Shown: in pieces, positions 1-64,000 of the stretch
How positions within the stretch are numbered: position 1 is the first letter of the stretch
How the letters are laid out: each line of letters begins with the position of its first letter
Virus record (IMG/VR): IMGVR_UViG_3300042540_001399
Coordinates: 226,888 to 290,887 of that record
Length of the DNA: 64,000 bases
Reading direction: 5' to 3' (one strand)
Notes under the pieces: model-generated
Database searches by the model: none
Told to the model about the DNA's origin: nothing
What the model saw: only the letters and a program-made list of their open reading frames with translations
Made by a program: the position numbers and the translations under genes

Positions 1-205
1 ATCAAGAAAAGTTAATTTTGTTCAGATTGAAAATAACAGTGATTTTTTAAGTTCTTTAAGAAAAAAAATAAAAAAAAGAATAAGTAATTTAAAAAAAACA
101 ATTAAATTTGTAAAAAAAAGAAGATGAGTTTCCCTACATCCCGGATTAGTGAGAAACTTAAAGAGGGACAAAAGTGGTACACAAGTCCACGACTCATCTT
201 AATTT

Positions 206-277
206 GGTCGGTTCATCTAGGGGTCAGGATACAAGGTTTTCATCCTTGTCACACGGGTTCGAATCCCGTACCGACTA
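206..277 (+). tRNA. tRNA-Glu(TTC)
   Basis: Acceptor GGTCGGT/ACCGACT, anticodon arm CAAGG-TTTTCAT-CCTTG, T arm ACGGG-TTCGAAT-CCCGT; CCA not encoded. Confidence 0.93.
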
Positions 278-302
278 CAAACCTGTCAAGGTAGTACAGG
301 AA

Positions 303-418
303 GGTCAGGAGTGTAATGAGGCACGGTGCCAAGTCCTAAAGACACCACGGTCCAAGAGCAATTTGGACGCGAGAAGTTATAAGGTTGCTCATTGTAGGTT
401 CGAATCCTACCCTGACTT
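303..418 (+). ncRNA. Atypical tRNA-like RNA (116 nt) with enlarged central region
   Basis: Acceptor GGTCAGG/CCTGACT and canonical T arm GTAGG-TTCGAAT-CCTAC; no canonical 7-nt anticodon loop; ~47-nt extra region. Confidence 0.6.
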
Positions 419-420
419 CA

Positions 421-525
421 CGGTTCGGATCATCACCGAATAGTATGCCCAATACGATGAGAAATGAGGTGATACCTCATATGGGACTTCTGATAGATAA
501 AGGATCTATTCGGTTTGACTAACCG
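421..525 (+). ncRNA. Putative structured RNA between tRNA genes
   Basis: ACCGAATAG(435-443)/CTATTCGGT(506-514) perfect 9-bp pairing, internal ATGAGGT-GAT-ACCTCAT hairpin, outer CGGTT/AACCG. Confidence 0.35.
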
Positions 526-574
526 CGGGAAATATCAAAGAGGGTTGAAGAACTACGTACCCTCGAGTCCAATT

Positions 575-649
575 GGTCCATTGGTGTAGTGGCTAACATT
601 CATCCCTGTCACGGATGAGCCGCGAGTTCGATTCTCGCATGGACCGCCA
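575..649 (+). tRNA. tRNA-Asp(GTC)
   Basis: Acceptor GGTCCAT/ATGGACC, anticodon arm CATCC-CTGTCAC-GGATG, T loop TTCGATT, encoded CCA. Confidence 0.95.
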
Positions 650-671
650 AACTTATTAAAAATTAACCATT

Positions 672-941
672 ATGAAAACTTTTCAAGACTTGGAATTTAT
701 AAAAATAAATGATGCACCGTTTATGGTTGGTAAAAAATCCCGTATGCATTTTGATAATGGGTTCGGTGTATCTGTTGTATCACACTCTTATTCATATGGG
801 GGTCGTGATGGTCTTTATGAAGTCGCGGTCCTTGACTCTGACGACAATCTTACCTACGATACTCCAATAACCAATGATGTAATGGGTTACTTAACTGAAC
901 AAGATGTTACTAATGTCATGAAACAAGTTCAAGAGCTATAA
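672..941 (+). CDS. Hypothetical phage protein (89 aa)
   Basis: Clean ATG ORF with A-rich leader; no recognised motif. Confidence 0.7.
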   Translation: MKTFQDLEFIKINDAPFMVGKKSRMHFDNGFGVSVVSHSYSYGGRDGLYEVAVLDSDDNLTYDTPITNDVMGYLTEQDVTNVMKQVQEL

Positions 942-1026
942 AAGATGACAGTTTTTTTATTCATAACATTTTTAACGACACTTTTTTTGTTGAGAAAAAA
1001 AAGAAAGTTTTAAGTAGATAAAAAAA

Positions 1027-1100
1027 GGTCTCTTAGCTCATTAGGTTAGAGCAACTGACTCATAATCAGTAGGTGGTTGGTTCGATCCCAACAGGGACCA
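1027..1100 (+). tRNA. tRNA-Ile2/Met(CAT), most like the lysidine-type Ile2
   Basis: Acceptor GGTCTCT/AGGGACC, anticodon arm CTGA-CTCATAA-TCAG, overall resemblance to bacterial ileX-type tRNAs. Confidence 0.9.
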
Positions 1101-1145
1101 CAAAAGTATTGAATATTTTAAAACAGAAATTATTATTTATAATAT

Positions 1146-1219
1146 GCACCCGTAGCTCAGCTGGATAGAGCAACTGCCTTCTAAGCAGTAGGTCAATGGT
1201 TCGAATCCATTCGGGTGTA
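1146..1219 (+). tRNA. tRNA-Arg(TCT)
   Basis: Acceptor GCACCCG/CGGGTGT, anticodon arm ACTGC-CTTCTAA-GCAGT, T loop TTCGAAT. Confidence 0.95.
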
Positions 1220-1260
1220 CTTTTTTTTTATTTTTTTTTTGGAAATCAAAAAGTTTCCTG

Positions 1261-1268
1261 TATCTTTG
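1261..1268 (+). promoter_or_regulatory. Bacteroidota-type -7 promoter element (TAnnTTTG)
   Basis: TATCTTTG 23 nt upstream of the ATG at 1292. Confidence 0.5.
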
Positions 1269-1291
1269 TTGAAATAAATAACGATAAAGAT

Positions 1292-2041
1292 ATGACAACA
1301 GACATCACAGCACAGGTAAAAAATTACAACGGTAAAAATTCATTCATTTTGAAAATGAAAGACGCAATTAGTAAATATGGATCACTTACTGTGAACCAAA
1401 AATCTGCAGTAGAAAAAATTTTTAAGAATGTTGATGAAGTAAAGTCAGTTGAAATGACTGAAGATCTTAAGAAAATTGCATCCTATGACGGGCCAAATTC
1501 TTTTGTTTTGGATATTAAAAATAAACTTACTCAATATGGTAAACTTTCTGAAAAACAAATTTCGGCTGGTTTGAAGCAAATCGACAAAGAACAAAACAAA
1601 ACTGTTGTTCGTAAAGTTAATGTACCAGCAATTGGTGATACTATCAAAGTTGGTAGAAAAATTGGTCAACAACTTAAAGAAAAATACGGTCTTAATTTTA
1701 ACCCAATTTTGTTGGACATCACAAAAGTTTTATCGTTTTCTGCTAAAGCTGTAAAATTTTCAGGTAAAATGACCGTAAAACGTGGTGACGTTTGTGTGTG
1801 TTGTGCAAAAACTCTTACCGATGAGTTTTCAATGTTAACTAAAATGGGTAAGACATGTGCGAAACACATGGGTGTTGAGTACATCACAGACGCAAGTGAG
1901 GCGGATAAATTCCGTGAAGAGTACCTACGTCGTGTTGAAGAAATTGGTGAAATGGAATTTTGGGTTCCAAATTCCCAAATTAAATCTTGGGAAGGAGACA
2001 CTAATGTTCTTCAAAAAATGTCACACCTTTGGTTCAAATAA
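1292..2041 (+). CDS. Hypothetical protein with C-terminal DUF6011-like zinc-finger
   Basis: CxxC...LTD..S...MG..C motif (CVCCAKTLTDEFSMLTKMGKTC); start moved to ATG 1292 because the track's 1196 start lies inside tRNA-Arg. Confidence 0.7.
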   Translation: MTTDITAQVKNYNGKNSFILKMKDAISKYGSLTVNQKSAVEKIFKNVDEVKSVEMTEDLKKIASYDGPNSFVLDIKNKLTQYGKLSEKQISAGLKQIDKEQNKTVVRKVNVPAIGDTIKVGRKIGQQLKEKYGLNFNPILLDITKVLSFSAKAVKFSGKMTVKRGDVCVCCAKTLTDEFSMLTKMGKTCAKHMGVEYITDASEADKFREEYLRRVEEIGEMEFWVPNSQIKSWEGDTNVLQKMSHLWFK

Positions 2042-2136
2042 AAAAAAAGTGGGGTTTGTTCATCAATAGAACGGCCCCACTCATTTTGTATTTTTTTGTT
2101 AAAATTTTTTATTATTTATATTATAAACATCATCAC

Positions 2137-2226
2137 ATGGACAACTCAATCATAGCGGCAATATTAACACCAATAGTTCTATTTGGTATTTTTCTTTATT
2201 TCTACTTTACAGATAAAGAATACTAA
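2137..2226 (+). CDS. 29-aa single-pass membrane peptide
   Basis: MDNSIIAAILTPIVLFGIFLYFYFTDKEY; TATTTAT motif at 2113-2119. Confidence 0.45.
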   Translation: MDNSIIAAILTPIVLFGIFLYFYFTDKEY

Positions 2227-2230
2227 AGTT

Positions 2231-2839
2231 TTATTTTATATCGGTAGACTCTAAAAGTGTGTAAGAAAATTTGTTACCATGGATTTTTGCCGCTTTTTTA
2301 CATATTGACATAAATTCATCAAAATCTTTAACTCTTTTAAATACCTGACATCCTTCGGACCAATTTTCAACCCAAGTCGAGTCCTGACCGGCTTTGTGTA
2401 TGTTAATACCAAACATTCCTGTGTCTGTTTTAGTTTCTTCAAAAATTAAATCTTTATTAGAATCTCTCCAAACTGTTACATTACCTAATCTTTGGCAAAG
2501 AGCGTCGTATTTCCCTTGATGTTTATCAATTTTCCAAACACCTCGATACTGGCCGGGTACTAATCTTGCAACGCCATTTTTGTTGTGAAATTCCATGACC
2601 CCTTTTTTACCAGGATCACATGTTGCCATCCAACAATGAAATTTCCAACTGCCTGTTTCGTCTTTATAAGTTATCGTTAGACAATCATCAAAAACATTTG
2701 TGACTTTGTCAGCAACACTTGGTTCATTATTTCTAACACCAACAATATTTACATCATAACCTTTGTTAGATGCGTCGTCAAACCATTTAAAATTTTTTGA
2801 TTTGACAGTAGTTTCTATTTGTTCTTTTGTATAACACAT
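2231..2839 (-). CDS. L,D-transpeptidase (YkuD)-like protein
   Basis: C-terminal GINIH...WSEGCQV resembles the H-x(14-17)-S-x-G-C catalytic motif. Confidence 0.5.
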   Translation of the reverse strand: MCYTKEQIETTVKSKNFKWFDDASNKGYDVNIVGVRNNEPSVADKVTNVFDDCLTITYKDETGSWKFHCWMATCDPGKKGVMEFHNKNGVARLVPGQYRGVWKIDKHQGKYDALCQRLGNVTVWRDSNKDLIFEETKTDTGMFGINIHKAGQDSTWVENWSEGCQVFKRVKDFDEFMSICKKAAKIHGNKFSYTLLESTDIK

Positions 2840-2904
2840 AATATATTTTTTTTTATAAATATAAAGTTTTTCAAAAAGTAAATAGTTTGATAATATTTAT
2901 TAAT

Positions 2905-4662
2905 ATGTCAAAATTGTCTAAAGTATCTTTTTTTATTTCGATAGTGATTATGTCAATTTATTTTGTGACACAATCTTTACTTGTGACAGGAAACATAAGT
3001 TATAGTAAAAATATCGGTTATGCTGGATATATATGTTTTTTACTTTTTGTATCTTTTTTTGGGATTTACATTTATGAATATTTGAAAAAAAACAAAAAAA
3101 TAAAAAAAAGAAGTGATTACGTTAAAAAATTAAATGAAACATTAATATATCAATCATTAAATTCTTCTTTTTTCGAAGGTAACACGTCAGAAGGCGCTAA
3201 AGTTCTAACTAAAGAAGTCAGTAATTCAATCAATGCTGACAGATGCTCAGTTTGGTTGTACAATACAGACAGAACTTCAATTATTTGTCAACAATTGTAT
3301 TCCAAAAAAACTGACAGCTGGGAACAAAATTATGAATTATTAAAAGAAGATTATAAACCTTATTTTTTATCTCTTTTATTAAATCCTATCATAGTTGCAA
3401 ATGATGCAAGAAATCATAGTGCAACATCATGTTTTAAAGACACTTATCTTGACCCATTGGGTATTAAATCTATGCTTGATGTTCCCATTTCCTACAAGGG
3501 AGACACTATTGGGGTAATATGTATTGAAAATTTTGATTTTAGAATTTGGGACCAAGTTGAAATTGATTTTGCTCAAATGTTATCAGCATTATATTCATTT
3601 GCATATTCAATAAAAGAAAATAATAATGTTAATAAGACAATTGATGATATTGAAGGATTTATAGATCATTCGGTATTAGTAAGTAAAACGGATTCTAAGG
3701 GTAAGATAGTTTATGTGAATAAAAAGTTTGAAGATGTTTCTGGTTGGAAACTTAGTCAGGTAATAGGAAAAGATCATAACATTGTTAATTCAGGAAAACA
3801 TACCAAAAATTTTTGGAAAGACATGTATAAAACAACAGTAGAAAAAAGAAAGATTTGGAACCAAATAGTTACAAATAAAACAAAAAAAGGTGAACTTTAT
3901 TGGGTTGATTCTTATATAATGGCAGAATTTGACGAACAAGATTGTTTAAAAGGGTTTATGTCTATAAGGTATGATGTTACAGATTTGATAAAAAAAACTG
4001 AAGAAATAGCGAAGAAAAATGTTTATTTGGAACATGCCGCAAAAATATTAAGACATGATATGCATTCAGGAATTAATACTTACATACCAAGAGGGATAAG
4101 TTCGTTAGAAAGAAGATTGAGTGATAACCAAATTCAAGAATATAAATTGGAAGCCCCTTTGAAAATGTTGAAAGAAGGTCTCAAACACGCTCAGAAAGTT
4201 TATAAAGGTGTTTATGAATTTACTAATTTAGTAAAAAAAGATTCAGTGCTCAACAAAACTAAAGTAAACTTAAAAGAAATATTAGAAAGTTACCTATCAA
4301 CAACATCATATAAATCACAAGTTGTAATTGATACTTTAGAAGACCATGAAGTTAATGAACCTTTATTTTGTACCGCCATCGATAATTTAATTAGAAATGG
4401 CCTCAAATATAATGACAATGATAACAAATTTGTACATTTATATATGGAAGATTTTCAGTTGGTAATTCAGGATAATGGAAGGGGGCTGTCACAAGAAGAA
4501 TTTGACAATTTATCGAAACCATACGTAAGAAAAGAAAACCAAAAAGAAAGTGGTAGTGGTTTAGGTTTAAATATATGTTTAGCAATACTCAAAGAACACG
4601 GATTCAGCGTTTCTTGTGAAAAAAACCATATAGGCACTAAAATTAAAATTAAATTCAAATGA
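2905..4662 (+). CDS. Membrane sensor histidine kinase, 2TM-GAF-PAS-HisKA-HATPase (HK1)
   Basis: Two N-terminal TM helices; GAF (ADRCSVWL...IKSMLDVPI..GVICIE); PAS (YVNKKFEDVSGW..GKDHNIVNSG..NKTKKGELYWV); H box LRHDMH; N box NLIRNGLKYN; G1 QDNGRGL; G2 GSGLGLNIC; start set at ATG 2905. Confidence 0.92.
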   Translation: MSKLSKVSFFISIVIMSIYFVTQSLLVTGNISYSKNIGYAGYICFLLFVSFFGIYIYEYLKKNKKIKKRSDYVKKLNETLIYQSLNSSFFEGNTSEGAKVLTKEVSNSINADRCSVWLYNTDRTSIICQQLYSKKTDSWEQNYELLKEDYKPYFLSLLLNPIIVANDARNHSATSCFKDTYLDPLGIKSMLDVPISYKGDTIGVICIENFDFRIWDQVEIDFAQMLSALYSFAYSIKENNNVNKTIDDIEGFIDHSVLVSKTDSKGKIVYVNKKFEDVSGWKLSQVIGKDHNIVNSGKHTKNFWKDMYKTTVEKRKIWNQIVTNKTKKGELYWVDSYIMAEFDEQDCLKGFMSIRYDVTDLIKKTEEIAKKNVYLEHAAKILRHDMHSGINTYIPRGISSLERRLSDNQIQEYKLEAPLKMLKEGLKHAQKVYKGVYEFTNLVKKDSVLNKTKVNLKEILESYLSTTSYKSQVVIDTLEDHEVNEPLFCTAIDNLIRNGLKYNDNDNKFVHLYMEDFQLVIQDNGRGLSQEEFDNLSKPYVRKENQKESGSGLGLNICLAILKEHGFSVSCEKNHIGTKIKIKFK

Positions 4663-5261
4663 AAAAAATTTTTTTATTATTCAACTTTTTATTTATAACT
4701 TTTTTGTTACACGGACAAAATTCTTACCCAATCCAAACAATTTTAAAGGGTGATTCAGTTGTAATTTATACCACAGATCAATCAAATGATTTGAATTTGA
4801 CAATAGAAAATCAAAGATTCTTATCATCTACTTATAAAACTAAACTTGAAGACTATAGTAAAAAAATTGACAGTTTAGAAAAAAACATAAATAATAAACA
4901 GATGGTAATAGATAGTTTATATTTAACACATAAAAATCAAGACAGTTTACAACAAAGATTATACGTACTTGAAAATTGGTTAATAAAAGCATCAATTGAC
5001 AACTCTTACATTTATATGTCATGGCCAGATCATACTATTAAATTTGTGGATTTAACATTATATACAGTTCATTGTAGTATGCAAAATGGTACTTTAAGAA
5101 TGATTAGAAGAGGACCAAATGATGAATTTGAAATTTGGAAAGGATTAAATTATATTAGAAAAGAAAGTCCAGAAATTGGTTGGGAAATGAAATATACTGA
5201 AGACGAACGACCAATAGTAAAAAATCTACCAATAAACATAAAAATTAACGACTACAAATAA
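4659..5261 (+). CDS. Secreted/periplasmic coiled-coil protein
   Basis: Signal-peptide-like N-terminus MKKIFLLFNFLFITFLLHG, heptad region; ATGA overlap with HK1. Confidence 0.75.
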   Translation: MKKIFLLFNFLFITFLLHGQNSYPIQTILKGDSVVIYTTDQSNDLNLTIENQRFLSSTYKTKLEDYSKKIDSLEKNINNKQMVIDSLYLTHKNQDSLQQRLYVLENWLIKASIDNSYIYMSWPDHTIKFVDLTLYTVHCSMQNGTLRMIRRGPNDEFEIWKGLNYIRKESPEIGWEMKYTEDERPIVKNLPINIKINDYK

Positions 5262-5262
5262 G

Positions 5263-6717
5263 ATGAAAAAAATAATTTTTATTCTTTTAATATTGTTTTC
5301 ATTCTACAATATAACAATCGCACAAGGACTTATCAAAAATAAAAAAGAAATTACCGAGTCTATGTGGGATCAAGGAGTGCCTGTCTTACCTGAAGATGAA
5401 TATATTTCATCTTTAATTGATAAAGTTGGATTCGATAACTTAAGACAAAGAAATAAAGCCGTTAACAAAGAAGAAGCTAAATTGTGTAGAGAAATTGGTA
5501 TTGCTTTTTACAATAGAGAAATGTATGAAGCTGCTGATTGGTATTTGGAAAGAGTACGAGGTTTTGTTGAAGTTGTTGAACTTGAACCTGAAATAGTTTT
5601 TGAAACTAAAAAAGAAGAAACCGAAGAACCTTCAGAAGATTTATCTGTGGAAGATTTGAAAAGTCTACAGTCAGACAAGGTTTTTTTACAAAACCTACCA
5701 AAAAGTTATGAAAATGTTTCACCTACAGATATGAAAAAATTGGCAGAAGAAATTGAAGGTCAAATAGAAAAACTTATTAAAGAAAAGGAAGAATTACTAA
5801 AAAGACACGCTCCTAAAGAAGTGATAGATGCTAAAGATGCGACTATAGGGTCATTAGGAAAAGAAAAAAAAATCATAGACCTATCAATAGATAAAGACAA
5901 ACTTAAAAATGAAACAAAAGTTTTGGGTATTGAAAAAAGAAATTTGAAATTTTATTTAAATTGGGCAATAGCTATAGGTTTGATATTAATATTAATAATA
6001 TTTGTTTTAATACAGAGAAAAACTATCAAAGGACAGGATAAAGAAATTGATAAACAACTAAATGACATAAATACTAAAAACACGTATTTAGAACATGCGG
6101 CAAGAATAATCAGACATGATATGCATTCTGGTATAAACACATATATTCCAAGGGGTATATCTTCTTTGGAAAAAAGGCTGACTGTCGACGACATGAAAAA
6201 TCTTAAGATCGAAGGTCCAATAAAGATGATTCGTGAAGGTTTAAATCACACCCAAAAAGTTTATAAAAATGTTTATGAATTTACAAATTTAGTTAAACAA
6301 AATGTTGTTTTAGAAAAAACCAAACAAAATATAAAAAATACTTTAGAACAGTTTTTTGTAAAAACATCATACTATAATCAAATCAAAATAAAGAATCTCC
6401 CGACTTTAGAAATTAATGAAGTTCTTTTTTGTGGGGCAATTGAAAACTTTGTGAAAAATGGTCTAAAATACAATAATAACGAAAATAAAGAAGTTTTAAT
6501 TTTTGAAGAAGATAATTATATAGTAGTACAAGATAATGGTATTGGTATGACATCAACTGAATTTGAAAAACAAATTAAAATAGTTTCTAAAGAAGATATT
6601 GGTGAAATCGGTTTAGGCTTAAATATTTCAATTGCCATTTTAAAAGAACACGGATTTAGTGTTGAATGTGAAAAAAATGAAATTGGAACTAAAATAAAAA
6701 TTAAATTTAAAAGTTAA
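5263..6717 (+). CDS. Sensor histidine kinase with extracytoplasmic helical domain (HK2)
   Basis: Signal peptide, TPR-like helices and coiled coil, one TM (WAIAIGLILILIIFVLI), H box IRHDMH, N box NFVKNGLKYN, G1 QDNGIGM, short G2 EIGLGLNIS. Confidence 0.88.
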   Translation: MKKIIFILLILFSFYNITIAQGLIKNKKEITESMWDQGVPVLPEDEYISSLIDKVGFDNLRQRNKAVNKEEAKLCREIGIAFYNREMYEAADWYLERVRGFVEVVELEPEIVFETKKEETEEPSEDLSVEDLKSLQSDKVFLQNLPKSYENVSPTDMKKLAEEIEGQIEKLIKEKEELLKRHAPKEVIDAKDATIGSLGKEKKIIDLSIDKDKLKNETKVLGIEKRNLKFYLNWAIAIGLILILIIFVLIQRKTIKGQDKEIDKQLNDINTKNTYLEHAARIIRHDMHSGINTYIPRGISSLEKRLTVDDMKNLKIEGPIKMIREGLNHTQKVYKNVYEFTNLVKQNVVLEKTKQNIKNTLEQFFVKTSYYNQIKIKNLPTLEINEVLFCGAIENFVKNGLKYNNNENKEVLIFEEDNYIVVQDNGIGMTSTEFEKQIKIVSKEDIGEIGLGLNISIAILKEHGFSVECEKNEIGTKIKIKFKS

Positions 6718-6721
6718 AAAA

Positions 6722-7159
6722 ATGATTGATTCTATTTTATTAGTTGATGATGAGGATTTATTCCACTTGGTGTTTGAAGACGCTTGTTCTTTATTGGACA
6801 TAAGTTTATCTTTAAAATCTATAAATAGTGCAGATGAAGCGGCATCAATGTTTAAAAAATGGTTAGAAGAAAAAACACCAGAAAGTAGACCTGAATGTGT
6901 TTTTGTTGATCTTAATATAATTGGTAGTTCATTTGATGGTATTGAACTTATAAGAAAAATAAATTTCGAATACGGAAATCATGTTGTAATAGGAATTATT
7001 TCATCATCTAACGAACCAGAAGAACAAGCTAAAGCACTACAAGCAGGTGCACAATTTTGGATTATAAAATCTGATGAAATTGAACCTAGACTTGAAGAAT
7101 TCAAAAAAGATTATGATCAGTATAAAAACAGAACCGCACCATTTAAAGTATACAAATGA
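6722..7159 (+). CDS. Single-domain response regulator (CheY-like receiver)
   Basis: ILLVDDED acidic pocket, phospho-acceptor in VFVDLN, IISSS, conserved K in WIIK; no output domain. Confidence 0.92.
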   Translation: MIDSILLVDDEDLFHLVFEDACSLLDISLSLKSINSADEAASMFKKWLEEKTPESRPECVFVDLNIIGSSFDGIELIRKINFEYGNHVVIGIISSSNEPEEQAKALQAGAQFWIIKSDEIEPRLEEFKKDYDQYKNRTAPFKVYK

Positions 7160-7833
7160 TTAAAATAGATAGTAATACTAAAAAAACTTTAATTGATCTT
7201 TATAACAAAAAGGGTATAGGTCTTGAAGGTAATATTACTAAACTTATAGATGTTGAAAACGACGAAGAGTTCAAAACGTATTTAAAAGAATGTAAGGCTA
7301 AAGACGAAGAAAAAAGAAAAAAACGTCTTGACATGACAAAAAAAATACAAAAACAAAATGAAGATTTGGTTGTTGCAAACACAGAAAACAATAGAATTAT
7401 GGAGGAACTTCAACAAAGTTTACTTGAAGTTGAAGAATCCAAAACAATTTTTGAAAACCAAAACAAAGAACTCAACGATTGGAAAAAAGAAAATTTAGAA
7501 CTGACTGAAAAATTACAAATTGAAATGTCAAACGCTGAAATGGCTAAGTTAGAAGCCTTGAAGGCTAAGGAAATGGCGGAAAATGATTTAGACTTGTTAC
7601 AGAAAAAAAATCAAACAGAACTTATTTCTACTATAGTCAGAGTTGCTTTATGGGTAATTGTTGGTGTTGGTATAATTACTACTGGTGTTTATATGTTCAC
7701 TTTATTATTAGGTAAAGACACACAGGTTATTAGTGCTGCGTGGTCAAATATTTTTGGTATTTTACTTACCAATGCATTTTCAATAGTGGGTACTATTATG
7801 GGGATTAAATATGCAACTGAAAATAAACAATAA
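7156..7833 (+). CDS. Coiled-coil protein with two C-terminal TM helices
   Basis: Long heptad region then VALWVIVGVGIITTGVYMFTLLL and AAWSNIFGILLTNAFSIVGTIMGI; ATGA overlap with the receiver gene. Confidence 0.8.
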   Translation: MIKIDSNTKKTLIDLYNKKGIGLEGNITKLIDVENDEEFKTYLKECKAKDEEKRKKRLDMTKKIQKQNEDLVVANTENNRIMEELQQSLLEVEESKTIFENQNKELNDWKKENLELTEKLQIEMSNAEMAKLEALKAKEMAENDLDLLQKKNQTELISTIVRVALWVIVGVGIITTGVYMFTLLLGKDTQVISAAWSNIFGILLTNAFSIVGTIMGIKYATENKQ

Positions 7834-7843
7834 AAAATAGATT

Positions 7844-8680
7844 ATGTTACTTAAAGTAGGATCAGAAGGGGCTGATGTAAAAAAACTCCAAGAAAAATTA
7901 GGTGTTGAAACAATAGGAAAGTTTGGACCTAAAACCGAAGCTGCGGTAAAAGCATGGCAAAAAGCAAATGGATTAAAAGATGATGGTATTGTTGGTGATG
8001 CAACTTGGAGCAAAATGTTTGGGGAATCTACCCCAAAAACAAATGTTATTAAAGAAGATGTTGTTATACCAAGTGGTGGTCCTTTAAATATTGAAAAGTT
8101 AAAAGGACACATACCTGATTCTGTTTTGGCCCAAATTCCGGAAACCGCAAAAAAATTTAATATTACAAACAATTTAAGATTAGCACACTTTTTATCACAA
8201 TGTGGTCATGAATCTGGTGGATTCAAAGCTGTCAGTGAAAATTTAAATTATTCAGCCGATGGTTTAAAAAAGATTTTTGGAAAATACTTTCCGGGTAACC
8301 TGAATGAATCTTACGCTCGTAAACCCGAAAAAATTGCGTCCCGTGTTTATGGTAACAGGATGGGAAATGGTGATGAGGCGTCAGGCGAAGGATATAAATT
8401 CAGAGGTAGGGGTTACATCCAACTTACAGGAAAAAGTAACTATACAAATTTTTCTAAATTTATAGGTGAAGATTGTGTTTCAAATCCTGATTTAGTTGCA
8501 ACAAAATATCCTTTAGCGTCTGCGGCATTCTTTTTTGATTCAAATAAATTGTGGTCTATTTGTGACAAGGGAGCCGATGATGCCACTGTTACATCTGTAA
8601 CCAAAAGAGTTAATGGGGGAATTTTAGGTTTATCAGACAGAATTAAACACTTTAAAGAGTATTATAACCTTATTAAGTGA
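7844..8680 (+). CDS. Endolysin: peptidoglycan-binding domain plus glycoside hydrolase family 19
   Basis: PG_binding_1 (LKVGSEGADVKKLQEKL..GKFGPKTEAAVKAWQ..DGIVGDATW) and GH19 motifs (LAHFLSQCGHES, ENLNYS, FRGRGYIQLTGKSNY, TKRVNGG). Confidence 0.93.
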   Translation: MLLKVGSEGADVKKLQEKLGVETIGKFGPKTEAAVKAWQKANGLKDDGIVGDATWSKMFGESTPKTNVIKEDVVIPSGGPLNIEKLKGHIPDSVLAQIPETAKKFNITNNLRLAHFLSQCGHESGGFKAVSENLNYSADGLKKIFGKYFPGNLNESYARKPEKIASRVYGNRMGNGDEASGEGYKFRGRGYIQLTGKSNYTNFSKFIGEDCVSNPDLVATKYPLASAAFFFDSNKLWSICDKGADDATVTSVTKRVNGGILGLSDRIKHFKEYYNLIK

Positions 8681-8716
8681 TATTTATAATAAAATAAACC
8701 ATAAAAAACAAATTTT

Positions 8717-8884
8717 ATGAAATTAACTAAAGAACAAATTATGGGAATTATCAGACACGGACTAACATTCGTAGGTGGTATTCTTATAATGAAAGGGCTT
8801 GTTACTGAGTCAGTCGTTGCAGACATAACTGGTGCACTTATGACTTTAACAGGTGCTATTTGGTCTATTGTTGATAAAAAATAA
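8717..8884 (+). CDS. Small 2-TM holin-like protein (55 aa, not in ORF track)
   Basis: MKLTKEQIMGIIRHGLTFVGGILIMKGLVTESVVADITGALMTLTGAIWSIVDKK, directly after the endolysin; resembles Pam3-gp28-type putative holins. Confidence 0.75.
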   Translation: MKLTKEQIMGIIRHGLTFVGGILIMKGLVTESVVADITGALMTLTGAIWSIVDKK

Positions 8885-8901
8885 ATTGTGTAAATAGACT
8901 T

Positions 8902-8930
8902 AAAAACCCTCGATAATTTCGGGGGTTTTT
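8902..8930 (+). terminator. Rho-independent terminator
   Basis: AAAAACCCTCGA-TAAT-TTCGGGGGTTTTT hairpin with U tract. Confidence 0.75.
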
Positions 8931-8967
8931 ATTTTTGTAACATATTTATTATATAAAAATTAAATTT

Positions 8968-9624
8968 ATGAAAAAGTTGATAACTGAAAACGAAAAAAAT
9001 AGAATTAGAAAAATGAATTCTATTGATGAAAGTTTATTTTCAGATGTGTTGGCATCAATACAAAAATCAGAAACTTTTCAGGATCTTAAAAAGAAATTCA
9101 AGGAATTAACGGGTGTTGACTTTGAAGAAAAAGAAAAGTCGGGAGATGTAAGCAAAGATTTCAAAAATTATAAAATTACCGAACCTAATGATGATGACAT
9201 CAAGTTTTATAAAAAAATACTTGAAAAATTGGACGCACCTAATACTAAAGAAAATTTAGCGTTTCTTTACGCGTGGAGACAAGCGGAGGGTGCAAAATCC
9301 GCCTTTAACCCTTTTAATACCACACAAGAAATGGATAGTTCAACATTTATGAACTGTCTGAAGAAAAAAGATAATAAGTGTATTGGGGGAGTTAGAAATT
9401 ATAAATCTGAAAAAGATGGAATAGATGCTACAGTCAAAACTTTGAAAAATGGTAGATATGATTGTATTGTTAATGGTTTACAAAAAAATAAAGGGTCAAA
9501 AGATATCGCCAAATGTAGTTCTTTAGATACTTGGGGAACAAAAGACGGTATTTTAAGAGTTTTAGATGGTGGTAAAATAAATCCACCTGAAATATCAAGA
9601 TCCACAATAAAAAAAGTTGATTAA
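8968..9624 (+). CDS. Virion-type protein with lysozyme-like C-terminal domain
   Basis: AWRQAEG..FNPFNTTQ..GVRNY..DGIDATVKTLKNGRY pattern; N-terminal LITE..RIRKM..IDES motif. Confidence 0.55.
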   Translation: MKKLITENEKNRIRKMNSIDESLFSDVLASIQKSETFQDLKKKFKELTGVDFEEKEKSGDVSKDFKNYKITEPNDDDIKFYKKILEKLDAPNTKENLAFLYAWRQAEGAKSAFNPFNTTQEMDSSTFMNCLKKKDNKCIGGVRNYKSEKDGIDATVKTLKNGRYDCIVNGLQKNKGSKDIAKCSSLDTWGTKDGILRVLDGGKINPPEISRSTIKKVD

Positions 9625-9625
9625 T

Positions 9626-10234
9626 ATGGAAGAATACGTAGGGATTATTATTGCGTTTATAACAGGTGTGTTGGGACCAATATTACTTTTATACTTGAAA
9701 AACAAATTAGAAAAAAAAGAAAAGCCAGACATGGTCAAAGACACTCTGAGAGTTGCTGAGTTGGTAAATAATAAAATTGAACATATTCGTGAAGAATTTA
9801 ATGCCGATCGTGTTTGGGTTACACAATTTCATAATGGTGGTAATTTTTATCCTACAGGTAAATCAATGGCAAAATTTTCAATAATGTATGAAACAGTAAA
9901 TTCTGGCGTTTCTTCAGTTCAAACTAATTTTCATAATATACCTGTTAACCTTTTTTCTAAGTCTATAAATCAATTATTAAATAACGATACTATTGAAATT
10001 GCCGACTACAAAGATGAAACAATAGCAACTTACGGACTAAAATATATTGCTGAAGATACAGGTTGTAAATCAAGTTACTTATTTGCAATAAAAACAATTG
10101 ATGAAAAGTTTATTGGTACATTAGGTTTAGATTATACCAAAAGAAAAACTAAATTAGATATTGAATCTATAAATCATTTATTGGTTCACGCAACGTCTTT
10201 AGGTGGTGTTTTGATGACACACTTGTCTGAATAA
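9626..10234 (+). CDS. N-terminal TM plus GAF-like domain protein (T4 holin T-like architecture)
   Basis: TM GIIIAFITGVLGPILLLYL; GAF-like region NADRVWVTQFHNGG...LFAIKTIDEKFIGTLGLDY. Confidence 0.55.
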   Translation: MEEYVGIIIAFITGVLGPILLLYLKNKLEKKEKPDMVKDTLRVAELVNNKIEHIREEFNADRVWVTQFHNGGNFYPTGKSMAKFSIMYETVNSGVSSVQTNFHNIPVNLFSKSINQLLNNDTIEIADYKDETIATYGLKYIAEDTGCKSSYLFAIKTIDEKFIGTLGLDYTKRKTKLDIESINHLLVHATSLGGVLMTHLSE

Positions 10235-10269
10235 TTTTTTATTACAAAAAAATTTATTATTTTTGTAGT

Positions 10270-10758
10270 ATGAATATTTTTTTTCTTGACTACGATACCC
10301 AAAAATGTGCACAATATCATTGCGATAAACATGTGGTCAAGATGGTATTAGAAACTGCACAACTTTTATGTGGGGTTCATCATACAACCCCCCAAGTTAC
10401 CCCCCAAGTTCCCTACAAGTTATCCCACAAAAATCACCCATGCGCAATATGGACTCGTGAAAGTTTATCAAACTACTTATATCTTTGTGATCTTGGTTTA
10501 GAATTATGTAATGAATATAGTTTTAGATATGGTAAAACACATAAGTCACAACAAGTAATCGAGTGGTGTCTTGATAATAAACCAAACATAGTTGATAAAG
10601 GTTTTACCACACCACCAAAAGCAATGCCCGATGAATATAAAGTTTTTGACGTTATTGAATCTTATAGAAACTACTATCGTGGGGCAAAAAAAAGTTTTGC
10701 TTCATGGAAAAATAGACAAATACCCGATTGGTTTCAAACTGATGAAGTATTTATATGA
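10270..10758 (+). CDS. Pyrimidine-dimer DNA glycosylase / endonuclease V-like protein
   Basis: MNIFFLD..CAQYHCDKHVVKMVLETAQLL and HKNHPCAIW motifs of the Pyr_excise family; TATTTTTG promoter element at 10258. Confidence 0.8.
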   Translation: MNIFFLDYDTQKCAQYHCDKHVVKMVLETAQLLCGVHHTTPQVTPQVPYKLSHKNHPCAIWTRESLSNYLYLCDLGLELCNEYSFRYGKTHKSQQVIEWCLDNKPNIVDKGFTTPPKAMPDEYKVFDVIESYRNYYRGAKKSFASWKNRQIPDWFQTDEVFI

Positions 10759-12296
10759 TAAAATCATATATGAAAGGTTTATTAAATGAACATTTGACTA
10801 GAATAAGATCATTGATGTCTATCAATGAATCTTTAGTTGATGCATACCCAAAATTTTCGAAAAAAATATTTGATGAAGTAGACCCTACTTGGGGTGGTGG
10901 GCCAAATTCGCATTCATCAAGACACCCTGATGCATCCGGCAAAGATTGGTTTAGTAATAACGCATACGACATCATGGCACCTGAAGGGACACCAATATAT
11001 TCAATATCGGAAGGTTATGTTGATAAAATTACCGACAATCCACCAGGTTTAAGATCAGTTGGTGGTAAGAGAATTTATGGGGACAGTTTAACCATTAGAG
11101 GAACAGGGGGTGATCCCGATGTTTTCTACACACATGTAACAAAAATTGTTGTTGAAGAGGGACAATACGTTGATAGGGGTCAATTATTAGCATTCATAAT
11201 CAAAGGGGAGTTGGGTATACCTGAACACGTTCATGTTGCAGTAAAAGTTGGTGATGTGAAAGATTTCTTAGATGTTGATGGAAACATAAACAGAGTCAAT
11301 ATTGATTTAGTGGATAGACTAAAAATCTTACCAACAAACAAGGAACTTGAAGTGACAACCGACCCAAAAACAATAATGGGCGCTGCGGCCGGTCTTACCG
11401 CATCAGCTATAAGTTCTTTAAATATTAATAGACCTGAGTCTGACATCAGTGGCATTGCAACAAGATTCGGTATTAAAGATACTGATGTTAACATGGATTC
11501 GGTATCAGGTGTTTTGAATAAAATAATATTATCTTCTGAAGGTCTTGGTACTGATGAAACTGGAATTCATGATGCAATAAAGAAATTAAAAAGTTGTTAT
11601 GAACTTGATGAAATTAACAAAATTGTAGAAAGAAAAGAAATCGACGGAAAAAAATACAAAGACATTTATGATTATATAAATAGTGAAATGAATTATGGTG
11701 ATGAGCTGTTTGTAAAAAGTTTAGTAAAAACCATAAATAATATATGTCCTGATACCGTAACTGATAAAGGTACTCAAATAGTGAAAGTAACAAGATCATC
11801 ATCTTTAGGATCTGGAATCGATAGAGTCAGTCCTATAAAATTATTAAATGATCTAAAATCATATGGATTATCTGATAAGGCCGCCAAAGGTGTTGTTGCG
11901 AATGCTTTTGGTGAAAGTGGGTTTAACGTTAAGGCTAAAGGAGATTCTGGACCCAACGCCGAAAACAACACAAGATCAATAAATATAGATGGTAAAAAAT
12001 ACTGTTCGTTTGGATTGTGGCAATATAATGTCTGTGGTGGTATGGGGGTTTCTTATTTGAAGAACTATAATATAGATGTTGACAGATCAACAGACGCTGA
12101 AAAAATCAGGGTTCTATTTGATTATAATAAACAAATTGAATTTATGTCTAAAAGAATTAAAGAAGAACAATCCAAAAGCGAAAAAGATGTTAGAACATGG
12201 ATTGATTGGATTGTTGATAATGTAGAAAGACCATCAGATAGATACGGTGCAAAAATGAAAAGACAAGAATTTGCAAAACAACAAGGTTGGTCTTAA
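10755..12296 (+). CDS. Multidomain wall hydrolase: M23 peptidase, annexin-like repeat, phage tail lysozyme
   Basis: M23 (AYDIMAPEGTPIY..YTHV..HVHVAV); GLGTDE annexin-like segment; tail lysozyme (GLSDKAAKGVVANAFGESGFN..SFGLWQYN). Confidence 0.8.
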   Translation: MIKSYMKGLLNEHLTRIRSLMSINESLVDAYPKFSKKIFDEVDPTWGGGPNSHSSRHPDASGKDWFSNNAYDIMAPEGTPIYSISEGYVDKITDNPPGLRSVGGKRIYGDSLTIRGTGGDPDVFYTHVTKIVVEEGQYVDRGQLLAFIIKGELGIPEHVHVAVKVGDVKDFLDVDGNINRVNIDLVDRLKILPTNKELEVTTDPKTIMGAAAGLTASAISSLNINRPESDISGIATRFGIKDTDVNMDSVSGVLNKIILSSEGLGTDETGIHDAIKKLKSCYELDEINKIVERKEIDGKKYKDIYDYINSEMNYGDELFVKSLVKTINNICPDTVTDKGTQIVKVTRSSSLGSGIDRVSPIKLLNDLKSYGLSDKAAKGVVANAFGESGFNVKAKGDSGPNAENNTRSINIDGKKYCSFGLWQYNVCGGMGVSYLKNYNIDVDRSTDAEKIRVLFDYNKQIEFMSKRIKEEQSKSEKDVRTWIDWIVDNVERPSDRYGAKMKRQEFAKQQGWS

Positions 12297-12358
12297 TTTT
12301 TTTTTAGTACCTATTGTTTTATAGTTTTATTATTTATATAATTAAAAAAAAAGAAAAA

Positions 12359-12502
12359 ATGGAAGATATCAATCAATTAGAAAATGAAATTTTTGCCTAC
12401 ATCAATGATAAAGGTCAAGAAGTTTTTACACCTAATTTTGAATTTGCGAACATCATGGCAAAAAAATATGGTACTTTAAAAGTTTTTGTACAAAAATTTT
12501 AA
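12359..12502 (+). CDS. Small hypothetical protein (47 aa)
   Basis: ATG at 12359 after A-rich leader; TATTTAT at 12331. Confidence 0.5.
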   Translation: MEDINQLENEIFAYINDKGQEVFTPNFEFANIMAKKYGTLKVFVQKF

Positions 12503-12521
12503 AAAAAAAATTACAAAGTAC

Positions 12522-12552
12522 TTGACAGATACAAATAAATGTAGTAACTTTG
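12522..12552 (+). promoter_or_regulatory. Promoter upstream of the large ncRNA
   Basis: TTGACA (12522-12527), 17-nt spacer, TAACTTTG (12545-12552), which also matches the Bacteroidota TAnnTTTG element. Confidence 0.6.
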
Positions 12553-12559
12553 TAAAACA

Positions 12560-13490
12560 AATCAGGAAAAGACCTGAAACGTTCTTTGAAAAATAGATTA
12601 TCCGTTCAGGAAAAGTTTTGTCAGATTCTATGACAAGTAATTGGAATGAAATTTCCATCTTTGAATGATAAAGATATTGGGCCGTGTATAGTCCATAAAA
12701 TAAACTACGAAAGTAGGATAAAGTGAACCCTTAAGTGTGTTGGGTTTGCGGCTTCTTCGGGAGCTTGAGTACACAAGCGGGATACCATTTTGGCTTTAGT
12801 ATTGAGGGCAACGCTGTAAAGAATAAGGCAAAATGATTTGGCGATGTGGGTCGTCTGATTGAGGTGGGAACACCAATAGGAATAACCCGTAGGAATATTG
12901 CAAGACTCAAAGTCATCCAACTTTAATATTGCGTTTTCCAATATAATAGGTTACTTAAAACCAAGTGGAAGGACCACAAGGTAAGATGTAGAACGAGTGG
13001 TGTCGCTAACATCCTTCACTCAGGTTTACCAAAACCCGGTGATGAAGTAGTCTAAAAATATGGAGGTAGGGATATCTCACGGAGTAGTTGAGTATCGACT
13101 CGTTCAAAAGATGGGTTGGCTCGGTTGGCGGACCACTACTTCGACAATCCACGACACAAAACTTATGACTATTGAATTAAGTCCATTAATTAATACATTA
13201 AGGAAAAGTGTCCGTCAGGTTTGGATGAAAGGTGACTACATAGTAATGAGCCGTTCATTGCACACAGAGATCCCAAGTCGATGTGTAATTATCCGAAAAA
13301 CCTTTAGTCCCGCAAGGACGAGTTGGGAAGGCATTCTCGAAAAGAGTAGATTAGGATGAGAGTAATTCAAACCTTAAGGAGTGGTAAACCTAAAAGACCG
13401 TCACTGAGAAATACTTCTCAAAAGGAAGTGGATAAGAGTAGAAACAATAATGACTCTAAAGGTTCTCACACAAACGTGTAATCTCAGCGT
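12560..13490 (+). ncRNA. Large structured ncRNA, GOLLD-like
   Basis: ~0.9 kb without a credible ORF, GC-richer than flanks, bracketed by promoter and terminator; tetraloop hairpins CTAC-GAAA-GTAG (12705-12716) and GCTTC-TTCG-GGAGC (12751-12764); long-range pairs GGAGTAG/CTACTTC (13081/13136) and CTGAGA/TCTCAG (13404/13482); boundaries approximate. Confidence 0.65.
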
Positions 13491-13523
13491 TTTATTTTAA
13501 TGGAGCCACCGGTAAAGAACATT

Positions 13524-13545
13524 AGGGACTGATAGTCCCTTTTTT
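13524..13545 (+). terminator. Rho-independent terminator after the ncRNA
   Basis: AGGGACT-GAT-AGTCCCT followed by T tract. Confidence 0.75.
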
Positions 13546-13565
13546 GTTTTATAATATTTATATAT

Positions 13566-13775
13566 ATGACAACAATTCACGAAGTCCAACAAGTTCTAAC
13601 AGTAAACACTCCTTTTGGCGAAGCTCAAGTTTTATTTATTATTGATTATGGAATCCATAGAAATTCAATATGGGTATGTTCATCATTTGATGATGGTAAA
13701 ATAAGACATTTTGATACCAATCAGATATCTGTTACAATAAATCATACATTAAATTTCAATATGAAAGATAAATAA
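13566..13775 (+). CDS. Hypothetical protein (69 aa)
   Basis: ATG ORF preceded by TATTTAT (13555). Confidence 0.65.
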   Translation: MTTIHEVQQVLTVNTPFGEAQVLFIIDYGIHRNSIWVCSSFDDGKIRHFDTNQISVTINHTLNFNMKDK

Positions 13776-13848
13776 TTGCTTTTTCTGATTTATCATATAT
13801 TTATTATTAAAAATATAATAAAATAATAAAAAAAACAAAATTAAAATT

Positions 13849-14310
13849 ATGAAAAGAATTGTTAGATTAACTGAGTCAGATCTTACTAGAATAGTAAGAA
13901 GAGTTATTAGCGAACAAACAAAACCATCGGCTAAGGATTATTTTGTCAACGAAAATCAAACTTCAATGCCAGGAGGGACAAACTTTTTTGCCGTAACTTC
14001 GGTTGGAGCTCCTACACCAATTAAAGATGGAAATTACAAAAGTTTCCAAGTAACTGTTTCAGGTGTCCAATATTATAAAAGTACTAGTGGTGAAGGATGG
14101 AAAAAAACAAGAAATTTTACAGAAAAACTACAACACAGATGTGGAGCTAAAGCTAACTTTTGGGCCGCAGAGTGGAATGGTGGTATTCCTGAAGTAGATA
14201 CGGGTTCTGCGGGATATGTATCAAAAATGGGAGGTGGATTAGAGTCGACTTCAAATACGTACTGTAATTCAAAAGGAGCTAAGAACCAATCAAGTATTGG
14301 ACTTATGTAA
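13849..14310 (+). CDS. Hypothetical virion-type protein
   Basis: N-terminal RLTESDLTRIVRRVISEQ motif; TATTTAT at 13798. Confidence 0.7.
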   Translation: MKRIVRLTESDLTRIVRRVISEQTKPSAKDYFVNENQTSMPGGTNFFAVTSVGAPTPIKDGNYKSFQVTVSGVQYYKSTSGEGWKKTRNFTEKLQHRCGAKANFWAAEWNGGIPEVDTGSAGYVSKMGGGLESTSNTYCNSKGAKNQSSIGLM

Positions 14311-14327
14311 TCAAAATACAAACAAAT

Positions 14328-14355
14328 AAAAAAACCCTCAATTGAGGGTTTTTTT
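14328..14355. terminator. Bidirectional terminator
   Basis: A7-CCCTCA-AT-TGAGGG-T7 between convergent genes. Confidence 0.8.
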
Positions 14356-14377
14356 ATTTTATTAATATAGTTCTTGA

Positions 14378-14929
14378 TTATTTGTCAAAAACATTTGTAT
14401 CACTATCGGTGAACATTTCATTAAAATCCCTAGTATCTACAGAATATACCCCTTTGTAGTCATCACCATCCTTCCAAATAATTTGTAACTTAGGGTAGTT
14501 AGGATTATCTTTCAAATTGATGATCATTAATTTTTCTGTAATATCATTGTAATACCCTGTTTTATCTGTTACTGAAAAAAATGCAAAATCGGCGTTAGAT
14601 TTAATCATTTTAATATCTAAAGTGTATGTTTTATCAACGATAGAGTCATTTTGGTCGTAATCATAAAAATGATGACTTAATACGTTTTTATCAAAATCAA
14701 AAGTATAAATTTGAAATCCTTCAGTGATAGAATCACTAATTTTATTTTTGAATGAACCTACAGACATTGGGAAATCGGTATAATCAATCTGTTTTGTTGA
14801 ATTAACAAAGATTTGTTTGGTCCCATCCAAAGGTTGTGATTTTGTCCCTGTGAATACTTCTTTAGTAACAAAAGATGAAAAAAGTACTATTGATAAAAGT
14901 ACGAAGATGGATTTGAAGATTGTTTTCAT
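14378..14929 (-). CDS. Exported hypothetical protein
   Basis: Signal-peptide-like N-terminus MKTIFKSIFVLLSIVLFSSF; TATATTTG element on the minus strand at 14967-14974. Confidence 0.7.
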   Translation of the reverse strand: MKTIFKSIFVLLSIVLFSSFVTKEVFTGTKSQPLDGTKQIFVNSTKQIDYTDFPMSVGSFKNKISDSITEGFQIYTFDFDKNVLSHHFYDYDQNDSIVDKTYTLDIKMIKSNADFAFFSVTDKTGYYNDITEKLMIINLKDNPNYPKLQIIWKDGDDYKGVYSVDTRDFNEMFTDSDTNVFDK

Positions 14930-15051
14930 GGGTTTTTATTTTTTAGTTATTAAATTATTAATAATACAAATATATGTGGTTTTTTTTAATTTACAAACAC
15001 AAAATTTGTTTTTTTTCTTTTTTCCCCATCAAATATGATGGGGATTTCAGA

Positions 15052-15442
15052 TGGTGGAGGCGGAGGGACTCGAACCCTCGTCCATAATATCCTGTCAGAT
15101 AAGGACTACATGTTTAGGTTGATATTTTCTAATATCCCAAAATAGTTGATTTGTTCTTCACCATCGTAAATCAACAACCAATGGTCCCGAATCGGATTTA
15201 GAGAGCCATCCGGTGTGCTCTATCAAACTACGACTTCTGTTGCTAGGTTATATGTCTGCCGACCCCCCGTTTCCGTAAACTTCTTAAGCTACAGTAACTT
15301 CAGAACCTCTTACTAATCCAAGAGTTTCCATTTTGTTTAGCACATTGCCAGTTGTTTTCTAAGTCAGTTTTTAAAGAGATTAACTCAGTCCCTACATGCC
15401 CTTATTCTTCAGCCAATACCTGTCAAATCCAAAAACGCCCCC
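15052..15442 (-). ncRNA. ssrA: tmRNA
   Basis: 5' GGGGGCGTTTTTGGATTTGACAGG; 3' GAGGGTTCGAGTCCCTCCGCCTCCACCA; G3.U70 wobble in the acceptor stem; internal tag ORF 15349-15284. Confidence 0.93.
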
Positions 15443-15534
15443 ATATTTTCAATGAACTTTTAATATAAATATTATAAGTACAAATATAAGTACTATTTTA
15501 ATTATATCCAAATTTGGGTATATTTATTTTTAAG

Positions 15535-16614
15535 ATGTCTGAACACAGTGAAATATACGATTTTTTGAAAAAAGTTTCCAAAGGTGACACATCATTTATG
15601 CCATATAGTAGATGGAATTTACCTTACCCAATTTATGATATAAAGTATAACAGCCAATCACCAGCGTCAAGTGTTATTTGGATTGAATTTGAAAATACCG
15701 AAAAATATTTAAATGCCTTAGGGATCGATGATGATGAAGATATATTTGTTTGGAATAGATTTATGGAAAATTACTATTATGACGATTATGATTACTACCG
15801 TTATGAAGAAGATTGGAAAGAAGGTTATATTATAAAAGATTTCAATCCTGAAAACATCCGATTAGTTGAAAATATACTTATGTTATCTAATCCTTCATTA
15901 AGTCTAGATATTAATAATGATGAAAGTTGTTCTAATGTTTCCTTGTATTTGTCAAGAAGATTTGATGATATTGATTACATTATTAGTGAATTTGGTAATC
16001 TAAATGAAGATTGTAAACGAAGAGCGGTAGTTGACGTTTTAGATAATGAAACTAAAAATCCATTTCGTAAATTTGGTATCACTGAAATTTATAAAAGACA
16101 CAGATTCAAAACTACTGTTAATGTGTTATTACATTGGTATAACGTAATTGACAATAAAGAATTAGACCTAATTGAATTATTACAAGAACTACTGAAAAAA
16201 TTTGATAATGAAAGTAGAGGTAATTGGTATGAGTTAGAATATAATGTTTGGTGTGATGATTTTGACAATGAATCGTTTCAAAAGGAAACAAAAAGAAACT
16301 TAGAAAAAATTATAGAAAATTTGGAAGAAAGTATTGAAGGAAAGGTTGATCTTGAAACAATAAATTCCTTATATAATAAAGTCATAAGTTTGGGTGGGTT
16401 TGGTAGATGGATTAATATTAAAGAAAAGAAAGCTGAAGTTAACTTTAGAGATTTGGATACTAAAAAAGGGATACTAAAATTTTACTATAGAAGCCCACAA
16501 ACCGGAAAGGCAACTGAAGAAAGGTCTGTCAAAAATTTGGAAGAACTCAACTTATCACTTTATCAACCTGAGCTTTTTGAGCATGTAAAAAAAATCAAGA
16601 AAATTATATTGTAA
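15535..16614 (+). CDS. Hypothetical acidic protein
   Basis: Long ORF; ATG 15535 chosen because TATTTAT lies at 15521. Confidence 0.7.
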   Translation: MSEHSEIYDFLKKVSKGDTSFMPYSRWNLPYPIYDIKYNSQSPASSVIWIEFENTEKYLNALGIDDDEDIFVWNRFMENYYYDDYDYYRYEEDWKEGYIIKDFNPENIRLVENILMLSNPSLSLDINNDESCSNVSLYLSRRFDDIDYIISEFGNLNEDCKRRAVVDVLDNETKNPFRKFGITEIYKRHRFKTTVNVLLHWYNVIDNKELDLIELLQELLKKFDNESRGNWYELEYNVWCDDFDNESFQKETKRNLEKIIENLEESIEGKVDLETINSLYNKVISLGGFGRWINIKEKKAEVNFRDLDTKKGILKFYYRSPQTGKATEERSVKNLEELNLSLYQPELFEHVKKIKKIIL

Positions 16615-16643
16615 TTGTTAATTAATTTTCATAAATTTGTATA

Positions 16644-17429
16644 ATGGAAAGAAATTATAATTTACTCAAAGAAGTTTTGTCGGTGCCGTCTAAGACTTAT
16701 CAAGAAGATTTGTTAATACAATTTATTTGTGATTGGTTGGACCAAAACAATTTTGATTACTTTGTTGATGATTTATATAATATTTATGTAACTAAACAAA
16801 CTGATGAATCTGTTGAGTTTTTTCCTTGTGTAGTTGCACACACAGATACTGTACACAACATAGATAAAATAAATGTAAAAGAAGAAATGTTACCTGACGC
16901 CCAAGGTAATGTAAAACTTTCTTTAAAAGCTTATAATGACGAAGGTAATCCTACAGGTATTGGTGGTGATGATAAGTGTGGTGTTTATGCTTGTTTAGAA
17001 TTATTGAAAGAAATACCCAATTTAAAAGCTGCTTTTTTTGTGGCTGAAGAAACGGGATGTAAAGGGTCTTTCAATGCGGATCCAAATTTCTTTTCAAATG
17101 TTGGTTATGTAATTCAATTTGATGCTCCCGAAAACAACATGATTTCAGAATTCCTTATGAACAGACCAATGTTTGATAGAAATAGTGAATTTTTTAATGT
17201 TGGTGGTAAATTAATTACTGAACATTTTCCAAGTGACACAAAATATCACAAACATCCTTACACGGACATTTATCCTTTGAACCAAAAATTTGGTATGTCA
17301 TGTTTTAATGTTTCCATAGGTTACTACAATTACCACACAAAAAACGAATATGTTGTCGTAGATGACACCTATAATGGAATCAAGGTTGGTAAGTTAATGA
17401 TTGAAGAATTAGGTTGTACTAAACATTAA
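16644..17429 (+). CDS. M28/M20-family zinc metallopeptidase
   Basis: AHTDTVH, GGDDKCG, AEETG and FDAP metal/catalytic motifs. Confidence 0.85.
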   Translation: MERNYNLLKEVLSVPSKTYQEDLLIQFICDWLDQNNFDYFVDDLYNIYVTKQTDESVEFFPCVVAHTDTVHNIDKINVKEEMLPDAQGNVKLSLKAYNDEGNPTGIGGDDKCGVYACLELLKEIPNLKAAFFVAEETGCKGSFNADPNFFSNVGYVIQFDAPENNMISEFLMNRPMFDRNSEFFNVGGKLITEHFPSDTKYHKHPYTDIYPLNQKFGMSCFNVSIGYYNYHTKNEYVVVDDTYNGIKVGKLMIEELGCTKH

Positions 17430-17457
17430 AAAAGGAGGACTTTTAATCCTCCTTTTT
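17428..17457. terminator. Bidirectional terminator
   Basis: AAAAAAGGAGGA-CTTTTAA-TCCTCCTTTTT between convergent peptidase and clpC genes. Confidence 0.75.
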
Positions 17458-19503
17458 CTTTCTACCTTTTTTCTTGGGTTCAGGTTTAGATCTATCTTCT
17501 ATACTTATTGTTTGTGTTTCTCCTTCTCCCTCAACAAATAACATATAATCAGTTCCTTCGACAACTTCGTTTGTTAGAATTTTTTCAGAAATAAGATCTT
17601 CTATTTTATCTTGTATTGCTCTTTTTATTGGTCTTGCACCATATTGGTCATCAAACCCAACTTTTGATATGAAATCAATGACAGAATTTTCATATGAAAC
17701 TTTGTATTTCATAGATGATAATCTAGAAATGAGTTTATCAATTTCTAATTTAACAATTTTATCTATGTGATCTTTTTTAAGTGAATTAAAAATAATAACG
17801 TCATCAATTCTATTTAAAAATTCAGGTGCAAAAAACTTACTTAATTCTTTTTTAAGAATGTCTCTTTTATATTCTTCTTGGATTGCATCACTATTATTAT
17901 TTGTTTTAAAACCAACACCACTACCAAAATCCTGTAATTTCTTTACCCCAATATTTGATGTCATAATTATTAGGCAATTTTTGAAATTTATTTTTCTGCC
18001 TAATCCGTCAGTTAAATGGCCATCATCCAACAATTGAAGTAATGTGGAAAAAACATCTTTATTTGCCTTTTCAATTTCATCAAACAAAATTACAGAATAA
18101 GGTTTGTTCTTTACTTGCTCTGTTAATTGACCCCCTTCTTCATGACCAACGTATCCTGGTGGTGATCCTATCAAACGTGAAATGGTATGTTTTTCTTGAA
18201 ACTCACTCATATCTACCCTAATTAAACTATCTTCACTACCAAATATTTCTTTTGCCAATTGTTTTGCTAAAAAAGTTTTACCAACACCTGTTGATCCTAA
18301 AAATATAAAAGAACCAATTGGTCTATTTGGATCTTTTATACCTACCCTATTTCTTCTTATAGATTTAGAAATTTTACCTACAGCTTCTTCCTGTCCAATT
18401 ACATTTTTATTTAATGTTGTTTCAAGATTGACTAAAGAATTTTTTTCATCAATGTTTATTTTACTAACAGGAATTTTAGTCATGTTGGACACAACTTCGT
18501 AAATTAGTTCTTCAGGTATACCCCTTTTACTATTTTTAAGGTCTTCTTCAAATTTCTTTTTTTCTTCTTCAAGTTTTAAGAGAATACTTCTTTCACGATC
18601 CCTAAGTTCTGCCGCTTGTTCATAATTTTGTTTTTTTATGACATTAAGTTTTTCTTGTTTAATTTCTTGGGCTTCTATTTTCAATTTTTCAATTGACTCG
18701 GGTAGTTTAATATCTATTTGCATTCGTGACCCAACCTCATCTAAAATATCAAAAGCTTTATCTGGAAATTCCCGATCGGTAATATATCTATCCGCTAGCT
18801 CAACACATAACCAAAGTGAATCATCAGTGTAATTAACTTTGTGATGTTCTTCATACTTCGATTTACTTTGTTTCAGAATTTCAAAAGTTTCTTCTTTTGT
18901 TGATGGATCTACAATAATTTTTTGAAACCGTCTTTCTAAAGCCCCATCTTTTTCGAAATGTTTTCTATACTCATCTAAAGTGGTTGCTCCAATACACTGT
19001 ATTTCACCTCTTGAAAGTGCTGGTTTAAATATGTTTGATGCATCCAAAGAACCCGAGCTATTACCGGCACCAACCATAGTGTGAATTTCGTCGATAAAAA
19101 GAATAATGTTAGGCGTGTTTTGAAGTTCTTCTATTATAACTTTCATTCTTTCTTCAAACTGACCTCTATATTTTGTTCCAGCAACAATAGAATTTATATC
19201 TAAGGAAACTATCCTTTTATCTACTAAATTTTTTGGACAATCGCCACTATAAATCATCATTGCCAAACCTTCTGCAATTGCCGTTTTACCTGCACCTGGT
19301 TCTCCAATAATAATAGGATTATTTTTCTTTCTTCTTGAAAGAACTTGAGCAATCCTAAAAATTTCTTTTTCTCTACCAATTACTGGATCTAATTTACCTT
19401 GTTCGGCAAGTTTAATTAAATCTTTACTAAAATTGTCTAAAACAGGCGTTCCACCATCTGTCTTTTTTTTGTTTTTTTCATTATCATCTACAAAATCTAA
19501 CAT
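17443..19503 (-). CDS. clpC: ClpC-type Hsp100 AAA+ ATPase lacking the N-terminal Clp-repeat domain
   Basis: Walker A motifs GEPGAGKT and GSTGVGKT, IDEIH, FDEIEKA, UVR middle domain (KQNYEQAAELRDRE), FAPEFLNRID, GARPIKR; begins directly at the first ATPase domain. Confidence 0.9.
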   Translation of the reverse strand: MLDFVDDNEKNKKKTDGGTPVLDNFSKDLIKLAEQGKLDPVIGREKEIFRIAQVLSRRKKNNPIIIGEPGAGKTAIAEGLAMMIYSGDCPKNLVDKRIVSLDINSIVAGTKYRGQFEERMKVIIEELQNTPNIILFIDEIHTMVGAGNSSGSLDASNIFKPALSRGEIQCIGATTLDEYRKHFEKDGALERRFQKIIVDPSTKEETFEILKQSKSKYEEHHKVNYTDDSLWLCVELADRYITDREFPDKAFDILDEVGSRMQIDIKLPESIEKLKIEAQEIKQEKLNVIKKQNYEQAAELRDRERSILLKLEEEKKKFEEDLKNSKRGIPEELIYEVVSNMTKIPVSKINIDEKNSLVNLETTLNKNVIGQEEAVGKISKSIRRNRVGIKDPNRPIGSFIFLGSTGVGKTFLAKQLAKEIFGSEDSLIRVDMSEFQEKHTISRLIGSPPGYVGHEEGGQLTEQVKNKPYSVILFDEIEKANKDVFSTLLQLLDDGHLTDGLGRKINFKNCLIIMTSNIGVKKLQDFGSGVGFKTNNNSDAIQEEYKRDILKKELSKFFAPEFLNRIDDVIIFNSLKKDHIDKIVKLEIDKLISRLSSMKYKVSYENSVIDFISKVGFDDQYGARPIKRAIQDKIEDLISEKILTNEVVEGTDYMLFVEGEGETQTISIEDRSKPEPKKKGRKKKED

Positions 19504-19662
19504 ATATAAAATTTTATTTTAAAAGTAATTATAAGAAAAGTACTAGTCAATACTTGTCTTTTTGTCAGGTTCTTTTAGTATTATATGACAAAATGTCATA
19601 GTTTAAACTTTGGCATATTTTTAATGTTAAAAAAATAAAATAAACTTATAAAAAATAAAAAA

Positions 19663-20040
19663 ATGTTTAATTGGAATAAATTTGACAAACTTTTTAATGA
19701 AATGTTTAATTCTTCTTTTGATGGGTTTTCTTTTGATGAAAATAAATGGCAAAAAAGAACCTATAAATCACCAGATGGAAGTATTTCTATGACTTACTTC
19801 ACTCATTCACCTAAAGTAAGTAATCAATCTAATGAAATAGAATTACTTAAACAAAAACTTGATTTGGCGGTTGAAGAACAAAACTTTGAAGATGCCGTAA
19901 AATTACGTGATGAAATTAAAAATTTGGAAATTAATCAAGAAAAAATTTCAGAACTAAAAAATAAATTAGATGAATGTGTAAAAAATCAAGATTTTGAAAG
20001 TGCTATAGAATATAGGGATCAAATAAAAAGCTTGAAATAA
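19663..20040 (+). CDS. Protein with two UVR (UvrB/UvrC) coiled-coil motifs, McsA C-terminus-like
   Basis: LKQKLDLAVEEQNFEDAVKLRDEIK and LKNKLDECVKNQDFESAIEYRDQIK. Confidence 0.8.
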   Translation: MFNWNKFDKLFNEMFNSSFDGFSFDENKWQKRTYKSPDGSISMTYFTHSPKVSNQSNEIELLKQKLDLAVEEQNFEDAVKLRDEIKNLEINQEKISELKNKLDECVKNQDFESAIEYRDQIKSLK

Positions 20041-20043
20041 ATT

Positions 20044-20066
20044 ATCCACCGAAAGGTGGATTTTTT
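20044..20066 (+). terminator. Rho-independent terminator
   Basis: ATCCACC-GAAA-GGTGGAT followed by T tract. Confidence 0.8.
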
Positions 20067-20098
20067 ATTTATATCAATTATTTTAATTAAAAAAAATT

Positions 20099-20341
20099 AT
20101 GGCAATACTAAAAGAAGAAATAATAGGAACAAAAATCATAAATGAAATCCAATCATCAAATTTAGTTAAAACAGAGTATGATGTTGAGACTAAAAAATTA
20201 ATTGCTGAATTCAAAAACGGTATTAAGTATGTTTATGAAGATGTACCACATCAAAAATATACAGAATTCAGAATGGCGCCATCCCAAGGAACTTACTTTA
20301 ACAAAAACATTTCAAAGGTTTTCAAATATTCAAAAGTGTAA
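20099..20341 (+). CDS. KTSC-domain protein
   Basis: SSNL...YD.....L..EFKNG..Y.Y.DVP...Y..F..APSQGTYFNKNI pattern. Confidence 0.85.
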   Translation: MAILKEEIIGTKIINEIQSSNLVKTEYDVETKKLIAEFKNGIKYVYEDVPHQKYTEFRMAPSQGTYFNKNISKVFKYSKV

Positions 20342-20360
20342 GTTCAAAGTATTTATTAGT

Positions 20361-21098
20361 ATGGATACTCAAGATATTATTAAAAGTTTTGATGCACAGG
20401 AAGAGCTTAATCCAAAAATTTGGGAAAAAAAAGGTAATGACTATACCATGAATCCTGAAGTTAGAACTAAACTTTTAGAAATCGCAGAACTTTTCATTGA
20501 TTTTTTAGGGATTGATGTTTTAATAACTGACATTATAATGATCGGTTCATTGGTTAATTATAATTGGTCTAAATATTCAGATGTTGATCTTCACATTGTT
20601 GTAAATTATGGCCAGTTCCCTGACAATACAAAAGAACTCTACGTAGAATTTTTTGATTTAAAAAAGGTAGTTTTTAATGATAGACACGATATAAAAATAT
20701 TTGGTTATGATGTCGAATGTTTTGTACAAGATGAAGTAGAAACAACTTTTAGTAGTGGTATATATTCATTATACTATGATATGTGGGTTAATGAACCAAA
20801 AAAAATAAGTACTAAAAATGTAGATTTAGATTTAGTAAAAGAAAAATCGGAACAATGGATGCGAGTAATTGATGGTGTTGTTGATAATTTAAAAGATGAA
20901 ACACCTGATACTATAAAATCATTAGTAAAAAAATACAAACAAAAACTAAAAAAATTTAGGAATTGTGGGTTAGAAAAAGGTGGAGAATTATCTGTAGAAA
21001 ATTTAGTGTTTAAACTTTTAAGAAGAAATGGATATATTAGTAAACTTTACGATATACCAACCGAAGTTGTTGATAAAAAATTATCCATGAATCAATAA
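20361..21098 (+). CDS. DNA polymerase beta-superfamily nucleotidyltransferase
   Basis: GS..NY.W...SDVDLH motif plus distal acidic residue in DVECFVQ; start moved to ATG 20361 (TATTTAT at 20350). Confidence 0.75.
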   Translation: MDTQDIIKSFDAQEELNPKIWEKKGNDYTMNPEVRTKLLEIAELFIDFLGIDVLITDIIMIGSLVNYNWSKYSDVDLHIVVNYGQFPDNTKELYVEFFDLKKVVFNDRHDIKIFGYDVECFVQDEVETTFSSGIYSLYYDMWVNEPKKISTKNVDLDLVKEKSEQWMRVIDGVVDNLKDETPDTIKSLVKKYKQKLKKFRNCGLEKGGELSVENLVFKLLRRNGYISKLYDIPTEVVDKKLSMNQ

Positions 21099-21174
21099 AT
21101 ATTATTAAAACAAAACAATATCAAATATCGATATATTTATTTAATAAAAATAATTTAATCAAAAAAAGTATACT

Positions 21175-22491
21175 ATGGGAGGACTAAAACCTATTGGAAG
21201 CGAAAAATTAGGTGGTATGGATAAAATCCGCAGAATTATGGAAATTGCTAACTACAATCATCAACTACCTAATAATAATGTTGAATTGAAATCTACTGAA
21301 TATAGACTAGGTTTAGCTGATGGTAATTCTTATGAAATTGTAAAAGAAAGACAAGGATATATCATTAAAAGAAATATTACTGAATCATATTCTGATTATA
21401 TGGAACCTATGAAAAATAGAAGATATTATAGGTCATATTCTGAAGCTCTTAAGAAATTAAATTTGATGGCCAAGGAATTTAATGCTATTTATGAAAATGA
21501 AGAAGGTACGAACTTATTTAGTGAACAAAAAAAGTTCAAATTAAAAGTTCCAAAACCTAAGTCAGATGTTGCTCCTGAAGCAGCACCAACATTACCTGAA
21601 CCAGCGCCGGCAGAACCTGCTCCAGCAACACCCGCAACACCATCGGAACCGACAACTCCAAGTGCAGAAAGTCCTGAAGGTTCAACAGATGCGTCAATGG
21701 GACCTGAATCAGGTGGCGAATTAGATGATTTATTAGGTTCCACAGGTGATGAAGAGCCAACAGGTGATGAAGAACCAACAGGTGATGAAGAACCAACAGG
21801 TGATGAAAAAGAATCTGGTGTATCTTTCAAATTAATTCAAAAACTTACAGGTAAACTATCACAAAAGATAAGAAAATATCTCAATAATGAAGAAATGGAT
21901 TCTGATGATGTAAAATATGTTTTGAATTCAATTTTGTCCGCTTTAGATTTGTCTGTTTTAAATGATGAAGATGTTGAAGAAATAATTGATAGATTAGAAG
22001 GTGACGATGAAGAAGAAGGTGATGAAGATATGGGTGATGAAGATATGGGTGATGAAGGTGACGAGTCAACTGAACCTCCTGTTGAAAGTCCTGAACCACC
22101 TACAGGCGAAGAAGGTGAAGTGACAGAATATGGATATAGAAACAGAAATAGGATTAAAGTAGGACCTTTGGGTGTAAGAACAGAAAATATGTTTTCAGAA
22201 TCCAAAGTGGATAGAATAATTGGAAATTATTTCAATGTTAGCGAAGAAGAAGAAAAAGAGTTAAAAATAAAAAAATCAATAAACGAAGAACTTATTAGAG
22301 AAAATGTTATGGTAAACGAAATGGAAATCAAAAGACTTTCATCAAGTATAGAACAACAAAGATCGGCTTTGAGGTTTTTGGAAAAAAACCCAAACGCAAC
22401 TTTAATAGGGTCAACTAACAAGAAAAATTTACTTTTCAAAGTAGGGTTAAAAGAACATAAGATTTCGGTTCACGGTAAAAGAATTTTATGA
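21175..22491 (+). CDS. Acidic, Pro-rich putative head/prohead protein
   Basis: Low-complexity P/E/D centre; position just before the head module; TATTTAT at 21134. Confidence 0.6.
   Translation: MGGLKPIGSEKLGGMDKIRRIMEIANYNHQLPNNNVELKSTEYRLGLADGNSYEIVKERQGYIIKRNITESYSDYMEPMKNRRYYRSYSEALKKLNLMAKEFNAIYENEEGTNLFSEQKKFKLKVPKPKSDVAPEAAPTLPEPAPAEPAPATPATPSEPTTPSAESPEGSTDASMGPESGGELDDLLGSTGDEEPTGDEEPTGDEEPTGDEKESGVSFKLIQKLTGKLSQKIRKYLNNEEMDSDDVKYVLNSILSALDLSVLNDEDVEEIIDRLEGDDEEEGDEDMGDEDMGDEGDESTEPPVESPEPPTGEEGEVTEYGYRNRNRIKVGPLGVRTENMFSESKVDRIIGNYFNVSEEEEKELKIKKSINEELIRENVMVNEMEIKRLSSSIEQQRSALRFLEKNPNATLIGSTNKKNLLFKVGLKEHKISVHGKRIL
21742..21807 (+). repeat. 18-nt in-frame tandem repeat (TGDEEP, ~3.7 copies)
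   Basis: ACAGGTGATGAAGARCCA units at 21742, 21760, 21778 and partial at 21796. Confidence 0.85.
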
Positions 22492-22895
22492 ATTATTTAA
22501 TTTACATAAATGGAATGGGGCCAAACTACAAAGGTGACAACATTTATGAATTTATTTTTTCTGACACCATAGAAGTATGGGGTGAAAATTGGGAATCAAA
22601 ACCTGCAAATGGTTATCCTTCTCCCCCTGATTTTGAATATGTTAAAAAAGTTGGTACTCTCACCAATGGAGAAATTATATTAGAATTGGTTCAAGATTCT
22701 GATGTTTTTTCAATGATAGACACGATGGACGGAGTTATATCGTTAGGTTGGGAAAAAGAAACTGAAGAAATTGATTTTTCTTTAATAAAAAGATTAGTTT
22801 TCAAATTTGGGGAAACTGAACAAGAAGTAAAAGATAAACTATATGAACGTGACATCGTTCTTGAATTTGATAAAAAAGTAGTCTATGAGAACTAA
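22488..22895 (+). CDS. Hypothetical protein
   Basis: ORF coupled to both neighbours by overlaps. Confidence 0.7.
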   Translation: MNYLIYINGMGPNYKGDNIYEFIFSDTIEVWGENWESKPANGYPSPPDFEYVKKVGTLTNGEIILELVQDSDVFSMIDTMDGVISLGWEKETEEIDFSLIKRLVFKFGETEQEVKDKLYERDIVLEFDKKVVYEN

Positions 22896-23928
22896 AAATC
22901 ACATTTTAACGTTACTTGAAAGTGGGTTATCATTTAGTACTATCAGTACTATGAACGATAAACAAATCAAAGTTTTATCTGAAAAATTTTCCAAAAAAAA
23001 TGAAACCAAAGAAGCTCAAGACATACAAACTAAAATTAGAAGATTTAGTGCTTCCGAAGTTTCCAACGCAAAAACTAAAGGTGAATCATTACCTGGAGGT
23101 AGAGCATTCAAATTGAATGCCGATGGAAGTGTAGATGTTACATTAGAAGGTGAAATGACCGAAGACGAAACAATAAATGTTGTAAACGATCCGGATGCTT
23201 CTGCAGATGGTATGGGAATGTTTGAATCAGAAATATCTGAAAAGTTTGAATCCAAAGCTCAACAAGGTTTGTTTTGGTCTAAATGTAATAACAGTAAAGG
23301 TAAAACAAAAGAAAAATGGTGTAAGATGGCTAAAGAATTTTCCGATAGTACATCAAAGAAACAATACAAAAATATGCCAGAAAAAAAACATCCTGAAAAA
23401 ACAGTAAAAAGGACAAATGAAAATTTTGAAAAATATTTGGAAGATAAAATTGTTAATATGTTGGACGAATATGTAAACCCAACAATTACTAAAGGTCAGA
23501 TGTTAAAAACTATTTCTGAAAAATCAAATAAGGTCAATTCAATAATTTTGAAAAATCCTAAAAAAATGACTATGTTTTCAGATGAATCAGGAATTGAAAT
23601 GAAAAGACCAATAGGAAAAATTTCTTCTTTGGGTGAAGACACAAAGGAAAAAGAAAGAACAAAGGAAAGGGAAAAGACTAAAACTCCTACAAGAAGAAAG
23701 GGTAATCCATTTAAGGATCCTAATCCTGATGTTGAAGAAAAACCAAAAGCACATACAAAAGAAAAAGAAAGAACTAAGGAAAAAGATAGAACTAAGGAAA
23801 AAGATAGAAGAAAAGGTAACCCTTTGAAAGACCCCAATCCTGATGTTGAAGAAAAACCAAAAGCAAAAATGGAAAAACAACAAAGTGATTTCATAGAAAA
23901 AATAATGGACGTATTAAATTTTAACTAA
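22885..23928 (+). CDS. Hypothetical protein with duplicated basic/Pro segment
   Basis: TKEKERTKE...RRKGNP(F/L)KDPNPDVEEKPKA occurs twice (~23641-23864). Confidence 0.7.
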   Translation: MRTKNHILTLLESGLSFSTISTMNDKQIKVLSEKFSKKNETKEAQDIQTKIRRFSASEVSNAKTKGESLPGGRAFKLNADGSVDVTLEGEMTEDETINVVNDPDASADGMGMFESEISEKFESKAQQGLFWSKCNNSKGKTKEKWCKMAKEFSDSTSKKQYKNMPEKKHPEKTVKRTNENFEKYLEDKIVNMLDEYVNPTITKGQMLKTISEKSNKVNSIILKNPKKMTMFSDESGIEMKRPIGKISSLGEDTKEKERTKEREKTKTPTRRKGNPFKDPNPDVEEKPKAHTKEKERTKEKDRTKEKDRRKGNPLKDPNPDVEEKPKAKMEKQQSDFIEKIMDVLNFN

Positions 23929-25274
23929 TGGGACATAAAGAACTTGAAAAATTAATTAGAAGGATTGTTAAAGAAGCACCTGTTGATTACGGAGATTATC
24001 CAGAAAGAATGGATCCAAGAATACAACAAAAGATAGAAGATCCCGAAAATATTTATGCTAAAAATAGGGCGTTTAGAGGTGGCGTTTCAGATGTTGAAAA
24101 ACTAACGGGAACAAGATTTAAAGAAATTGTAGATTATGTCAAAAGATATTTTTCTACAGATAGAAATTTAACACAACCGGCAGTAATGCAGGCCATACAA
24201 ATGGAACAAATGATGGCAGTAAGAGATGTCATGTCAATTGAACCTCGACATAGGGAAAAACTCAGAGATTTGGCAATGGAAATATCCGCAAAAGAAGCGG
24301 GGTGGATGCCTTACAATTTAACGATGGAACAAGCTTTAAGAGATGGTATAATATCCAAAAGAAAATCTCAAACAGGTGGGACACTTTACGAGTTTCAACT
24401 TATCAACATGATAACTTTTTTAGGTGAAAAACGAATAGACCCATCAATTTTTCAAATGAAAGCTAAAGAAAATGAAAAACTACCTATACCAGCAAATTTT
24501 TCTTTTGACATCGATGAATTAACGCCTGAAGAACAAAAACAATTAGAAATAGAAAAAAGAAACGTAATTAACGCTTACGTAATGGGTAAGGCTAAAAGAG
24601 GACAATACAGTTATCAAGCTTTTAAAGAAAGATTAGATGAAATTGATCCATCACTTTATCCACTCTATAATAAAATAATGGGGGCTAATGATCTAATGTA
24701 TTTTACAAACCAACAGTTAATTGAAATGTTGGGGGGTAATGCCGCTGGTTCGGCAAAAAAAGGGCAACCTGAACCTGATGATGACGATGATGATGATGAA
24801 TCTGATAGTGGACCTGAAAAAGATACTTGGGAAGCAAATGGATTGATATTTCCAATTTTAATTCACGAATTGGACAAAGCCTTCAGTATGGTAACTGCCA
24901 GGTCACAATGGAAGGGTATGGACCCTGAAATGGCAAGACAAGTCATATCACAAACTGATACCATGGAAAACGAACCGATGAATTTTAGAGTTGGTGCTGA
25001 GTTGGCAAGAAAGATCAGAACTATGTTACCTGATGAATTAGTTTTAGATCCTGAAGGTCGTGAATATATGCCTTTCTTTGAAAAAAACTTATATGAAGTT
25101 CCGGCCGAAAGATTCTTAAAAGACATAATTGCAAACGTTATATCTGACAATAAACAAGATAATGACAGGGCTAGAAAAGAATTTAAAGAAATTTTTCAAA
25201 AGGCTAAAAGGGAGTATGATAGGTTCAAAGATGATGAAGATGATGATGAAGACGATGACGATTATGCTTACTAA
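23928..25274 (+). CDS. Hypothetical virion-type protein
   Basis: 448-aa ORF, N-terminal ELEKLIRRIVKEA motif, acidic tail. Confidence 0.7.
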   Translation: MGHKELEKLIRRIVKEAPVDYGDYPERMDPRIQQKIEDPENIYAKNRAFRGGVSDVEKLTGTRFKEIVDYVKRYFSTDRNLTQPAVMQAIQMEQMMAVRDVMSIEPRHREKLRDLAMEISAKEAGWMPYNLTMEQALRDGIISKRKSQTGGTLYEFQLINMITFLGEKRIDPSIFQMKAKENEKLPIPANFSFDIDELTPEEQKQLEIEKRNVINAYVMGKAKRGQYSYQAFKERLDEIDPSLYPLYNKIMGANDLMYFTNQQLIEMLGGNAAGSAKKGQPEPDDDDDDDESDSGPEKDTWEANGLIFPILIHELDKAFSMVTARSQWKGMDPEMARQVISQTDTMENEPMNFRVGAELARKIRTMLPDELVLDPEGREYMPFFEKNLYEVPAERFLKDIIANVISDNKQDNDRARKEFKEIFQKAKREYDRFKDDEDDDEDDDDYAY

Positions 25275-25280
25275 AGATAT

Positions 25281-25308
25281 AACCTACCAAATCGGTAGGT
25301 TTTTTTTT
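25281..25308 (+). terminator. Rho-independent terminator
   Basis: AACCTACC-AAATC-GGTAGGTT followed by T tract. Confidence 0.8.
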
Positions 25309-25346
25309 AAATAAAAATTTGTTAGCTATTTATAAATAAAAACATT

Positions 25347-27119
25347 ATGAGTCTAACAAAAGAACAAGTCATGTTAGAATATGTTAGGTGTATGAAAGAT
25401 ACTGAATATGCACTCAAAACATATTTACAAACATACGATAATACTGTTTCTAAGTACGTACCCTTACAACTTTTTCCCGATCAAGTATCATTATTAAAAG
25501 ACTATGAAGATTATGAAGAAAATATAGCCCTGAAATATAGACAGGCTGGGGTATCAACAGTTACTGCCGCTTGGGTGTCAAAACGACTAGTTTTTGCAAA
25601 AAAAAATCAACCCGAAAAAATATTGATCATTGCGAACAAATTAGACACCTCAATGGAAATGGCAAACAAAATAAGGGCATTTGTTGATCAGTGGCCATCT
25701 TGGGTAGGGGCCGGATTTTCGGTAGACAAAAACTCTCAAAAACATTACAAACTTATTAATGGTAGTGAAGTAAAGGCTGTTGCGACTTCTAAAGATGCTT
25801 TGAGGGGTTTTACACCAACAATACTTGTGTTTGATGAGGCGGCATTTATTGAAGCCGATAGTGACTTTTGGGCTGCTTGTATGGCTTCATTATCAACAGG
25901 TGGTAAAGTTATAGTAGTTTCGACCCCTAACGGATACGACCCAATTTATTATGATGTTTATAACCAAGCAGTTAAAGGAATCAACAACTTTAAAATTTCT
26001 GAAATGTATTGGTGGAGAGATCCGAGATACGCCAAAGATTTATATCTTGTACCTACAGATGACTTAGTTCATTATCTATTGAATAAAGATCAACAGGATG
26101 AATCTAAACATATATCCTTTGCCCATGTAGATCCTTATGAAAGAAACTACGATGAAATATCCAATTATTTCAAAGATGGGTACAAACCATGTTCAACTTG
26201 GTATGAACGTATGGTGAAAAAATTAAAGTATGACAAAAGAAAAATTAACCAAGAGTTAAATTGTGAATTTTTGGGATCAGGTGACAACGTTTTTGACAAT
26301 AAACAATTAGAAGATATAAAAAATAACACCTTATGTGATCCTTCAGGAAAAATGATGGGGAATTCACTTTGGGTTTGGAAAGATCCTATTTTGGGACATA
26401 GATACATAATGGGTGTTGACGTATCAAGAGGTGATAGTGAAGACTTCAGTTCGATACAAATCATAGATTTTGATTCAAGGGAACAGGTCTTTGAATACGT
26501 AGGAAAAATACCTCCCGATGCTTTGGCAGAAATAGCCTACAAATGGGGTATTATGTATAATGCATTTATTGTTGTCGATATAACAGGAGGTATGGGAATA
26601 ACAACTGTTAGAAAACTTCAAGAATTAGGGTATAAAAGTTTGTATGTTGATGGTGTAGACACAACAAGTATATGGTCAAACACAACCAAAATGGCAGATA
26701 AAATTCCAGGAATTAATTTCAATAATAAACGAGTACAAATTATTGCGGCTTTCGAAGAAGCGGTAAGACATAAGTTTAAAATAAAAAGTGTTCGTCTATA
26801 CAACGAAATGAACACTTTTGTTTATATAAATGGTCGACCTGATCATCAAAAGGGACAACATGACGACCTTATTATGGGAATATCTATGGCAATTTATGTC
26901 GGTGAATCTTCGTTCACAAAATTAGAAAAAGTCGCACAACAAGCTAAAGTTATGTTGGAATCTTGGACTGTAGCTTCAAATGACGCAGTATCTAAGGAAG
27001 TATACTTCAATCCAGTATTACCAAATTTAAATGTTAAAAGAGATCACTTTGGTAGGGAAATAAATTCAGCAACAAGAGAAGACTATGAAAAGTATGGTTG
27101 GTTATTTGGGGGTAGGTAA
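25347..27119 (+). CDS. Terminase large subunit (T4 gp17-like)
   Basis: KYRQAGVST Walker A region, FDEAAF Walker B, VSTPNG coupling motif, nuclease GVDVSRG and HDDLIM. Confidence 0.95.
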   Translation: MSLTKEQVMLEYVRCMKDTEYALKTYLQTYDNTVSKYVPLQLFPDQVSLLKDYEDYEENIALKYRQAGVSTVTAAWVSKRLVFAKKNQPEKILIIANKLDTSMEMANKIRAFVDQWPSWVGAGFSVDKNSQKHYKLINGSEVKAVATSKDALRGFTPTILVFDEAAFIEADSDFWAACMASLSTGGKVIVVSTPNGYDPIYYDVYNQAVKGINNFKISEMYWWRDPRYAKDLYLVPTDDLVHYLLNKDQQDESKHISFAHVDPYERNYDEISNYFKDGYKPCSTWYERMVKKLKYDKRKINQELNCEFLGSGDNVFDNKQLEDIKNNTLCDPSGKMMGNSLWVWKDPILGHRYIMGVDVSRGDSEDFSSIQIIDFDSREQVFEYVGKIPPDALAEIAYKWGIMYNAFIVVDITGGMGITTVRKLQELGYKSLYVDGVDTTSIWSNTTKMADKIPGINFNNKRVQIIAAFEEAVRHKFKIKSVRLYNEMNTFVYINGRPDHQKGQHDDLIMGISMAIYVGESSFTKLEKVAQQAKVMLESWTVASNDAVSKEVYFNPVLPNLNVKRDHFGREINSATREDYEKYGWLFGGR

Positions 27120-27130
27120 TATTTATAAAC

Positions 27131-27304
27131 ATGGGTAGTATAAGAAGAAAAAAAAGTGGTAAAATATTTGCCGGGTCAAACTTAGTTATAACCGGTGAAG
27201 GAATTTATAGTGTTAAAATTATAGAACCCACTTTTAGAAAAAAAAGTCAATACGACATTGATTCTAACACTACAACAACAACCACCACAAAAAGTGGTGG
27301 ATAG
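27131..27304 (+). CDS. Small basic protein (57 aa, not in ORF track)
   Basis: MGSIRRKKSGKIFAGSNLVITGEG...TTTTTTTKSGG*; TATTTAT at 27120. Confidence 0.55.
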   Translation: MGSIRRKKSGKIFAGSNLVITGEGIYSVKIIEPTFRKKSQYDIDSNTTTTTTTKSGG

Positions 27305-27361
27305 TTATATTATAACTAACAATAAACTTTATATTAAAAAAATATAAGTTAAATTTTGAAT

Positions 27362-29182
27362 ATGGAACAAAAAGAAAAAAATTTAACAGTCTGGCAAAGA
27401 TTGTCCAAAACGTTTGGACCTAATTCAACGTTAGGTATGGACGACCCTGTTTATAAGTTTGATAAAAAAGAAATATTAAAAACTACAGATAAGTCACAAT
27501 TTGAAAGAGATAAATTAGAAATACAACAAACTTTATTTCTTAATGACAATTGGAAAAAAATCGAAAACAATTTATATAGTCAAGCGGTTTATTATGAACC
27601 AAATAGAATTTCAGCTTTCTACGATTATGAATCTATGGAATATACTCCTGAAATATCAACAGCTTTGGACATATATGCCGAAGAATCTACAACATCTAAT
27701 CAAGACGGATATATTCTTCAAGTTTATTCAGAATCAAAAAGAATCAAAAGTATATTAGTCGATTTATTTAATAACAACTTAGACATAAATACAAACCTAC
27801 AGATGTGGGTCAGAAACATGTGTAAGTATGGTGATAACTTTGTTTATTTAAAACTAGACCCTGAAAAGGGTGTTGTAAGTTGCATGCAACTTCCAAACAT
27901 TGAAATTGAAAGACTTGAACGTGGTATGGAAACAAGGTCAACAAACACCACACCATCTATGAAAGAAAAAAATCTAAGGTTTGTTTGGAAAAATAAAGAC
28001 ATGGAATTCAACACATGGGAAATAGCACATTTTAGATTATTGGGTGATGATAGAAAATTACCTTATGGTACTTCTATGTTAGAAAAGGCCAGGCGTATTT
28101 GGAAACAATTAGTTTTGGCTGAAGATGCGATGTTAATTTATAGAACATCAAGAGCACCTGAAAGACGTGTATTTAAAGTTTATGTTGGTAATATGGATGA
28201 TAAGGATGTTGAAGCCTACGTACAAAGGGTTGCAAATAAATTCAAAAGAGATCAGATTGTTGATTCTAAAACAGGTAATGTAGACTTAAGATTTAATCAG
28301 ATGGCGGTTGATCAAGATTATTTTATTCCTGTTAGGGACGCTCAACAAACAATGCCTATTGAAACATTGGCAGGAGCCGCTAACTTGTCTGAAATTGCCG
28401 ATATTGAATACATCCAAAAAAAGTTACTTACTGCTTTGAGAATTCCAAAAGCTTATTTAGGGTTCGAAGAACCTGTTGGTGATGGTAAAAATCTTTCATT
28501 ATTAGATATTAGATTTGCAAGAACAATTCATAAAATACAAAAAAGTGTTATCGCAGAATTAAATAAAATTGCTATAATACACTTATTCCTGTTAGGGTTT
28601 GAAGATGAATTACAAAACTTTACATTAGGGTTGACTAATCCATCTAAACAAGCCGATCTTTTAATGGTTGAAGTTTGGAAAGAAAAAGTTTTATTATACA
28701 AAGACATGGTTACTGAAATTCCTAACTCATTACAACCGACATCAGCAACATGGGCTAAAAAACATATTTTTGGTTTTTCTGATGAAGAAATTAAACTTGA
28801 ATTACAACAAATTAGATTAGAAAGAGCCGTTGCAGCAGAATTAGCAAATACTGCAACAATAATAACCCATACAGGATTCTTTGATACGGTAGATAAACTT
28901 TATAAAACACAAACAGGATCCACCCAAACTGCAGGAGCCGCACCTGGAGCTGAAGGTGGGGCAGGAGCGCCACCACCTCCACCAGGAGGAGGAGCACCTC
29001 CTTCACCACCAGCAGGAGGTCCGTCTTCAGGACCACCAATTCCTGAATCATTTAAAAAAGATAATTTAAATTTATTACTTGAAAGTGACGATTTACTTGG
29101 GGATGAATTTTTAGATCTGTCTAAGGCATCAAATTCTTTGGGTGACATAGAACATGAATTAGATAAATTACTAAATAGTTAA
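27362..29182 (+). CDS. Portal protein (T4 gp20-like)
   Basis: YESMEYTPEISTALDIYAEE, IYRTSRAPERRVFKVYVGN, DYFIPVR, IQKKLLTALRIPKAYL; located between terminase and protease. Confidence 0.93.
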   Translation: MEQKEKNLTVWQRLSKTFGPNSTLGMDDPVYKFDKKEILKTTDKSQFERDKLEIQQTLFLNDNWKKIENNLYSQAVYYEPNRISAFYDYESMEYTPEISTALDIYAEESTTSNQDGYILQVYSESKRIKSILVDLFNNNLDINTNLQMWVRNMCKYGDNFVYLKLDPEKGVVSCMQLPNIEIERLERGMETRSTNTTPSMKEKNLRFVWKNKDMEFNTWEIAHFRLLGDDRKLPYGTSMLEKARRIWKQLVLAEDAMLIYRTSRAPERRVFKVYVGNMDDKDVEAYVQRVANKFKRDQIVDSKTGNVDLRFNQMAVDQDYFIPVRDAQQTMPIETLAGAANLSEIADIEYIQKKLLTALRIPKAYLGFEEPVGDGKNLSLLDIRFARTIHKIQKSVIAELNKIAIIHLFLLGFEDELQNFTLGLTNPSKQADLLMVEVWKEKVLLYKDMVTEIPNSLQPTSATWAKKHIFGFSDEEIKLELQQIRLERAVAAELANTATIITHTGFFDTVDKLYKTQTGSTQTAGAAPGAEGGAGAPPPPPGGGAPPSPPAGGPSSGPPIPESFKKDNLNLLLESDDLLGDEFLDLSKASNSLGDIEHELDKLLNS

Positions 29183-29203
29183 TATTTATAAATAAAAAAA
29201 ATT

Positions 29204-29926
29204 ATGAAATTTGGTGTATTAAAATCTAAAATAGAAAAGTGTTTAATTGAATCTTACAATAAAAATACTTTTAAAGATAATATTTTTATTTTCAATGAAT
29301 TAGTAAGAAAAAATAAAAATATCAGTAAGTTATATTACTTATATGATGAATTATCATCAAAAAAAGGATTGTCAGAATCTTTGGCTAACGATTTTGTAAA
29401 CGAATCCATAAATTTATACGAAAATACAATAAACAAAATCAATAAAAAACATATTGACGAAATTAATATTTGGGTCAACAATGTAGAAACAAAAAACGAA
29501 TATTCTATAATTGATGACTTATTTTCTAACAATGTGGTAACATTAGAAAATAAAATTAAAAGTAGAAAACAAATTGTAGAATCACTAAAATCTGTAGAAG
29601 TAATTTCTGAAAGTGGTAAGATAGTTCATATACCCTTGGATGATATGATAGAAGTGGCAAATAAAACAGTGAATGAATATATTTCTAAAATTAACGAATC
29701 TGAAAAAAAAGAAATTTTGAGTATAATCAACGAAGACGAAAACAAACTAAAAATAAAATTTGATTTCATCAAAGAAAATACTATCAAAAGATTAGAAAAT
29801 ATTTTAGAAACTGAATCAGATGAAGAAACCAAAAAAACTATTCAAGAAACAATTCAAAAAGTAACTAAAGAAAAATTTGATAAAATTAGTTTTGTAAAAC
29901 TTAAAAGTTTAAATGAAAGTCTTTAA
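29204..29926 (+). CDS. Hypothetical head-module protein
   Basis: ORF after the portal; TATTTAT at 29183. Confidence 0.7.
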   Translation: MKFGVLKSKIEKCLIESYNKNTFKDNIFIFNELVRKNKNISKLYYLYDELSSKKGLSESLANDFVNESINLYENTINKINKKHIDEINIWVNNVETKNEYSIIDDLFSNNVVTLENKIKSRKQIVESLKSVEVISESGKIVHIPLDDMIEVANKTVNEYISKINESEKKEILSIINEDENKLKIKFDFIKENTIKRLENILETESDEETKKTIQETIQKVTKEKFDKISFVKLKSLNESL

Positions 29927-30108
29927 TCGTTTTTAAATTTTTTTTGAATATACCTTGCTTTATTTAAAATCTGTCTTTTTAAGACAGATTTTTTTGTGAA
30001 TTCTTTTCTGTTATTTAATTGACTATTTTGTCTGGTTTTAATTACCTTACTTTTAAGTTCTTTGATTGATCTTTCTATATCCCCTTTTTTTACTTTTACT
30101 ATTAGCAT
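29923..30108 (-). CDS. rpsU: Ribosomal protein bS21 homolog
   Basis: MLIVKVKKGDIERSIKELKSK...RKEFTKKSVLKRQILNKARYIQ parallels Bacteroidota S21 (MLII.VK.GE.IDRALK..K.K...FTKPSV.RR....KA.YIQ); antisense within the head module. Confidence 0.82.
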   Translation of the reverse strand: MLIVKVKKGDIERSIKELKSKVIKTRQNSQLNNRKEFTKKSVLKRQILNKARYIQKKFKND

Positions 30109-30197
30109 ATGTGTTTAATAATTTTATTTATATTGATATATATTACAAATTTAAGTAAACTTATCCAAAATAAACTATTTTACTATGGAAAAAAAAT

Positions 30198-30665
30198 ATG
30201 AAAAAAGGAAAAACTTCCAAAATCAATGGATTTAAATCTGCCAAAATTTCCTATGGAACTGTAGATTCCAAAGAATTCAAATCCCTTTATCTAAACCTAC
30301 AAACTTGGGTAGAACCAAAAAAAGAAAGTGAAAGTTGGAACAGAGTAGTACTGAATATGAATAGATCTATAAAACATTCGATTTACCAAAATATAGATAA
30401 AAAAATTTTTGACGAAAAATTTATTGTTGATATGGACTTAAGAACTAGTGGACTACAGTTGAAAAAAAAATCATTTATGAATTTAGAAATAAACTTATAT
30501 CTTGTTGAAGAAATTGATTTCAAGTCATTAAAATTAAAAAAATCTTTAAAAAATTTAATAAAAAACATTTACGACGAAGTACTATTCAAAAATGAATATT
30601 TTAAGTTTTATCTCACTAAAACTGGAAATTCAAAGTTAGTTAAGGTAAAAACCGAAAAAGTTTAA
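30198..30665 (+). CDS. Hypothetical basic protein
   Basis: 155-aa ORF divergent from bS21. Confidence 0.7.
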   Translation: MKKGKTSKINGFKSAKISYGTVDSKEFKSLYLNLQTWVEPKKESESWNRVVLNMNRSIKHSIYQNIDKKIFDEKFIVDMDLRTSGLQLKKKSFMNLEINLYLVEEIDFKSLKLKKSLKNLIKNIYDEVLFKNEYFKFYLTKTGNSKLVKVKTEKV

Positions 30666-30686
30666 TATTTATTATAAAACTTTGAA

Positions 30687-31403
30687 ATGAAAATATTAGG
30701 ACCTAATGAAATTGGAAAAGGTATTCTTATTGAATACGATGCGGGTTATGTAAATCCCAGATCATCAAACAACCAATATATAATGGAATCTAAAAACTTT
30801 TTAGACTATTCTAAACCCTTTGAGTTTTACGCTGTATTACAAAAATATAACACACCAAATAGGAACGGTAGAATTTATCCTGAAAAGGTTTTAAAAAGAG
30901 AAGCTGAAAATTACAAAAAAATGATTGAGAAAGGTACTTCACTTTCTGAACTTAATCACCCTGAATCGTCACTGATAGATTTAGACAGAGTTTCCCACAT
31001 AATAACTGAAATATGGTGGGATGGACCAACTTTACTTGGTAAGTTAAAATTATTAACAAGTCCTGGTTTTCATGAACGTGGCGTAGTATCGACAAAGGGC
31101 GATTTAGCGGCTAATTATCTTCGTCAAGGTGTTACTTTGGGTATATCATCTCGTGGTGTTGGATCTTTAAAAAAAGTTGGTGAACAAAACGAAGTCCAAG
31201 ATGACTTTGAATTAATTTGTTTTGACTTAGTTTCATCACCTTCTACACCGGGAGCTTATTTATTTTTAGATAAAAATGATAGACAAAAATTTGATGAAAA
31301 TTTAGAAGAAGATAAAAGGATGGCTTTGGAAAGAAATGTTGGGGAAAGTGGTAACAAATCTCTTGACTTAATGAAAAGGTTGTCCGATTATTTAGGAAAA
31401 TAA
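30687..31403 (+). CDS. Prohead core protease (T4 gp21-like)
   Basis: NRNGRIYP, ELNHPES, GISSRGVGS, FDLVSSPSTPGA. Confidence 0.93.
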   Translation: MKILGPNEIGKGILIEYDAGYVNPRSSNNQYIMESKNFLDYSKPFEFYAVLQKYNTPNRNGRIYPEKVLKREAENYKKMIEKGTSLSELNHPESSLIDLDRVSHIITEIWWDGPTLLGKLKLLTSPGFHERGVVSTKGDLAANYLRQGVTLGISSRGVGSLKKVGEQNEVQDDFELICFDLVSSPSTPGAYLFLDKNDRQKFDENLEEDKRMALERNVGESGNKSLDLMKRLSDYLGK

Positions 31404-31409
31404 TTAAAA

Positions 31410-31628
31410 ATGGAACAAGGAGAAAAATATTTTGTAGCAAGAATCACCACAGACATGCTTGATGAAAACAGTGGTAAAGTAAAAAAAATGAAAGAAGAAA
31501 AATTGGTACGAGCTTATTCACCAACCGATGTTGAAGCTAAAGTTACGAAAATTTACGAAAATTACACAATGGACTGGAGAATTACCGCAATTGTTGAAAG
31601 TAAAATTGACGAAGTGATCGAAGGTTAA
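31410..31628 (+). CDS. Hypothetical protein (72 aa)
   Basis: ATG ORF followed by a terminator. Confidence 0.7.
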   Translation: MEQGEKYFVARITTDMLDENSGKVKKMKEEKLVRAYSPTDVEAKVTKIYENYTMDWRITAIVESKIDEVIEG

Positions 31629-31649
31629 AAATAAAAATCAAGAATTTTT

Positions 31650-31683
31650 AAAAAAGGGAATATGAATAATATTCCCTTTTTTT
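31650..31683 (+). terminator. Rho-independent terminator
   Basis: AAAAAGGGAATAT-GAATA-ATATTCCCTTTTTTT. Confidence 0.8.
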
Positions 31684-31751
31684 ATTACTATAACTAAAAA
31701 AAATGAATTTTTTATAAGTTACTAATATTTATTTGTTAAACAAACTTATAA

Positions 31752-33509
31752 ATGAGTAAAAAAACAGTTGTAGAAGAAGCGGTAATTCAAATGAAAAATT
31801 TGGAAGAAGCTCTTAAAGAAAATGCAAAAGGAATACTTGCCTCAACAATGAGACAAGAAATCAATTCTTTGGTAAAAGAATCTCTGACAGAACAGGATGA
31901 GGTTGGAACAAGCGATGAAGAAGAGGTGGATGTAAAAACACCTGAAGGAGAAGAAGACGTTGATGATGAAACTTTCAGCGTAGATGATGAAGATGATTTG
32001 GCTGATGACGATGACTTCGCGGATGACGACGATGATTTGGCTGATGACGATGACTTCGCAGATGACGATGATGATTTAATGGCTAACTTAGGTACTGATG
32101 ACGATGAAGAAGAAGTTACAGTAGACATGAGAGGTGCTAGCGATGATGAAGTTGCCACTGTATTTGCAAAAATGGATAAAAATGATAAAGTTTCAATTGA
32201 AAAAGTCGGTGACTTCTATGAATTAAGAGACACTGAAAATGATACTGAATATATCATTAAATTAAATGAATCAGACGAATTTTATGAAAACGCTTTTGAT
32301 AGTCAAGATAGATTTATGAAAAGACATATGGCTGGTGATGATTCTTGGCAAGATGAAGACCTACATAGTTATAGAAATTATGACTCTGAAGGTGATCTTG
32401 GTGATATCATGGCAGACGATGGTTATGGTAGAAAAAGACACAGACATCATGATGAAGATGAAATGGACCATTCAACAATTTATGAATTGGAGCTTGAAGA
32501 AGAAGGCGATTATGGTTTAGGTGAAGAAATGTATGAAGATTCAATGACCTATGAGGGTATGGGTGGAATGCATTCTGACGAACTTGATGAAGAAATGTAT
32601 GAAGATTCAATGACCTATGAGGGTATGGGTGGAATGCATTCTGACGAACTTGATGAAGAAATGTATGAAGACATGACTTACGATGAGCTTGATGAAATGT
32701 ACACAGATGAACTTGATGAAGAAATGTATGAAGACATGACTTATGAAGATCTTGACGAAGATATGTACGGTGAATCATGGTCAAGCATGGCTAATGAAAC
32801 AGACAAGTTTAAAGTTCACGAATCTAAACAAAAAACAGGAAGTGCGTCGAAATTCAAATATAGTAAAAAACCTAACCAAGAAGGTGGGTTTAACACAAAA
32901 ATGAAAGAAGGATCAAAACGTTTTGGAAAGTCAGGTAAAGCATCTTTCGATTACGATAATGAAGATCCTAATTCAGAAATTGTTATGAAGATCGTAAACA
33001 AAATTAAAGGTGGTAAAAAATCCGAAACTAAAGAAGCTTCAAGAACTTTAGGTGTTGGAAGAGCCTTTGGTAAAAAAGGATTAGATAAAAAAATAACTGC
33101 ACCAAGACACTTGAAAGAAGAAGTTGAAATTTTAAGAGAAAAGAATGAAGAATACAAAAAGGCTTTAGACTTATTTAGAACTAAACTTAATGAAGTCGCG
33201 GTTTTCAATTCTAATTTAGCATACGCTACTAGATTGTTTACGGAACACTCAACAACAAAACAAGAAAAAATAAATATTTTGAGAAGATTTGATAACGTTG
33301 AATCTTTGAAAGAATCCAAAAATCTTTATCAGACTCTAAAAAGTGAATTGTCTAATAACAATTTGACGGATAATAGTATTAATGAATCAATCAATAGAAC
33401 TGTTATGAAGGCACCTTCTACGGGTTCTGCGGTAAATTTGATTGAATCAAAAACTTACGAAAATCCACAATTTATGAGAATGAAAGACTTAATGGGTAAA
33501 ATAAAATAA
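31752..33509 (+). CDS. Prohead scaffolding/core protein (gp22-like position)
   Basis: Highly acidic with coiled-coil C-terminus (LNEVAVFNSNLAYATRLF..QFMRMKDLMG); directly upstream of the capsid gene. Confidence 0.75.
   Translation: MSKKTVVEEAVIQMKNLEEALKENAKGILASTMRQEINSLVKESLTEQDEVGTSDEEEVDVKTPEGEEDVDDETFSVDDEDDLADDDDFADDDDDLADDDDFADDDDDLMANLGTDDDEEEVTVDMRGASDDEVATVFAKMDKNDKVSIEKVGDFYELRDTENDTEYIIKLNESDEFYENAFDSQDRFMKRHMAGDDSWQDEDLHSYRNYDSEGDLGDIMADDGYGRKRHRHHDEDEMDHSTIYELELEEEGDYGLGEEMYEDSMTYEGMGGMHSDELDEEMYEDSMTYEGMGGMHSDELDEEMYEDMTYDELDEMYTDELDEEMYEDMTYEDLDEDMYGESWSSMANETDKFKVHESKQKTGSASKFKYSKKPNQEGGFNTKMKEGSKRFGKSGKASFDYDNEDPNSEIVMKIVNKIKGGKKSETKEASRTLGVGRAFGKKGLDKKITAPRHLKEEVEILREKNEEYKKALDLFRTKLNEVAVFNSNLAYATRLFTEHSTTKQEKINILRRFDNVESLKESKNLYQTLKSELSNNNLTDNSINESINRTVMKAPSTGSAVNLIESKTYENPQFMRMKDLMGKIK
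32523..32654 (+). repeat. 66-nt exact direct repeat (EEMYEDSMTYEGMGGMHSDELD x2) followed by degenerate copies
   Basis: Two identical 66-nt units at 32523 and 32589. Confidence 0.9.
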
Positions 33510-33576
33510 ACTTTTTAACAAAACCGTATATTTATAATATACATAAATAAAAAAATAAAGCTAAAAACAAATAAAA

Positions 33577-35466
33577 ATGGGAGCATTATTAGAATCAGGT
33601 CTTGTTGGTAACATCGGGTTAAAACACCTAAAAGTTATCAAAGAAGATACAATTAACAAATGGGACAGATTAGGGTTCCTTGAAGGTCTTAAAGGCCACC
33701 TAAAAGAAAACGTAGCACAGTTATATGAAAACCAAGCTTCTTTCTTGATTAACGAAGCAACTTCAGAAACTTCTAACGGAGCTTTTGAAACAGTTGTATT
33801 CCCTATCGTAAGAAGAGTTTTTTCTAAATTGTTAGCAAACGATATCGTATCAGTACAAGCAATGAACTTACCTATTGGTAAATTGTTCTACTTCGTACCT
33901 CGTATCCAAGGATACAATCCTAACGCGGCAAATCCTGATGGGACACACTATTCACCAATAGGATCACCTCAAGCAATTGCAGATGGTTACAACTCACTTG
34001 GTCAAGGTTACCCTAACGCTAATTTACCTGCTGGTCAGACTAACGCACCATATACAAAAAATCTTTATGATTTATTTTATGAAGGTAATGAGGCAGGTTT
34101 AGATCCTCCAGGATTGTTTGACTATTCTAAAGGTCAATGGACTGCAGTTACTCAACCGGCTATCGCTATGGTATGGTCAGGTTCTGATTTAACTCCAGCG
34201 ACAAATCAATTTGACGGTGAAGTTACAAGAAAAATTATCGTTAAACTTTGTGGATTTAATAACGGAGGTGTTGGTAAATTAATCGGACCTGATGGTAATG
34301 AGATAGATACAGAAACTTTCTTATCTGATCTTAAAATTGTTGCTGACTTAAACGTATTAACAGGATCTACAGGATGTCCTAATTTAGATGAGATTGGAAA
34401 CACAAACTTGTCAGCACCATTATTGTTTAGAGTTGTAACTCAAATTTATGGTAAAGGAATTGTACAACCAACATCTAATACTCAAGGAACAACTTTCCCT
34501 ACAACAGGAAATGGTGGGTCTTACAACAATATCTGTTCACAGGATGGTTGTATCTATTTAGAAGTTGATCTTTCTTGTCCAGCATGTGCTGATTGTGGAG
34601 CTACTACATTAGATGGTTACACAGGAACTACAATTGGTGAAATAACAGAAAATAATGATACATTAGGACAATCTCCATTCCAAGCAATTTATAGAAGATA
34701 TAAAAACTTAGAATTCGAAGATCAAATTGGTGAGGTTTCTTTTGATCTTGAGTCAGTGACTGTTTCTGTAACAGAAAGAAAATTAAGAGCACAATGGTCA
34801 CCTGAATTAGCTCAGGACGTTGCAGCATTCCATAACATCGATGCAGAAGCTGAATTGACAGCGTTGTTGTCAGAACAAGTAGCTGCTGAAATCGATCGTG
34901 AAATTTTACGTGACTTGAGAAAAGGAGCGGCATGGAATTTACGTTGGGACTACAACGGATGGAGAAGACTTCAATTGACTACATCTTATACACAAAAAGA
35001 TTGGAACCAAACTTTGATCACAGCGATCAATCAATTGTCAGCACAAATCCACAAATCTACTTTGAGAGGTGGTGCTAACTGGATCGTTGTTTCTTCTGAA
35101 GTTTCTGCAATCTTTGATGATCTTGAATACTTCCACGTATCAAATGCTTCACCAGAGCAAGATCAATACAACATGGGTATCGAAAGAGTAGGTACGTTGT
35201 CAGGACGTTACCAAGTTTACCGTGATCCTTACTTCCCGCCTAACCAAGTGTTAATCGGTCACAAAGGAACATCATTGTTAGACACAGGTTACATTTACGC
35301 ACCGTATGTACCTCTACAATTGACACCTACAATGTATAACCCATTCAACTTCACACCTATCAAAGGTATTATGACAAGATACGCTAAGAAAATGGTTAAC
35401 AACCGTTTCTACGGACGTATCACAGTTGATGGTGTTAGAACGTTTGACTTAAGAGAATTGAGATAA
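33577..35466 (+). CDS. Major capsid protein (T4 gp23-like)
   Basis: ANDIVSVQAMNLPIGKLFY, RKLRAQWSPELAQDV.AFHNIDAEAELTALLSEQVAAEIDREI, GYIYAPYVPL, GIMTRYA. Confidence 0.96.
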   Translation: MGALLESGLVGNIGLKHLKVIKEDTINKWDRLGFLEGLKGHLKENVAQLYENQASFLINEATSETSNGAFETVVFPIVRRVFSKLLANDIVSVQAMNLPIGKLFYFVPRIQGYNPNAANPDGTHYSPIGSPQAIADGYNSLGQGYPNANLPAGQTNAPYTKNLYDLFYEGNEAGLDPPGLFDYSKGQWTAVTQPAIAMVWSGSDLTPATNQFDGEVTRKIIVKLCGFNNGGVGKLIGPDGNEIDTETFLSDLKIVADLNVLTGSTGCPNLDEIGNTNLSAPLLFRVVTQIYGKGIVQPTSNTQGTTFPTTGNGGSYNNICSQDGCIYLEVDLSCPACADCGATTLDGYTGTTIGEITENNDTLGQSPFQAIYRRYKNLEFEDQIGEVSFDLESVTVSVTERKLRAQWSPELAQDVAAFHNIDAEAELTALLSEQVAAEIDREILRDLRKGAAWNLRWDYNGWRRLQLTTSYTQKDWNQTLITAINQLSAQIHKSTLRGGANWIVVSSEVSAIFDDLEYFHVSNASPEQDQYNMGIERVGTLSGRYQVYRDPYFPPNQVLIGHKGTSLLDTGYIYAPYVPLQLTPTMYNPFNFTPIKGIMTRYAKKMVNNRFYGRITVDGVRTFDLRELR

Positions 35467-35485
35467 TCAATTAACGGTTAATAAG

Positions 35486-35517
35486 AAAAAGGTCAGAGAA
35501 ATCTGACCTTTTTTTTT
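35486..35517. terminator. Bidirectional terminator after the capsid gene
   Basis: AAAAAGGTCAGA-GAAA-TCTGACCTTTTTTTTT. Confidence 0.85.
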
Positions 35518-35561
35518 GTTAAACAATTACCGTAGAATGTTAAGTCATATTATAAAATAAA

Positions 35562-35783
35562 TTATTCTTTTACATCATTCACTAACATTCTTATAGACTT
35601 AGAAATTATTTCAGTTTCACCAATAGAAAAAGCGCCCCTTTGGTGTGCACACTTAACGGCTTCAACTAAATAATAAATTGAATGTTCTTTGTCCATAGTT
35701 GATAATATTACTTCTAAATGTTCTTCAGATAGTAAATTGATACTGCCGAAAAGATTACCAAAAATTTCATTTTTTTCTTCCAT
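35562..35783 (-). CDS. Hypothetical protein (73 aa)
   Basis: ATG ORF convergent on the capsid terminator. Confidence 0.6.
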   Translation of the reverse strand: MEEKNEIFGNLFGSINLLSEEHLEVILSTMDKEHSIYYLVEAVKCAHQRGAFSIGETEIISKSIRMLVNDVKE

Positions 35784-35811
35784 AATAATTATTTGTGATA
35801 TTTATAAGATA

Positions 35812-36765
35812 ATGAATATTCAAGATATTGTAAACAAAATAATACTAGAAGCAACTACTGAACTCGGGAGTAGGGGATCCTATGTACCCCCTTTACAACC
35901 TGGGTTCAGATTTTTTAAAAAAGAACAATTAGGACCTTTTACAATATCAACTTCTAATTATGATGATGCGATGTTGGCTTATGATAGTTATGATGGTGTT
36001 ATGGATACACCAAAAAAAGAAATAAAAAAACGAGAAAAAATTGCTAAAAAATCTACAAACAAAATAAAAAAAAACCCTTATCTAACATTCAGTGATGATG
36101 ATGGAGGTATATTAAATCAAACACCTGGTGGTAGAAAAAAAATTGTTCCGATACAAAGACAAAAAAAAATTAATGAAGCAAATACTTCAATAACCGCAGG
36201 TCCTTACAATGCCCCGTTAGAAATAGGGTTTTACGATTGGGAAGATCATCATATTGGTCCTTTTACTGAATTTGTGGAAACAAATAATAACAAACTACAG
36301 ATAAAAAAGAAAATGCGTAATAATATAAAAAGGACTGTTGGTGTTTGGGAAAAAGATCATCGAGGATCTTATGATAGAAATATAGACGAACCACATCATT
36401 TAAAAGAAGATTTGGCGGTTTGGTTTGGTACTAAAAAAAAACCAAAAGGTTCAAAACAACCAAAAGGTCCATGGGTTAACATTTGTCGTAAAGTTGATGG
36501 TAAACATCCGCCTTGCGGGCGACACGACACATCCAAAGGGGCGTACCCTAAATGTCGTGCCGCTGGTGTTGCGGGTAAAATGTCCGATTCTGCTAAAAGA
36601 TCCGCTTGTCAACAAAAAAGATCTGCCGAAAAAAAAGATACGCAAACAGGAAAAGGACAAAAACCGATTATGACATCATATAAACCAAGAAAATCCACAA
36701 ATGAAGTAAGAATTACAGAATCACATTTAGTCTTGCTTATCAAAAATATTTTGAAAGAACTTTAG
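35812..36765 (+). CDS. Hypothetical protein with C-terminal Cys/basic module
   Basis: WF...PWVNICRK..PPCGR..YPKCR..MS.SAKRSACQQKR; start set at ATG 35812 (TATTTAT at 35799). Confidence 0.7.
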   Translation: MNIQDIVNKIILEATTELGSRGSYVPPLQPGFRFFKKEQLGPFTISTSNYDDAMLAYDSYDGVMDTPKKEIKKREKIAKKSTNKIKKNPYLTFSDDDGGILNQTPGGRKKIVPIQRQKKINEANTSITAGPYNAPLEIGFYDWEDHHIGPFTEFVETNNNKLQIKKKMRNNIKRTVGVWEKDHRGSYDRNIDEPHHLKEDLAVWFGTKKKPKGSKQPKGPWVNICRKVDGKHPPCGRHDTSKGAYPKCRAAGVAGKMSDSAKRSACQQKRSAEKKDTQTGKGQKPIMTSYKPRKSTNEVRITESHLVLLIKNILKEL

Positions 36766-36766
36766 A

Positions 36767-37201
36767 TTATTGTTCGCTAATTTTCATTTCATCTACTATT
36801 GCATTGTAAACTTTATCTAAAGTATTCTTGATATTTTTTTTGACTGTTCTTTCTGTATCCGTTCGTCTTTTTTCCGTTTCTGTATCATAAAGATATGTTA
36901 TTCTTTCATAATCCCTTGTGGATAATTTTACATCATAATGAAAAACATGATTTGTAATTTCCACCCTACCATAGTCTATTATAATAAAAAGATTCAATGA
37001 ATCATTAATTATGAATCTTTTGTTTGACATTGGGGCAATCATAAAATCGGAATCTTTATGCGAAATAAGTTTTACACATATCTTGAAGGCAGTTTTTTCA
37101 TGTAGCTCAACTTCTTCATAAGTCTTTAGGGCGGAAGATCTACCTACTTTACTTAGTCTTACTTTGAATCTTTTGTAGATTCTCCTTAAAATTTTTTTCA
37201 T
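36767..37201 (-). CDS. Hypothetical protein
   Basis: ATG ORF with a TATATTTG element on the minus strand (37224-37231). Confidence 0.7.
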   Translation of the reverse strand: MKKILRRIYKRFKVRLSKVGRSSALKTYEEVELHEKTAFKICVKLISHKDSDFMIAPMSNKRFIINDSLNLFIIIDYGRVEITNHVFHYDVKLSTRDYERITYLYDTETEKRRTDTERTVKKNIKNTLDKVYNAIVDEMKISEQ

Positions 37202-37267
37202 TTTGTTGTATTTTATAATACTACAAATATATATAAAAAAAACTTAAATAAAAAAAAATAAATTATT

Positions 37268-37756
37268 TTAACAATAAACTCCTGAACATCTTTTTTTACC
37301 GTCTAAACCAGGTTGTTTACCTTTACAAACTTGAACTGCGTATCCATTCGCGTATGCCGAAGGGTAAACATCAAACTTGGATTTTGCCGCCGCTTTTCCT
37401 CTAGCACAAAGTTTAGTTCCTGTTTTTTTACGGCCCTCAGACATGACCATATCTTCATCATCAATATTCATTGACATTTGCATTCCATGTTTTTTTGTTT
37501 CATTCATCAAAAAATCAAAAACTTGATCCATATTGTTCTTTGCTTCTGCAATATGATCTTGTGCCCAATCGTGACCATGTTCTAAAATTTCTTCGATCAT
37601 TTGTTGATCAAGATCTAATAAAAGATCACATTGTCTTCTCATTTGTTGTAAATTAGAAAAAAACATATATCGTGAGCTTTCTTTATGGGATTCATTTACC
37701 ACTTTTCTAATTAACGAAGTAAGTTGTGATTCTGTTATTTTTATTTCTCTATTCAT
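37268..37756 (-). CDS. Virion-type protein with C-terminal DUF5872-like module
   Basis: N-terminal KITESQLTSLIRKVVNES; C-terminal LCARGKAAAKSKFDVYPSAYANGYAVQVCKG. Confidence 0.65.
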   Translation of the reverse strand: MNREIKITESQLTSLIRKVVNESHKESSRYMFFSNLQQMRRQCDLLLDLDQQMIEEILEHGHDWAQDHIAEAKNNMDQVFDFLMNETKKHGMQMSMNIDDEDMVMSEGRKKTGTKLCARGKAAAKSKFDVYPSAYANGYAVQVCKGKQPGLDGKKRCSGVYC

Positions 37757-37761
37757 AATAA

Positions 37762-38142
37762 TTAGTTGTTTAAACCATTCTGACCACCCAAAGTGATCGC
37801 GTTCATCTGATATACAGTAGTACCTTGATTATTTGTCCATGCCGGATGTGGTGTCACAACACTAACAACAGTGTTTCCGCTTGGTGTACAAACTTCTAAA
37901 CAGATATTTTGTTCTGTGTTCGCACTTAATGAACAACTACAATCTAAAAAAGGTCCAACTAATGAAAAAATTCCATCGACTTCGGGATTGTTTGTTATTG
38001 AATCTATTGTGAAACATCCTTCAGATGTTGAACCAGTAAATCCTAAATAATATGTATTTCCGGTTGTGTAGGCAGTAAAGCCATTATCGTTAACCACTAA
38101 AGGTGAATCACCATTACAAGGTATTATTAAAATATTTGCCAT
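37762..38142 (-). CDS. Hypothetical structural protein
   Basis: Thr/Gly/Cys-rich ORF in the minus-strand structural operon. Confidence 0.6.
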   Translation of the reverse strand: MANILIIPCNGDSPLVVNDNGFTAYTTGNTYYLGFTGSTSEGCFTIDSITNNPEVDGIFSLVGPFLDCSCSLSANTEQNICLEVCTPSGNTVVSVVTPHPAWTNNQGTTVYQMNAITLGGQNGLNN

Positions 38143-38146
38143 TTTT

Positions 38147-39610
38147 TTATTTTTTATTAATTATTTGAAATTTTATCTGTTTCTTATAAGTATTTATTTC
38201 ACCTGATGAAATCACTTTCAGATCAATAAAATATTCATTAGGTATTTTATCTCTAGTGTCAAAAATAAAATAATACTCATTTGGGGTTCTGTTTATTTTT
38301 GTCCAATCTTGTACTTGAACTTCTGTTGTACCTTCTTTTACATAAACCCTATAAAAAGCATCTACATTCGGAAGTTGTTTATTTGTTGTATATGCTTGTT
38401 TTATTATTACACCAACTTTTCTTACGTCAGTATTTAAAATCATTTCATCTTGTTTTATACCATAATAATCAAATCCATAAACTGATGGTGTATTTGTTGA
38501 AGTTCCAATCTGAATAGACTTTTGTATTGGGTAAACTGTAAAATCATTATAAATGTTTGGTAAATTGAATCCATTCATTACAATATTGGACCAAACATCG
38601 TTAAAAATACAAGGTGTTTTATATCCTATCAGTGGAGGAATTTGTATTTCATAAACACCTTTAGTTTTTCGACAAGATTGTAAATTTATAAGACCTGGTA
38701 TAGGATCACCAGCAGAATCTTCAATTGTCACAAATGGGTTTAAATCTAAGTTTTTGAAGTCCCCATCTTCATAGATATACAAATAAAGTTTATTAGGTTT
38801 ACCTAAAGTAAAATTATTTCTATCATCTTCAATTAAATCATCATATGATGTTTCTAAAAAAGGTTCGTAAAATGTTTGGGTATGTCTTGAAAAAAACCCA
38901 ACCGAATAAGTTCCAGTTGTTCCGGTCAAGTTTTCTACTTGAGGTAGAAAAGCAATACCCCACCCAACAGGATTGACGAAATTACCTTGTAAGATATAAT
39001 TAATTTCATTTGTCATATCAAATTCGATATTTTCATCACCAAATTCGAAGTGTTGTGTTGCGACAATAGTAAGCGCCGAAAACGGAGTGGATCCACTATT
39101 CAAATTACTATAAATCCCTGGTTGTTGCCAAAAATCTATTGTGGTTGTTTGATACCAATTTGATGGCCTGTCAGAATAGTTTTTATCATTTGGAACTGAA
39201 GACATAAGATCTGCATAATCATACCCAACACCTTCATCCCATCTTTGTGGTTGACTAGGATCTAAATCTACATACGGTATTCTGAACAAAATTAAGTCAA
39301 ATGAAGTTGCTCTCAATCTACCCTGTGAAGTTTTTTCATTAAGAAAGTCCTTATTGAAAAAACTTGTATTTGTCATACGTAATGTATGTTTGATATTGTT
39401 ACCATTACATAAAGGATTAATTGTCCCGTCATTATATTTTTCTTTTAATAATGTTAAATCTAAATCAAAAATAAATCTACTAAACCCGTTTGGGTTTATT
39501 AAATTACCATTACCATAGAATAACTCAATTACAGGATTTCTACCTGTATTAGTTAAACTATTCGAAATGATTGTATTATTCCTACTAAAATATGAATTGT
39601 TAATTGACAT
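38147..39610 (-). CDS. Putative structural protein (beta-rich)
   Basis: 487-aa ORF; TATTTAT on the minus strand at 39624-39630. Confidence 0.65.
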   Translation of the reverse strand: MSINNSYFSRNNTIISNSLTNTGRNPVIELFYGNGNLINPNGFSRFIFDLDLTLLKEKYNDGTINPLCNGNNIKHTLRMTNTSFFNKDFLNEKTSQGRLRATSFDLILFRIPYVDLDPSQPQRWDEGVGYDYADLMSSVPNDKNYSDRPSNWYQTTTIDFWQQPGIYSNLNSGSTPFSALTIVATQHFEFGDENIEFDMTNEINYILQGNFVNPVGWGIAFLPQVENLTGTTGTYSVGFFSRHTQTFYEPFLETSYDDLIEDDRNNFTLGKPNKLYLYIYEDGDFKNLDLNPFVTIEDSAGDPIPGLINLQSCRKTKGVYEIQIPPLIGYKTPCIFNDVWSNIVMNGFNLPNIYNDFTVYPIQKSIQIGTSTNTPSVYGFDYYGIKQDEMILNTDVRKVGVIIKQAYTTNKQLPNVDAFYRVYVKEGTTEVQVQDWTKINRTPNEYYFIFDTRDKIPNEYFIDLKVISSGEINTYKKQIKFQIINKK

Positions 39611-39630
39611 TTATCTTTTTATAATAAATA

Positions 39631-41157
39631 TCAATTAATTCTAATATTTTGATTTAATATTGTATTTGGTGCGTCTAATAGTTGTTGGAGAATTTCTGAC
39701 GTTCTAGTTCCATCTCTACCAACAGTTGATGGTGAAAGCCCGTGGAATGGATGAACGTGTGAGATCAAGAACTTTACAATTAAATTTAATAGCTTCATAA
39801 GTTCATCACCTCTGACCATTGGATCAGTCTTTGGTACTATTTCTTTAGTGTATTTATCTTCTTTTATACCATATAATGTAGAACTTAGATCTATTTTTCC
39901 TTTTGATGGTATTTGAGTACCGTGGGATAATAAAAATATTTTTTCAGCACCCATCGTTGAATATGTTATAGGTGCCGTCGAGTACAAAATTGGTATATAA
40001 GTGCTTGTATTAATTTTAACAGGACTTGATGTTTTATTGTAATCCCAAACTAAATTATAACCTGTTTTTGTGTCATTTGTATTAAGTTTAACTTTGTTAC
40101 TTATTTTAGTAACATTATCTATTTCAATAGGAGTTGAGCCAGTTAAGTTTATTAATTTATCATAGGTGTTTAACGTAGGTCTGAAATAAAAAGGAAATTG
40201 ATCATAAACGTTATGAATAGTGTAACCACTTATATTTATTGTGCCTTCATTAACTCCCTTTATGAAATCATTTATTAACGTATAAGTTTCTTTTAATGTT
40301 TTACCAATAAATTGAATGTAATATTCAGGAGCCCCAACTATTTGTGACACGTTAGATGCAACACTAAAGTCTTTTGATTCCAATGAAACATTTGCGTTTG
40401 TTACATTATATGGGACATTATACAGATAAATAGTTCCAGTAAAGGCGTCCATAGTGTTATCCGGATTTATTATATCCCAATCAACAACCTTTCTTATTGG
40501 TTTACTATCTATAAAAATTGTTTGTTCTTCTCTTTCTTCACCATTTTCAGATTTAGTTGGGTAATTACTTAAGTGAAGAAACGCTCGTTTTTCATTCTCT
40601 ATTGGAAATTTGTTAACATCAAATACGCTATTAGTTTTTCCGGCACGTAAAAGAACTTCTTCTTTTTTAACAATAATATCTGCGGTTCCTCGACCAAGGA
40701 GTGAATTATCACCGGGTTCAGGAAAAATACCAAAACTTTTTATATTTCTATATTCCCCCTGTTGATTTTTTAATGATAAGGATTGTTTAATTTTTGAACC
40801 TGCCGCGGTAAACTTTTTCGCTGATTCAAAATACTCAAAGTTTGTAGTTTGTGGTGATGAAAAAGGTCCTTGTATATAATATTGATTAAGATTGTCAAAA
40901 GTTTTGTCTTGATATATTATGTTTACAAGTTCATTTTTTTCAGGGATTTGATTGATGTAAAAAGGGAGTAGTGGATTAAACACAAAAGGATCTCTTTGCG
41001 TCCAAGCGTCAGTTTCTTCATTCCAATTAGGTATTGAACTTACAACCCCTAAATAATCTTTAACTTCTGGTCTGACTCTTAGTCGACCTAACACCATTGG
41101 GTCTTTGTTATCTAAAACAACACCAGGAAATATTATTTGATTTTCGTTACCCCCCAT
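39631..41157 (-). CDS. Baseplate hub/central spike protein (gp5/VgrG-like)
   Basis: N-terminal OB-fold signature GVVLDNKDPMVLGRLRVR; C-terminal HVHPFHG resembling the spike-tip HxH motif. Confidence 0.75.
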   Translation of the reverse strand: MGGNENQIIFPGVVLDNKDPMVLGRLRVRPEVKDYLGVVSSIPNWNEETDAWTQRDPFVFNPLLPFYINQIPEKNELVNIIYQDKTFDNLNQYYIQGPFSSPQTTNFEYFESAKKFTAAGSKIKQSLSLKNQQGEYRNIKSFGIFPEPGDNSLLGRGTADIIVKKEEVLLRAGKTNSVFDVNKFPIENEKRAFLHLSNYPTKSENGEEREEQTIFIDSKPIRKVVDWDIINPDNTMDAFTGTIYLYNVPYNVTNANVSLESKDFSVASNVSQIVGAPEYYIQFIGKTLKETYTLINDFIKGVNEGTINISGYTIHNVYDQFPFYFRPTLNTYDKLINLTGSTPIEIDNVTKISNKVKLNTNDTKTGYNLVWDYNKTSSPVKINTSTYIPILYSTAPITYSTMGAEKIFLLSHGTQIPSKGKIDLSSTLYGIKEDKYTKEIVPKTDPMVRGDELMKLLNLIVKFLISHVHPFHGLSPSTVGRDGTRTSEILQQLLDAPNTILNQNIRIN

Positions 41158-41356
41158 TTCTCTTGTTATGTTCTTTTAATAATGTATTATAGGTGGTTTC
41201 AATTTTATCTAAATAATTTGATAACATAAGTAACTTTTCTTTAGTTACATTAAATTCATTATTCATAAAATCCAAAGCCTTAGTCAAATCTTTGTTTGAC
41301 TTATTTTTATAATCTTTAACAATTTCTTCAATTTTTTTTGCTTCTTCCAAATTCAT
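41147..41356 (-). CDS. Small coiled-coil hypothetical protein
   Basis: ATG ORF coupled to both neighbours. Confidence 0.65.
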   Translation of the reverse strand: MNLEEAKKIEEIVKDYKNKSNKDLTKALDFMNNEFNVTKEKLLMLSNYLDKIETTYNTLLKEHNKRNGG

Positions 41357-41357
41357 C

Positions 41358-43259
41358 TTATAATTTTTTTCCGCTTATGTTCATCGGCATAACCACACCA
41401 CCAGGTAACCATGTCCCATAACCTGACAATCCTTCTACTTTACTATTTTCATCTTCTTCTTTTTTGTTGGCCTTGAGTTGTGAAAACAAAGCCGCTAATC
41501 CTAAATTTGGTGTACCATCAGGCATTGGTCCTGTAGGCAATCCAATTTTTTGATATTCTTCGATAGAATTAACAAATGCTCTTGATGCTGAATACCCGCT
41601 TAGTAATTTTGTTGCGACTAGTAATGGTTTAGGAATCGTATCCCCAAAACCACTTATGGCGATTTTAAGTAGTTGTAATATTTCATCAACAACCCCTTTA
41701 CATTCTCTCCAATCTTTTATTAATCTGGCAACTGTAAGAATAATTTCTATTAGTCTTAAAATAATTCTAAGTCTTGTTTGTGACGTTTCTTTAGTAACAT
41801 CTAAGATTATTGCCTGTATTAAATTTTGTATATCTTTTTTAATAATTGTAAAAAGTTCTTGGATAAATATTGCCCCTATTTGAGACATTATTTCCATAAC
41901 AAGTCTAAAAAACTTTTTTACAAAATCCATTAATGATTTAACCAAGTCACCGATAGATGATCCTAAAGATTTCAACATGATCATTATTGGTAGTAGTACT
42001 TTGGGTGAAAACAATGCGTATAATATTGCTTTGGGTATACTTTTCAATAAACTCAAATCAAAACTAATTTTAATGCCAAAACCATTATCATTTGATCCAT
42101 TAACAACGGCTGAACTTGCATTTTCTATTGCAGTATCAATAGTTTGACCTGAAATAAAAATAAGGTCGATTATTGATTGTGTAATCAATTCTGAATTCAC
42201 AGGCACTTCTACGTTATCACAGTCCTCAAAAACAATTACACCTTGATAAATATTATTTATCCTTTCTTCTATTTGGAATAGATCAACACTTGTAAATTCA
42301 AAAAATGATTCGTCTACTTCATCTAATTCAGATGTCTTCGATGTTCCAGCAACATTTATTTCTTTGTTTGAATCAAAACATAAACCTAAAATTCTTTGTA
42401 GAATAATTTCAAACTTTGAAAAATCACCAATTTTTAAATTTCCTGTACCAGACTGTATTGATAGAAATCCCGTGAGAATTTCGAATAACATCGCAATCAC
42501 GTTATTGAAATCCAAAATATCTAAACTTGCATAATAATCTTTCAGGGCTTCTGATATTTTATTAATACCCGTGAACCTTGGTTGTAAAGTTACTTTAAAA
42601 AATTGACCAGGATTGTTGTTACCATCTTGTAATACATATTCAATATCGAAAAGATCTTGTCCAGATGCTCCTTTATAGTATTGACCGTATTCGTTGAAAT
42701 ATGACGTACCCAAAGATTGAATTCTATGGTACAGTTCCTTGTTCATTGCAAAGGGCACTGTACCAATATTTATTCCTTGTTTTTCATATAAAATGGCAAA
42801 CTTTTCATCTGCAGGATCTTTTTTCAATAAAGACAACAAATCAATAGATCTTACTGGAATATATATTGGTTGGTTAGGATTATATTCTTGGTCCAAACTA
42901 CAACCGATAGTATTGATAGCTTCTTTGATTAAAATTTCTGTAATCTTTGGTTTACAGTTTGCCAAAGCTCTAACAAAAACTTTTTTAAGATATTCAATTG
43001 TGTTTGCACCTTTTCTATTAGTCAAACTTGCAATTTCAACTAATTCATCAAGTTGGGTTTTTTGTTTTTTTTGGGATCTTTTTTTTTCTTTTTTTGCTTC
43101 AGACTTTGATCTTCTATTTTGTTTTGAATTAACTTCTTCGTTGTCACCTTTTTTTTTTGACAATTCTGCAACATCTTGTCTTACCTGATTGTAGGTTTTC
43201 GCAGCATTAATTTTACTTTTTACTTCACCGTAGCTAAAATTTAAATCTTGTGAAGGCAT
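41358..43259 (-). CDS. Large helical hypothetical protein
   Basis: 633-aa ORF in the operon; no recognised motif. Confidence 0.7.
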   Translation of the reverse strand: MPSQDLNFSYGEVKSKINAAKTYNQVRQDVAELSKKKGDNEEVNSKQNRRSKSEAKKEKKRSQKKQKTQLDELVEIASLTNRKGANTIEYLKKVFVRALANCKPKITEILIKEAINTIGCSLDQEYNPNQPIYIPVRSIDLLSLLKKDPADEKFAILYEKQGINIGTVPFAMNKELYHRIQSLGTSYFNEYGQYYKGASGQDLFDIEYVLQDGNNNPGQFFKVTLQPRFTGINKISEALKDYYASLDILDFNNVIAMLFEILTGFLSIQSGTGNLKIGDFSKFEIILQRILGLCFDSNKEINVAGTSKTSELDEVDESFFEFTSVDLFQIEERINNIYQGVIVFEDCDNVEVPVNSELITQSIIDLIFISGQTIDTAIENASSAVVNGSNDNGFGIKISFDLSLLKSIPKAILYALFSPKVLLPIMIMLKSLGSSIGDLVKSLMDFVKKFFRLVMEIMSQIGAIFIQELFTIIKKDIQNLIQAIILDVTKETSQTRLRIILRLIEIILTVARLIKDWRECKGVVDEILQLLKIAISGFGDTIPKPLLVATKLLSGYSASRAFVNSIEEYQKIGLPTGPMPDGTPNLGLAALFSQLKANKKEEDENSKVEGLSGYGTWLPGGVVMPMNISGKKL

Positions 43260-43627
43260 TATTTATTGAGTTTGTAACTTTTATCGTCAGTGTCTTTATC
43301 AATCAAAGATTGTAGGATATCATCATTCATGTCTAAATCAGACAAAGTAAAATTATCTTGTTTTTCTTGTGACTTCTGCCATATCTGAGCTTGAAGCTTT
43401 GATAAGGACAACTTTTTTTCTACACAATCGTTAATGATCTTTTGTTGCTTTTCAATTACAGGACCAATGAGAGTCATGTCTTCAGGTTCCTTCATCATAG
43501 TCAACATTTTATTTTGTATCCTTATGGCGGTACTTCTTTGTTCTACAATTTCATTGTAAATTTCTTGCATCAAAGAAAGTAAGGAATCTTTGGTTAGGTT
43601 AATTTCTTTTTTTGTTGGTCTTGGCAT
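43259..43627 (-). CDS. Hypothetical coiled-coil protein
   Basis: ATG ORF; TATTTAT on the minus strand at 43632-43638. Confidence 0.7.
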   Translation of the reverse strand: MPRPTKKEINLTKDSLLSLMQEIYNEIVEQRSTAIRIQNKMLTMMKEPEDMTLIGPVIEKQQKIINDCVEKKLSLSKLQAQIWQKSQEKQDNFTLSDLDMNDDILQSLIDKDTDDKSYKLNK

Positions 43628-43647
43628 AACTATAAATATTTTTATTT

Positions 43648-44397
43648 CTATTTTAACATATCATTAATTATTTCTTGATAAATTTTCTTGTATCTCTTCA
43701 AAGAATTTCTAATTTCTTTTGTAGAAAGATTAGTCATTTCTCGTATTTCAAACAAAACAACATTTTTATTAAACTTGTTGTTGTTCGAATTATCAACAAA
43801 TATATTATTATAGTTACGGAATATTTCCATAAGAGCTTGACCTAGCTTCATTTCTTGTTCACTAATTGATTTATCGTCCATAGAATCTGTAAGTTTAATA
43901 ATAAATTTATTTATTATTTCTTCAGTAGATATACTATCATCGTCTATATGATAAATCATATCAGGGGCATTATGTAAATCCGCAGAAATATCTTCATATG
44001 AAACTTTACGATTCATATCTTTTTGATCTTTCAGTATTTGGCCCATTAAATAATTTTTACATATAGTACCAAAATATGAATATGCCTTTTTTTCTTTTGA
44101 TGGTTTAAATTTATCAATTTTTGTCATCAAAAAAGAATGAGTGTCAACATGGATTTCATTAAAATCCATATCTTTTCTGTATAATTTATATCGTCTTATA
44201 ATTGACGATATCATTTTATCCAAGGGAAATCTTAAATATTCATTATAAATTTTATTCTTTTCATCCATAGTGTTCGCAGTTAAAAACATCCTAACTGCGT
44301 TTTCTTCTGGTTCATCAAAATAATTATTTAACTTAGGTTTCCTTCCCTTCTTTTTCTTTTCATTCTGGGTTTCGTTTAAATCTAATTTTAATTCCAT
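43648..44397 (-). CDS. Putative late-transcription sigma factor (gp55-like)
   Basis: KFKPSKEKKAYSYFGTICKNYL resembles the region-2 motif (FDPEK..PFAYFTQI) of T4-like late sigma factors; C-terminal helix-turn-helix-like segment. Confidence 0.6.
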   Translation of the reverse strand: MELKLDLNETQNEKKKKGRKPKLNNYFDEPEENAVRMFLTANTMDEKNKIYNEYLRFPLDKMISSIIRRYKLYRKDMDFNEIHVDTHSFLMTKIDKFKPSKEKKAYSYFGTICKNYLMGQILKDQKDMNRKVSYEDISADLHNAPDMIYHIDDDSISTEEIINKFIIKLTDSMDDKSISEQEMKLGQALMEIFRNYNNIFVDNSNNNKFNKNVVLFEIREMTNLSTKEIRNSLKRYKKIYQEIINDMLK

Positions 44398-45203
44398 TAA
44401 ACCTCTTGGGGTTCATATTTTATATCTCTTTGTTTAATATAGAAATATTCTTTCTTTGCTGAATCTATCCAAAACTTAACTTCATCTTCACTAAGTCTAT
44501 CATCAGAATTTTTATAATTCCAAAAAATTGAACCTTCTCTCAAATTCATATGTTTATAACCAATTTTTGGAATTGTCATAATCTTAACTGAATTTTGTGT
44601 TAGTCTTAAAAAGAACTCATATCCAAATGTCAATTTGATATTATTTTTAATCATACCATTGTTAATATAATCATCTTTTTTTATTATCAGTCCTGATATT
44701 TGAAAGTTTTGATAGTTCAAAAGAGTTTCATTTGTTAACAACCCTAAGTCTTGTGATATGTTTGCGGCAAACGTTGCTTCATTTGTAAAACCAACAAAGA
44801 CACCTTGTTCATTTACGTCGACAACAATCGGTAAAAATACACCAACATCTTCATATAAATTCATATATTTGGTTGCGTTTTTAAACCAAATGCTCGAATA
44901 CTCGTCATCGAATTCCAACAAAGAAATCCATTTTGAATTTGATGATGTTGCACCATAATTAATTTGGTCCGCAAAATTGGGTTCTTTATCCCAAACTAAC
45001 TTAGTTACATTTAGTTCTTCAAAATCATAGTTTTCAATATGTTCTGACAAGAATTTTTCATCACAGTAAACTATGATTAGTTCATTTATGTAATCTTTTT
45101 GATTTTTTACTGATGTAATACATCTATTGAAGTACTCTTCAAAATTTCTTGCTTTACCTGATTTTATAGGTAATATAACCGATATTGTATTATTATTTTC
45201 CAT
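44397..45203 (-). CDS. GT-A (GT2-like) glycosyltransferase
   Basis: ISVILPI, FADQINYGA, WISLLEFDDEY DxD-type motif. Confidence 0.8.
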   Translation of the reverse strand: MENNNTISVILPIKSGKARNFEEYFNRCITSVKNQKDYINELIIVYCDEKFLSEHIENYDFEELNVTKLVWDKEPNFADQINYGATSSNSKWISLLEFDDEYSSIWFKNATKYMNLYEDVGVFLPIVVDVNEQGVFVGFTNEATFAANISQDLGLLTNETLLNYQNFQISGLIIKKDDYINNGMIKNNIKLTFGYEFFLRLTQNSVKIMTIPKIGYKHMNLREGSIFWNYKNSDDRLSEDEVKFWIDSAKKEYFYIKQRDIKYEPQEV

Positions 45204-45206
45204 ATA

Positions 45207-46265
45207 TTAAATTGTTTCTGTTTTAGTTAATTGTGATTCAAAACTTTCTAATCTTGTAGCGAGTACATCATTAAAAAATGTGATTACATCATTTTTGAAC
45301 TTTTCGTCAGATGATAAACTTTCCGATGTTTTATCCATATTTACGTAAAGTTCAGGATTAATATTATCTTCTAACCAATTTTGTATAAAATCCGCAACTA
45401 CATCTGGTAACATGTTTTTGTTATTTATCCAAATTCCATTATCTTCATTCATCCAATTTGGTACTAAGTTTGGTACTAATCCAATGACAGGAATTCCCAT
45501 TTTAATAGATTCCAATGGAAAAGTTCCCCATCCACTATTTTCATCTACCCAAATTGATACAAAACTATCATTCATTGCTTGTGCAAACTCTGTTTCTGAA
45601 AGACCTCTAAGATCTCTAAATGTGATCCATCTATATTGTGGGAACTTAGCATAAAAAGTTTTAATCAAATTTGTTGTGTCTCTGTGATCTCTTGTGTGAA
45701 TCGAAACTATTGTTTTTGGTGGTAACTCTTGTTTCTTAAAACAAGAAGAAATTTTGGGTTCGACCACGTCAACTGTAATATTTCTAACTACATTTTTTAT
45801 ATATTCTTTTTGATTTTCGGAAGTTGTTAAACATTTCAAAAACCCTAATAACGGCCAAGTTTGACCAGGTTGAAGGGTTTCAAAAATATAATCATAAGAT
45901 TGACATAGTACAATTTTTCCACAAGGTAACTTAGTGATTTGATCCATTACAAATCCATATATTTCAGGAACAATTATTAAATCTTCAGGAGAAACATCTA
46001 AATTTGTCCCTTCTATTGCCTTATGTGGTAATTCATTCATATATTCTTCACCCAACCAATCAGTAACACCAAAATAATCTGGTTTTTCATGTAGAATTAT
46101 AGGATTGAATCCTTCATGTTTTAAGTCCATAGCCATTTGATAGATGTATCTAACTGATGCCTTGGCATTACCTTTGGTGTCTTGTACCAAAAAATAAATT
46201 CTTGATTTTTTGTCTTTCATGTTCTGAATAGACTTTTCTAACTTAGATATTTGTTCTGTATTCAT
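45207..46265 (-). CDS. GT-B (GT4-like) glycosyltransferase
   Basis: ENSGWGTFPLESIKMGIPVIG (E-x7-E motif). Confidence 0.75.
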   Translation of the reverse strand: MNTEQISKLEKSIQNMKDKKSRIYFLVQDTKGNAKASVRYIYQMAMDLKHEGFNPIILHEKPDYFGVTDWLGEEYMNELPHKAIEGTNLDVSPEDLIIVPEIYGFVMDQITKLPCGKIVLCQSYDYIFETLQPGQTWPLLGFLKCLTTSENQKEYIKNVVRNITVDVVEPKISSCFKKQELPPKTIVSIHTRDHRDTTNLIKTFYAKFPQYRWITFRDLRGLSETEFAQAMNDSFVSIWVDENSGWGTFPLESIKMGIPVIGLVPNLVPNWMNEDNGIWINNKNMLPDVVADFIQNWLEDNINPELYVNMDKTSESLSSDEKFKNDVITFFNDVLATRLESFESQLTKTETI

Positions 46266-46269
46266 ATTT

Positions 46270-46524
46270 TTATAATTTGTTTATTATTTTTTTCATCAAA
46301 AGTGTATTGAATGCTATTTTGAAAGGAATTGATAATTCGTGACTTTTAAGTCCTAAATTTTCATCAACTTCATTAGACTCAGTAAGTACCGTTTCTAGCA
46401 TAGATTTTATAGTTTCGTACTTTACCAAATGTATTTGTGGTTCCCCACTTGTACTTGTCATGTTTACGTGGTCTTCTAAAGCGTCAAGATCAACGTAGTA
46501 ATTTTCATTGAGTATTTTGAACAT
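46270..46524 (-). CDS. Hypothetical protein (84 aa)
   Basis: ATG ORF in the operon. Confidence 0.65.
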   Translation of the reverse strand: MFKILNENYYVDLDALEDHVNMTSTSGEPQIHLVKYETIKSMLETVLTESNEVDENLGLKSHELSIPFKIAFNTLLMKKIINKL

Positions 46525-47201
46525 TATGTATTTATTTTATTTATTACATCTTCAAATTCAGAAAGTGATCTTATAGTGAAGTTGCAATCTATATGTTTAT
46601 TATATTCAGTTTCAAACTTAACTAAAGTTTTATCTTCATACTTAGTCAATAATAATGCAGGGTTTGATGTAAGTAAAACATCTATTTCATCAAACATTTT
46701 ATTTTTTGTGACTTCACTATAAAACAAAACCTTTTCGATAAGACAACCAAATTTTGATAAGAAAAAAAGTGATGATGGTTTTGATTTACCAATTTCATCA
46801 GAAACAATAATCAAATCGTGATTTTCTCTAATTTTATAATATAAATCATTTAAAATATTGAAGGTGTTAATTTCTGTTGATGGCGCATGTCCAAAAAGTT
46901 CCATAGTGTAGTCTTCATACATAAAAGAATAAAGTTCATCTTTTGATCTGAAAGCAAAATGATTCATTAAATTTAATGATGTTACTTCATTTTTTATTTC
47001 ATAATTAAAAAATGTTTTATCTTCGATGATTGACAATTCTGTAGATCCAGAATTTTCAGGATCAAATTCCAAATCAAAAGATTGTAGTGTTTCATCATGA
47101 TCAACATCTACTAAATGTTTTTCATAAAGTTGTTTGAACTTACCTATTGTGTCCCTTAGAACACCATTAATTTCAATCCCTATTCTCTTTGTCATATTCA
47201 T
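46524..47201 (-). CDS. HAD-like 5'(3')-nucleotidase (NT5C-like) with degenerate motif I
   Basis: RIGIEINGVLRD in place of IGIDxDGVLxD; C-terminal F...YN pattern. Confidence 0.55.
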   Translation of the reverse strand: MNMTKRIGIEINGVLRDTIGKFKQLYEKHLVDVDHDETLQSFDLEFDPENSGSTELSIIEDKTFFNYEIKNEVTSLNLMNHFAFRSKDELYSFMYEDYTMELFGHAPSTEINTFNILNDLYYKIRENHDLIIVSDEIGKSKPSSLFFLSKFGCLIEKVLFYSEVTKNKMFDEIDVLLTSNPALLLTKYEDKTLVKFETEYNKHIDCNFTIRSLSEFEDVINKINT

Positions 47202-47910
47202 TTAGTATTTTACCAATTAATGGGTTTCTAACATTTTTAGCATTTCTAAAATCATATACACCAATATCATCCACATTTTGAAATCTTTGAAGTGCGTCAT
47301 AAAGTCCTGATTGTTTTTTATCTTTGTATCTATCTGTTTGTTCTAAGTCACCTGATATAAAAAATTTACTATTGAAACCAATTCTAGTTAACAATAATTT
47401 CATTTGATTTGGTGTTGAATTTTGAGCTTCCTCAAAAATTAATATAGAATTGTCAATATTCATACCTCTCATGTATGCCAAGGCAAATACTTCGATAATT
47501 TCAGATTCTTTAAGTTTTTCTCTTGCTTCTTTACCAATTATTTTATTTAAAAGATAGTATGATGGAAAAATATACGGATCTAGTTTTTCTTCTAAATTAC
47601 CTGGTAATGAACCAAGTTTTTCTTCAGCTTCGACGGCAGGTCTCACAATAATTATTTTTTCGTAGGCGTTGTTTGGGTCCATAAGAAGATCGACAGCCGC
47701 CTTCATAGATATATAACTTTTACCTACGCCCGCCGGTCCTGAACAAATTGTGATTTGATTTTCTTTTAGTATGTTATAATATTCTTCCTGATTTGGTGAT
47801 AAAAATTTATTTTTTTGTTTTTTCTTAATAACTGTATTAATAAATTCTTTTTTTGAAAATGATTTGATTTCTGTTTCCTCGTTTTGATTTACCTTTTTTC
47901 TATTCGTCAT
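47173..47910 (-). CDS. phoH: PhoH-family ATPase
   Basis: GPAGVGKS, IIIVRPAVEAEEKLGSLPG, AYMRGMN, EEAQN, GDLEQTD. Confidence 0.93.
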   Translation of the reverse strand: MTNRKKVNQNEETEIKSFSKKEFINTVIKKKQKNKFLSPNQEEYYNILKENQITICSGPAGVGKSYISMKAAVDLLMDPNNAYEKIIIVRPAVEAEEKLGSLPGNLEEKLDPYIFPSYYLLNKIIGKEAREKLKESEIIEVFALAYMRGMNIDNSILIFEEAQNSTPNQMKLLLTRIGFNSKFFISGDLEQTDRYKDKKQSGLYDALQRFQNVDDIGVYDFRNAKNVRNPLIGKILNEYDKENRD

Positions 47911-48494
47911 TTCAACGTAGTTGATAGTTTATTGTAGTAGCTTATTGGTTGATTCCAAATGGCGCATTTCATACCGTAATAATTATATACAGATTCCCAA
48001 AAAAGAAAATCCTTAGAATTTACACCTTCTTTGTGTTCAGATGGCCACTTACAACTTTCTAAACATTTGAAGTTACAAAGAACATTACCCGTGTCAATTC
48101 TACCAAAGGCTGGTTTACTTGATATCAATCTCAAATTATTGTCAAATGATAATTGTTGTCCAACTAACATACCTCTAAAATTATGTTCTATACACTCTAA
48201 ATATTTAAAATACATATTTTCATGAAAAATAGTGTCGTCATCTAAAAAACAAAAATACCCATTTTTTATATTTTGAAAAACCGCATTTCTTTTTTTATAT
48301 ATTTCACTATCTTCACAATCTACACTATAAACTTTTACATTATTACTTTTTAAAAATTCTAAATCGGGTAATGGTCTTTTTTTTGTGTGTGATATGTGCC
48401 AAATAATATCTTCATTGGCCAAAATAGAGTTATATATGTTTGTTAAGTTTTCATATCTAAATAAAGGAGTTATAATGTGTAAGTTATTTTTCAT
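47907..48494 (-). CDS. GT-A glycosyltransferase
   Basis: HIITP, YFCFLDDD motif, GRIDTG; start set at ATG 48494. Confidence 0.75.
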   Translation of the reverse strand: MKNNLHIITPLFRYENLTNIYNSILANEDIIWHISHTKKRPLPDLEFLKSNNVKVYSVDCEDSEIYKKRNAVFQNIKNGYFCFLDDDTIFHENMYFKYLECIEHNFRGMLVGQQLSFDNNLRLISSKPAFGRIDTGNVLCNFKCLESCKWPSEHKEGVNSKDFLFWESVYNYYGMKCAIWNQPISYYNKLSTTLK

Positions 48495-49122
48495 TTTTTC
48501 TAACAATTTTACATGGGTTACCATAAGCAACAACATCGTCAGGAATATCTTTAGTTACTAAAGATCCGGCACCTATTATTACGTTTTTACCTATTTTTAC
48601 GTTATCAATTATATTTGATCCCATACCTACTGTTGTTTTTTCACCAATTTCTACAAATCCAGCTATATTTACGCCAGGATTTATAGTAACAAAATTATTT
48701 ATTATTGTGTGATGACCAATAGAAGAATTTCTATTAATTGAAACAAAATCACCGATGGTTGTGTGTCCGGCAACTGAAACAGATGAGTTTATTAAACATC
48801 CAAAACCTAATGTTGATGTTTTGGATATTTGCGCTGACTTATGAATTATTTTTATAAATTTATTTTTATCAAGATTAAATAAATTGAAAACTGAAAATTT
48901 ATTTTCTGATTTGTTGACACCTAAAAAGAAATAATCTGAATCCTGAAAATTTTCCGTGAAATCGATCAAAAAATTTTCATTTTCAATTGGGTGGACTATT
49001 GGTAATTTTAGATTATTATATATTTCAATTTTTGGGAAAATTTCATTTGATTCCAAATTGTCTGTGATCATTGTAATCACAGGGTCACTTTTACCTATAA
49101 CTATTAATTTTTTTATTTCCAA
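48484..49122 (-). CDS. Sugar acetyltransferase, NeuD/PglD hexapeptide family
   Basis: IIHKSAQIS, hexapeptide repeats, SIGHH, GAGSLVTKDIP..YGNPCK. Confidence 0.9.
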   Translation of the reverse strand: MEIKKLIVIGKSDPVITMITDNLESNEIFPKIEIYNNLKLPIVHPIENENFLIDFTENFQDSDYFFLGVNKSENKFSVFNLFNLDKNKFIKIIHKSAQISKTSTLGFGCLINSSVSVAGHTTIGDFVSINRNSSIGHHTIINNFVTINPGVNIAGFVEIGEKTTVGMGSNIIDNVKIGKNVIIGAGSLVTKDIPDDVVAYGNPCKIVRKNEK

Positions 49123-49921
49123 AACCCAAGTTTTTAAATTCGATCGGGGACATGATGTCCATTCCCATATTTTCTATAATACTATGTGTTCTTTTTAATA
49201 AATCAATATTTTTTGCTTTTTGTTTGTCTTTAAGATATAAATTATCTTCTAACCCAACTCTCAGACCATCGGCATAAATTAAACCTAAAATATTTGAGTT
49301 AAGTTGGTGTTTACCTATACCACCGAAACAAACTTTGGAATTTTCTGGTAAATTATTCACTATTGACGATACCGTTGATATGTCTAGCTGAGCATTAAAG
49401 ATATTGCTAAAAATAACATTTATGTAATTTGGTCCTGTTAATATTTTTTTTCCCATAAGATATTTGGTATAATTTAACATGCCGGAATCAAAGCATTCAA
49501 TTTCTGGTACTACACCAAAATCATTCATTTTTTCAATTAGTTTCAAAATCATTTCAGGTTCGTTGACTGAAGATCCTTGAGGAAAATTCAATGATGACAT
49601 TGTTAGTGATCCCATGTCGGGCATTAATTCCAATACTTCAGATCTTTTTTCAAACTCGGGATATAATCTGCCGGTTAACGAAACACAAATTGTTAAATCA
49701 GAACAATTTTTTCTAATTCCATCAATTATCTGTCCATAAATTTCTGACTTATATGTGTTAGAAAAATTTTTAGGATCTCTAGCATGAATGTGCACCATAG
49801 TTATACCCAAGTCATATGCTTCGTGAACCTCTTCTATAATTTCATTTGGGTGTAAAGGAGCTAAAGAATTTTCTCTTGTTGTCTGTGTTCCTGTAGGCGT
49901 AAAATTTATTATTTTTTTCAT
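49091..49921 (-). CDS. Beta-keto acid cleavage enzyme (BKACE/Kce, DUF849)
   Basis: IINFTPTG, MVHIHARD, PDMGSL, PEIECFDSG, RVGLEDN. Confidence 0.88.
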   Translation of the reverse strand: MKKIINFTPTGTQTTRENSLAPLHPNEIIEEVHEAYDLGITMVHIHARDPKNFSNTYKSEIYGQIIDGIRKNCSDLTICVSLTGRLYPEFEKRSEVLELMPDMGSLTMSSLNFPQGSSVNEPEMILKLIEKMNDFGVVPEIECFDSGMLNYTKYLMGKKILTGPNYINVIFSNIFNAQLDISTVSSIVNNLPENSKVCFGGIGKHQLNSNILGLIYADGLRVGLEDNLYLKDKQKAKNIDLLKRTHSIIENMGMDIMSPIEFKNLGFGNKKINSYR

Positions 49922-50559
49922 TCTATTATTTTACAATTTTTAAAAACAGAAAATTCTGTAAGATCTCTGTAACCATTATTTTCTCCTAAATCTGAAACGT
50001 GTAGTGGATAATTTTGCATGAGGGATAATCCGTGTGATGCTTGTTGGGGAGTCATATACATATTCCATCCCAACATATCGATATCATCTTCATGATATAA
50101 TTTTTCACTCCTACCTTCATATCTTGCCTTTTTAAACCATTTAACCGCATCTAAATTGTCCGTAAGTATCATCCCACCCTTACTTATTTTTAGATGTTTT
50201 TTAATGTGAAATGATAAACACATAAAGGAACCTGATATATACATGTTTGAAGTGAATCTTTTTGCAGAATCGTAAATTGGGTATGGCTTAAGTTGATAGA
50301 TTCCTTTCCAATTGTTTGTTTCATTTCTTTTATCAAAAATGACTTCACCGCCGGCATGTATGATTGATTGGGGTACGGAAAGATAAGTTTTTGATGGAAT
50401 GGTTACTTGGTTAACTTTTAAATACTTACACACTAAAAACAATGCATTTGTACAATTGTCTACGGAAACCGCATACGGCGCACCGGTATAATCAGCAACT
50501 TCATCTTCGAAAAGTTGTACCACTTTGAATGGGTTATTTTTAGGTCTTCTGTATTCCAT
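49918..50559 (-). CDS. Short DegT/DnrJ/EryC1/StrS-family PLP aminotransferase
   Basis: FEDEVADYTGAPYAVSVDNCTNAL, IYDSA, SFHIKKHL..GGMILTD with the PLP lysine; only 213 aa. Confidence 0.8.
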   Translation of the reverse strand: MEYRRPKNNPFKVVQLFEDEVADYTGAPYAVSVDNCTNALFLVCKYLKVNQVTIPSKTYLSVPQSIIHAGGEVIFDKRNETNNWKGIYQLKPYPIYDSAKRFTSNMYISGSFMCLSFHIKKHLKISKGGMILTDNLDAVKWFKKARYEGRSEKLYHEDDIDMLGWNMYMTPQQASHGLSLMQNYPLHVSDLGENNGYRDLTEFSVFKNCKIIE

Positions 50560-50953
50560 ATTCTAAATAAAATAAATTATTATCATTACTAACAACATTG
50601 AACCCTGTTTTAATAAACAGGTTCAAACTAGCTGTATTTGTTTTTAAAATTTTTGCCTTTGCGTCTGGAAAAATTTTAACAACCTCACTGAGCATAAATT
50701 TACCAACACCAAGTTTTTTAAAACTATTGTCGACACATATTCTTATGTCATTTTCTACCACACCGATGTAACCGCAAGGTATTTCATCCTTAAGACAAAC
50801 ATAGTAACAATCACCATATTTATCCATATATAATTTCTGATCATTTTCACTTATATTAACTTTATCCAAAAAACCTTTTTGATTTGTTGGGTCATTCCTT
50901 AAAATTCTTATAAAGTTGTAGTATTTTTCTTCGTTTTTTCTTAGTTCTAACAT
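50540..50953 (-). CDS. GNAT-family N-acetyltransferase
   Basis: CVDNSFKKLGVGKFML acetyl-CoA motif A; NTASLNLFIKTGF motif B. Confidence 0.8.
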   Translation of the reverse strand: MLELRKNEEKYYNFIRILRNDPTNQKGFLDKVNISENDQKLYMDKYGDCYYVCLKDEIPCGYIGVVENDIRICVDNSFKKLGVGKFMLSEVVKIFPDAKAKILKTNTASLNLFIKTGFNVVSNDNNLFYLEYGIQKT

Positions 50954-50957
50954 ATAT

Positions 50958-51740
50958 CTATTTGGCCCAAAATTTTAAATTTAACCATTCATTACCTGTA
51001 AATATTTTTTTTGTCTTGTCAGAAATGTCAGTCATAATTTTCCCAATATTATTTTTTTCTATTTCTATTTTGTTAATGATATCATTTATATTTTTGTAAC
51101 TAACAAAATTAGGCAGACCTTCATGACCGATTCCTATGGTTTTACGACCCATATGACCTAACTCAAACATAGTTGTACAACCACCTTTTTCGTTTGTTTT
51201 TAAATAAACAAAACTTTTTTCATAGAAATTTTCTTTCAAAAAATCTATAGTTTTATATTTTGAATAAATTACATTTTCTTCACCAAAATGTTTTATGATA
51301 GGTTTAATTATTGTGTCCCAATTAAAATAATCAGGTTTGTTTCCATGTATTCCATAGTACACATATATTTTTTCACCAAGAGGTGTTGGTTTAAACATAG
51401 AATAATCTTTGAAAGGAATATATATTTGTTTGTGTTTTAAATTATGTTTTGTTAAAATGTTCGAAAAATATCCTGGGTAGGCGTAAGTAAAAGTTCTACC
51501 ATCATTTATTAATTTAGCAACCAAATTCAGGTGACTAGACACCATATCTGCACCACCCCAAATTACAATTCTATAAGATTTATGATTTACAAATTTTTTT
51601 ATATCTTCACCATTGTAAAGCCCAACAAAAACACAAGGTAAATTTTCATCATAAGAATTTTTTAAATTCCATTTTTTTCTAAAACCATCGCCAAAATATT
51701 TTTCTAAAACTGACGAAACGTGTACTTGATTAAAATCCAT
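50958..51740 (-). CDS. Probable GT-B-like glycosyltransferase
   Basis: GGCTTMFELGHMGRKTI segment resembles the GT-B donor-binding site; lies in the GT island. Confidence 0.5.
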   Translation of the reverse strand: MDFNQVHVSSVLEKYFGDGFRKKWNLKNSYDENLPCVFVGLYNGEDIKKFVNHKSYRIVIWGGADMVSSHLNLVAKLINDGRTFTYAYPGYFSNILTKHNLKHKQIYIPFKDYSMFKPTPLGEKIYVYYGIHGNKPDYFNWDTIIKPIIKHFGEENVIYSKYKTIDFLKENFYEKSFVYLKTNEKGGCTTMFELGHMGRKTIGIGHEGLPNFVSYKNINDIINKIEIEKNNIGKIMTDISDKTKKIFTGNEWLNLKFWAK

Positions 51741-51756
51741 ATATAATAATTAATGG

Positions 51757-52401
51757 TTATATATCTTTTTTCAAACCAAAACCTGCCGATGGTACAAATA
51801 TAATTGGTTCTGCGCTAAAAATATTTTTTGGTATTTGTTTATATAATCTATCAATGACTCTAAAATCACTACATTTCCAACTATCCCATGTTGCAATATT
51901 AATATATTTAGAATGAAATGTAAAACAGGAACCACCTATACCTCCTATTCTTGGTGGTCTCGACGGAGATACATCTAAAGGCAAAAATGATCCGTTTGAA
52001 TAAATCATTCTCCAAATTATCAAAGTATCTTCATCATTATTATTAATTAACTTAACAACATTTTCTAAAGAAAATGAATCCACAAATCTATCATCGTCAT
52101 CAAGGTATATGACCCAACCATCTTTAATGTATTTATGAACTTCATTGAAATAAAGGTTATGTGGTGAATACGGCCCTGTATTTGGGTTTGGATTTTTGTC
52201 ATTACTAATTAAATTTTCTTTGTTCAAAAATAAAAAAGACTTAATTCCCGAATTAATTACATAATCCATACTTTCAACATCGTCAGTACATACTATGTGG
52301 TTTATGTTTTTGTATGTTTGTTGACGAATAGAACTCAAGGTTTTTTGAAAATTGTTGGGCCTGTTTGATGTTCTTGTAATTATATTTATTAATGGTTCCA
52401 T
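51757..52401 (-). CDS. GT-A glycosyltransferase
   Basis: INIITRT, WVIYLDDDD, DFRVI. Confidence 0.8.
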   Translation of the reverse strand: MEPLINIITRTSNRPNNFQKTLSSIRQQTYKNINHIVCTDDVESMDYVINSGIKSFLFLNKENLISNDKNPNPNTGPYSPHNLYFNEVHKYIKDGWVIYLDDDDRFVDSFSLENVVKLINNNDEDTLIIWRMIYSNGSFLPLDVSPSRPPRIGGIGGSCFTFHSKYINIATWDSWKCSDFRVIDRLYKQIPKNIFSAEPIIFVPSAGFGLKKDI

Positions 52402-52404
52402 AAA

Positions 52405-53916
52405 CTATATAACTTTAATATGATTTTTTAATTTGCTTATATTTGTTTGTATAAATGGTAACAAATTTTGTAAATAATCGTACTTGTACTTTTCATTTTT
52501 TTCTTTTTCATCATTTCTTGTTTGAGATTCATAATGATACCCAACACAAGAAGAATCGGTATAATTTTTTAATCCTGACAATAAACATTTTATATTTAGT
52601 TCTACATCTTCAAGACAGGAAATATAGTTTTCATTAAAGAGTCCTAATTTGATAAATGTTGATTTTCTTATCATCATAAATCCGCCAGTGTTGCCGAATG
52701 TTTCGTTCAACCCAATTTTATAATTAAAATAATTCCTAAAATTTAAGTGACCAACGTCAATAGATTGTGTATTACTCCTGAAAACTACCGCAACACCATC
52801 ATGTTGAATAGTATTATCCCTGAAGTGTAACCTGATCCCAACAGTACCTGCGTTATTTTTTTTAGAAAAAACTTCTAACATACCACTAACTGCATCGTTT
52901 AACAATTTTATATCGTTGTTACAAAAAAGTAAAAATTCATATTTTTCACTTATGTGATTTTTTACTACATCATTATTGATTTTAGAAAAATTATAATAGT
53001 CATATTCTATTAGTGTAACGTTACCAAGAGAAAGTATATTTTTTTTTATAAAATTTTTTTCATTATCTGATGATCCTGTATCTGCAATAAAAACATCGAA
53101 AACACTATTATCACATTTTTCATATAAAGATTTTACACAATCAAACAACAGTTCAGTTTTACCTTTGGTTGGTATTATAACCGCGACTTTTTTTAGTTTT
53201 TTATTTTTTTTAAAGTTTAATTCATTAATAAAAACATTTTGGGGTTTTATATCCAAAGGCAAAACTTTTTTCCATTTATTTAAGAATTTTTCTTTGCTTT
53301 CCCAAAATTCTTGGTTTGGTTGACCTACCGATTCGTGCGTTATTTCAAACGATGATGTTACCCCGATTTTAACCCCATCAACATAATTGGGAACAGAAAA
53401 ACCATGATCATAAAAGTGAAATTTACCAAATGATTCGTCAAACTTATGTTTAATTTTATTTTTATCAAATGAAATAAATAAACCATCTATTGTGACTACA
53501 GGTATTAATTGAGGTAATTTTGGTGAATATTTACTCAAAAACTTTTTTTGACCAGGTGGAAAATGATACACTTGTCCTACCATTGTTTGATGTAGTTTTT
53601 CCCAATACACACCTGATTCGGGAAAATAACAAGAACCTGCTTTACCTATTATACCAAATTCTGGATTTTTAAAAAAATCATCTAAAAGTTTTTTTCCCCA
53701 ATTTTTTTCTAATTTTATATCATTGTGACAACAAACTACAATATCGTATTTAGATTCGGTAATACCACTATTGTAAACTTGTGACAAAGAAAATTTATTA
53801 TGGTTAATATATTCCAATATTTGAATATCTTCAACACCACAAGTGTTTTTTAAGTGATTTTTAAATTTATTGTTATATTCCACATCTTTATGTGTGGAGT
53901 AAATTACTGTGATCAT
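52405..53916 (-). CDS. Tandem two-domain GT-A glycosyltransferase
   Basis: Domain 1 VVCCHNDI..IDGLF..FHFYDHGF; domain 2 VAVIIPTK..LLFCNNDI..EDVELN. Confidence 0.82.
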   Translation of the reverse strand: MITVIYSTHKDVEYNNKFKNHLKNTCGVEDIQILEYINHNKFSLSQVYNSGITESKYDIVVCCHNDIKLEKNWGKKLLDDFFKNPEFGIIGKAGSCYFPESGVYWEKLHQTMVGQVYHFPPGQKKFLSKYSPKLPQLIPVVTIDGLFISFDKNKIKHKFDESFGKFHFYDHGFSVPNYVDGVKIGVTSSFEITHESVGQPNQEFWESKEKFLNKWKKVLPLDIKPQNVFINELNFKKNKKLKKVAVIIPTKGKTELLFDCVKSLYEKCDNSVFDVFIADTGSSDNEKNFIKKNILSLGNVTLIEYDYYNFSKINNDVVKNHISEKYEFLLFCNNDIKLLNDAVSGMLEVFSKKNNAGTVGIRLHFRDNTIQHDGVAVVFRSNTQSIDVGHLNFRNYFNYKIGLNETFGNTGGFMMIRKSTFIKLGLFNENYISCLEDVELNIKCLLSGLKNYTDSSCVGYHYESQTRNDEKEKNEKYKYDYLQNLLPFIQTNISKLKNHIKVI

Positions 53917-53922
53917 TTTATA

Positions 53923-54528
53923 TCAGATTAATCCTGTGCTACCAAACCCGTTATTTTTCCTATCTTTGTTTTCAACATCAGAAACTTTTACAATATCAAT
54001 CCACTTACCACAAACAACTGGACATAACACGGCTTGTGCCACCTTCATCCCTTTTGTAATCCTGAATTCTTCGTTATTGGTGTTAAATAAAATAACTTTG
54101 ATTTCACCTGTATACCCTTGATCAACAGTTCCTGGTGAATTAAGTACAAACAAACCTTGATTGATTGCTAATCCACTTTTAGATCTTATTTGAATTTCAT
54201 GATTTTCGGGAACGTCAATAATAATACCTGTGGATATCAAAGATCTTCCCAAAGGTGGTATTGTATATTCATCTACGGAATACAAATCAAACCCTGAATC
54301 TGTATTATATGCAAACTTAGGTAACACCGCACTTTCATGTGATAGTTTGATTTTCATTTGGACTTTCGGAATGTCGTCAGTAAATACTTTTTCCAATTCA
54401 TTAAGATCTATACCATATTCATTCATAAGATTGTTTAATTCAACATCTTCATTAATTTCATTATCACCAAAAAGTCTTTCTAAATCTTTTGTTTGTGATA
54501 GTATTTTATTCAAATCTCCTTTATTCAT
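53923..54528 (-). CDS. dut: Trimeric dUTPase with N-terminal extension
   Basis: SGFDL, RSKSGLA, GTVDQGYTGEI, VAQAV, RKNNGFGSTG. Confidence 0.95.
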   Translation of the reverse strand: MNKGDLNKILSQTKDLERLFGDNEINEDVELNNLMNEYGIDLNELEKVFTDDIPKVQMKIKLSHESAVLPKFAYNTDSGFDLYSVDEYTIPPLGRSLISTGIIIDVPENHEIQIRSKSGLAINQGLFVLNSPGTVDQGYTGEIKVILFNTNNEEFRITKGMKVAQAVLCPVVCGKWIDIVKVSDVENKDRKNNGFGSTGLI

Positions 54529-55259
54529 TATTTTAAAATTTTTAATTTCATTATTGCTTCGACTAATACATCAACATCTTTTTCACAATAATCTGATATT
54601 TCTTTTAGTTTTTGTTCTTCCCAATAAGCGTTGTGTACTTTATCACCCGTAACTTCACCATCTTTAGGTGTTGGTATGTCTAAACAAGAACACAACAAAT
54701 CTAATGATCCTATTGAACTGTAAGCCCCGTACTGCCAAATTTCTTTAGTATCAATAGCCTTAATTTCCCAAGGTTTAGTATCATATGAAGGTAAGATTTT
54801 AGATGGCATTATACCATTTATAATCATTCTTTTTGCTAACATCGGTATGTCAAAGTTTTTAAGATTGTGCCCACAAAGATAAAAATCTAACTTATGACAA
54901 CGATCTAAAAGATTTCTAACTTCTAACAAAAGTTTTTGTTCGTCGTCACCAGAAAAGGTTTGTTTTTTTGTTTCACCATTTTCTAAAACAAACGCCATAG
55001 AAACACAAACTACTTTAGCAAACTCAGGAACTAAAGCGGCTCTTTTTTTGAATACAAAATTCATTTTTTCTTCACGTTCTTTTTTTGTCTTTGGGACTTC
55101 GATGTGATCTTCGGGAAATCTTTTTTGAAACCAATCGTAGTATTTAACAAATTGATCCGCAATCTTTGGACTAAATTTTTGACAAGAATCAAAGTCTGGA
55201 CACCCACCGACAGTTTCTATATCTAAAAATAATATTTTTGTAATTGGTATATTAATCAT
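54528..55259 (-). CDS. DEDD 3'-5' exonuclease (PolB-exonuclease-like)
   Basis: FLDIET, GHNLKNFDIP, YCEKDV. Confidence 0.88.
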   Translation of the reverse strand: MINIPITKILFLDIETVGGCPDFDSCQKFSPKIADQFVKYYDWFQKRFPEDHIEVPKTKKEREEKMNFVFKKRAALVPEFAKVVCVSMAFVLENGETKKQTFSGDDEQKLLLEVRNLLDRCHKLDFYLCGHNLKNFDIPMLAKRMIINGIMPSKILPSYDTKPWEIKAIDTKEIWQYGAYSSIGSLDLLCSCLDIPTPKDGEVTGDKVHNAYWEEQKLKEISDYCEKDVDVLVEAIMKLKILK

Positions 55260-55266
55260 ATGTAAT

Positions 55267-56481
55267 TTATTTAATTAAAGATTTGTAAAATTCTGATCTT
55301 GTTTTTGTTACGTTATTTAAATCATATTTATCCTTGACTGTTTCATATAATCTTTCACCTAAGTCTATAATCATATTTGGGTTATCCACTAATTTTTTTA
55401 TGTATTTTGCCCAATCACTGTGATTCTTATGTTCATCAACCAATAAAGCATTTCCATCAACAAATTCACCTTTGTTTAATGCATGTTTTAAGTCAATTGT
55501 GTAGGGACCAACATTTGAAGCTATTATCGCTTTTTTATAAAAACCCGCCTCAATAACTTTCAATTGGGATTTCATTCTATTGAAGACGTGATTTTTTATT
55601 GGAGCTAAAGAAATGTCAAACTTAGAATAGTTTTTTGCATAAGATGTGACAGGTCTAGTCCATACTCTTACGTAGTTTTCTTTTTCCAAACCAAAAAATT
55701 CTTGATCATCAAACTTGTTCAAAAATTCTTTGTACTTAGGTGACACAATTTTATAATTGTTAGTGAAAATTTCTTCATATCTTACCCAAACTGTTTCTTC
55801 TGGTTTTATTGGTCTTTGTACTTTTTCGCCAGTTTGTTTATTAATTTCTGTTACGACACCTCTTGTATCAAAACCACAAAGATGATATTGAATTTTTTCT
55901 TGTATTGGTGATAATTTACTTACCATACCATCAAGTAGTTTAATATCGTGTAAATGTGATGATCCCCCTAACCACCCTACTCGAACTTTATCTGAAGGTA
56001 AAGTTTTTTCATTATATTGTGGATCTTGTGGATCAATTGCGTTTGGAAGTACTATTACGTTTTTATTAAACTTTTTAATTTCATTTGCAAATATTTCAGT
56101 AGTTGTTGTAACAAAAGAACACGCCTTTAAGTTTTTAAGAATTCTTTCATTTATTTTGTTTGTAACAATTAAATGATAAATAGGATGTTCTTTTGTTGGT
56201 AACCAATAATCATCTATGTCACCAATAACAACAACACCTTGTTGTTTCAAAGTGTTAATTAACTCAACAGACTTTTCATAATCTTGCCCAATACATCTAT
56301 GAAAATGTACAATTTGATATTTTTTAAAATAGTTTAAATCATTCACATTTGGTTGATAATCAATATCAACATGAAATTCATCGGGATACATGTTTTGTAA
56401 TTTAACATGCGGATCTACCGATCTATACTTACCCACACCTGACTGATCCGAAGGTAACACTAATACATTAATTTTTTCCAT
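55267..56481 (-). CDS. GT-B (GT4-like) glycosyltransferase
   Basis: VLPNAID, VGWLGGSSHLHD, FNRMKSQLKVIEAG, IIASNVGPY. Confidence 0.85.
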   Translation of the reverse strand: MEKINVLVLPSDQSGVGKYRSVDPHVKLQNMYPDEFHVDIDYQPNVNDLNYFKKYQIVHFHRCIGQDYEKSVELINTLKQQGVVVIGDIDDYWLPTKEHPIYHLIVTNKINERILKNLKACSFVTTTTEIFANEIKKFNKNVIVLPNAIDPQDPQYNEKTLPSDKVRVGWLGGSSHLHDIKLLDGMVSKLSPIQEKIQYHLCGFDTRGVVTEINKQTGEKVQRPIKPEETVWVRYEEIFTNNYKIVSPKYKEFLNKFDDQEFFGLEKENYVRVWTRPVTSYAKNYSKFDISLAPIKNHVFNRMKSQLKVIEAGFYKKAIIASNVGPYTIDLKHALNKGEFVDGNALLVDEHKNHSDWAKYIKKLVDNPNMIIDLGERLYETVKDKYDLNNVTKTRSEFYKSLIK

Positions 56482-56526
56482 AATAAAAATATACCCAAAG
56501 TATGTGGAAATATCAACTCAAAAAAT

Positions 56527-56556
56527 AAAAAACCCCAACCTAAAAAGATCGGGGTT
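56527..56556 (-). terminator. Rho-independent terminator (minus strand)
   Basis: AACCCCGATC.....GGTTGGGGTT hairpin with T tract on the minus strand. Confidence 0.6.
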
Positions 56557-56576
56557 AATTTATAAAGAATATGATT

Positions 56577-57179
56577 TTACTTGGCTATTTTTTTTACTTT
56601 TAAAAGTTTCCCTTCAAATATATGTTGACCAACTCTAAACTTAAAAATGTCATTAGTTTTTGATTCAGATTCTGTTAAAAGTCCATTTTCTCTTAAAACA
56701 TCTTGAACAGTTTCTCTAACAATATTTCTAATTGTGTTTTCGTTTAAACTTTTATTTTGTATATTACTTTCTAAAAGTTGTGTTTGCATTCTTTGTGGAC
56801 TTGTAGGATCCCCTTTTGCATTTACATTCATAAGTCTTGATGCTTTTTCCACAAGGTCATCAGATAGTACTGAACTATTCATTGGGTTAGATGGTTGTTG
56901 GATAGGATGCTCAATCATTAATTTTTTTATTTCATCGGGAAGTCTAGAATTTAAAATTTTATCTTCAGTATTTTCGTATTGTACCTGTTGTTTCCTTACA
57001 GCTTCTTCTGACAAATATTCTTGTGGAATATTATAACTTGCATTCATTGGTTGATAAGATTCTACATCTACGGTATTCGCCGAAGATTCTTTTACAGTGT
57101 TACGACCTATATCATCGTGTCTTTGCATTATTTTTTTTGATATTGCCAGTTTTTGTAATAGTGCTTGTTCTGTGTTCAT
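56577..57179 (-). CDS. Hypothetical protein
   Basis: 200-aa ORF; C-terminal IRNIVRETVQDVLRENGLLTES motif. Confidence 0.7.
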   Translation of the reverse strand: MNTEQALLQKLAISKKIMQRHDDIGRNTVKESSANTVDVESYQPMNASYNIPQEYLSEEAVRKQQVQYENTEDKILNSRLPDEIKKLMIEHPIQQPSNPMNSSVLSDDLVEKASRLMNVNAKGDPTSPQRMQTQLLESNIQNKSLNENTIRNIVRETVQDVLRENGLLTESESKTNDIFKFRVGQHIFEGKLLKVKKIAK

Positions 57180-57190
57180 AATATTTTTTT

Positions 57191-57574
57191 TTAATCAAAA
57201 ATTGCGTTAATTATAACTCTTGACATACTTTTATCACCATTTGGGTTGTAGTTTGGTCTTGGTTCGTTAAATTTTTCCATTGTTGGTTTAAGTGCTATTA
57301 TTTTATCAACTCTAAACAAACGCCAACTTGGAAGTGGTTTTTTTCCCTTATAAGATCTATGAGAAGCACCTTCCATGTCCCAAGCCCTTAAAACGGGATT
57401 ATTTGCCTTACTATAACCAAAACAAACCGGCTCTATAATTCTTAAACCTTTACCGCCTGGTTCATCACCATCGTAATAAACTATCACTCGACGTTTTTTT
57501 TTAATTGCATCGACGATAGTTGATATTGATGCTACCTCAACGATAATATCTTTAAAAGAATTGTAAAGTTTCAT
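57191..57574 (-). CDS. Stand-alone WYL-like domain protein
   Basis: VYYDG....LRIIEPVCFG....VLRAW....WRLFRVDKIIAL matches the WYL pattern. Confidence 0.7.
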   Translation of the reverse strand: MKLYNSFKDIIVEVASISTIVDAIKKKRRVIVYYDGDEPGGKGLRIIEPVCFGYSKANNPVLRAWDMEGASHRSYKGKKPLPSWRLFRVDKIIALKPTMEKFNEPRPNYNPNGDKSMSRVIINAIFD

Positions 57575-57864
57575 TATTGTAAAGATGCGTAAGGATATGG
57601 GTTATCTGCTTTATATTTATTAATCACAATTTCCGACTTCCTTTCCAATACGTCAGTTTTGGTACCACCGTTTGCGGTATCTAAAAAGACACCAGTACCT
57701 CTACCTTTTTCGTCACCATCACTTAGAGCATCTTTATTAGTTGACGAATATTGGTTTTCGGTTTTATAATCATTTTTTGGGATCAATTTTTTTCTTTCTT
57801 GATCTGCGTATTTTGTCAACAAATTATTAGGTTGACTATAATCCATAGGTTCTAATGTTGGCAT
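57574..57864 (-). CDS. Hypothetical protein
   Basis: ATG ORF in the operon. Confidence 0.7.
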   Translation of the reverse strand: MPTLEPMDYSQPNNLLTKYADQERKKLIPKNDYKTENQYSSTNKDALSDGDEKGRGTGVFLDTANGGTKTDVLERKSEIVINKYKADNPYPYASLQ

Positions 57865-57865
57865 T

Positions 57866-58327
57866 TTAAAGTGTTTTTTTAATTAAATCGTTTATCCTTA
57901 TTAGGTTTTCTTTTATTTTTAAATTATCAGTTTCATCACCAGGATCAAACTCACTCGCTAAAGGTCCTAAGTCTTTTAAAAAGTTTTTATCAACCGGTTC
58001 TTCAGGCATATATTCATTTTCTATTTTTTTTGTGAAGTCATCACCATCTCTTAAATTTTTTATTGTGTTCGTAACCCAATTTCTCATTGTGTCACCTCCA
58101 TTTAAAACATAAGGGGCGTCTTCTTTGTTACCATTATAATATCTAAACCAATTGTCAATTCTTTCGAGTTGTTGAAATGTTGCTTGTTTAGAAGATCTTA
58201 AATCTTCATTTCTTTTGTGACCTTCTATCGAAGAATCTGAATTAGGCACTCTTTCGAAACAAATAGTCAAATGATCCAAAATTTCTTTTGGTATATAAAT
58301 AATTTTATTATATAAATTTTTATTCAC
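57866..58327 (-). CDS. Hypothetical protein
   Basis: ATG ORF in the operon. Confidence 0.7.
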   Translation of the reverse strand: MNKNLYNKIIYIPKEILDHLTICFERVPNSDSSIEGHKRNEDLRSSKQATFQQLERIDNWFRYYNGNKEDAPYVLNGGDTMRNWVTNTIKNLRDGDDFTKKIENEYMPEEPVDKNFLKDLGPLASEFDPGDETDNLKIKENLIRINDLIKKTL

Positions 58328-59315
58328 CTTTTTTTAGAATTTGTACTAATTTGTTTATATTAATAGATTCTTTTTCAGCAATTTTTTTAATTGATTGTAA
58401 ATTCCTTTTTATAATTTTAAAAACAATATTTTCTGAATTAGTATCTTCTTTTTCTTTTTTTACAATATCATCATTATTTGTTTTTTTATTCAATAGAATT
58501 TCATCAATTATAGTATCAATTTTTTCTTTTTCTAATTCAGATAATCTCCTTTTTGTAAAACAGTTTTTACATTTACCTTGTCTTTTTTCTTGTTTTAACT
58601 GTCTATCTAACTTTTTATCAAACCCCAATCTCTTCAATCTTATATCCCGATCTATTGGGTCTTCTACATCCAATTTATTTTTTAATATTTTATTTGCCTG
58701 ATTGTAAGTTTTTGCATTTTTAGTTTCTTGAAAACCAAAAGATTCCGATTGATCCACTTCATCGATAGTTGGTTTGTCTTCTTCAGACTCACCGTAATAA
58801 ACCCTAATAAATGGAAATTGACTTACCCTTGACATTCTTGCGGTTTGGTCCATAGTTTTTCTTGGATGATGACTCAATTTAAGTAACGGTACATTCGATC
58901 CTATAGGGGACCCATCATCTGTTACTAATTCATCTATTTCAGTTTTGGATTGTTTTTCGGTTTCTTTTTTATATTTTTCAGGAATTTTACTATTCAATTT
59001 AATTCCGAGTTTTTCACTTAATTTCAAAATAAATGGAGTTGCGATACTTGAACCTGGAACTAATTGGAATACAATCAAAGGAATTAATTTTAAAATATCA
59101 GAAGACTGATCTTTGATAAATTTTTTTTCATCATCCTTCAAATCAAAATCTTTTTTCTTTAGATAGTCCTTAGTTGCGGATATTAATATTTTCACAAGTA
59201 ATCTTGTTTCTTTCATTTCACTGATTGCGGAATCTTTGTATTTTTTGAGCGTACTAATAACTGAACCCGTGTTTTTTGGTTTGTCTTCATTTAGTAAATT
59301 ATTTGAATATGACAT
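58320..59315 (-). CDS. Hypothetical protein with a hydrophobic LETM1-like segment
   Basis: DILKLIPLIVFQLVPGSSIATPFILKL; TATTTAT on the minus strand at 59330-59336. Confidence 0.6.
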   Translation of the reverse strand: MSYSNNLLNEDKPKNTGSVISTLKKYKDSAISEMKETRLLVKILISATKDYLKKKDFDLKDDEKKFIKDQSSDILKLIPLIVFQLVPGSSIATPFILKLSEKLGIKLNSKIPEKYKKETEKQSKTEIDELVTDDGSPIGSNVPLLKLSHHPRKTMDQTARMSRVSQFPFIRVYYGESEEDKPTIDEVDQSESFGFQETKNAKTYNQANKILKNKLDVEDPIDRDIRLKRLGFDKKLDRQLKQEKRQGKCKNCFTKRRLSELEKEKIDTIIDEILLNKKTNNDDIVKKEKEDTNSENIVFKIIKRNLQSIKKIAEKESININKLVQILKKGE

Positions 59316-59368
59316 AAACAGTTTTTTATATAAATACTTTGATCTGTTGTATTTATTAAATAAAAAGA

Positions 59369-62245
59369 ATGGCAGAGCAAAATATTAATCAATATGTGTT
59401 TCAAAAGTACAAAATCAATACTGTTTATGATTCTATGGACATGTCATTGGCTTCAGATGAAAGAAACTATAATGAAGAAGTAATATTTTCACCATACCTA
59501 ATTGCTGAAACTTATGGTAATAAATTACCAATAAACATAGATATCAATAACCCTTTAACATCTCAATGGCTCACATTAACTTATAAAAATTTTAATCCTA
59601 ACAACGTTTTTGTTTCACAAAACTATTACAATCCAGAAAATAAAGATTTAGGGTGTTTTTCATCAAGCACATTGTGTGATGTGGGTCTTACAGGTATTGA
59701 TAATGGTCTTGTTAATAAAATGACAGGTGAAACCTTAAATTATACGGAAGGCTTATATGACGACTATTTAAAATTTAATAGGTTGTATTTCGATAGAAGA
59801 ATGAAAATGTTTCAAGTAACAGGATACACAGAATCATATAATCGATTTTCAGGCATACCAAAAAATACACTCTATGAGATTGTAAGCAAAGAAAACATAC
59901 AATATGGTAAATATCACGAATTGTATGGTGGATTTTATCAAGGATTTTATAAGTTATTTGGATTTGATTATGAAGTTTTACCCGAAAGAATGTCTAAAGG
60001 TTGGTCGGTTGAAATGTTATTGAAACCTAGATTTGTTAATGAATATAACCCACTACCCTCAGAAACAACTTTAAATCAAATTTACCCACAAAATAAAAAC
60101 ACATTTTTTTATTTTGGTACAAGGGCTGAAAACAAGTTTTATCACCACGCGGATGGACACCCAAGTTGTTTGACTGGTTATACAAGAGTTACAGAAAAAC
60201 TTAGTGGTTGTCCATCGACATGTTCTTGTTGTGATAAAACAATAACAAACAGTCGATGTATATATGTTTATCCACCAAGGTCTTTGAATGATAAGCACGA
60301 CCCACATATAAATTACGGTTGTGACAAATGTAAAGGTGACAGAAAAATATCCGTAAGTTGTGGTTGTGGTTGTGAAGAAAAACCGTGTCAAATATGTGGT
60401 TGGGAATGTCAAACACACAAATGTGAAACAGTAATTTTACCAACACCAACTCCGACACCAACCCCAACACCTACTCCTGTATGTGAAATACCAACACCAA
60501 TATGTACACCAAGTTGTACAAAATGTGATAGTTGTGATGAATGTACAACATGTGAAACAACGGGTTTTACATCTATTGAGTACACTTGTGAAACAGATCC
60601 ACTTTTTGATGTTATGTCAAATAACATAGCTTTCAAATTGTGTGGCGATGTAAAAAACCCACAGATAGGGGTAAAAGTTTTAAGATTTACGGGTGGTTGT
60701 GAAACAACAGGAACATGTGTTACAGGTCAAACTTATATGACTGGTTATACAATAGAAGAATTTTGTACGCCACCTATATACCCATATTGTGAAATTGTAA
60801 ATCCTGATTTTCTTAATTATGAGCATTGGTTTTTAGTAAATGTAGTATGGGAAAGATATTCTTGGTATGACTTTTGCGATCTCAAATTTTTTGGTGGTTT
60901 AGGGGATATTACAAAATTTGAATATTTGGAATCTTTGGCTAATAATGCGGTTGAACTTATTCGTCCGCCATTGACTCATAATGATAAAAATGGTGACACT
61001 ATAGAATTAGTTAATTTGAACAAGACTTGGTTGGATGATAAAAAATATAGACTTGGTAGACTAAAAATTTATGTTAACGGAAAAAAAATATATACAAAAG
61101 AAAACTTTGAAGAAGTAATACCAAGAGGATTATTTACGGACAAAGAAAAACAAATAGGAGTTCCATTCAACATTTCATGGGGTGGTGGTACTCAGGGATT
61201 ACATGAAAACTTAACGTTTTCATCTTGTTCGGCACTTACTTCAAATTATATTCAGGATCCGGAGTGTCTTCCTAATAATATTTTGAGTGGTACATCATTA
61301 TCATCTTTAACCACTAACATTCTATTGGAACAAAACTTTGGTGGGACATTTGAAGGTGCCATATCACAATTTAGAATGTATATTGAACCATTGACTTCAG
61401 ATGAAGTAAAACACAATTTTAATTTACTAAAGTATAAATTTAATCTTTTTGATCCGAATTGCCCTGATTGTGATACAACAAAATGTTTACCTAATGACTT
61501 AACTTATAACATAAATGACAACATACTTACCACTACAACAACTTTTATTCCTAACCCAACGACAATACCTTTTAAGCTAGGTAGGTATTACAAAATGGAT
61601 GGTCGTGACTTGAACTTTTTAATTAAAAATAATTTATCAAAAATAACATCTTTGATTGGGATTAAAACAAATCAAAATTTAAATAGCAAATATTGGGACG
61701 ACAATGGTTGGTGGGGGAATCAAGGGAACACACCTCAATGTGTTGGTTACTCTTGGGCTCATTGGTTAGAAGATGGACCTGTAAGTCAGTCAGGAATACC
61801 ACCAATTATAAAACCAAATGATATTTATATTAACGCACAAAAATTGGATCAATGGGTTGGTGAAAACTATGATGGTACATCAGTTAGGGGTGGGGTAAAA
61901 TATTTAAAAAAAATTGGTAAAGTACAATCTTATTTTTGGGCGTTTGACCTAAACACTTTGATTGACACAGTTTTTAAATATGGACCTGTTGTCGTAGGTA
62001 CTAATTGGTATTCTAACATGTTTTACCCAACTAAAACTGGTATGATTAAAGTTGGTGGTAAACTAGTTGGTGGTCATGCTTACGTTGTTAATGGTGTTGA
62101 TAAAAAAAATAAAACTTTTAGGATAAAAAATAGTTGGGGTAAGTCTTGGGGTAAAAATGGTAGTGCAACAATATCATTTGCCGATATGTCAAGACTAATA
62201 AAAGAAAACGGAGAAATTTGTTTGGCTATAGAAATAGGTAGTTAA
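59369..62245 (+). CDS. Large virion protein: LamG/ConA-like elements, Cys-rich/Pro-Thr linker, C-terminal papain-like (C1) protease
   Basis: LKIYVNG and GAISQFRMYIEPLTSDEV (LamG-like); NQGNTPQCVGYSWAH, GGHAY and KNSWGKSWG give the Q-C-H-N papain catalytic set. Confidence 0.82.
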   Translation: MAEQNINQYVFQKYKINTVYDSMDMSLASDERNYNEEVIFSPYLIAETYGNKLPINIDINNPLTSQWLTLTYKNFNPNNVFVSQNYYNPENKDLGCFSSSTLCDVGLTGIDNGLVNKMTGETLNYTEGLYDDYLKFNRLYFDRRMKMFQVTGYTESYNRFSGIPKNTLYEIVSKENIQYGKYHELYGGFYQGFYKLFGFDYEVLPERMSKGWSVEMLLKPRFVNEYNPLPSETTLNQIYPQNKNTFFYFGTRAENKFYHHADGHPSCLTGYTRVTEKLSGCPSTCSCCDKTITNSRCIYVYPPRSLNDKHDPHINYGCDKCKGDRKISVSCGCGCEEKPCQICGWECQTHKCETVILPTPTPTPTPTPTPVCEIPTPICTPSCTKCDSCDECTTCETTGFTSIEYTCETDPLFDVMSNNIAFKLCGDVKNPQIGVKVLRFTGGCETTGTCVTGQTYMTGYTIEEFCTPPIYPYCEIVNPDFLNYEHWFLVNVVWERYSWYDFCDLKFFGGLGDITKFEYLESLANNAVELIRPPLTHNDKNGDTIELVNLNKTWLDDKKYRLGRLKIYVNGKKIYTKENFEEVIPRGLFTDKEKQIGVPFNISWGGGTQGLHENLTFSSCSALTSNYIQDPECLPNNILSGTSLSSLTTNILLEQNFGGTFEGAISQFRMYIEPLTSDEVKHNFNLLKYKFNLFDPNCPDCDTTKCLPNDLTYNINDNILTTTTTFIPNPTTIPFKLGRYYKMDGRDLNFLIKNNLSKITSLIGIKTNQNLNSKYWDDNGWWGNQGNTPQCVGYSWAHWLEDGPVSQSGIPPIIKPNDIYINAQKLDQWVGENYDGTSVRGGVKYLKKIGKVQSYFWAFDLNTLIDTVFKYGPVVVGTNWYSNMFYPTKTGMIKVGGKLVGGHAYVVNGVDKKNKTFRIKNSWGKSWGKNGSATISFADMSRLIKENGEICLAIEIGS

Positions 62246-62246
62246 T

Positions 62247-63035
62247 ATGAGTTTGAGTATTACAATACAAAGTATTAATTTCAGTGGTGAAAACGCAAGT
62301 GTCTTGTTCCAACCTGACAACTTTAATGGTACAATAAATTTAGGTAACGTAGTTTTACCTTTTGAGTTTTATCCAAACCTTTTAGTACCACCAAGAGAAA
62401 TTTATGGAACATATACAATTTTAACACAAAATGGTACTTGTCCTAACATTTTGAATGTTCCAAGACCAACTCAGACACCGACACCTACAATAACACCAAC
62501 AAGAACGCCTACGCCTACACCGACGGCAACGCCTACTCCTACACCAACAAACGATCCATGTCCTACTAAAACACCAACACCTACACCAACTAAGAGCCCT
62601 AATCCTACCGTTACACCAACTAAAACACCTACACCAACACCAACATCTAGTCCTTGTAAAACTCCAACTCCTACACCGACACCGACTAAAACACCGATGC
62701 CGGCACTTCCAGGAATTTATTATGGTAAATTTACAGGTACTACTATCACAAGCGGAGACATAGGTTCGTTAACGTTTGTACAAACAAATAATCCTACAAA
62801 TACATATGTAAGTTTCGGTCTTGGTACTGCTTATGGATACATTTTAATACCGACCACATTATCTCAACCTTCAGAGTTTAGAGATAGTAATAGTGGTTGT
62901 ACAGGTAATAATATTCCAATGAATAATATAGGTACCGTGATAATTATAGATATAAATGGTTTTGCAATAAATTACAACATATATAGAACATTCTTCAGCT
63001 TCTTTGGAAATGCCGACTGTTGGATGTGTTCTTAA
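62247..63035 (+). CDS. Pro-Thr repeat (mucin-like) structural protein
   Basis: ~80 aa of PTPTPT interrupted by PC(P/K)TPT. Confidence 0.75.
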   Translation: MSLSITIQSINFSGENASVLFQPDNFNGTINLGNVVLPFEFYPNLLVPPREIYGTYTILTQNGTCPNILNVPRPTQTPTPTITPTRTPTPTPTATPTPTPTNDPCPTKTPTPTPTKSPNPTVTPTKTPTPTPTSSPCKTPTPTPTPTKTPMPALPGIYYGKFTGTTITSGDIGSLTFVQTNNPTNTYVSFGLGTAYGYILIPTTLSQPSEFRDSNSGCTGNNIPMNNIGTVIIIDINGFAINYNIYRTFFSFFGNADCWMCS

Positions 63036-63050
63036 AATTTTTTATAAAAA

Positions 63051-64000
63051 ATGATGAGTTTTAAACTTTCTGGTGGCGTTGAAGTTCTTGGGTTTATATC
63101 TCCAACAGAACCCTCTGATGAATATCCAGTTATAGATCCTTTATATGGGATTGATGGATTTAGAAACGTAAACAATTTGTCAGATCTTGACACTATTCCT
63201 TTTTTAAGAAGAAGGGCAGGTATGGTCGCGGGTGTAAGTGGGGGAACTCAATACTATAAATTAAATCTTCCTCCTTGGAATTTTACTATATCAGATTGGA
63301 GCCCATTTTCAATTACAGGTGGAACCGGTACTTCTGGCACATCGGGATCAAGCGGGTCAAGTGGAACATCTGGAGCTCAAGGAACAAGTGGATCTGCCGG
63401 TACTAATGGAACTTCGGGTTCTGACGGATCTAGTGGCACCAACGGAACATCAGGAACTGATGGAACTAGTGGTTCTAACGGTACCGATGGAACTAGTGGT
63501 ACAAACGGAACAAACGGAACAAACGGTACAAGTGGAATATCGGGCGTAAACGGTACAAGTGGTACATCAGGAACTAATGGAACTAGTGGAACAAATGGTA
63601 CATCAGGAACTAATGGAACTAGTGGAACAAATGGTACATCAGGAACTAATGGAACAGATGGGACTTCAGGTAGTAACGGAACAAATGGTACATCAGGAAC
63701 TAATGGAACAAATGGAACATCAGGAACTAACGGTACTGATGGAACTTCAGGTACTAATGGAACTTCAGGTACTAATGGAACTTCAGGTACTAATGGAACA
63801 GATGGTACTAGCGGAACAAACGGAACAGATGGTACAAGCGGTACGAATGGAACTGACGGCACTAGCGGTACTAATGGTACTAATGGAACTTCAGGTACTA
63901 ATGGAACTTCAGGTACTAATGGAACAGATGGTACTAGCGGAACAAACGGAACAGATGGTACAAGCGGTACGAATGGAACTTCAGGAACAAATGGTACAGA
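63051..64000 (+). CDS. Tail fibre-like protein with Gly-X-Y (G-T/S-S/N/D) repeats; partial, runs off the window end; not in ORF track
   Basis: ATG 63051 reads MMSFKLSGG...PLYGIDGFRNV...IPFLRRRAGM...W then GTSGTSGSSG... with no stop to 64000. Confidence 0.85.
   Translation, partial: MMSFKLSGGVEVLGFISPTEPSDEYPVIDPLYGIDGFRNVNNLSDLDTIPFLRRRAGMVAGVSGGTQYYKLNLPPWNFTISDWSPFSITGGTGTSGTSGSSGSSGTSGAQGTSGSAGTNGTSGSDGSSGTNGTSGTDGTSGSNGTDGTSGTNGTNGTNGTSGISGVNGTSGTSGTNGTSGTNGTSGTNGTSGTNGTSGTNGTDGTSGSNGTNGTSGTNGTNGTSGTNGTDGTSGTNGTSGTNGTSGTNGTDGTSGTNGTDGTSGTNGTDGTSGTNGTNGTSGTNGTSGTNGTDGTSGTNGTDGTSGTNGTSGTNGT
63319..64000 (+). repeat. Degenerate 9-nt-period tandem repeat encoding G-T-[SND]
   Basis: Units such as GGAACTTCAGGTACTAAT and GGTACATCAGGAACTAAT repeated throughout. 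Confidence 0.9.

What the first reader, a model, noticed from the sequence alone, without database searches (positions are those of the whole stretch)
1134..59356. Conserved TATTTAT motif upstream of more than 20 genes: candidate late promoter, the reverse complement of T4's TATAAATA
Seen on the coding strand within ~50 nt of starts: 1134 (tRNA-Arg), 2113, 2894 (HK1), 8681, 8943, 10748, 12331, 13555, 13798, 15521, 20350, 21134, 25327 (terminase), 27120, 29183, 30666 (protease), 31726, 33529 (capsid), 35799, 59350. On the minus strand: 2855, 15465 (tmRNA), 39624, 43632, 59330. A gp55-like sigma is encoded at 43648-44397. Inference: this is the recognition element of the phage late sigma. The genome is AT-rich, so enrichment needs a formal test.
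Basis: partly seen in the sequence, partly recalled or inferred. Interest (0 to 1): 0.6.

Follow-up and report, generated by a model that had tools for sequence, protein, structure and literature searches.

The report
Phage-specific TATTTAT promoter element
An exact 7-base word, TATTTAT, sits just upstream of about 100 genes of this 291-kb freshwater T4-like phage and of its cultured relatives, and is most likely the -10-type promoter read by a phage-encoded sigma factor distantly like T4 gp55.

Summary
All 25 listed sites are exact TATTTAT, and 24 lie 0-44 nt upstream of a same-strand gene or RNA. In the window there are 24 sense hits within 50 nt of starts, against 4.1±2.0 in shuffles. In the whole 290,887-bp genome there are 99, against 15.3±3.9.

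The word is strand-specific (74 sense, 10 antisense in unidirectional spacers) and nearly invariant. It is depleted on the sense strand inside genes, common in divergent spacers and rare in convergent ones. It lies 4-7 or 12-16 nt before the ATG and has no -35 partner.

It is conserved at the same position in 74 of 80 metagenomic relatives. It also precedes terminase, portal, sheath and tube genes in Flavobacterium phage immuto and Microcystis phage Mel-JY01.

All these phages encode a homologue of ORF 43648-44397. Its N-terminal domain has a sigma region-2 fold (top structural hit T4 gp55, tied with cellular sigmas), and it carries a sigma-4-like C-terminal domain that gp55 lacks. The two cultured phages have no other detectable sigma gene.

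Best reading: a phage-sigma promoter. "Late-only" timing is unproven, and the reverse-complement relation to T4 has no mechanistic meaning. This is a new variant of a known kind.

The parts
1134..1140 (+). TATTTAT, 5 nt before mature tRNA-Arg (1146)
2113..2119 (+). TATTTAT, 21 nt before a 29-aa hydrophobic ORF (2141-2229); weakest listed site
2855..2861 (-). TATTTAT, 15 nt before ORF 2231-2839(-); half of a divergent promoter pair with 2894
2894..2900 (+). TATTTAT, 4 nt before ATG 2905 of the GAF-PAS-HATPase histidine kinase (predicted leaderless)
8681..8687 (+). TATTTAT abutting the stop of ORF 7844-8680, 29 nt before the 55-aa ORF at 8717
8943..8949 (+). TATTTAT, 18 nt before ORF 8968. It follows the terminator 8901-8931 and a host-type box at 8930-8937 (possible dual promoter)
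10748..10754 (+). TATTTAT directly abutting ATG 10755, inside the upstream ORF; off-class spacing, possibly chance
12331..12337 (+). TATTTAT, 21 nt before the 47-aa ORF at 12359; nearest sense copy upstream of the GOLLD RNA
13555..13561 (+). TATTTAT, 4 nt before ATG 13566, 15 nt after the terminator 13524-13540
13798..13804 (+). TATTTAT, 44 nt before ORF 13849
15465..15471 (-). TATTTAT, 22 nt before the tmRNA (15052-15442, -); a host-type box lies at 15481-15488
15521..15527 (+). TATTTAT, 7 nt before ATG 15535
20066..20072 (+).
20350..20356 (+). TATTTAT, 4 nt before ATG 20361; suggests the gene is 20361-21098 rather than the longer TTG/ATG frames
21134..21140 (+). TATTTAT, 34 nt before ORF 21175
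25327..25333 (+). TATTTAT, 13 nt before the large terminase gene (25347); part of the palindrome TATTTATAAATA
27120..27126 (+). TATTTAT abutting the terminase stop, 4 nt before the 57-aa ORF at 27131, which precedes the portal gene 27362-29182
29183..29189 (+). TATTTAT abutting the portal stop, 14 nt before ORF 29204
30666..30672 (+). TATTTAT, 14 nt before the prohead protease gene (30687; T4 gp21-like)
31726..31732 (+). TATTTAT, 19 nt before ORF 31752. Metatranscriptome contigs begin just downstream, with none in 31401-31600
33529..33535 (+). TATTTAT, 41 nt before the major capsid gene (33577). Relatives seen in RNA contigs have other spacers here without the word, so this copy is not conserved
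35799..35805 (+). TATTTAT, 6 nt before ATG 35812
39624..39630 (-). TATTTAT, 13 nt before ORF 38147-39610(-)
43632..43638 (-). TATTTAT between the sigma gene's stop and ATG 43627 (4 nt) of a conserved 122-aa gene. An exact copy is kept here in 74 of 80 relatives, in immuto and in Mel-JY01
59330..59336 (-). TATTTAT, 14 nt before ORF 58320-59315(-); divergent pair with 59350
59350..59356 (+). TATTTAT, 12 nt before the 958-aa ORF at 59369
43648..44397 (-). Candidate cognate sigma (P0001, 249 aa). Residues 25-125 form a sigma region-2 fold; the top hit is T4 gp55. Residues 153-249 are sigma-4-like. The gene is translationally coupled to the upstream glycosyltransferase gene
43259..43627 (-). Conserved small gene (P0271, 122 aa, N-terminus MPRP..KKEI) always placed after the sigma gene and behind a TATTTAT; function unknown
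10258..10265 (+). Candidate host-type (Bacteroidota sigma-A -7 box) TATTTTTG, 4 nt before ATG 10270; second promoter class
16632..16639 (+). Candidate host-type box TAAATTTG, 4 nt before ATG 16644
37224..37231 (-). Candidate host-type box TATATTTG, 22 nt before ORF 36767-37201(-)

Best explanation
TATTTAT (consensus A-TATTTAT-A/T) is the -10-type core of a phage-specific promoter class. Host core RNA polymerase, carrying the phage sigma encoded at 43648-44397 (P0001 family), would recognise it without a conserved -35 element, as T4 gp55 recognises TATAAATA.

Transcription would start about 5 nt downstream of the word. That gives leaderless mRNAs where the spacing to the ATG is 4-7 nt, and A-rich leaders of about 8-11 nt where it is 12-16 nt. 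This fits a host that does not use Shine-Dalgarno sequences.

Genes with a Bacteroidota sigma-A type box (TAnnTTTG) would be read first by the unmodified host enzyme. The TATTTAT class then takes over and drives all identifiable virion genes, and many others.

Shown by computation: enrichment, strand and position specificity, counter-selection inside genes, conservation across relatives, co-occurrence with the sigma family, and the sigma fold.

Inferred: that it is a promoter at all (no start sites were mapped), which sigma reads it, where transcription starts, and the timing.
For: Enrichment and direction:
- 99 against 15.3±3.9 genome-wide, and 24 against 4.1±2.0 in the window.
- 74 sense, 10 antisense in unidirectional spacers.
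- 36 copies in 3.6 kb of divergent spacers (23 of 31 regions) against 5 in 2.6 kb of convergent ones. No upstream transcript would normally run through a divergent spacer to be processed, so this favours a promoter.
- Sense-strand depletion inside genes: 69 against 102±9 codon shuffles; antisense 85 against 97±10.
- One-mismatch variants show no clear strand bias, so the 7-mer is near-invariant.

Anatomy:
- A at -1 in 68% of sites, no -35-like conservation.
- Sharp bimodal spacing: 34 sites at 4-7 nt, 38 at 12-16 nt, 2 at 8-11 nt.
- Sites sit directly after terminators or stop codons.

Conservation:
- The same bimodal spacing in 80 related contigs.
- An exact copy 4-5 nt before the ATG after the sigma gene in 74 of 80, while the spacer varies from 8 to 46 nt.
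- Flavobacterium phage immuto: 15 against 1.9±1.3. Microcystis phage Mel-JY01: 9 against 1.4±1.2. In both, the word precedes annotated terminase, portal-position and sheath genes, and in Mel-JY01 the tube gene.
- Leader length shifts with the host: 17-18 nt in immuto, and 33-37 nt with GGAG-like sites in the cyanophage. This argues for a transcription signal rather than a translation signal.

Sigma:
- Both cultured phages have a P0001 homologue (E 1e-36 and 3e-30) and no PF04542 match.
- The P0001 model has pLDDT 90.7. The best of 48,161 chains is T4 gp55, 7d7d_F (Z 10.8, rmsd 2.6 Å, 96 residues).
- hhalign to gp55 is collinear over 114 columns, E 2.4e-4.
- The gp55 HMM phrog_234 hits only this ORF in the genome.
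- The ESM Atlas places it in viral clusters auto-named sigma factor.

Host context:
- No Shine-Dalgarno signal (GGAG in 1 of 357 upstream regions).
- The Flavobacterium sigma-A box lies at -12 to -5 (PMC9723704). A box plus 4 nt plus ATG therefore implies a leaderless start.

Method control: the same script run on 94 kb of T4 recovers ATAAATA and TATAAAT as the top words.
Against: - No transcription start site was mapped. The only RNA data are assembled metatranscriptome contigs, which cannot show 5' ends.
- Sigma assignment rests on co-occurrence in two cultured phages plus metagenomic relatives, not on binding data.
- Sequence similarity of P0001 to gp55 is weak: phrog_234 scores 18 bits, and that model also matches 8 of 14 control bacterial genomes. 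hhalign probability is 43%. The structural Z for gp55 is tied, within 1 unit, with sigma-B and pro-sigma-K.
- P0001 has a sigma-4-like domain, yet no -35 element is seen.
- The motif also precedes replication genes, a tRNA and the tmRNA, so it is not a purely late signal.
- The capsid-gene copy (33529) is absent in close relatives.
- A 4-nt spacing needs a start site closer to the element than in T4.
Confidence: 0.72

Rival explanations
1. The motif is a promoter, but it is read by the phage's second, canonical sigma-70-family protein (genome 99846-100646; regions 1.2, 2 and 4). P0001 would do something else.
For: That gene exists and scores well above Pfam cut-offs (62.6 bits; r1.2+r2+r4). 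It lies behind a host-type TATCTTTG box, as an early-expressed regulator would.
Against: Phages immuto and Mel-JY01 use the same word upstream of virion genes but have no PF04542 match at E<=0.1. Both keep a P0001 homologue. A canonical r4 domain would usually come with a -35 element, and none is seen.
Confidence: 0.1
2. The motif is a variant -7/-10 box read by the host's own primary or alternative sigma, with no phage factor involved.
For: In one register it resembles the Bacteroidota box (TAnnTTTG against TATTTATw; both have TA, two free bases, then T-rich). It also shows the same 4-nt spacing to the ATG as the host-type boxes.
Against: The same exact word is used by phages of a Flavobacterium and of a cyanobacterium, hosts whose primary-sigma consensus differs. 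Within this genome a separate TAnnTTTG class exists, nearly exclusive of it: 5 genes have both, out of 41 and 100. E. coli-type sigma-70 promoters are not enriched.
Confidence: 0.08
3. The word acts in RNA (UAUUUAU) as a processing or translation signal. For example, it could be a cleavage site for a host or phage endoribonuclease that trims polycistronic transcripts to short or absent leaders.
For: The spacing to the start codon is very tight. The word is AU-rich and single-strand-prone. Sense-strand depletion inside genes would also be expected for a cleavage site.
Against: It is densest in divergent spacers, where no upstream transcript should exist. It lies directly after intrinsic terminators. 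It precedes tRNA and tmRNA genes. Its distance to the ATG changes from 4-16 nt to 17-18 nt and 33-37 nt in relatives.
Confidence: 0.07
4. The pattern is a by-product of AT-rich, low-complexity intergenic DNA and has no function.
For: Intergenic GC is only 25%. Many A/T words are common upstream of genes.
Against: z=21.5 against dinucleotide shuffles of the same upstream windows. There is a 7:1 strand bias. One-mismatch words of the same composition show no clear bias. Orthologous positions are conserved within variable spacers.
Confidence: 0.02

Closest known systems
Bacteriophage T4 late promoters (TATAAATA) read by gp55, with gp33 and the gp45 sliding clamp
   Same: A T4-like phage (gp23-type capsid, gp17, gp20, gp21, gp18, gp25 and gp6 homologues). 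A single short, near-invariant A/T-only -10-type word with no -35 conservation (T4 described in PMC7892883). It lies upstream of virion genes. The phage sigma has a region-2 domain whose top structural hit is gp55. The words share 6 of 8 positions when read in the same direction.
   Different: The word is TATTTAT(A/T), not TATAAATA; T4's word is not enriched in the sense direction here, and the reverse holds in T4. The sigma is 249 aa against 185 aa and carries a sigma-4-like domain, which in T4 is functionally replaced by gp33 on the beta flap. No gp45-family clamp was detected. The element lies closer to the coding start (4-7 or 12-16 nt), with no Shine-Dalgarno. It also precedes non-structural genes and stable RNAs.
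Bacteroidota primary-sigma promoters (-33 TTTG / -7 TAnnTTTG)
   Same: The likely host phylum: no Shine-Dalgarno and SprB/CHU_C type IX secretion domains in phage proteins. An A/T-rich box probably occupies about -12 to -5 (PMC9723704). A candidate class of such boxes (TAT.TTTGT) is present in the same genome upstream of other genes.
   Different: TATTTAT does not fit TAnnTTTG (no G; A at the sixth position). The two classes rarely share a gene. TATTTAT is also used by a cyanophage relative. Evidence for the host-type class is itself modest: 14 sense, 4 antisense, p=0.03.
Two-domain (ECF-like, group 4) sigma factors
   Same: P0001 has a sigma-2 plus sigma-4 architecture of similar size. It gives a weak TIGR02937 match over residues 61-238 and whole-length structural alignments to sigma-B, sigma-32, sigma-E, SigW and SigK.
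   Different: It scores below every curated cut-off (18.7 against 42.9 bits; PF04542 13.4 against 24). ECF promoters have conserved -35 (AAC) and -10 (CGT) boxes; here there is one A/T word and no -35.

Membership tests
T4-type late promoter | Non-template word TATAAATA at the -10 position | tested here: not met
   The word is TATTTAT(A/T). TATAAATA is 5 sense, 38 antisense in unidirectional spacers. The T4 control gives the opposite.
T4-type late promoter | No conserved -35 element | tested here: met
   Profile of 109 sites: only A at -1 and a weak T-rich patch at -13 to -16.
T4-type late promoter | Fixed distance to the transcription start site | not testable with these tools
   Only assembled metatranscriptome contigs were available. 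The position is inferred from the 4-7 nt spacing to the ATG.
T4-type late promoter | Drives late (virion) genes, after DNA replication | tested here: inconclusive
   It precedes 7 of 7 T4-core virion genes or their operons, but also the helicase, DNA polymerase, a tRNA and the tmRNA. No timing data.
T4-type late promoter | Activation by the sliding clamp gp45 and co-activator gp33 | tested here: inconclusive
   No phrog_223 match at E<=1 in the genome. gp33 was not searched. Absence in so divergent a phage is weak evidence.
gp55 family (phrog_234) | Significant match to the family profile | tested here: inconclusive
   E 2.8e-4, 18.3 bits, the only hit in the genome; but the model also matches 8 of 14 control bacterial genomes. 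hhalign to T4 gp55: probability 43%, E 2.4e-4. PDB profile search: gp55 at E 0.22.
gp55 family (phrog_234) | Sigma region-2 homology fold that binds the clamp helices | tested here: met
   Model residues 25-125 against 7d7d_F: Z 10.8, rmsd 2.6 Å, 96 residues; top of 48,161 chains, tied within 1 Z unit with sigma-B and pro-sigma-K.
gp55 family (phrog_234) | Single-domain protein without region 4 (gp33 takes the flap) | tested here: not met
   Residues 153-249 form a confident helical domain that matches sigma region 4 (3mzy Z 5.4, 2h27 Z 5.1, 6ono Z 4.9). TIGR02937 covers residues 61-238.
Sigma-70 family (PF04542 / TIGR02937) | Score above the curated cut-offs | tested here: not met
   PF04542: 13.4 bits against 24. 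TIGR02937: 18.7 against 42.9. No Pfam or PHROG family in direct scans. The fold evidence nevertheless places it in the superfamily.
Bacteroidota sigma-A promoter | -7 box TAnnTTTG | tested here: not met
   TATTTAT lacks the G and has A where T is required. Genes with TA..TTTG and genes with TATTTAT overlap in only 5 cases.

The most novel reading that the evidence does not exclude
The P0001 family (over 1,100 clusters at 50% identity, all unannotated or mis-annotated) is a sigma that keeps a region-4-like domain next to a gp55-like region 2. It would be a one-polypeptide counterpart of T4's gp55 plus gp33, working without a sliding clamp. Together with its invariant TATTTAT word it would form a host-independent transcription module, kept intact across phages of two bacterial phyla (Bacteroidota and Cyanobacteria). 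In the Bacteroidota phages it would produce mostly leaderless or roughly 10-nt-leader mRNAs, far more than the 5.5% leaderless mRNAs reported for a Flavobacterium host.
Probability: 0.3. Interest if true: 0.7.

Novelty: new variant of a known kind. Interest (0 to 1): 0.56.

Why it matters
- **Annotation.** It would give a ready rule for transcription units and true start codons in a very abundant, almost unannotated group of freshwater and marine T4-like and jumbo phages. More than 7,900 homologues of the sigma were found at 90% clustering.
- **Evolution of late transcription.** It would show that the T4 late-transcription design (-10-only promoter plus a minimal phage sigma) exists in a diverged form with a different word and a two-domain sigma. 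That bears on how gp55, gp33 and gp45 evolved.
- **Tools.** It would offer a compact, apparently host-phylum-independent promoter/sigma pair for genetics in Bacteroidota, where standard expression signals fail.
- **Gene expression.** It points to unusually heavy use of leaderless or very short-leader mRNAs by a phage.

Tried and rejected
- Megablast of the structural block against 50,697 phage records found no match.
- Direct Pfam and PHROG scans of P0001 found nothing. phmmer against PDB gave only noise. T4 gp55 as a protein query against the genome found nothing. phrog_12791 found nothing.
- Foldseek against PDB gave E>0.05, although nearly all of the top 50 were sigma factors.
- hhalign of the P0001 family against the phage's canonical sigma gave probability 0.2%, so the two are not close paralogues.
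- ARAGORN did not find the tmRNA; Rfam did.
- RNA evidence: 20 metatranscriptome runs hold parts of the stretch, but all are kept as contigs. The one read-laying run (6,000 letters) showed presence in RNA libraries over 31756-35000 and no usable 5' ends.
- A third upstream motif, for the canonical sigma, was sought among 83 spacers lacking both words. Nothing recurrent was seen by eye.
- Functional sorting of motif-bearing against motif-less genes with Pfam failed: 15 of 20 large proteins had no family. tblastn against 94 kb of T4 gave only 9 core genes.
- The E. coli-type sigma-70 scan showed no enrichment (94 against 100±10).
- Literature: no paper in the library links TATTTAT to a phage promoter, or describes promoters or sigma factors of immuto-like or Mel-JY01-like phages.
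- No alternative genetic code was used.

Full report
**Setting.** The window is the last 64 kb of a single 290,887-bp virus contig with 31% GC, estimated 99% complete. It is a T4-like phage. It has a gp23-type capsid protein and a T4-type terminase. It also has homologues of T4 gp18, gp41, gp25, gp6, gp61, gp17, gp20, gp21 and gp23. No close DNA relative is in the phage collection. The nearest capsid proteins belong to an uncultured huge phage, Microcystis phage Mel-JY01 and Flavobacterium phage immuto, at 41-46% identity. Upstream regions carry no Shine-Dalgarno signal: GGAG occurs in 1 of 357, and G is at most 14% at any upstream position. Phage proteins carry SprB repeats and a CHU_C type IX secretion signal. 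The host is therefore very likely a member of the Bacteroidota. Aquatic, riverine and freshwater metatranscriptomes hold the sequence.

- In the window, 24 sense copies lie within 50 nt of 82 starts, against 4.06±1.98 in 1000 dinucleotide-preserving shuffles of those same upstream pieces (maximum 12).
- Over the genome, 99 copies against 15.3±3.9 (z=21.5). TATTTAT is the most over-represented of the 40 commonest upstream 7-mers, followed only by words that overlap it.
- In spacers between co-directional genes: 74 sense, 10 antisense (p=3e-13).
- Divergent spacers hold 36 copies in 3.6 kb (23 of 31 regions). Convergent spacers hold 5 in 2.6 kb.
- Inside genes the sense-strand word is depleted: 69 against 102±9 codon shuffles. 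The antisense word is not: 85 against 97±10.
- One-mismatch variants show no clear strand bias, so the 7-mer is practically invariant.
- The same script run on 94 kb of T4 returns ATAAATA and TATAAAT as the top words, so the method finds a known late promoter.

**Anatomy.** The extended consensus is A (68%) - TATTTAT - A/T. There is no -35-like conservation and only a weak T-rich patch 13-16 nt upstream. Several copies abut the preceding stop codon or follow an intrinsic terminator by 12-15 nt.

The distance from the last T to the ATG is sharply bimodal. There are 34 sites at 4-7 nt, 38 at 12-16 nt, and two at 8-11 nt. The same pattern holds in 80 related contigs.

A second, weaker word class is present: TAnnTTTG, here mostly TAT.TTTGT. 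It lies upstream of other genes, often exactly 4 nt before the ATG. It is the Bacteroidota sigma-A -7 box, which lies at -12 to -5 in Flavobacterium psychrophilum start-site maps (PMC9723704). A 4-nt spacing therefore implies a leaderless mRNA. Its strand bias is only modest (14 sense, 4 antisense, p=0.03), so I treat this class as a candidate. The two classes rarely share a gene: 5 genes have both, out of 41 and 100.

By analogy, TATTTAT at 4-7 nt predicts leaderless mRNAs, and at 12-16 nt predicts leaders of about 8-11 nt. That is far more than the 5.5% leaderless mRNAs reported for the Flavobacterium host.

**Conservation.** I fetched 80 IMG/VR loci encoding a relative of ORF 43648-44397, at 53-90% identity. 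In 74 of them an exact TATTTAT lies 4-5 nt before the ATG of the next gene. The rest of that spacer varies in length (8-46 nt) and in sequence. Three of the six exceptions have a one-base variant.

In the cultured Flavobacterium phage immuto, the word precedes the annotated terminase, gp20-like portal, tail-fibre, structural-protein and tail-sheath genes. There are 15 copies against 1.87±1.31 expected.

In Microcystis phage Mel-JY01, the word precedes the terminase gene, the gene in the portal position, the gene just upstream of the sheath gene, the tube gene and others. There are 9 copies against 1.44±1.17.

In both phages a copy again sits directly after the sigma-like gene. Leader length differs by phage: 17-18 nt in immuto, and 33-37 nt with GGAG-like sites in the cyanophage. 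A word that is kept while its distance to the start codon changes with the host's mode of translation is a transcription signal, not a translation signal. A word shared by phages of two phyla is unlikely to be a host-sigma site.

**The sigma.** ORF 43648-44397 (P0001, 249 aa) has no Pfam or PHROG family in direct scans. The evidence that it is a sigma is as follows:
- A weak TIGR02937 match, E 1e-3, over residues 61-238.
- A local BLASTP match to T4 gp55 across the region 2.3/2.4-like segment.
- The only phrog_234 (gp55 family) hit in the genome, E 2.8e-4. That model is unspecific, however, and also matches 8 of 14 control bacterial genomes.
- A profile built from 75 diverse homologues hits cyanobacterial SigA region 2 at E 2.5e-3 and gp55 at E 0.22. 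It aligns collinearly with gp55 over 114 columns (hhalign E 2.4e-4, probability 43%).
- The AlphaFold model is confident (pLDDT 90.7). Of 48,161 chains, the best match is gp55 in the T4 late-transcription complex, 7d7d_F: Z 10.8, rmsd 2.6 Å, residues 25-125. Region-2 domains of many sigmas follow closely and are tied within 1 Z unit.
- Residues 153-249 match sigma region 4 at Z about 5. Whole-length alignments to sigma-B, sigma-32 and sigma-S cover both domains.
- The ESM Atlas places it in viral clusters auto-named sigma factor.

P0001 is therefore a sigma-superfamily protein with a gp55-like region 2. Unlike gp55, it has a region-4-like domain. In T4 that role on the beta flap is taken by gp33 (PMC7892883). 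No gp45-family clamp was detected. The gene is translationally coupled to the upstream gene in nearly all relatives and has no promoter word of its own.

**Which sigma reads the word?** The genome also encodes a canonical sigma-70-family protein with regions 1.2, 2 and 4, at genome 99846-100646. It lies behind a host-type box. Immuto and Mel-JY01 keep both the word and a P0001 homologue (E 1e-36 and 3e-30) but have no PF04542 match. This co-occurrence favours P0001. It rests on two genomes and is an inference.

**Timing.** All seven T4-core virion genes that I could identify are behind the word, directly or through an operon: sheath, gp25/gp6, terminase, portal, protease and capsid. So are the gp41-like helicase (24 nt), the family-B DNA polymerase (56 nt, plus a TAAATTTG box 100 nt upstream), tRNA-Arg, the tmRNA and a histidine kinase. 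Long stretches lack the word: about 132-151 kb of the genome, and the minus-strand block at window 36.8-59.3 kb. "Late" is plausible for most sites but unproven. "Middle plus late" or "phage-specific" fits equally well.

**RNA data.** Four aquatic metatranscriptomes hold 26-54% of the words of 29000-35000, but only as contigs. Contigs cover 31756-35000, with none in 31401-31600. Two of them, if collinear, would begin just after the motif at 31726. This is compatible with a start there, but it is not evidence of one. Variant spacers upstream of the capsid gene in relatives lack the word, so the 33529 copy is not conserved.

**Relation to T4.** TATTTATA is indeed the reverse complement of TATAAATA; it is the template strand in the T4 oligonucleotides of PMC7892883. 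Here, however, the word lies on the coding strand, and T4's word is counter-oriented (5 sense, 38 antisense). T4 shows the mirror image. Read in the same direction, the two 8-mers differ only at positions 4 and 5 (AA against TT). The resemblance is one of design: a -10-only, all-A/T, near-invariant word read by a minimal phage sigma. It is not identity of the word.

**Verdict.** I rate "phage-specific -10-type promoter element" at about 0.72 overall, somewhat less for the step "read by P0001", and about 0.4 for "late-specific". I found no description of this word or this sigma family in the searchable literature. It is a new variant of a known kind.

Noticed in passing
window 13080-13490 (+): A full-length match to the GOLLD RNA family (RF02032, 320 bits, model 1-416 of 416), followed by a terminator at 13524-13540. 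The ORFs called at 13060-13359, 12476-12658(-) and 12705-12941(-) are probably spurious and may cover the RNA's variable 5' half. The nearest upstream sense TATTTAT is at 12331.
   Followed up: partly
window 15052-15442 (-): A phage-encoded tmRNA (RF00023, 114 bits) that ARAGORN missed. It is preceded by both a host-type box (15481-15488) and a TATTTAT (15465), a possible dual promoter.
   Followed up: partly
genome 99846-100646 (+), outside the window (L003:1330-2130): A second, canonical sigma-70-family gene (regions 1.2, 2 and 4; 266 aa) in an operon behind a TATCTTTG box. It is absent from immuto and Mel-JY01. Its target promoters are unknown; no third motif was found.
   Followed up: partly
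window 43259-43627 (-): A conserved 122-aa gene (N-terminus MPRP..KKEI) always lies directly downstream of the sigma gene, behind a TATTTAT at leaderless spacing. A small gene holds the same position in immuto, but with no detectable sequence similarity. It could be a co-factor or regulator of the sigma. This was not tested.
   Followed up: no
window 2905-4662 (+) and 17443-19503 (-): The phage encodes a GAF-PAS-HATPase histidine kinase with no obvious partner regulator nearby, and a ClpB-like double AAA+ chaperone (686 aa).
   Followed up: no
genome 74722-77484 and 200436-202892 (L094, L101): Large phage proteins carry SprB repeats, a PKD-like domain and a CHU_C type IX secretion signal domain. 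These are Bacteroidota hallmarks and point to the host phylum.
   Followed up: partly
window 25327-25338 and 29183-29194 (+): At two sites the word is part of the perfect palindrome TATTTATAAATA. That palindrome also contains T4's TATAAATA in the sense direction, upstream of the terminase gene and of the gene after portal.
   Followed up: no
P0001 family in public databases: Many members of this sigma-like family are labelled by one source as 'predicted SprT family Zn-dependent metalloprotease'. Nothing found here supports that label.
   Followed up: no
window 20099-21098 (+): The motif at 20350, 4 nt before ATG 20361, suggests two genes (20099-20341 and 20361-21098) rather than the longer overlapping frame starting at 20202 or 20229. 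The word may help to fix start codons elsewhere.
   Followed up: partly
window 59369-62245 (+): A 958-aa protein with a C-terminal papain-like (Peptidase_C1) domain, behind a TATTTAT at 12 nt.
   Followed up: no

Follow-up and report, generated by a model that had tools for sequence, protein, structure and literature searches.

A phage-encoded two-component system found beside lysis genes in a freshwater jumbo phage

Phages are generally thought to time lysis with a holin clock, and only a few add-on sensors are known. An example of these is the lysis inhibition system of T4, in which the holin T, the periplasmic antiholin RI and the cytoplasmic RIII allow signal-dependent, post-translational postponement of holin triggering, with inputs from both the periplasm and the cytoplasm. 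Phage-encoded environmental sensing is so far known mainly for lysis-lysogeny switches, such as VqmA-Phi of VP882, arbitrium (AimR/AimP) and the agr genes of phiCDHM1, including the AgrC kinase, in which a phage carries its own sensor to time a life-cycle decision, acting through transcription factors. In bacteria, two-component systems can be linked to membrane proteins of the holin/antiholin type and to murein hydrolase activity, as in LytSR-LrgAB/CidAB of the Firmicutes, but this control is cellular and transcriptional, involving a LytTR DNA-binding regulator. Stand-alone receivers can also act through protein contacts, for example in the DivJ/PleC-DivK-DivL cascade of Caulobacter and in other cascades in which a single-domain receiver controls a kinase by binding it. 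In three-component systems such as LiaFSR and PhoQ-MgrB, a small membrane protein encoded in the same operon as the kinase and regulator regulates the kinase, and the regulator binds DNA.

Here we describe a locus in a roughly 290 kb freshwater jumbo phage which, like thousands of uncultured relatives, carries its own sensor-kinase and receiver system together with an uncharacterised membrane-anchored protein. The window analysed is a stretch of 64,000 nucleotides (positions 226,888 to 290,887 of IMG/VR record IMGVR_UViG_3300042540_001399). An earlier note, made from the sequence alone, had described seven contiguous plus-strand genes in which two kinases and a receiver precede lysis genes, and had interpreted these as a late phage operon encoding a phosphorelay hard-wired to lysis. 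The observation was confirmed gene for gene, with every ORF and spacing as described (Table 1), whereas the interpretation is only partly supported.

Table 1. Features of the signalling and lysis gene cluster and its flanks, with coordinates in the 64,000-nt window.
Coordinates	Strand	Feature	Spacing to the next gene	Observations
2231..2839	-	Divergent neighbour, peptidoglycan-hydrolase-like protein		phrog_3000 (2.6e-36) and phrog_33083, endolysin (9e-12); own ATATTTATA motif at 2854-2862 on the minus strand; directly upstream of the module in 9 of 41 neighbourhoods; in relative locus L004 the same domain is fused behind a PG_binding_1 domain
2893..2901	+	ATATTTATT promoter-like motif	4 nt before the HK1 ATG	
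2905..4662	+	HK1, sensor kinase	4-nt overlap	Two N-terminal hydrophobic segments (2 TM), GAF (E 4.6e-13), PAS (1.6e-8), divergent DHp (predicted phospho-acceptor His384 in the RHDMHSGINTY box), HATPase_c (1.1e-13; 52 bits)
4659..5261	+	Exported accessory protein (predicted)	1-nt gap	Signal peptide with an invariant Gln at the predicted cleavage site, beta-hairpin, long helix (75 residues), small beta domain; no Pfam, PHROG or NCBIfam match
5263..6717	+	HK2, sensor kinase	4-nt gap	Signal-like N-terminus, periplasmic region of about 210 aa with no Pfam match ending in a coiled coil, TM segment, predicted DHp (His285), HATPase_c (1.1e-8; 36 bits)
6722..7159	+	RR, stand-alone receiver, 145 aa	4-nt overlap	Response_reg only (1.2e-9; 38.7 bits, cut-off 30.2)
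7156..7833	+	cc2TM, coiled-coil protein with a C-terminal TM hairpin; proposed target and effector of the RR	10-nt gap	Small N-terminal domain (invariant E24-G25-N26), continuous helix 37-185 running into TM1, TM2 (190-222) with a near-invariant polar motif
7844..8680	+	Endolysin	36-nt gap	PG_binding_1 (51.3 bits) plus Glyco_hydro_19 (38.3 bits, cut-off 25.5); phrog_181 (5e-68); nearest DNA matches are annotated endolysins of Flavobacterium and Cellulophaga phages
8680..8688	+	Second ATATTTATA motif	28 nt before the holin start codon	
8717..8884	+	Holin, Pam3 gp28 family, 55 aa		PF23987 (1.1e-15; 57.8 bits, cut-off 27); two hydrophobic segments
8901..8931	+	Intrinsic terminator-like hairpin		13 pairs, then a T run; the only one on the + strand in 2000-10500
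9617..10234	+	Possible further lysis-cassette gene		N-terminal TM plus a globular domain of roughly 175 aa; holin_LLH E 0.0096, below cut-off; frequent companion of the endolysin in relatives

The window encodes TerL, a portal protein, a major head protein and 4 tRNAs, and by its terminase, portal and head protein the phage is a distant relative of T4. The GC content of the cluster (0.28) equals that of the rest of the window, and the same arrangement was found at 100% identity in four independent metagenome assemblies. At least 492 IMG/VR loci encode the RR, on contigs of up to 322 kb, and the RR makes at least 3,059 protein clusters and cc2TM at least 7,535. The claim in the earlier note that the cluster is phage-resident rather than a host fragment is therefore supported.

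The note had also reported that the operon starts with the same TATTTAT motif as the capsid, portal and terminase genes, which holds and can be sharpened. ATATTTATW occurs 25 times against 9.7 expected, and 0 of 100 shuffles reach 25. ATATTTAT is the most enriched 8-mer in the sense-strand 60 nt upstream of genes, where it is found for 12 of 63 genes (14.8-fold). The full ATATTTAT precedes HK1, the holin, gene 8968, the gene after portal, the capsid gene and others, while terminase and two other genes carry only the TATTTAT core. In most relatives TATTTAT sits at -11 to -13 from the ATG of the first kinase, and 34 of 50 unique loci have it within -80..+20. In the phage studied here, however, the motif lies closer to the HK1 ATG than the 12-19 nt seen for most genes, so the transcript start is uncertain.

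Both kinases and the receiver appear to have competent parts, as judged from sequence. HATPase_c was detected above the Pfam cut-off in HK1 and HK2 and in 61 of 61 relatives, and the N, G1 and G2 boxes (N..NG.KYN, DNGxG and GLGL) are conserved in 75 unique kinase cores, as is the H-box RHDMHSGINTY. This box lies about 54 residues before the conserved motif of DHp helix 2, from which the kinase profile matches HK853 through the ATP-binding domain (E 2.8e-10). Full-length NCBIfam kinase models align across the region, but no Pfam HisKA-type family matches it, even at E<=1. In the RR, D9, D10, D63, S94-96 and K116 are invariant in 58 unique sequences. The HK1 and HK2 cores are 61% identical, their DHp helix 1 is almost identical, and there is only one RR in the window, so two inputs plausibly converge on one receiver. 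In the loci surveyed the exported protein occurs only together with an HK2-type kinase. The designation of the system as a phosphorelay in the earlier note is not supported, since cc2TM has no invariant histidine and no Hpt protein or second receiver is present in the window.

The invariant partner of the RR is cc2TM, rather than the endolysin or holin. The start of cc2TM overlaps the RR stop by 4 nt in 51 and by 1 nt in 12 of 64 unique loci, and in every phage locus with sequence downstream of the RR, cc2TM is the next gene. An AlphaFold2 model of cc2TM predicts one 150-residue helix running into the TM hairpin (pLDDT 86), and TM2 is near-invariant. In Bacteroidota-type contigs the gene directly after the orthologous RR (70-72% identical) carries the same N-terminal ~110 aa fused to a HisKA/HATPase core instead of a TM hairpin (hhalign probability 99.1%, E 4e-19). 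This marks the N-terminal domain as the likely target of the RR. Searches with cc2TM of Pfam, PHROGs, NCBIfam, PDB sequences, PDB folds and BFVD folds gave no match other than an uncharacterised orthologue, and it has no similarity to the adjacent holin or to any known holin or antiholin.

Linkage to lysis genes in relatives, the absence of which had been named beforehand as grounds for rejecting the interpretation, is frequent but facultative. The GH19 endolysin is the commonest neighbour, occurring in 23 of 41 distinct neighbourhoods (at most 9 of 41 for any other gene) and in at least five different arrangements on both sides of the module. The gap from cc2TM to the endolysin is 10-13 nt in most relatives (at most 24 nt, with one predicted overlap), and none of 22 has a TATTTAT motif in it. 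In the phage studied here the endolysin has no promoter motif or terminator of its own, and it should therefore be co-transcribed with the signalling genes from the late-type motif. Where the endolysin lies divergently upstream, no small membrane protein flanks it, so the kinase and cc2TM are the only membrane proteins nearby. However, 17 of 41 neighbourhoods have no recognisable lysis gene within four genes, and no peptidoglycan hydrolase family appears among their neighbours, which include Hsp70, NusG, ThyX, gp32, DnaB, RNR and topoisomerase-like genes. Linkage was gained or lost at least 9 times on the RR+cc2TM tree, with lysin-linked members in both deep clades. "Hard-wired" is thus too strong.

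Comparison with the systems outlined above shows both parallels and differences. No Pfam, PHROG or structure hit to T, RI or RIII was found for any gene of the cluster, the holin here belongs to the Pam3 gp28 family, and signalling would use His-Asp phosphotransfer. As in the Caulobacter cascade, two kinases would converge on one stand-alone receiver acting through protein contacts, and in the bacterial relatives the receiver is followed by a kinase carrying the receiver-associated N-domain, although the families and domains are unrelated and in the phages the downstream protein has a transmembrane hairpin in place of a kinase core. With respect to LytSR, the RR has no DNA-binding domain, and the kinases have GAF/PAS or periplasmic sensors rather than a LytS 5TM domain. 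Unlike the accessory proteins of LiaFSR and PhoQ-MgrB, cc2TM follows the receiver with translational coupling and shares its N-domain with a kinase input domain. None of the phage-encoded sensing systems is known to combine kinases, a stand-alone receiver and a membrane effector, and literature searches found no prior description of such a system.

We tentatively favour the view that this is a self-contained, phage-encoded signalling cascade whose output is a membrane protein, not transcription. In this view, a membrane-anchored kinase with cytoplasmic GAF/PAS sensors (HK1) and a kinase with a periplasmic domain (HK2, helped by the exported protein) together set the phosphorylation state of a single CheY-like receiver, which then acts on the small cytoplasmic N-terminal domain of cc2TM. 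The signal would travel down the 150-residue helix into the highly conserved transmembrane hairpin, as inside-out signalling. As the cascade in this phage would be transcribed as one unit with the endolysin, just ahead of the holin, the most likely role of the hairpin is to advance or delay the membrane step of lysis (holin triggering) according to cytoplasmic and envelope cues, which would be a functional analogue of T4 lysis inhibition. The gene content and intact catalytic motifs, the residence in phages, the invariant coupling of RR and cc2TM, the portability of the cc2TM N-domain and the preferential but facultative linkage to the endolysin are established by our analysis. In contrast, phosphotransfer, binding of the RR to the N-domain, the action of the hairpin and any effect of cc2TM on lysis, hole formation by the holin and late co-transcription are inferred from sequence alone. 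Control of lysis timing is the best-supported role, but it remains an inference from position. A recognisable holin is already present, and bacterial versions of the kinase-RR-N-domain cascade sit in non-lysis contexts, so the cascade itself is not intrinsically about lysis. The RR is also the most conserved protein of the module (82-92% identical across relatives, against 46-77% for cc2TM and about 37-76% for the kinases), which could instead point to a conserved host target.

The alternative that survives best, although we consider it somewhat unlikely, is that the cascade is a real phage signalling unit whose membrane output controls something other than lysis, such as superinfection exclusion, membrane energisation or permeability, envelope remodelling, or host motility and secretion. 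The frequent position next to the endolysin would then be inherited synteny that is easily lost. The module is intact and equally conserved in the 17 neighbourhoods without lysis genes, its linkage is labile, a separate holin exists, cc2TM has no similarity to holins, and T4-like phages typically scatter their lysis genes. Against this, the endolysin is by far the commonest neighbour, it stays adjacent through rearrangements that replace all other flanking genes and even flip its side and strand, lysin-linked members occur in both deep clades, and in this phage it lacks its own promoter motif.

It is less likely that cc2TM is a membrane accessory that feeds back on the kinases, like LiaF for LiaS or MgrB for PhoQ, with a conserved host protein as the true target of the receiver. 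This would explain why the RR is so strongly conserved across phages whose kinases and cc2TM have diverged much more, and three-component systems with an operon-encoded membrane regulator provide a precedent. However, the occurrence of the same N-domain on a soluble kinase core directly after the RR in bacteria fits a domain that receives the RR signal better than a membrane regulator of the upstream kinase. In addition, the TM segments of the kinases vary in number and sequence while TM2 of cc2TM is near-invariant, and RR-cc2TM persists in one relative locus (L078) without a recognisable adjacent kinase.

It is more doubtful still that the kinases and receiver mainly interfere with host two-component signalling, as a phosphate sink or by cross-phosphorylating host regulators in a host-takeover device, with cc2TM only tethering the receiver to the membrane. 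Close cellular homologues of the kinase core and RR (61-72% identical) exist in a few Bacteroidota contigs, so cross-talk with a host pathway is conceivable, and phage proteins that perturb host two-component systems are known, for example PIT4 (PMC10714779). These homologues are rare, however, as only 3 of the best 120 RR clusters are close to the bacterial copy and only 3 clusters carry the fused N-domain, and the unusual, invariant DHp helix and the invariant RR helix 1 suggest an insulated private pair. Finally, although two-component genes are typically cellular and tblastn of HK2, RR and cc2TM against 50,697 deposited phage genomes found nothing, a host fragment, recent moron or assembly chimera with no role in the phage cycle is effectively refuted by the identical independent assemblies, the hundreds of viral contigs carrying the cluster, its phage-like GC, the phage promoter motif conserved in front of it and the purifying selection on its catalytic residues.

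Independently of the biological role, two parts are new for two-component signalling. The cc2TM N-domain looks like a previously unrecognised receiver-binding input domain, seen on both a membrane hairpin and a kinase core, and the kinases carry a predicted DHp variant that no Pfam HisKA model detects. A complete sensory pathway of modular kinases, a CheY-like receiver and a dedicated membrane protein is carried by thousands of uncultured phage lineages and is under strong purifying selection. It is possible, though on present evidence less likely than not, that a very large and so far undescribed clade of environmental jumbo phages, probably infecting Bacteroidota, uses its own His-Asp pathway, with interchangeable cytoplasmic and periplasmic sensors and a new type of inside-out membrane effector, to decide when the host cell is lysed. 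This would be the first virus-encoded two-component system with a post-translational output, and a second, mechanistically independent invention of lysis inhibition. If the system controls lysis, it gives a tractable means of asking how viruses integrate host physiology and envelope signals into the decision to burst the cell, a decision which matters for burst size, phage ecology in lakes and phage-based applications.

The seven genes of the cluster are tightly packed on one strand, with overlaps of 4 nt, gaps of 1, 4 and 10 nt and then 36 nt before the last gene, exactly the spacing claimed in the earlier note, and domain searches confirmed each assignment. HK1 has two N-terminal hydrophobic segments followed by GAF, PAS and HATPase_c domains, and the 200-aa protein that follows it (the exported protein) has a signal peptide and no family match. 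A structural model of this protein was too weak (pLDDT 69) to justify a fold search. HK2 has a signal-like N-terminus, about 210 residues without any Pfam match, one TM segment and HATPase_c, whilst the 145-aa receiver (RR) is a receiver domain and nothing else. The 225-aa protein encoded after it (cc2TM) has no family match, the next gene is a PG_binding_1 + GH19 endolysin (phrog_181, 5e-68), and the last encodes a 55-aa predicted holin of the Pam3 gp28 family (57.8 bits against a cut-off of 27). The observation made in the earlier note is confirmed, and is here considerably extended.

The window is a phage, carrying a T4-like large terminase, a portal, a major head protein and four tRNA genes (Glu-TTC, Asp-GTC, Met-CAT and Arg-TCT) which lie just upstream of the cluster. 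Other genes of the window include a 686-aa ATP-dependent protease homologue (phrog_4871, E 2e-236), encoded on the opposite strand among + strand genes, and a 513-aa protein combining Peptidase_M23 with a phage tail lysozyme domain, which is probably a virion-associated cell-wall-degrading protein rather than part of lysis from within. That the cluster is a host fragment or an assembly chimera can be rejected, as the same sequence occurs in three IMG/VR contigs of 274-291 kb and one further metagenome contig, the module is found in hundreds of viral contigs, and its GC equals that of the rest of the window.

Positions of features in the window and in the surveyed loci (each designated L and a number)
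Sequence	Position	Strand	Feature
Window	206-1220		Four tRNA genes
Window	2231-2839	-	202-aa phrog_3000 protein
Window	2905-8884	+	Seven-gene cluster, HK1 to holin
Window	4659-4730 and 5263-5330		Gln at the predicted signal-peptidase I site of the exported protein, and Gln after the N-terminal hydrophobic segment of HK2
Window	8901-8931	+	Terminator-like hairpin just after the holin
Window	9617-10234		205-aa protein with N-terminal TM segment
Window	10755-12296		513-aa Peptidase_M23 and phage tail lysozyme protein
Window	17443-19503	-	686-aa ATP-dependent protease homologue
Window	25327-25338 and 29183-29194		TATTTATAAATA before the terminase gene and gene 29204
L004	3539-4351		phrog_3000-type domain fused behind PG_binding_1
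L015, L063 (examples)	L015:4159-6024, L063:7097-7618		Hsp70/DnaK, NusG-like protein, PrsW-type protease, ferritin and cREC-type receiver domain near the module in relatives
L026	5411-7738		775-aa SprB/PKD protein with CHU_C signal
L077	205-1967		Fragmented kinase next to the receiver
L078	522-2781		PA14-domain protein and unknown protein in place of the kinase
L101	8882-12511		Two topoisomerase II-like genes after the module
L104	5032-8432		Four-PAS protein, kinase gene and receiver

The TATTTAT motif pointed out in the earlier note is the core of a longer motif. ATATTTATW occurs 25 times against 9.7 expected, and no shuffle reaches 25. ATATTTAT is the most enriched 8-mer in the sense-strand 60 nt upstream of genes, being found in 12 of 63 genes (14.8-fold), and usually lies 12-19 nt before the start codon. 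The full 8-mer precedes the gene after portal, the capsid gene, the HK1 gene, the holin and gene 8968, among others, whereas the terminase carries only the TATTTAT core. Before the terminase gene and gene 29204 the motif reads TATTTATAAATA, a near-palindrome which contains both the TATTTAT core and the T4 late-promoter consensus TATAAATA. No such motif lies between HK1 and the endolysin, and the only terminator-like hairpin on the + strand between 2000 and 10500 is the one just after the holin. The cluster therefore looks like one late-type transcription unit with a second start in front of the holin, although this is inferred from sequence. Before HK1 the motif ends 4 nt from the ATG, and as this spacing is conserved in relatives (TATTTAT at -11 to -13 in most of 50 unique loci), the true 5' end or start codon is uncertain. 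A scan for sigma-70-type promoters was uninformative, with 49 found against 46.6 expected.

The sequence motifs of the signalling proteins are intact. In 75 unique kinase cores from related loci the box RHDMHSGINTY is nearly invariant, as are the N (N..NG.KYN), G1 (DNGxG) and G2 (GLGL) boxes. A profile of the family matches Thermotoga HK853 from DHp helix 2 through the ATP-binding domain (E 2.8e-10), and the first His of the box lies at the expected distance upstream. No Pfam HisKA-type model detects the predicted DHp, even when isolated DHp segments were searched at E<=1, so it would be a divergent variant. The HK1 and HK2 cores are 61% identical with an almost identical DHp helix 1, which, given the role of specificity residues in such kinases, implies the same partner. 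In the receiver D9, D10, D63, S94-96 and K116 are invariant in 58 unique sequences. Sensor modules vary among relatives, with PAS occurring in 41 of 61 kinases and GAF in 20 of 61, and the HK2 type having a periplasmic domain with no Pfam match. In the loci surveyed the exported protein occurs only together with an HK2-type kinase.

An alignment-based scan of IMG/VR with the receiver found at least 492 loci, of which the best 80 are 82-92% identical, on contigs up to 322 kb. The receiver family has at least 3,059 clusters at 90% identity, and cc2TM at least 7,535, none with a Pfam domain or a meaningful name. In contrast, tblastn of HK2, RR and cc2TM against the 50,697 INPHARED genomes found nothing, and only the endolysin has relatives there. 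Full-text literature searches found no description of a phage-encoded kinase-receiver system tied to lysis, and a survey of jumbo phages mentions only a divergent receiver that is never associated with kinases (PMC7824862).

Four lines of evidence point to a host among the Bacteroidota. The nearest relatives of the endolysin are in Flavobacterium and Cellulophaga phages, and the few cellular homologues lie in Bacteroidota MAGs. A related phage (locus L026) encodes, directly upstream of its kinase gene, a 775-aa protein with SprB repeats, PKD domains and a CHU_C type IX secretion signal, which appears to be a phage-encoded T9SS cargo protein. The exported protein has an invariant Gln at the predicted signal-peptidase I site, which fits the 'Q-rule' of Bacteroidetes. 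HK2 also has Gln right after its N-terminal hydrophobic segment, raising the possibility that this segment is a cleaved signal peptide rather than a TM anchor. In a higher-GC relative binned into a Verrucomicrobia MAG (L101, GC 0.43) the module is followed by two genes which, judged only from reading their N-terminal sequences, look like T4-type topoisomerase II subunits. Copies of the module on contigs with GC 0.39-0.48 suggest that it spans phages of several host groups, or that phage contigs have been mis-binned.

The invariant partner of the receiver is cc2TM. Across 70 unique loci the receiver gene is directly preceded by a kinase gene in 62, and most of the rest are cut by contig ends, the exceptions being loci L049, L077 and L078. 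In the close relatives L077 and L078 the kinase next to the receiver is fragmented (L077) or replaced by a PA14-domain protein and an unknown protein (L078), yet RR-cc2TM stays intact in both. In all 64 loci that extend far enough the receiver is directly followed by cc2TM, with an overlap of 4 nt in 51 loci and of 1 nt in 12. The AlphaFold2 model of cc2TM (pLDDT 86) shows a small N-terminal domain with an invariant Glu-Gly-Asn loop, a single helix from residue 37 to 185 that continues into TM1, and a second TM helix, 190-222. TM2 is the best-conserved part and keeps polar residues (Thr, Asn, Ser, Thr) invariant. The possibility that cc2TM is an Hpt protein, which the phosphorelay proposed in the earlier note would have needed, was rejected as it has no invariant His. 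Nor was there any sign that it is a relative of the adjacent holin or of any solved or predicted viral structure, with no signal beyond coiled-coil noise and one uncharacterised orthologue.

A domain swap in bacteria points to the mechanism. In two lineages of Bacteroidota-type contigs (locus L103 with L110-112, and L107-109), whose neighbouring genes include YceI, an AraC-type regulator and a xylose-isomerase-like protein, a kinase with the same unusual H-box (61% identical to the HK1 core) is followed by the orthologous receiver (70-72% identical). Overlapping the receiver's stop is a gene whose first ~110 residues are homologous to the N-terminal domain and proximal helix of cc2TM (hhalign probability 99.1%, E 4e-19), and the rest of that protein is an ordinary HisKA/HATPase kinase core (HK853, E 1.2e-17). 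The same domain, in the same position after the same receiver, is thus joined to a kinase core in bacteria and to a membrane hairpin in phages. This is the strongest available evidence that the receiver acts on this N-domain and that cc2TM is the output of the phage system; in this reading the long helix would transmit the signal into the membrane. A third bacterial locus (L104, on a 967-kb Bacteroidetes MAG contig) carries a four-PAS protein, a kinase gene and a receiver 65% identical to the phage one, in clearly cellular surroundings (TauE, cytochrome c, TetR, ABC1 kinase) and without any cc2TM-like gene. Only three of the best 120 receiver clusters are close to it, so transfer from phage to bacterium is possible.

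The link to lysis is less strict than the earlier note supposed. Among 41 distinct neighbourhoods with at least three genes on each side, the GH19 endolysin is directly adjacent in 16, within two genes in 21 and within four genes in 23, and no other gene exceeds 9 of 41. The endolysin may lie directly downstream on the same strand, with gaps mostly of 10-13 nt and never a promoter motif, downstream after one to three small membrane or unknown genes, or directly upstream and divergent, and in this last class no small membrane protein flanks it. Lysin-linked members occur in both deep clades of an RR+cc2TM tree, so that the absence of linkage in relatives, which had been set beforehand as grounds for refutation, was not found. 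However, 17 of 41 neighbourhoods have no endolysin nearby, and their flanking genes are Hsp70, NusG, ThyX, gp32, DnaB, RNR, PrsW and topoisomerase-like genes. A different endolysin class was sought in these neighbourhoods, but no peptidoglycan hydrolase family appears among the 25 listed of 35 matched families for 74 neighbouring proteins. Phages of this clade also encode a full-length Hsp70/DnaK, a NusG-like protein, a PrsW-type protease, ferritin and a cREC-type receiver domain close to the signalling module (e.g. loci L015 and L063). The linkage state changes at least 9 times on the tree, at least 5 of them forced by well-supported branches. The association is therefore preferential and probably ancestral, but dispensable, and is not 'hard-wired'.

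Two further proteins near the cluster may bear on lysis. The 202-aa protein of phrog_3000 (function unknown) is probably a peptidoglycan hydrolase domain, as it hits an 'endolysin' phrog and in L004, one of the surveyed loci, is fused behind a PG_binding_1 domain next to an Amidase_2 gene, although no Pfam or NCBIfam model recognises it. The 205-aa protein has an N-terminal TM segment and a roughly 175-aa globular domain, which is the topology of T4 holin T, but there is no detectable homology, only a sub-threshold holin_LLH hit. It travels with the endolysin in many relatives.

Taken together, the interpretation in the earlier note, that a two-component system is wired to the lysis genes, is only partly supported. 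Sequence and distribution firmly establish a phage-borne, many-to-one two-component cascade with a stand-alone receiver and a dedicated membrane-anchored partner, for which no prior description was found in the sources searched. Phosphotransfer, action of the receiver on the cc2TM N-domain and late co-transcription are, by contrast, deduced from sequence and gene order, as is the proposal that the membrane hairpin modulates the holin step, and hence lysis timing, which we put forward only tentatively. The main rival, itself doubtful and slightly less likely, is another membrane-directed function with the endolysin as a frequent but incidental neighbour. Both two-component signalling and the regulation of phage lysis are already known, and what is new here are two parts, namely the receiver-associated N-domain with its predicted helix-hairpin effector, and a predicted DHp variant invisible to the HisKA models searched. 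The cascade is conserved in thousands of uncultured jumbo-phage lineages, in which its membrane hairpin may modulate the holin step and so the timing of lysis.

Follow-up and report, generated by a model that had tools for sequence, protein, structure and literature searches.

A membrane-anchored coiled-coil protein of a giant T4-like phage, and its possible role as the lysis-related output of a phage-encoded kinase-receiver pathway

We analyzed the last 64 kb (64,000 nucleotides, hereafter "the window") of the 290,887-bp IMG/VR virus record IMGVR_UViG_3300042540_001399 (positions 226,888 to 290,887), which is rated 99% complete by CheckV and is about 30% GC. The phage is T4-like: the window encodes a T4-type large terminase (Terminase_6N), a gp20-type portal (Portal_T4), and a gp23-type capsid protein (Gp23), but no T-type holin was found in the genome (Phage_holin_T absent). 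The locus of interest contains, in order, the following features, all on the + strand:

2887..4662 (+), histidine kinase 1: two N-terminal TM segments, then cytoplasmic GAF (Pfam, 4.6e-13), PAS (PAS_9, 1.6e-08), and HATPase_c (1.1e-13) domains
4659..5261 (+), a 200-aa protein with an N-terminal signal-like segment and no family match in Pfam or PHROGs
5263..6717 (+), histidine kinase 2: a signal/TM segment, an extracytoplasmic region of about 210 aa, a TM segment, and a kinase core (HATPase_c, 1.1e-08) with an H-box nearly identical to that of kinase 1
6722..7159 (+), a stand-alone receiver of 145 aa (Response_reg, 1.2e-09) with an intact acidic pocket (D9, D10), D63, S94/S95, and K116, and a conserved C-terminal tail
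7156..7263 (+), N-terminal module of the 225-aa target protein (aa 1-36), a proposed input or receiver-docking adaptor
7264..7623 (+), cytoplasmic coiled coil of the target protein (aa 37-156)
7624..7707 (+), TM1 (aa 157-184), continuous with the coiled coil
7708..7731 (+), short loop (aa 185-192), predicted to be periplasmic, with a conserved acidic residue (D188)
7732..7815 (+), TM2 (aa 193-220), the most conserved part, with a ladder of polar and small residues (W196, S197, N198, T205, N206, S209, G212, T213, G216)
7816..7833 (+), short polar C-terminal tail and stop codon
7844..8680 (+), endolysin (PG_binding_1 + Glyco_hydro_19; PHROG 181 endolysin, 5.1e-68), with no signal or SAR segment
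8717..8884 (+), 55-aa holin of the Pam3 gp28 family (Phage_holin_10, PF23987, 1.1e-15)
8901..8931 (+), terminator-like hairpin, a 13-pair stem followed by a T run

The sequence-only reading had described ORF 7156-7833 as starting within the ATGA that ends the receiver ORF, encoding a cytoplasmic coiled coil of about 165 aa, two C-terminal TM helices and a short polar tail, and being followed 10 nt later by the endolysin. This observation is confirmed, with one correction: the soluble part is not a 165-aa coiled coil but a 36-aa conserved module plus a 120-aa coiled coil that continues into TM1. The ATG overlaps the receiver's stop by 4 nt, the ORF stops at 7833, and the endolysin ATG lies at 7844. 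The terminator-like hairpin at 8901-8931 is the only such site on the + strand between 2400 and 10400, so that the stretch from kinase 1 to the holin looks like one transcription unit, although a promoter scan of the region performed no better than on shuffled sequence.

Kyte-Doolittle hydropathy peaks at aa 157-181 and 196-217, and the charge distribution (KK/R before TM1, K...K after TM2, and a neutral 5-residue loop) fits, in our reading of the sequence, a topology with both termini in the cytoplasm. The AlphaFold2 model (pLDDT 81.5) gives two short N-terminal helices, one uninterrupted helix from aa 37 to 185 (pLDDT above 90 over aa 60-130), a three-residue turn, and a helix from aa 189 to 223. 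A single heptad register holds over aa 37-156, with core positions 71% and 47% hydrophobic against 33% overall and a 3.5-residue periodicity (p=0.003). The C-terminal position of the TM segments, the coiled coil preceding them without a signal peptide, the positive charges flanking the cytoplasmic ends, and the absence of an embedded or adjacent lipobox gene rule out an i-spanin/o-spanin assignment; separate spanin-like pairs exist in relatives.

The protein matches no described family in the databases searched. Pfam and PHROG scans returned no hit at E<=0.01, with only scattered subthreshold hits at E<=1 across 17 family members, so that membership in a curated holin family is not supported. 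A tblastn search of 50,697 deposited phage genomes found no match, a Foldseek search of the model against the PDB gave nothing at E<=0.001 and only generic helical hairpins, a profile search of PDB sequences gave only spurious coiled coils, and an ESM Atlas feature search returned only the protein's own unnamed viral clusters and no named cluster for aa 140-225. A word-based search nevertheless found 6,129 homologues at E<=0.01, the best 120 of which are all 224-230 aa long, 76-84% identical, and unnamed apart from a few inconsistent automatic JGI labels, and an exhaustive search of 50%-identity representatives found 223 clusters. Among 185,579 species genomes, a profile search matched only 8 contigs, all of them from MAGs assigned to eight unrelated phyla and carrying phage-like genes; we read these as mis-binned phage DNA, which allows no host assignment. 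The family, thousands of sequences from public metagenomes spanning 31-66% GC, is thus essentially viral and appears confined to phages. Together with the strongly patterned conservation described below, these numbers show that the ORF is far more than chance.

Among close relatives, the first 36 residues and the hairpin are almost invariant, while the middle of the coiled coil varies; the LEGN motif of the N-terminal module is kept in distant relatives. Across 54 sequences (the query plus 53 representatives), TM2 has a mean entropy of 0.71 bits, with 21 of 28 positions below 1 bit and no helical periodicity (p=0.47), whereas TM1 has a mean entropy of 1.65 bits and a strong 100-degree periodicity (p<1e-4), with one conserved and one variable face. 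TM2 carries two Asn, several Ser and Thr, and a GxxxG, and the loop keeps D or E in 48 of 54 sequences. The spacing between an anchor in the N-module (L58) and one at the coiled-coil/TM junction (L145) takes only the values 38, 45, 52, 59, 66, 73, 80, or 87 residues in 37 of 38 family representatives, i.e., it changes in whole heptads. Length is free but phase is not, as expected if the helix is a continuous coiled coil coupling input to hairpin, although heptad-quantized indels are expected of any continuous coiled coil and not only of signaling ones.

We next examined 80 IMG/VR loci (56-100% identity). A receiver homologue lies directly upstream in all 79 that have enough flank; in the 74 loci where the junction could be measured, stop and start overlap by 4 nt in 62 and by 1 nt in 10, and are separated by a 5-nt gap in 2. 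A kinase lies upstream of the receiver in all related loci with enough flank, and the 200-aa protein recurs between two kinases in a subset of relatives. The same kinase-receiver-target order is kept in relatives at 34-51% identity and at 42-66% GC. The receiver, which has no output domain, keeps its phospho-acceptor residues invariant in an alignment with a mean column identity of 89% and is more conserved (82-93%) than either neighbor, the target being 56-77% identical in the same loci. It is the only receiver gene in each of three complete genomes, and the two kinases are the only HATPase_c genes in this genome.

Several representatives of the 50%-identity clusters lack the N-terminal module and carry in its place a GAF domain (P0133) or one or two PAS domains (P0161, P0169, and P0173), as do the proteins at loci L100-L103, fused to the same coiled coil and hairpin and to no other domain. 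None of the nine loci encoding such forms (L009-L011, L095, L096, and L100-L103) shows a receiver or kinase in the flanks, whereas 13 of 14 additional loci with the N-module do; the exception has a divergent receiver-like gene with the same C-terminal tail. The AlphaFold2 model of P0161 shows a PAS fold whose last strand leads into one helix, aa 114-188, that becomes TM1, and in PAS-fused forms the distance from the PAS D/N-x-T motif to the junction is 36 or 43. The coiled coil and hairpin therefore look like a portable signaling output, and the N-terminal module like the part that replaces a sensor when the signal comes through a receiver. Two further apparent fusions are not used as evidence: P0270 (N-module and coiled coil plus a kinase H-box) lies on a 1-kb contig at 1.27x coverage whose 3' end reads as an unrelated WD40-like frame and is probably chimeric, and P0222 (fused to an ABC-permease-like region) also looks chimeric. 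Docking of the receiver on the N-module remains an inference; a complex prediction for the receiver and aa 1-80, a kind of test proposed beforehand, returned scores of 0.61, 0.21, and 0.00, which count neither for nor against binding.

The link to lysis rests on context. Among the 80 loci, an endolysin is adjacent downstream in 29, within 2 kb downstream in 9, divergent just upstream of the kinase in 11, and absent from the flanks in 31; an endolysin thus lies within about 3 kb in 49 of 80 loci and, after deduplication at 90% identity, in 23 of 35 lineages, with none in the fetched flanks of the other 12. One lineage (L054) has replaced GH19 with a Peptidase_M15 enzyme plus an 80-aa two-TM protein. 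The sensor-fused forms lie beside GH19 (L009, L010, L100, and L102), GH24 Phage_lysozyme (L103), Peptidase_M15_3 with overlapping stop and start (L095), a PG_binding_1 enzyme together with Phage_holin_4_1 (L101, the holin also in L102), small 2-TM proteins, and spanin-like TM/lipoprotein pairs (L009 and L010). The association survives replacement of the endolysin family, the holin family, and the entire input side, which argues for a functional tie. The invariant unit is, however, kinase-receiver-target and not target-endolysin, and the region is otherwise a hypervariable accessory part of these genomes, which weakens arguments from neighborhood; in the contig of representative P0178, for example, the triad is followed by unrelated genes, with no lysis gene nearby.

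Our preferred, still tentative, explanation is that the 225-aa protein is the membrane output of the phage's own two-component pathway and that this pathway controls host lysis after translation. In this view, kinase 1, with cytoplasmic GAF and PAS domains, and kinase 2, with an extracytoplasmic domain, would sense different compartments and both phosphorylate the single receiver, which would dock on the N-terminal module of the target. The change would travel down a rigid, register-preserving parallel coiled coil into TM1 and alter the packing of a homo-oligomeric hairpin bundle in which TM2 forms the buried, polar inner layer and TM1 the lipid-facing outer layer. The bundle would open, or be prevented from opening, a small ion-conducting lesion; holins fire when the membrane potential drops, so this would set the moment at which the separate small holin triggers and the cytoplasmic endolysin escapes. 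In relatives, a fused PAS or GAF sensor would do the same job without a kinase or receiver. The gene order and its conservation, the fusions, the predicted helical architecture, and the conservation patterns come from the analysis itself, whereas phosphotransfer, receiver binding, signal transmission, oligomerization, lesion formation, endolysin release, any binding to the holin, and an effect on lysis timing are inferred, without experimental or structural evidence. The sequence-only reading, which had proposed a holin, antiholin, or pore-like effector whose oligomerization could be gated by the phosphorylated receiver, is thus partly supported: an output of the receiver is well supported by comparative evidence and a lysis-related membrane effector is supported by context, while the evidence does not choose between holin, antiholin, and pore.

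Several alternatives remain, each of which we consider less likely. The hairpin may be an antiholin or holin modulator that binds the phage holin inside the membrane and delays or licenses hole formation, with the receiver or fused sensor switching this binding, giving a lysis-inhibition system analogous in logic to T4 RI/RIII acting on holin T; this would suit a T4-like phage lacking a T-type holin in which a separate canonical holin lies in the same cassette (Phage_holin_10 here, Phage_holin_4_1 in L101 and L102). However, TM2 is nearly invariant across relatives whose neighboring holins belong to unrelated families, whereas described antiholins are specific to their holin, and in one complete genome (G001) the target lies next to the endolysin while the Phage_holin_10 homologue is 36 kb away, which fits a pore/trigger or a holin role better than a holin-specific partner; we regard this alternative as unlikely but the strongest of the rivals. 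It is more doubtful that the protein is itself the holin and the 55-aa protein accessory. In many relatives the endolysin directly follows this gene and no recognized holin lies within 6 kb (L033-L040 and L044-L046), in L006-L008 the gene after the endolysin encodes a soluble-looking 78-aa protein, and the endolysin, lacking a secretion signal, needs a hole. The protein fits in part the picture of a small membrane protein encoded in a lysis cassette: it has two TM segments and lies beside an endolysin, but it is 225 aa long with a large cytoplasmic part, and 12 of 35 lineages lack a nearby endolysin. Against the holin reading, it resembles no holin family in Pfam or PHROGs and carries a 150-aa cytoplasmic sensor-linked extension unlike the holins described so far, and complete genomes that lack an adjacent small holin still encode a Phage_holin_10 homologue elsewhere.

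An output unrelated to lysis, in which the hairpin manipulates host membrane physiology in response to sensed conditions (ion flux, energy state, superinfection exclusion, or a pause in infection) and the endolysin is only a frequent neighbor, also appears unlikely. It would fit the invariance of the kinase-receiver-target unit, the 31 of 80 loci without a flanking endolysin, the contig of P0178, and highly variable downstream genes that include DnaK, an asparagine-synthetase-like gene, and phosphoesterases; yet endolysins of four different families recur beside the module even after gene-order changes and replacement of the input side, and we estimate that a random gene in a 290-kb genome would lie within 3 kb of the endolysin about 2% of the time. 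Equally doubtful as the holin reading is a passive tether that only localizes the receiver or fused sensor at the membrane, for example near the two membrane-bound kinases, with the real output elsewhere. The high conservation of the receiver relative to the target suggests further partners, but a simple anchor would not keep 21 of 28 TM2 positions below 1 bit of entropy, including membrane-embedded Asn, Ser, and Thr, across cluster representatives, and the fused forms have no domain other than sensor, coiled coil, and hairpin. We read the conservation of TM2 on all faces, of TM1 on one face, and of the acidic loop residue as self-assembly rather than anchoring or holin-specific binding, although all-face conservation of TM2 would also fit binding to a conserved host membrane protein.

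Textbook lysis timing rests on holin accumulation, with T4 lysis inhibition as the main example of signal-dependent delay. This locus offers a different logic, in which a phage-encoded sensory pathway, with two kinases looking at different compartments and one receiver without a DNA-binding domain, would be hard-wired to a membrane effector in the lysis operon, with natural one-component versions. In the literature searched, we found no description of this family, of PAS/GAF-fused or otherwise sensor-linked lysis proteins, or of a phage two-component relay ending on a membrane protein; a survey of jumbo-phage genomics mentions only a divergent receiver tied to NAD systems. We regard the system as a variation on known lysis control. 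There is a real chance, though less than even, that it represents a new class of phage lysis protein, a ligand- or phosphorylation-gated oligomeric pore driven through a phase-locked coiled coil, that would let abundant T4-like jumbo phages compute the moment of lysis from intracellular and extracellular signals. If the function holds, it makes the long-standing question of what phages sense when they decide to lyse directly testable with a compact, modular protein, and it would supply a natural sensor-to-membrane-lesion switch.

Compared with two-TM phage holins (class II holins and pinholins such as S21 68, and the Pam3 gp28 family), the protein shares a membrane hairpin encoded beside an endolysin, TM helices rich in Gly, Ser, Thr, and Asn, and a short charged C-terminal tail, but it has no sequence similarity to them, carries a 155-aa cytoplasmic N-terminal module and coiled coil, coexists with a canonical holin, and has a receiver or a fused PAS/GAF sensor as its input side. 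In T4 lysis inhibition, where the antiholins RI and RIII act on holin T, lysis timing responds to a sensed signal through accessory proteins acting at the membrane, as it would in this phage, but no T, RI, or RIII homology was found here, and the signal would arrive through a phosphorelay or fused sensor rather than through direct periplasmic binding. CheY acting on FliM offers a precedent for a single-domain receiver with no DNA-binding output whose target has a short, highly conserved N-terminal segment, although here the target is a membrane hairpin protein in a phage and docking is only inferred. PAS/GAF signaling-helix architectures of sensor kinases and chemoreceptors share the sensor domain followed by a continuous coiled coil whose length changes only in heptad steps, preserving helical phase to the output, but that output is here a bare two-TM hairpin and not a kinase, cyclase, or methyl-accepting domain. 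By architectural analogy only, CorA and MCU-type channels combine a cytoplasmic regulatory part, a long helix continuous with TM1, a short acidic external loop, TM2, and a basic C-terminal end; our protein has no sequence or fold match to them and no GMN or DIME motif. Finally, LytSR control of CidAB/LrgAB also links a two-component system to holin-like membrane proteins and cell lysis, but that control is transcriptional, through a DNA-binding regulator in bacteria, whereas here the receiver has no DNA-binding domain and the link would be protein to protein and encoded by a phage.

At window 2887-6717 we find two histidine kinases that share nearly identical H-box regions but differ in their sensors, one carrying cytoplasmic GAF and PAS domains and the other an extracytoplasmic domain of about 210 aa, with a 200-aa secreted-looking protein encoded between them. 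Many relatives have only the GAF-PAS kinase, whereas a subset (for example, the relatives' loci L018, L024, L026, and L097) share the three-gene form. In the alignment of receiver sequences (A3), the receiver ends at aa 138-145 in a conserved tail (T-x-P-F-K-[VI]-Y-[KR]), which is kept even in a 66% GC relative and in the divergent receiver-like protein of locus L013, and which may be a docking motif. A further contig of 1,006 bp (L094) reads as a receiver tail, then the N-terminal module of the target protein plus its coiled coil fused to a kinase-type H-box, and then an unrelated WD40-like frame; it has low coverage and is probably a chimeric assembly, although, if real, it would imply that the N-terminal module also feeds a kinase.

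Downstream of the target gene, a strong terminator-like hairpin (window 8901-8931; 13-pair stem plus T run) lies immediately after the gene for the 55-aa holin. In addition, a 205-aa protein with an N-terminal TM segment (window 9617-10234; PHROG 38864, unknown function) recurs close to the endolysin/holin in many relatives and may be a further member of the cassette; in loci L080, L082, L090, and L091 it sits 35 nt downstream of the target gene on the opposite strand. A membrane protein of 174-180 aa, which has no annotation, directly follows the target gene in about 18 loci (L055-L069, L081, L083, and L086), sometimes lying between it and the endolysin.

Other features of the window include the following:
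206-1220, a cluster of four tRNA genes (Glu-TTC, Asp-GTC, Met-CAT, and Arg-TCT)
10755-12296, a 513-aa protein with Peptidase_M23 and Phage tail lysozyme domains
17443-19503, minus strand, a ClpB-like double AAA+ chaperone
59369-62245, a 958-aa protein with a C-terminal papain-like (Peptidase_C1) domain

The chaperone is encoded by the phage, and relatives also carry DnaK close to the target locus. The 513-aa protein lies 2 kb downstream of the lysis genes and is probably a virion-associated wall hydrolase rather than the endolysin.
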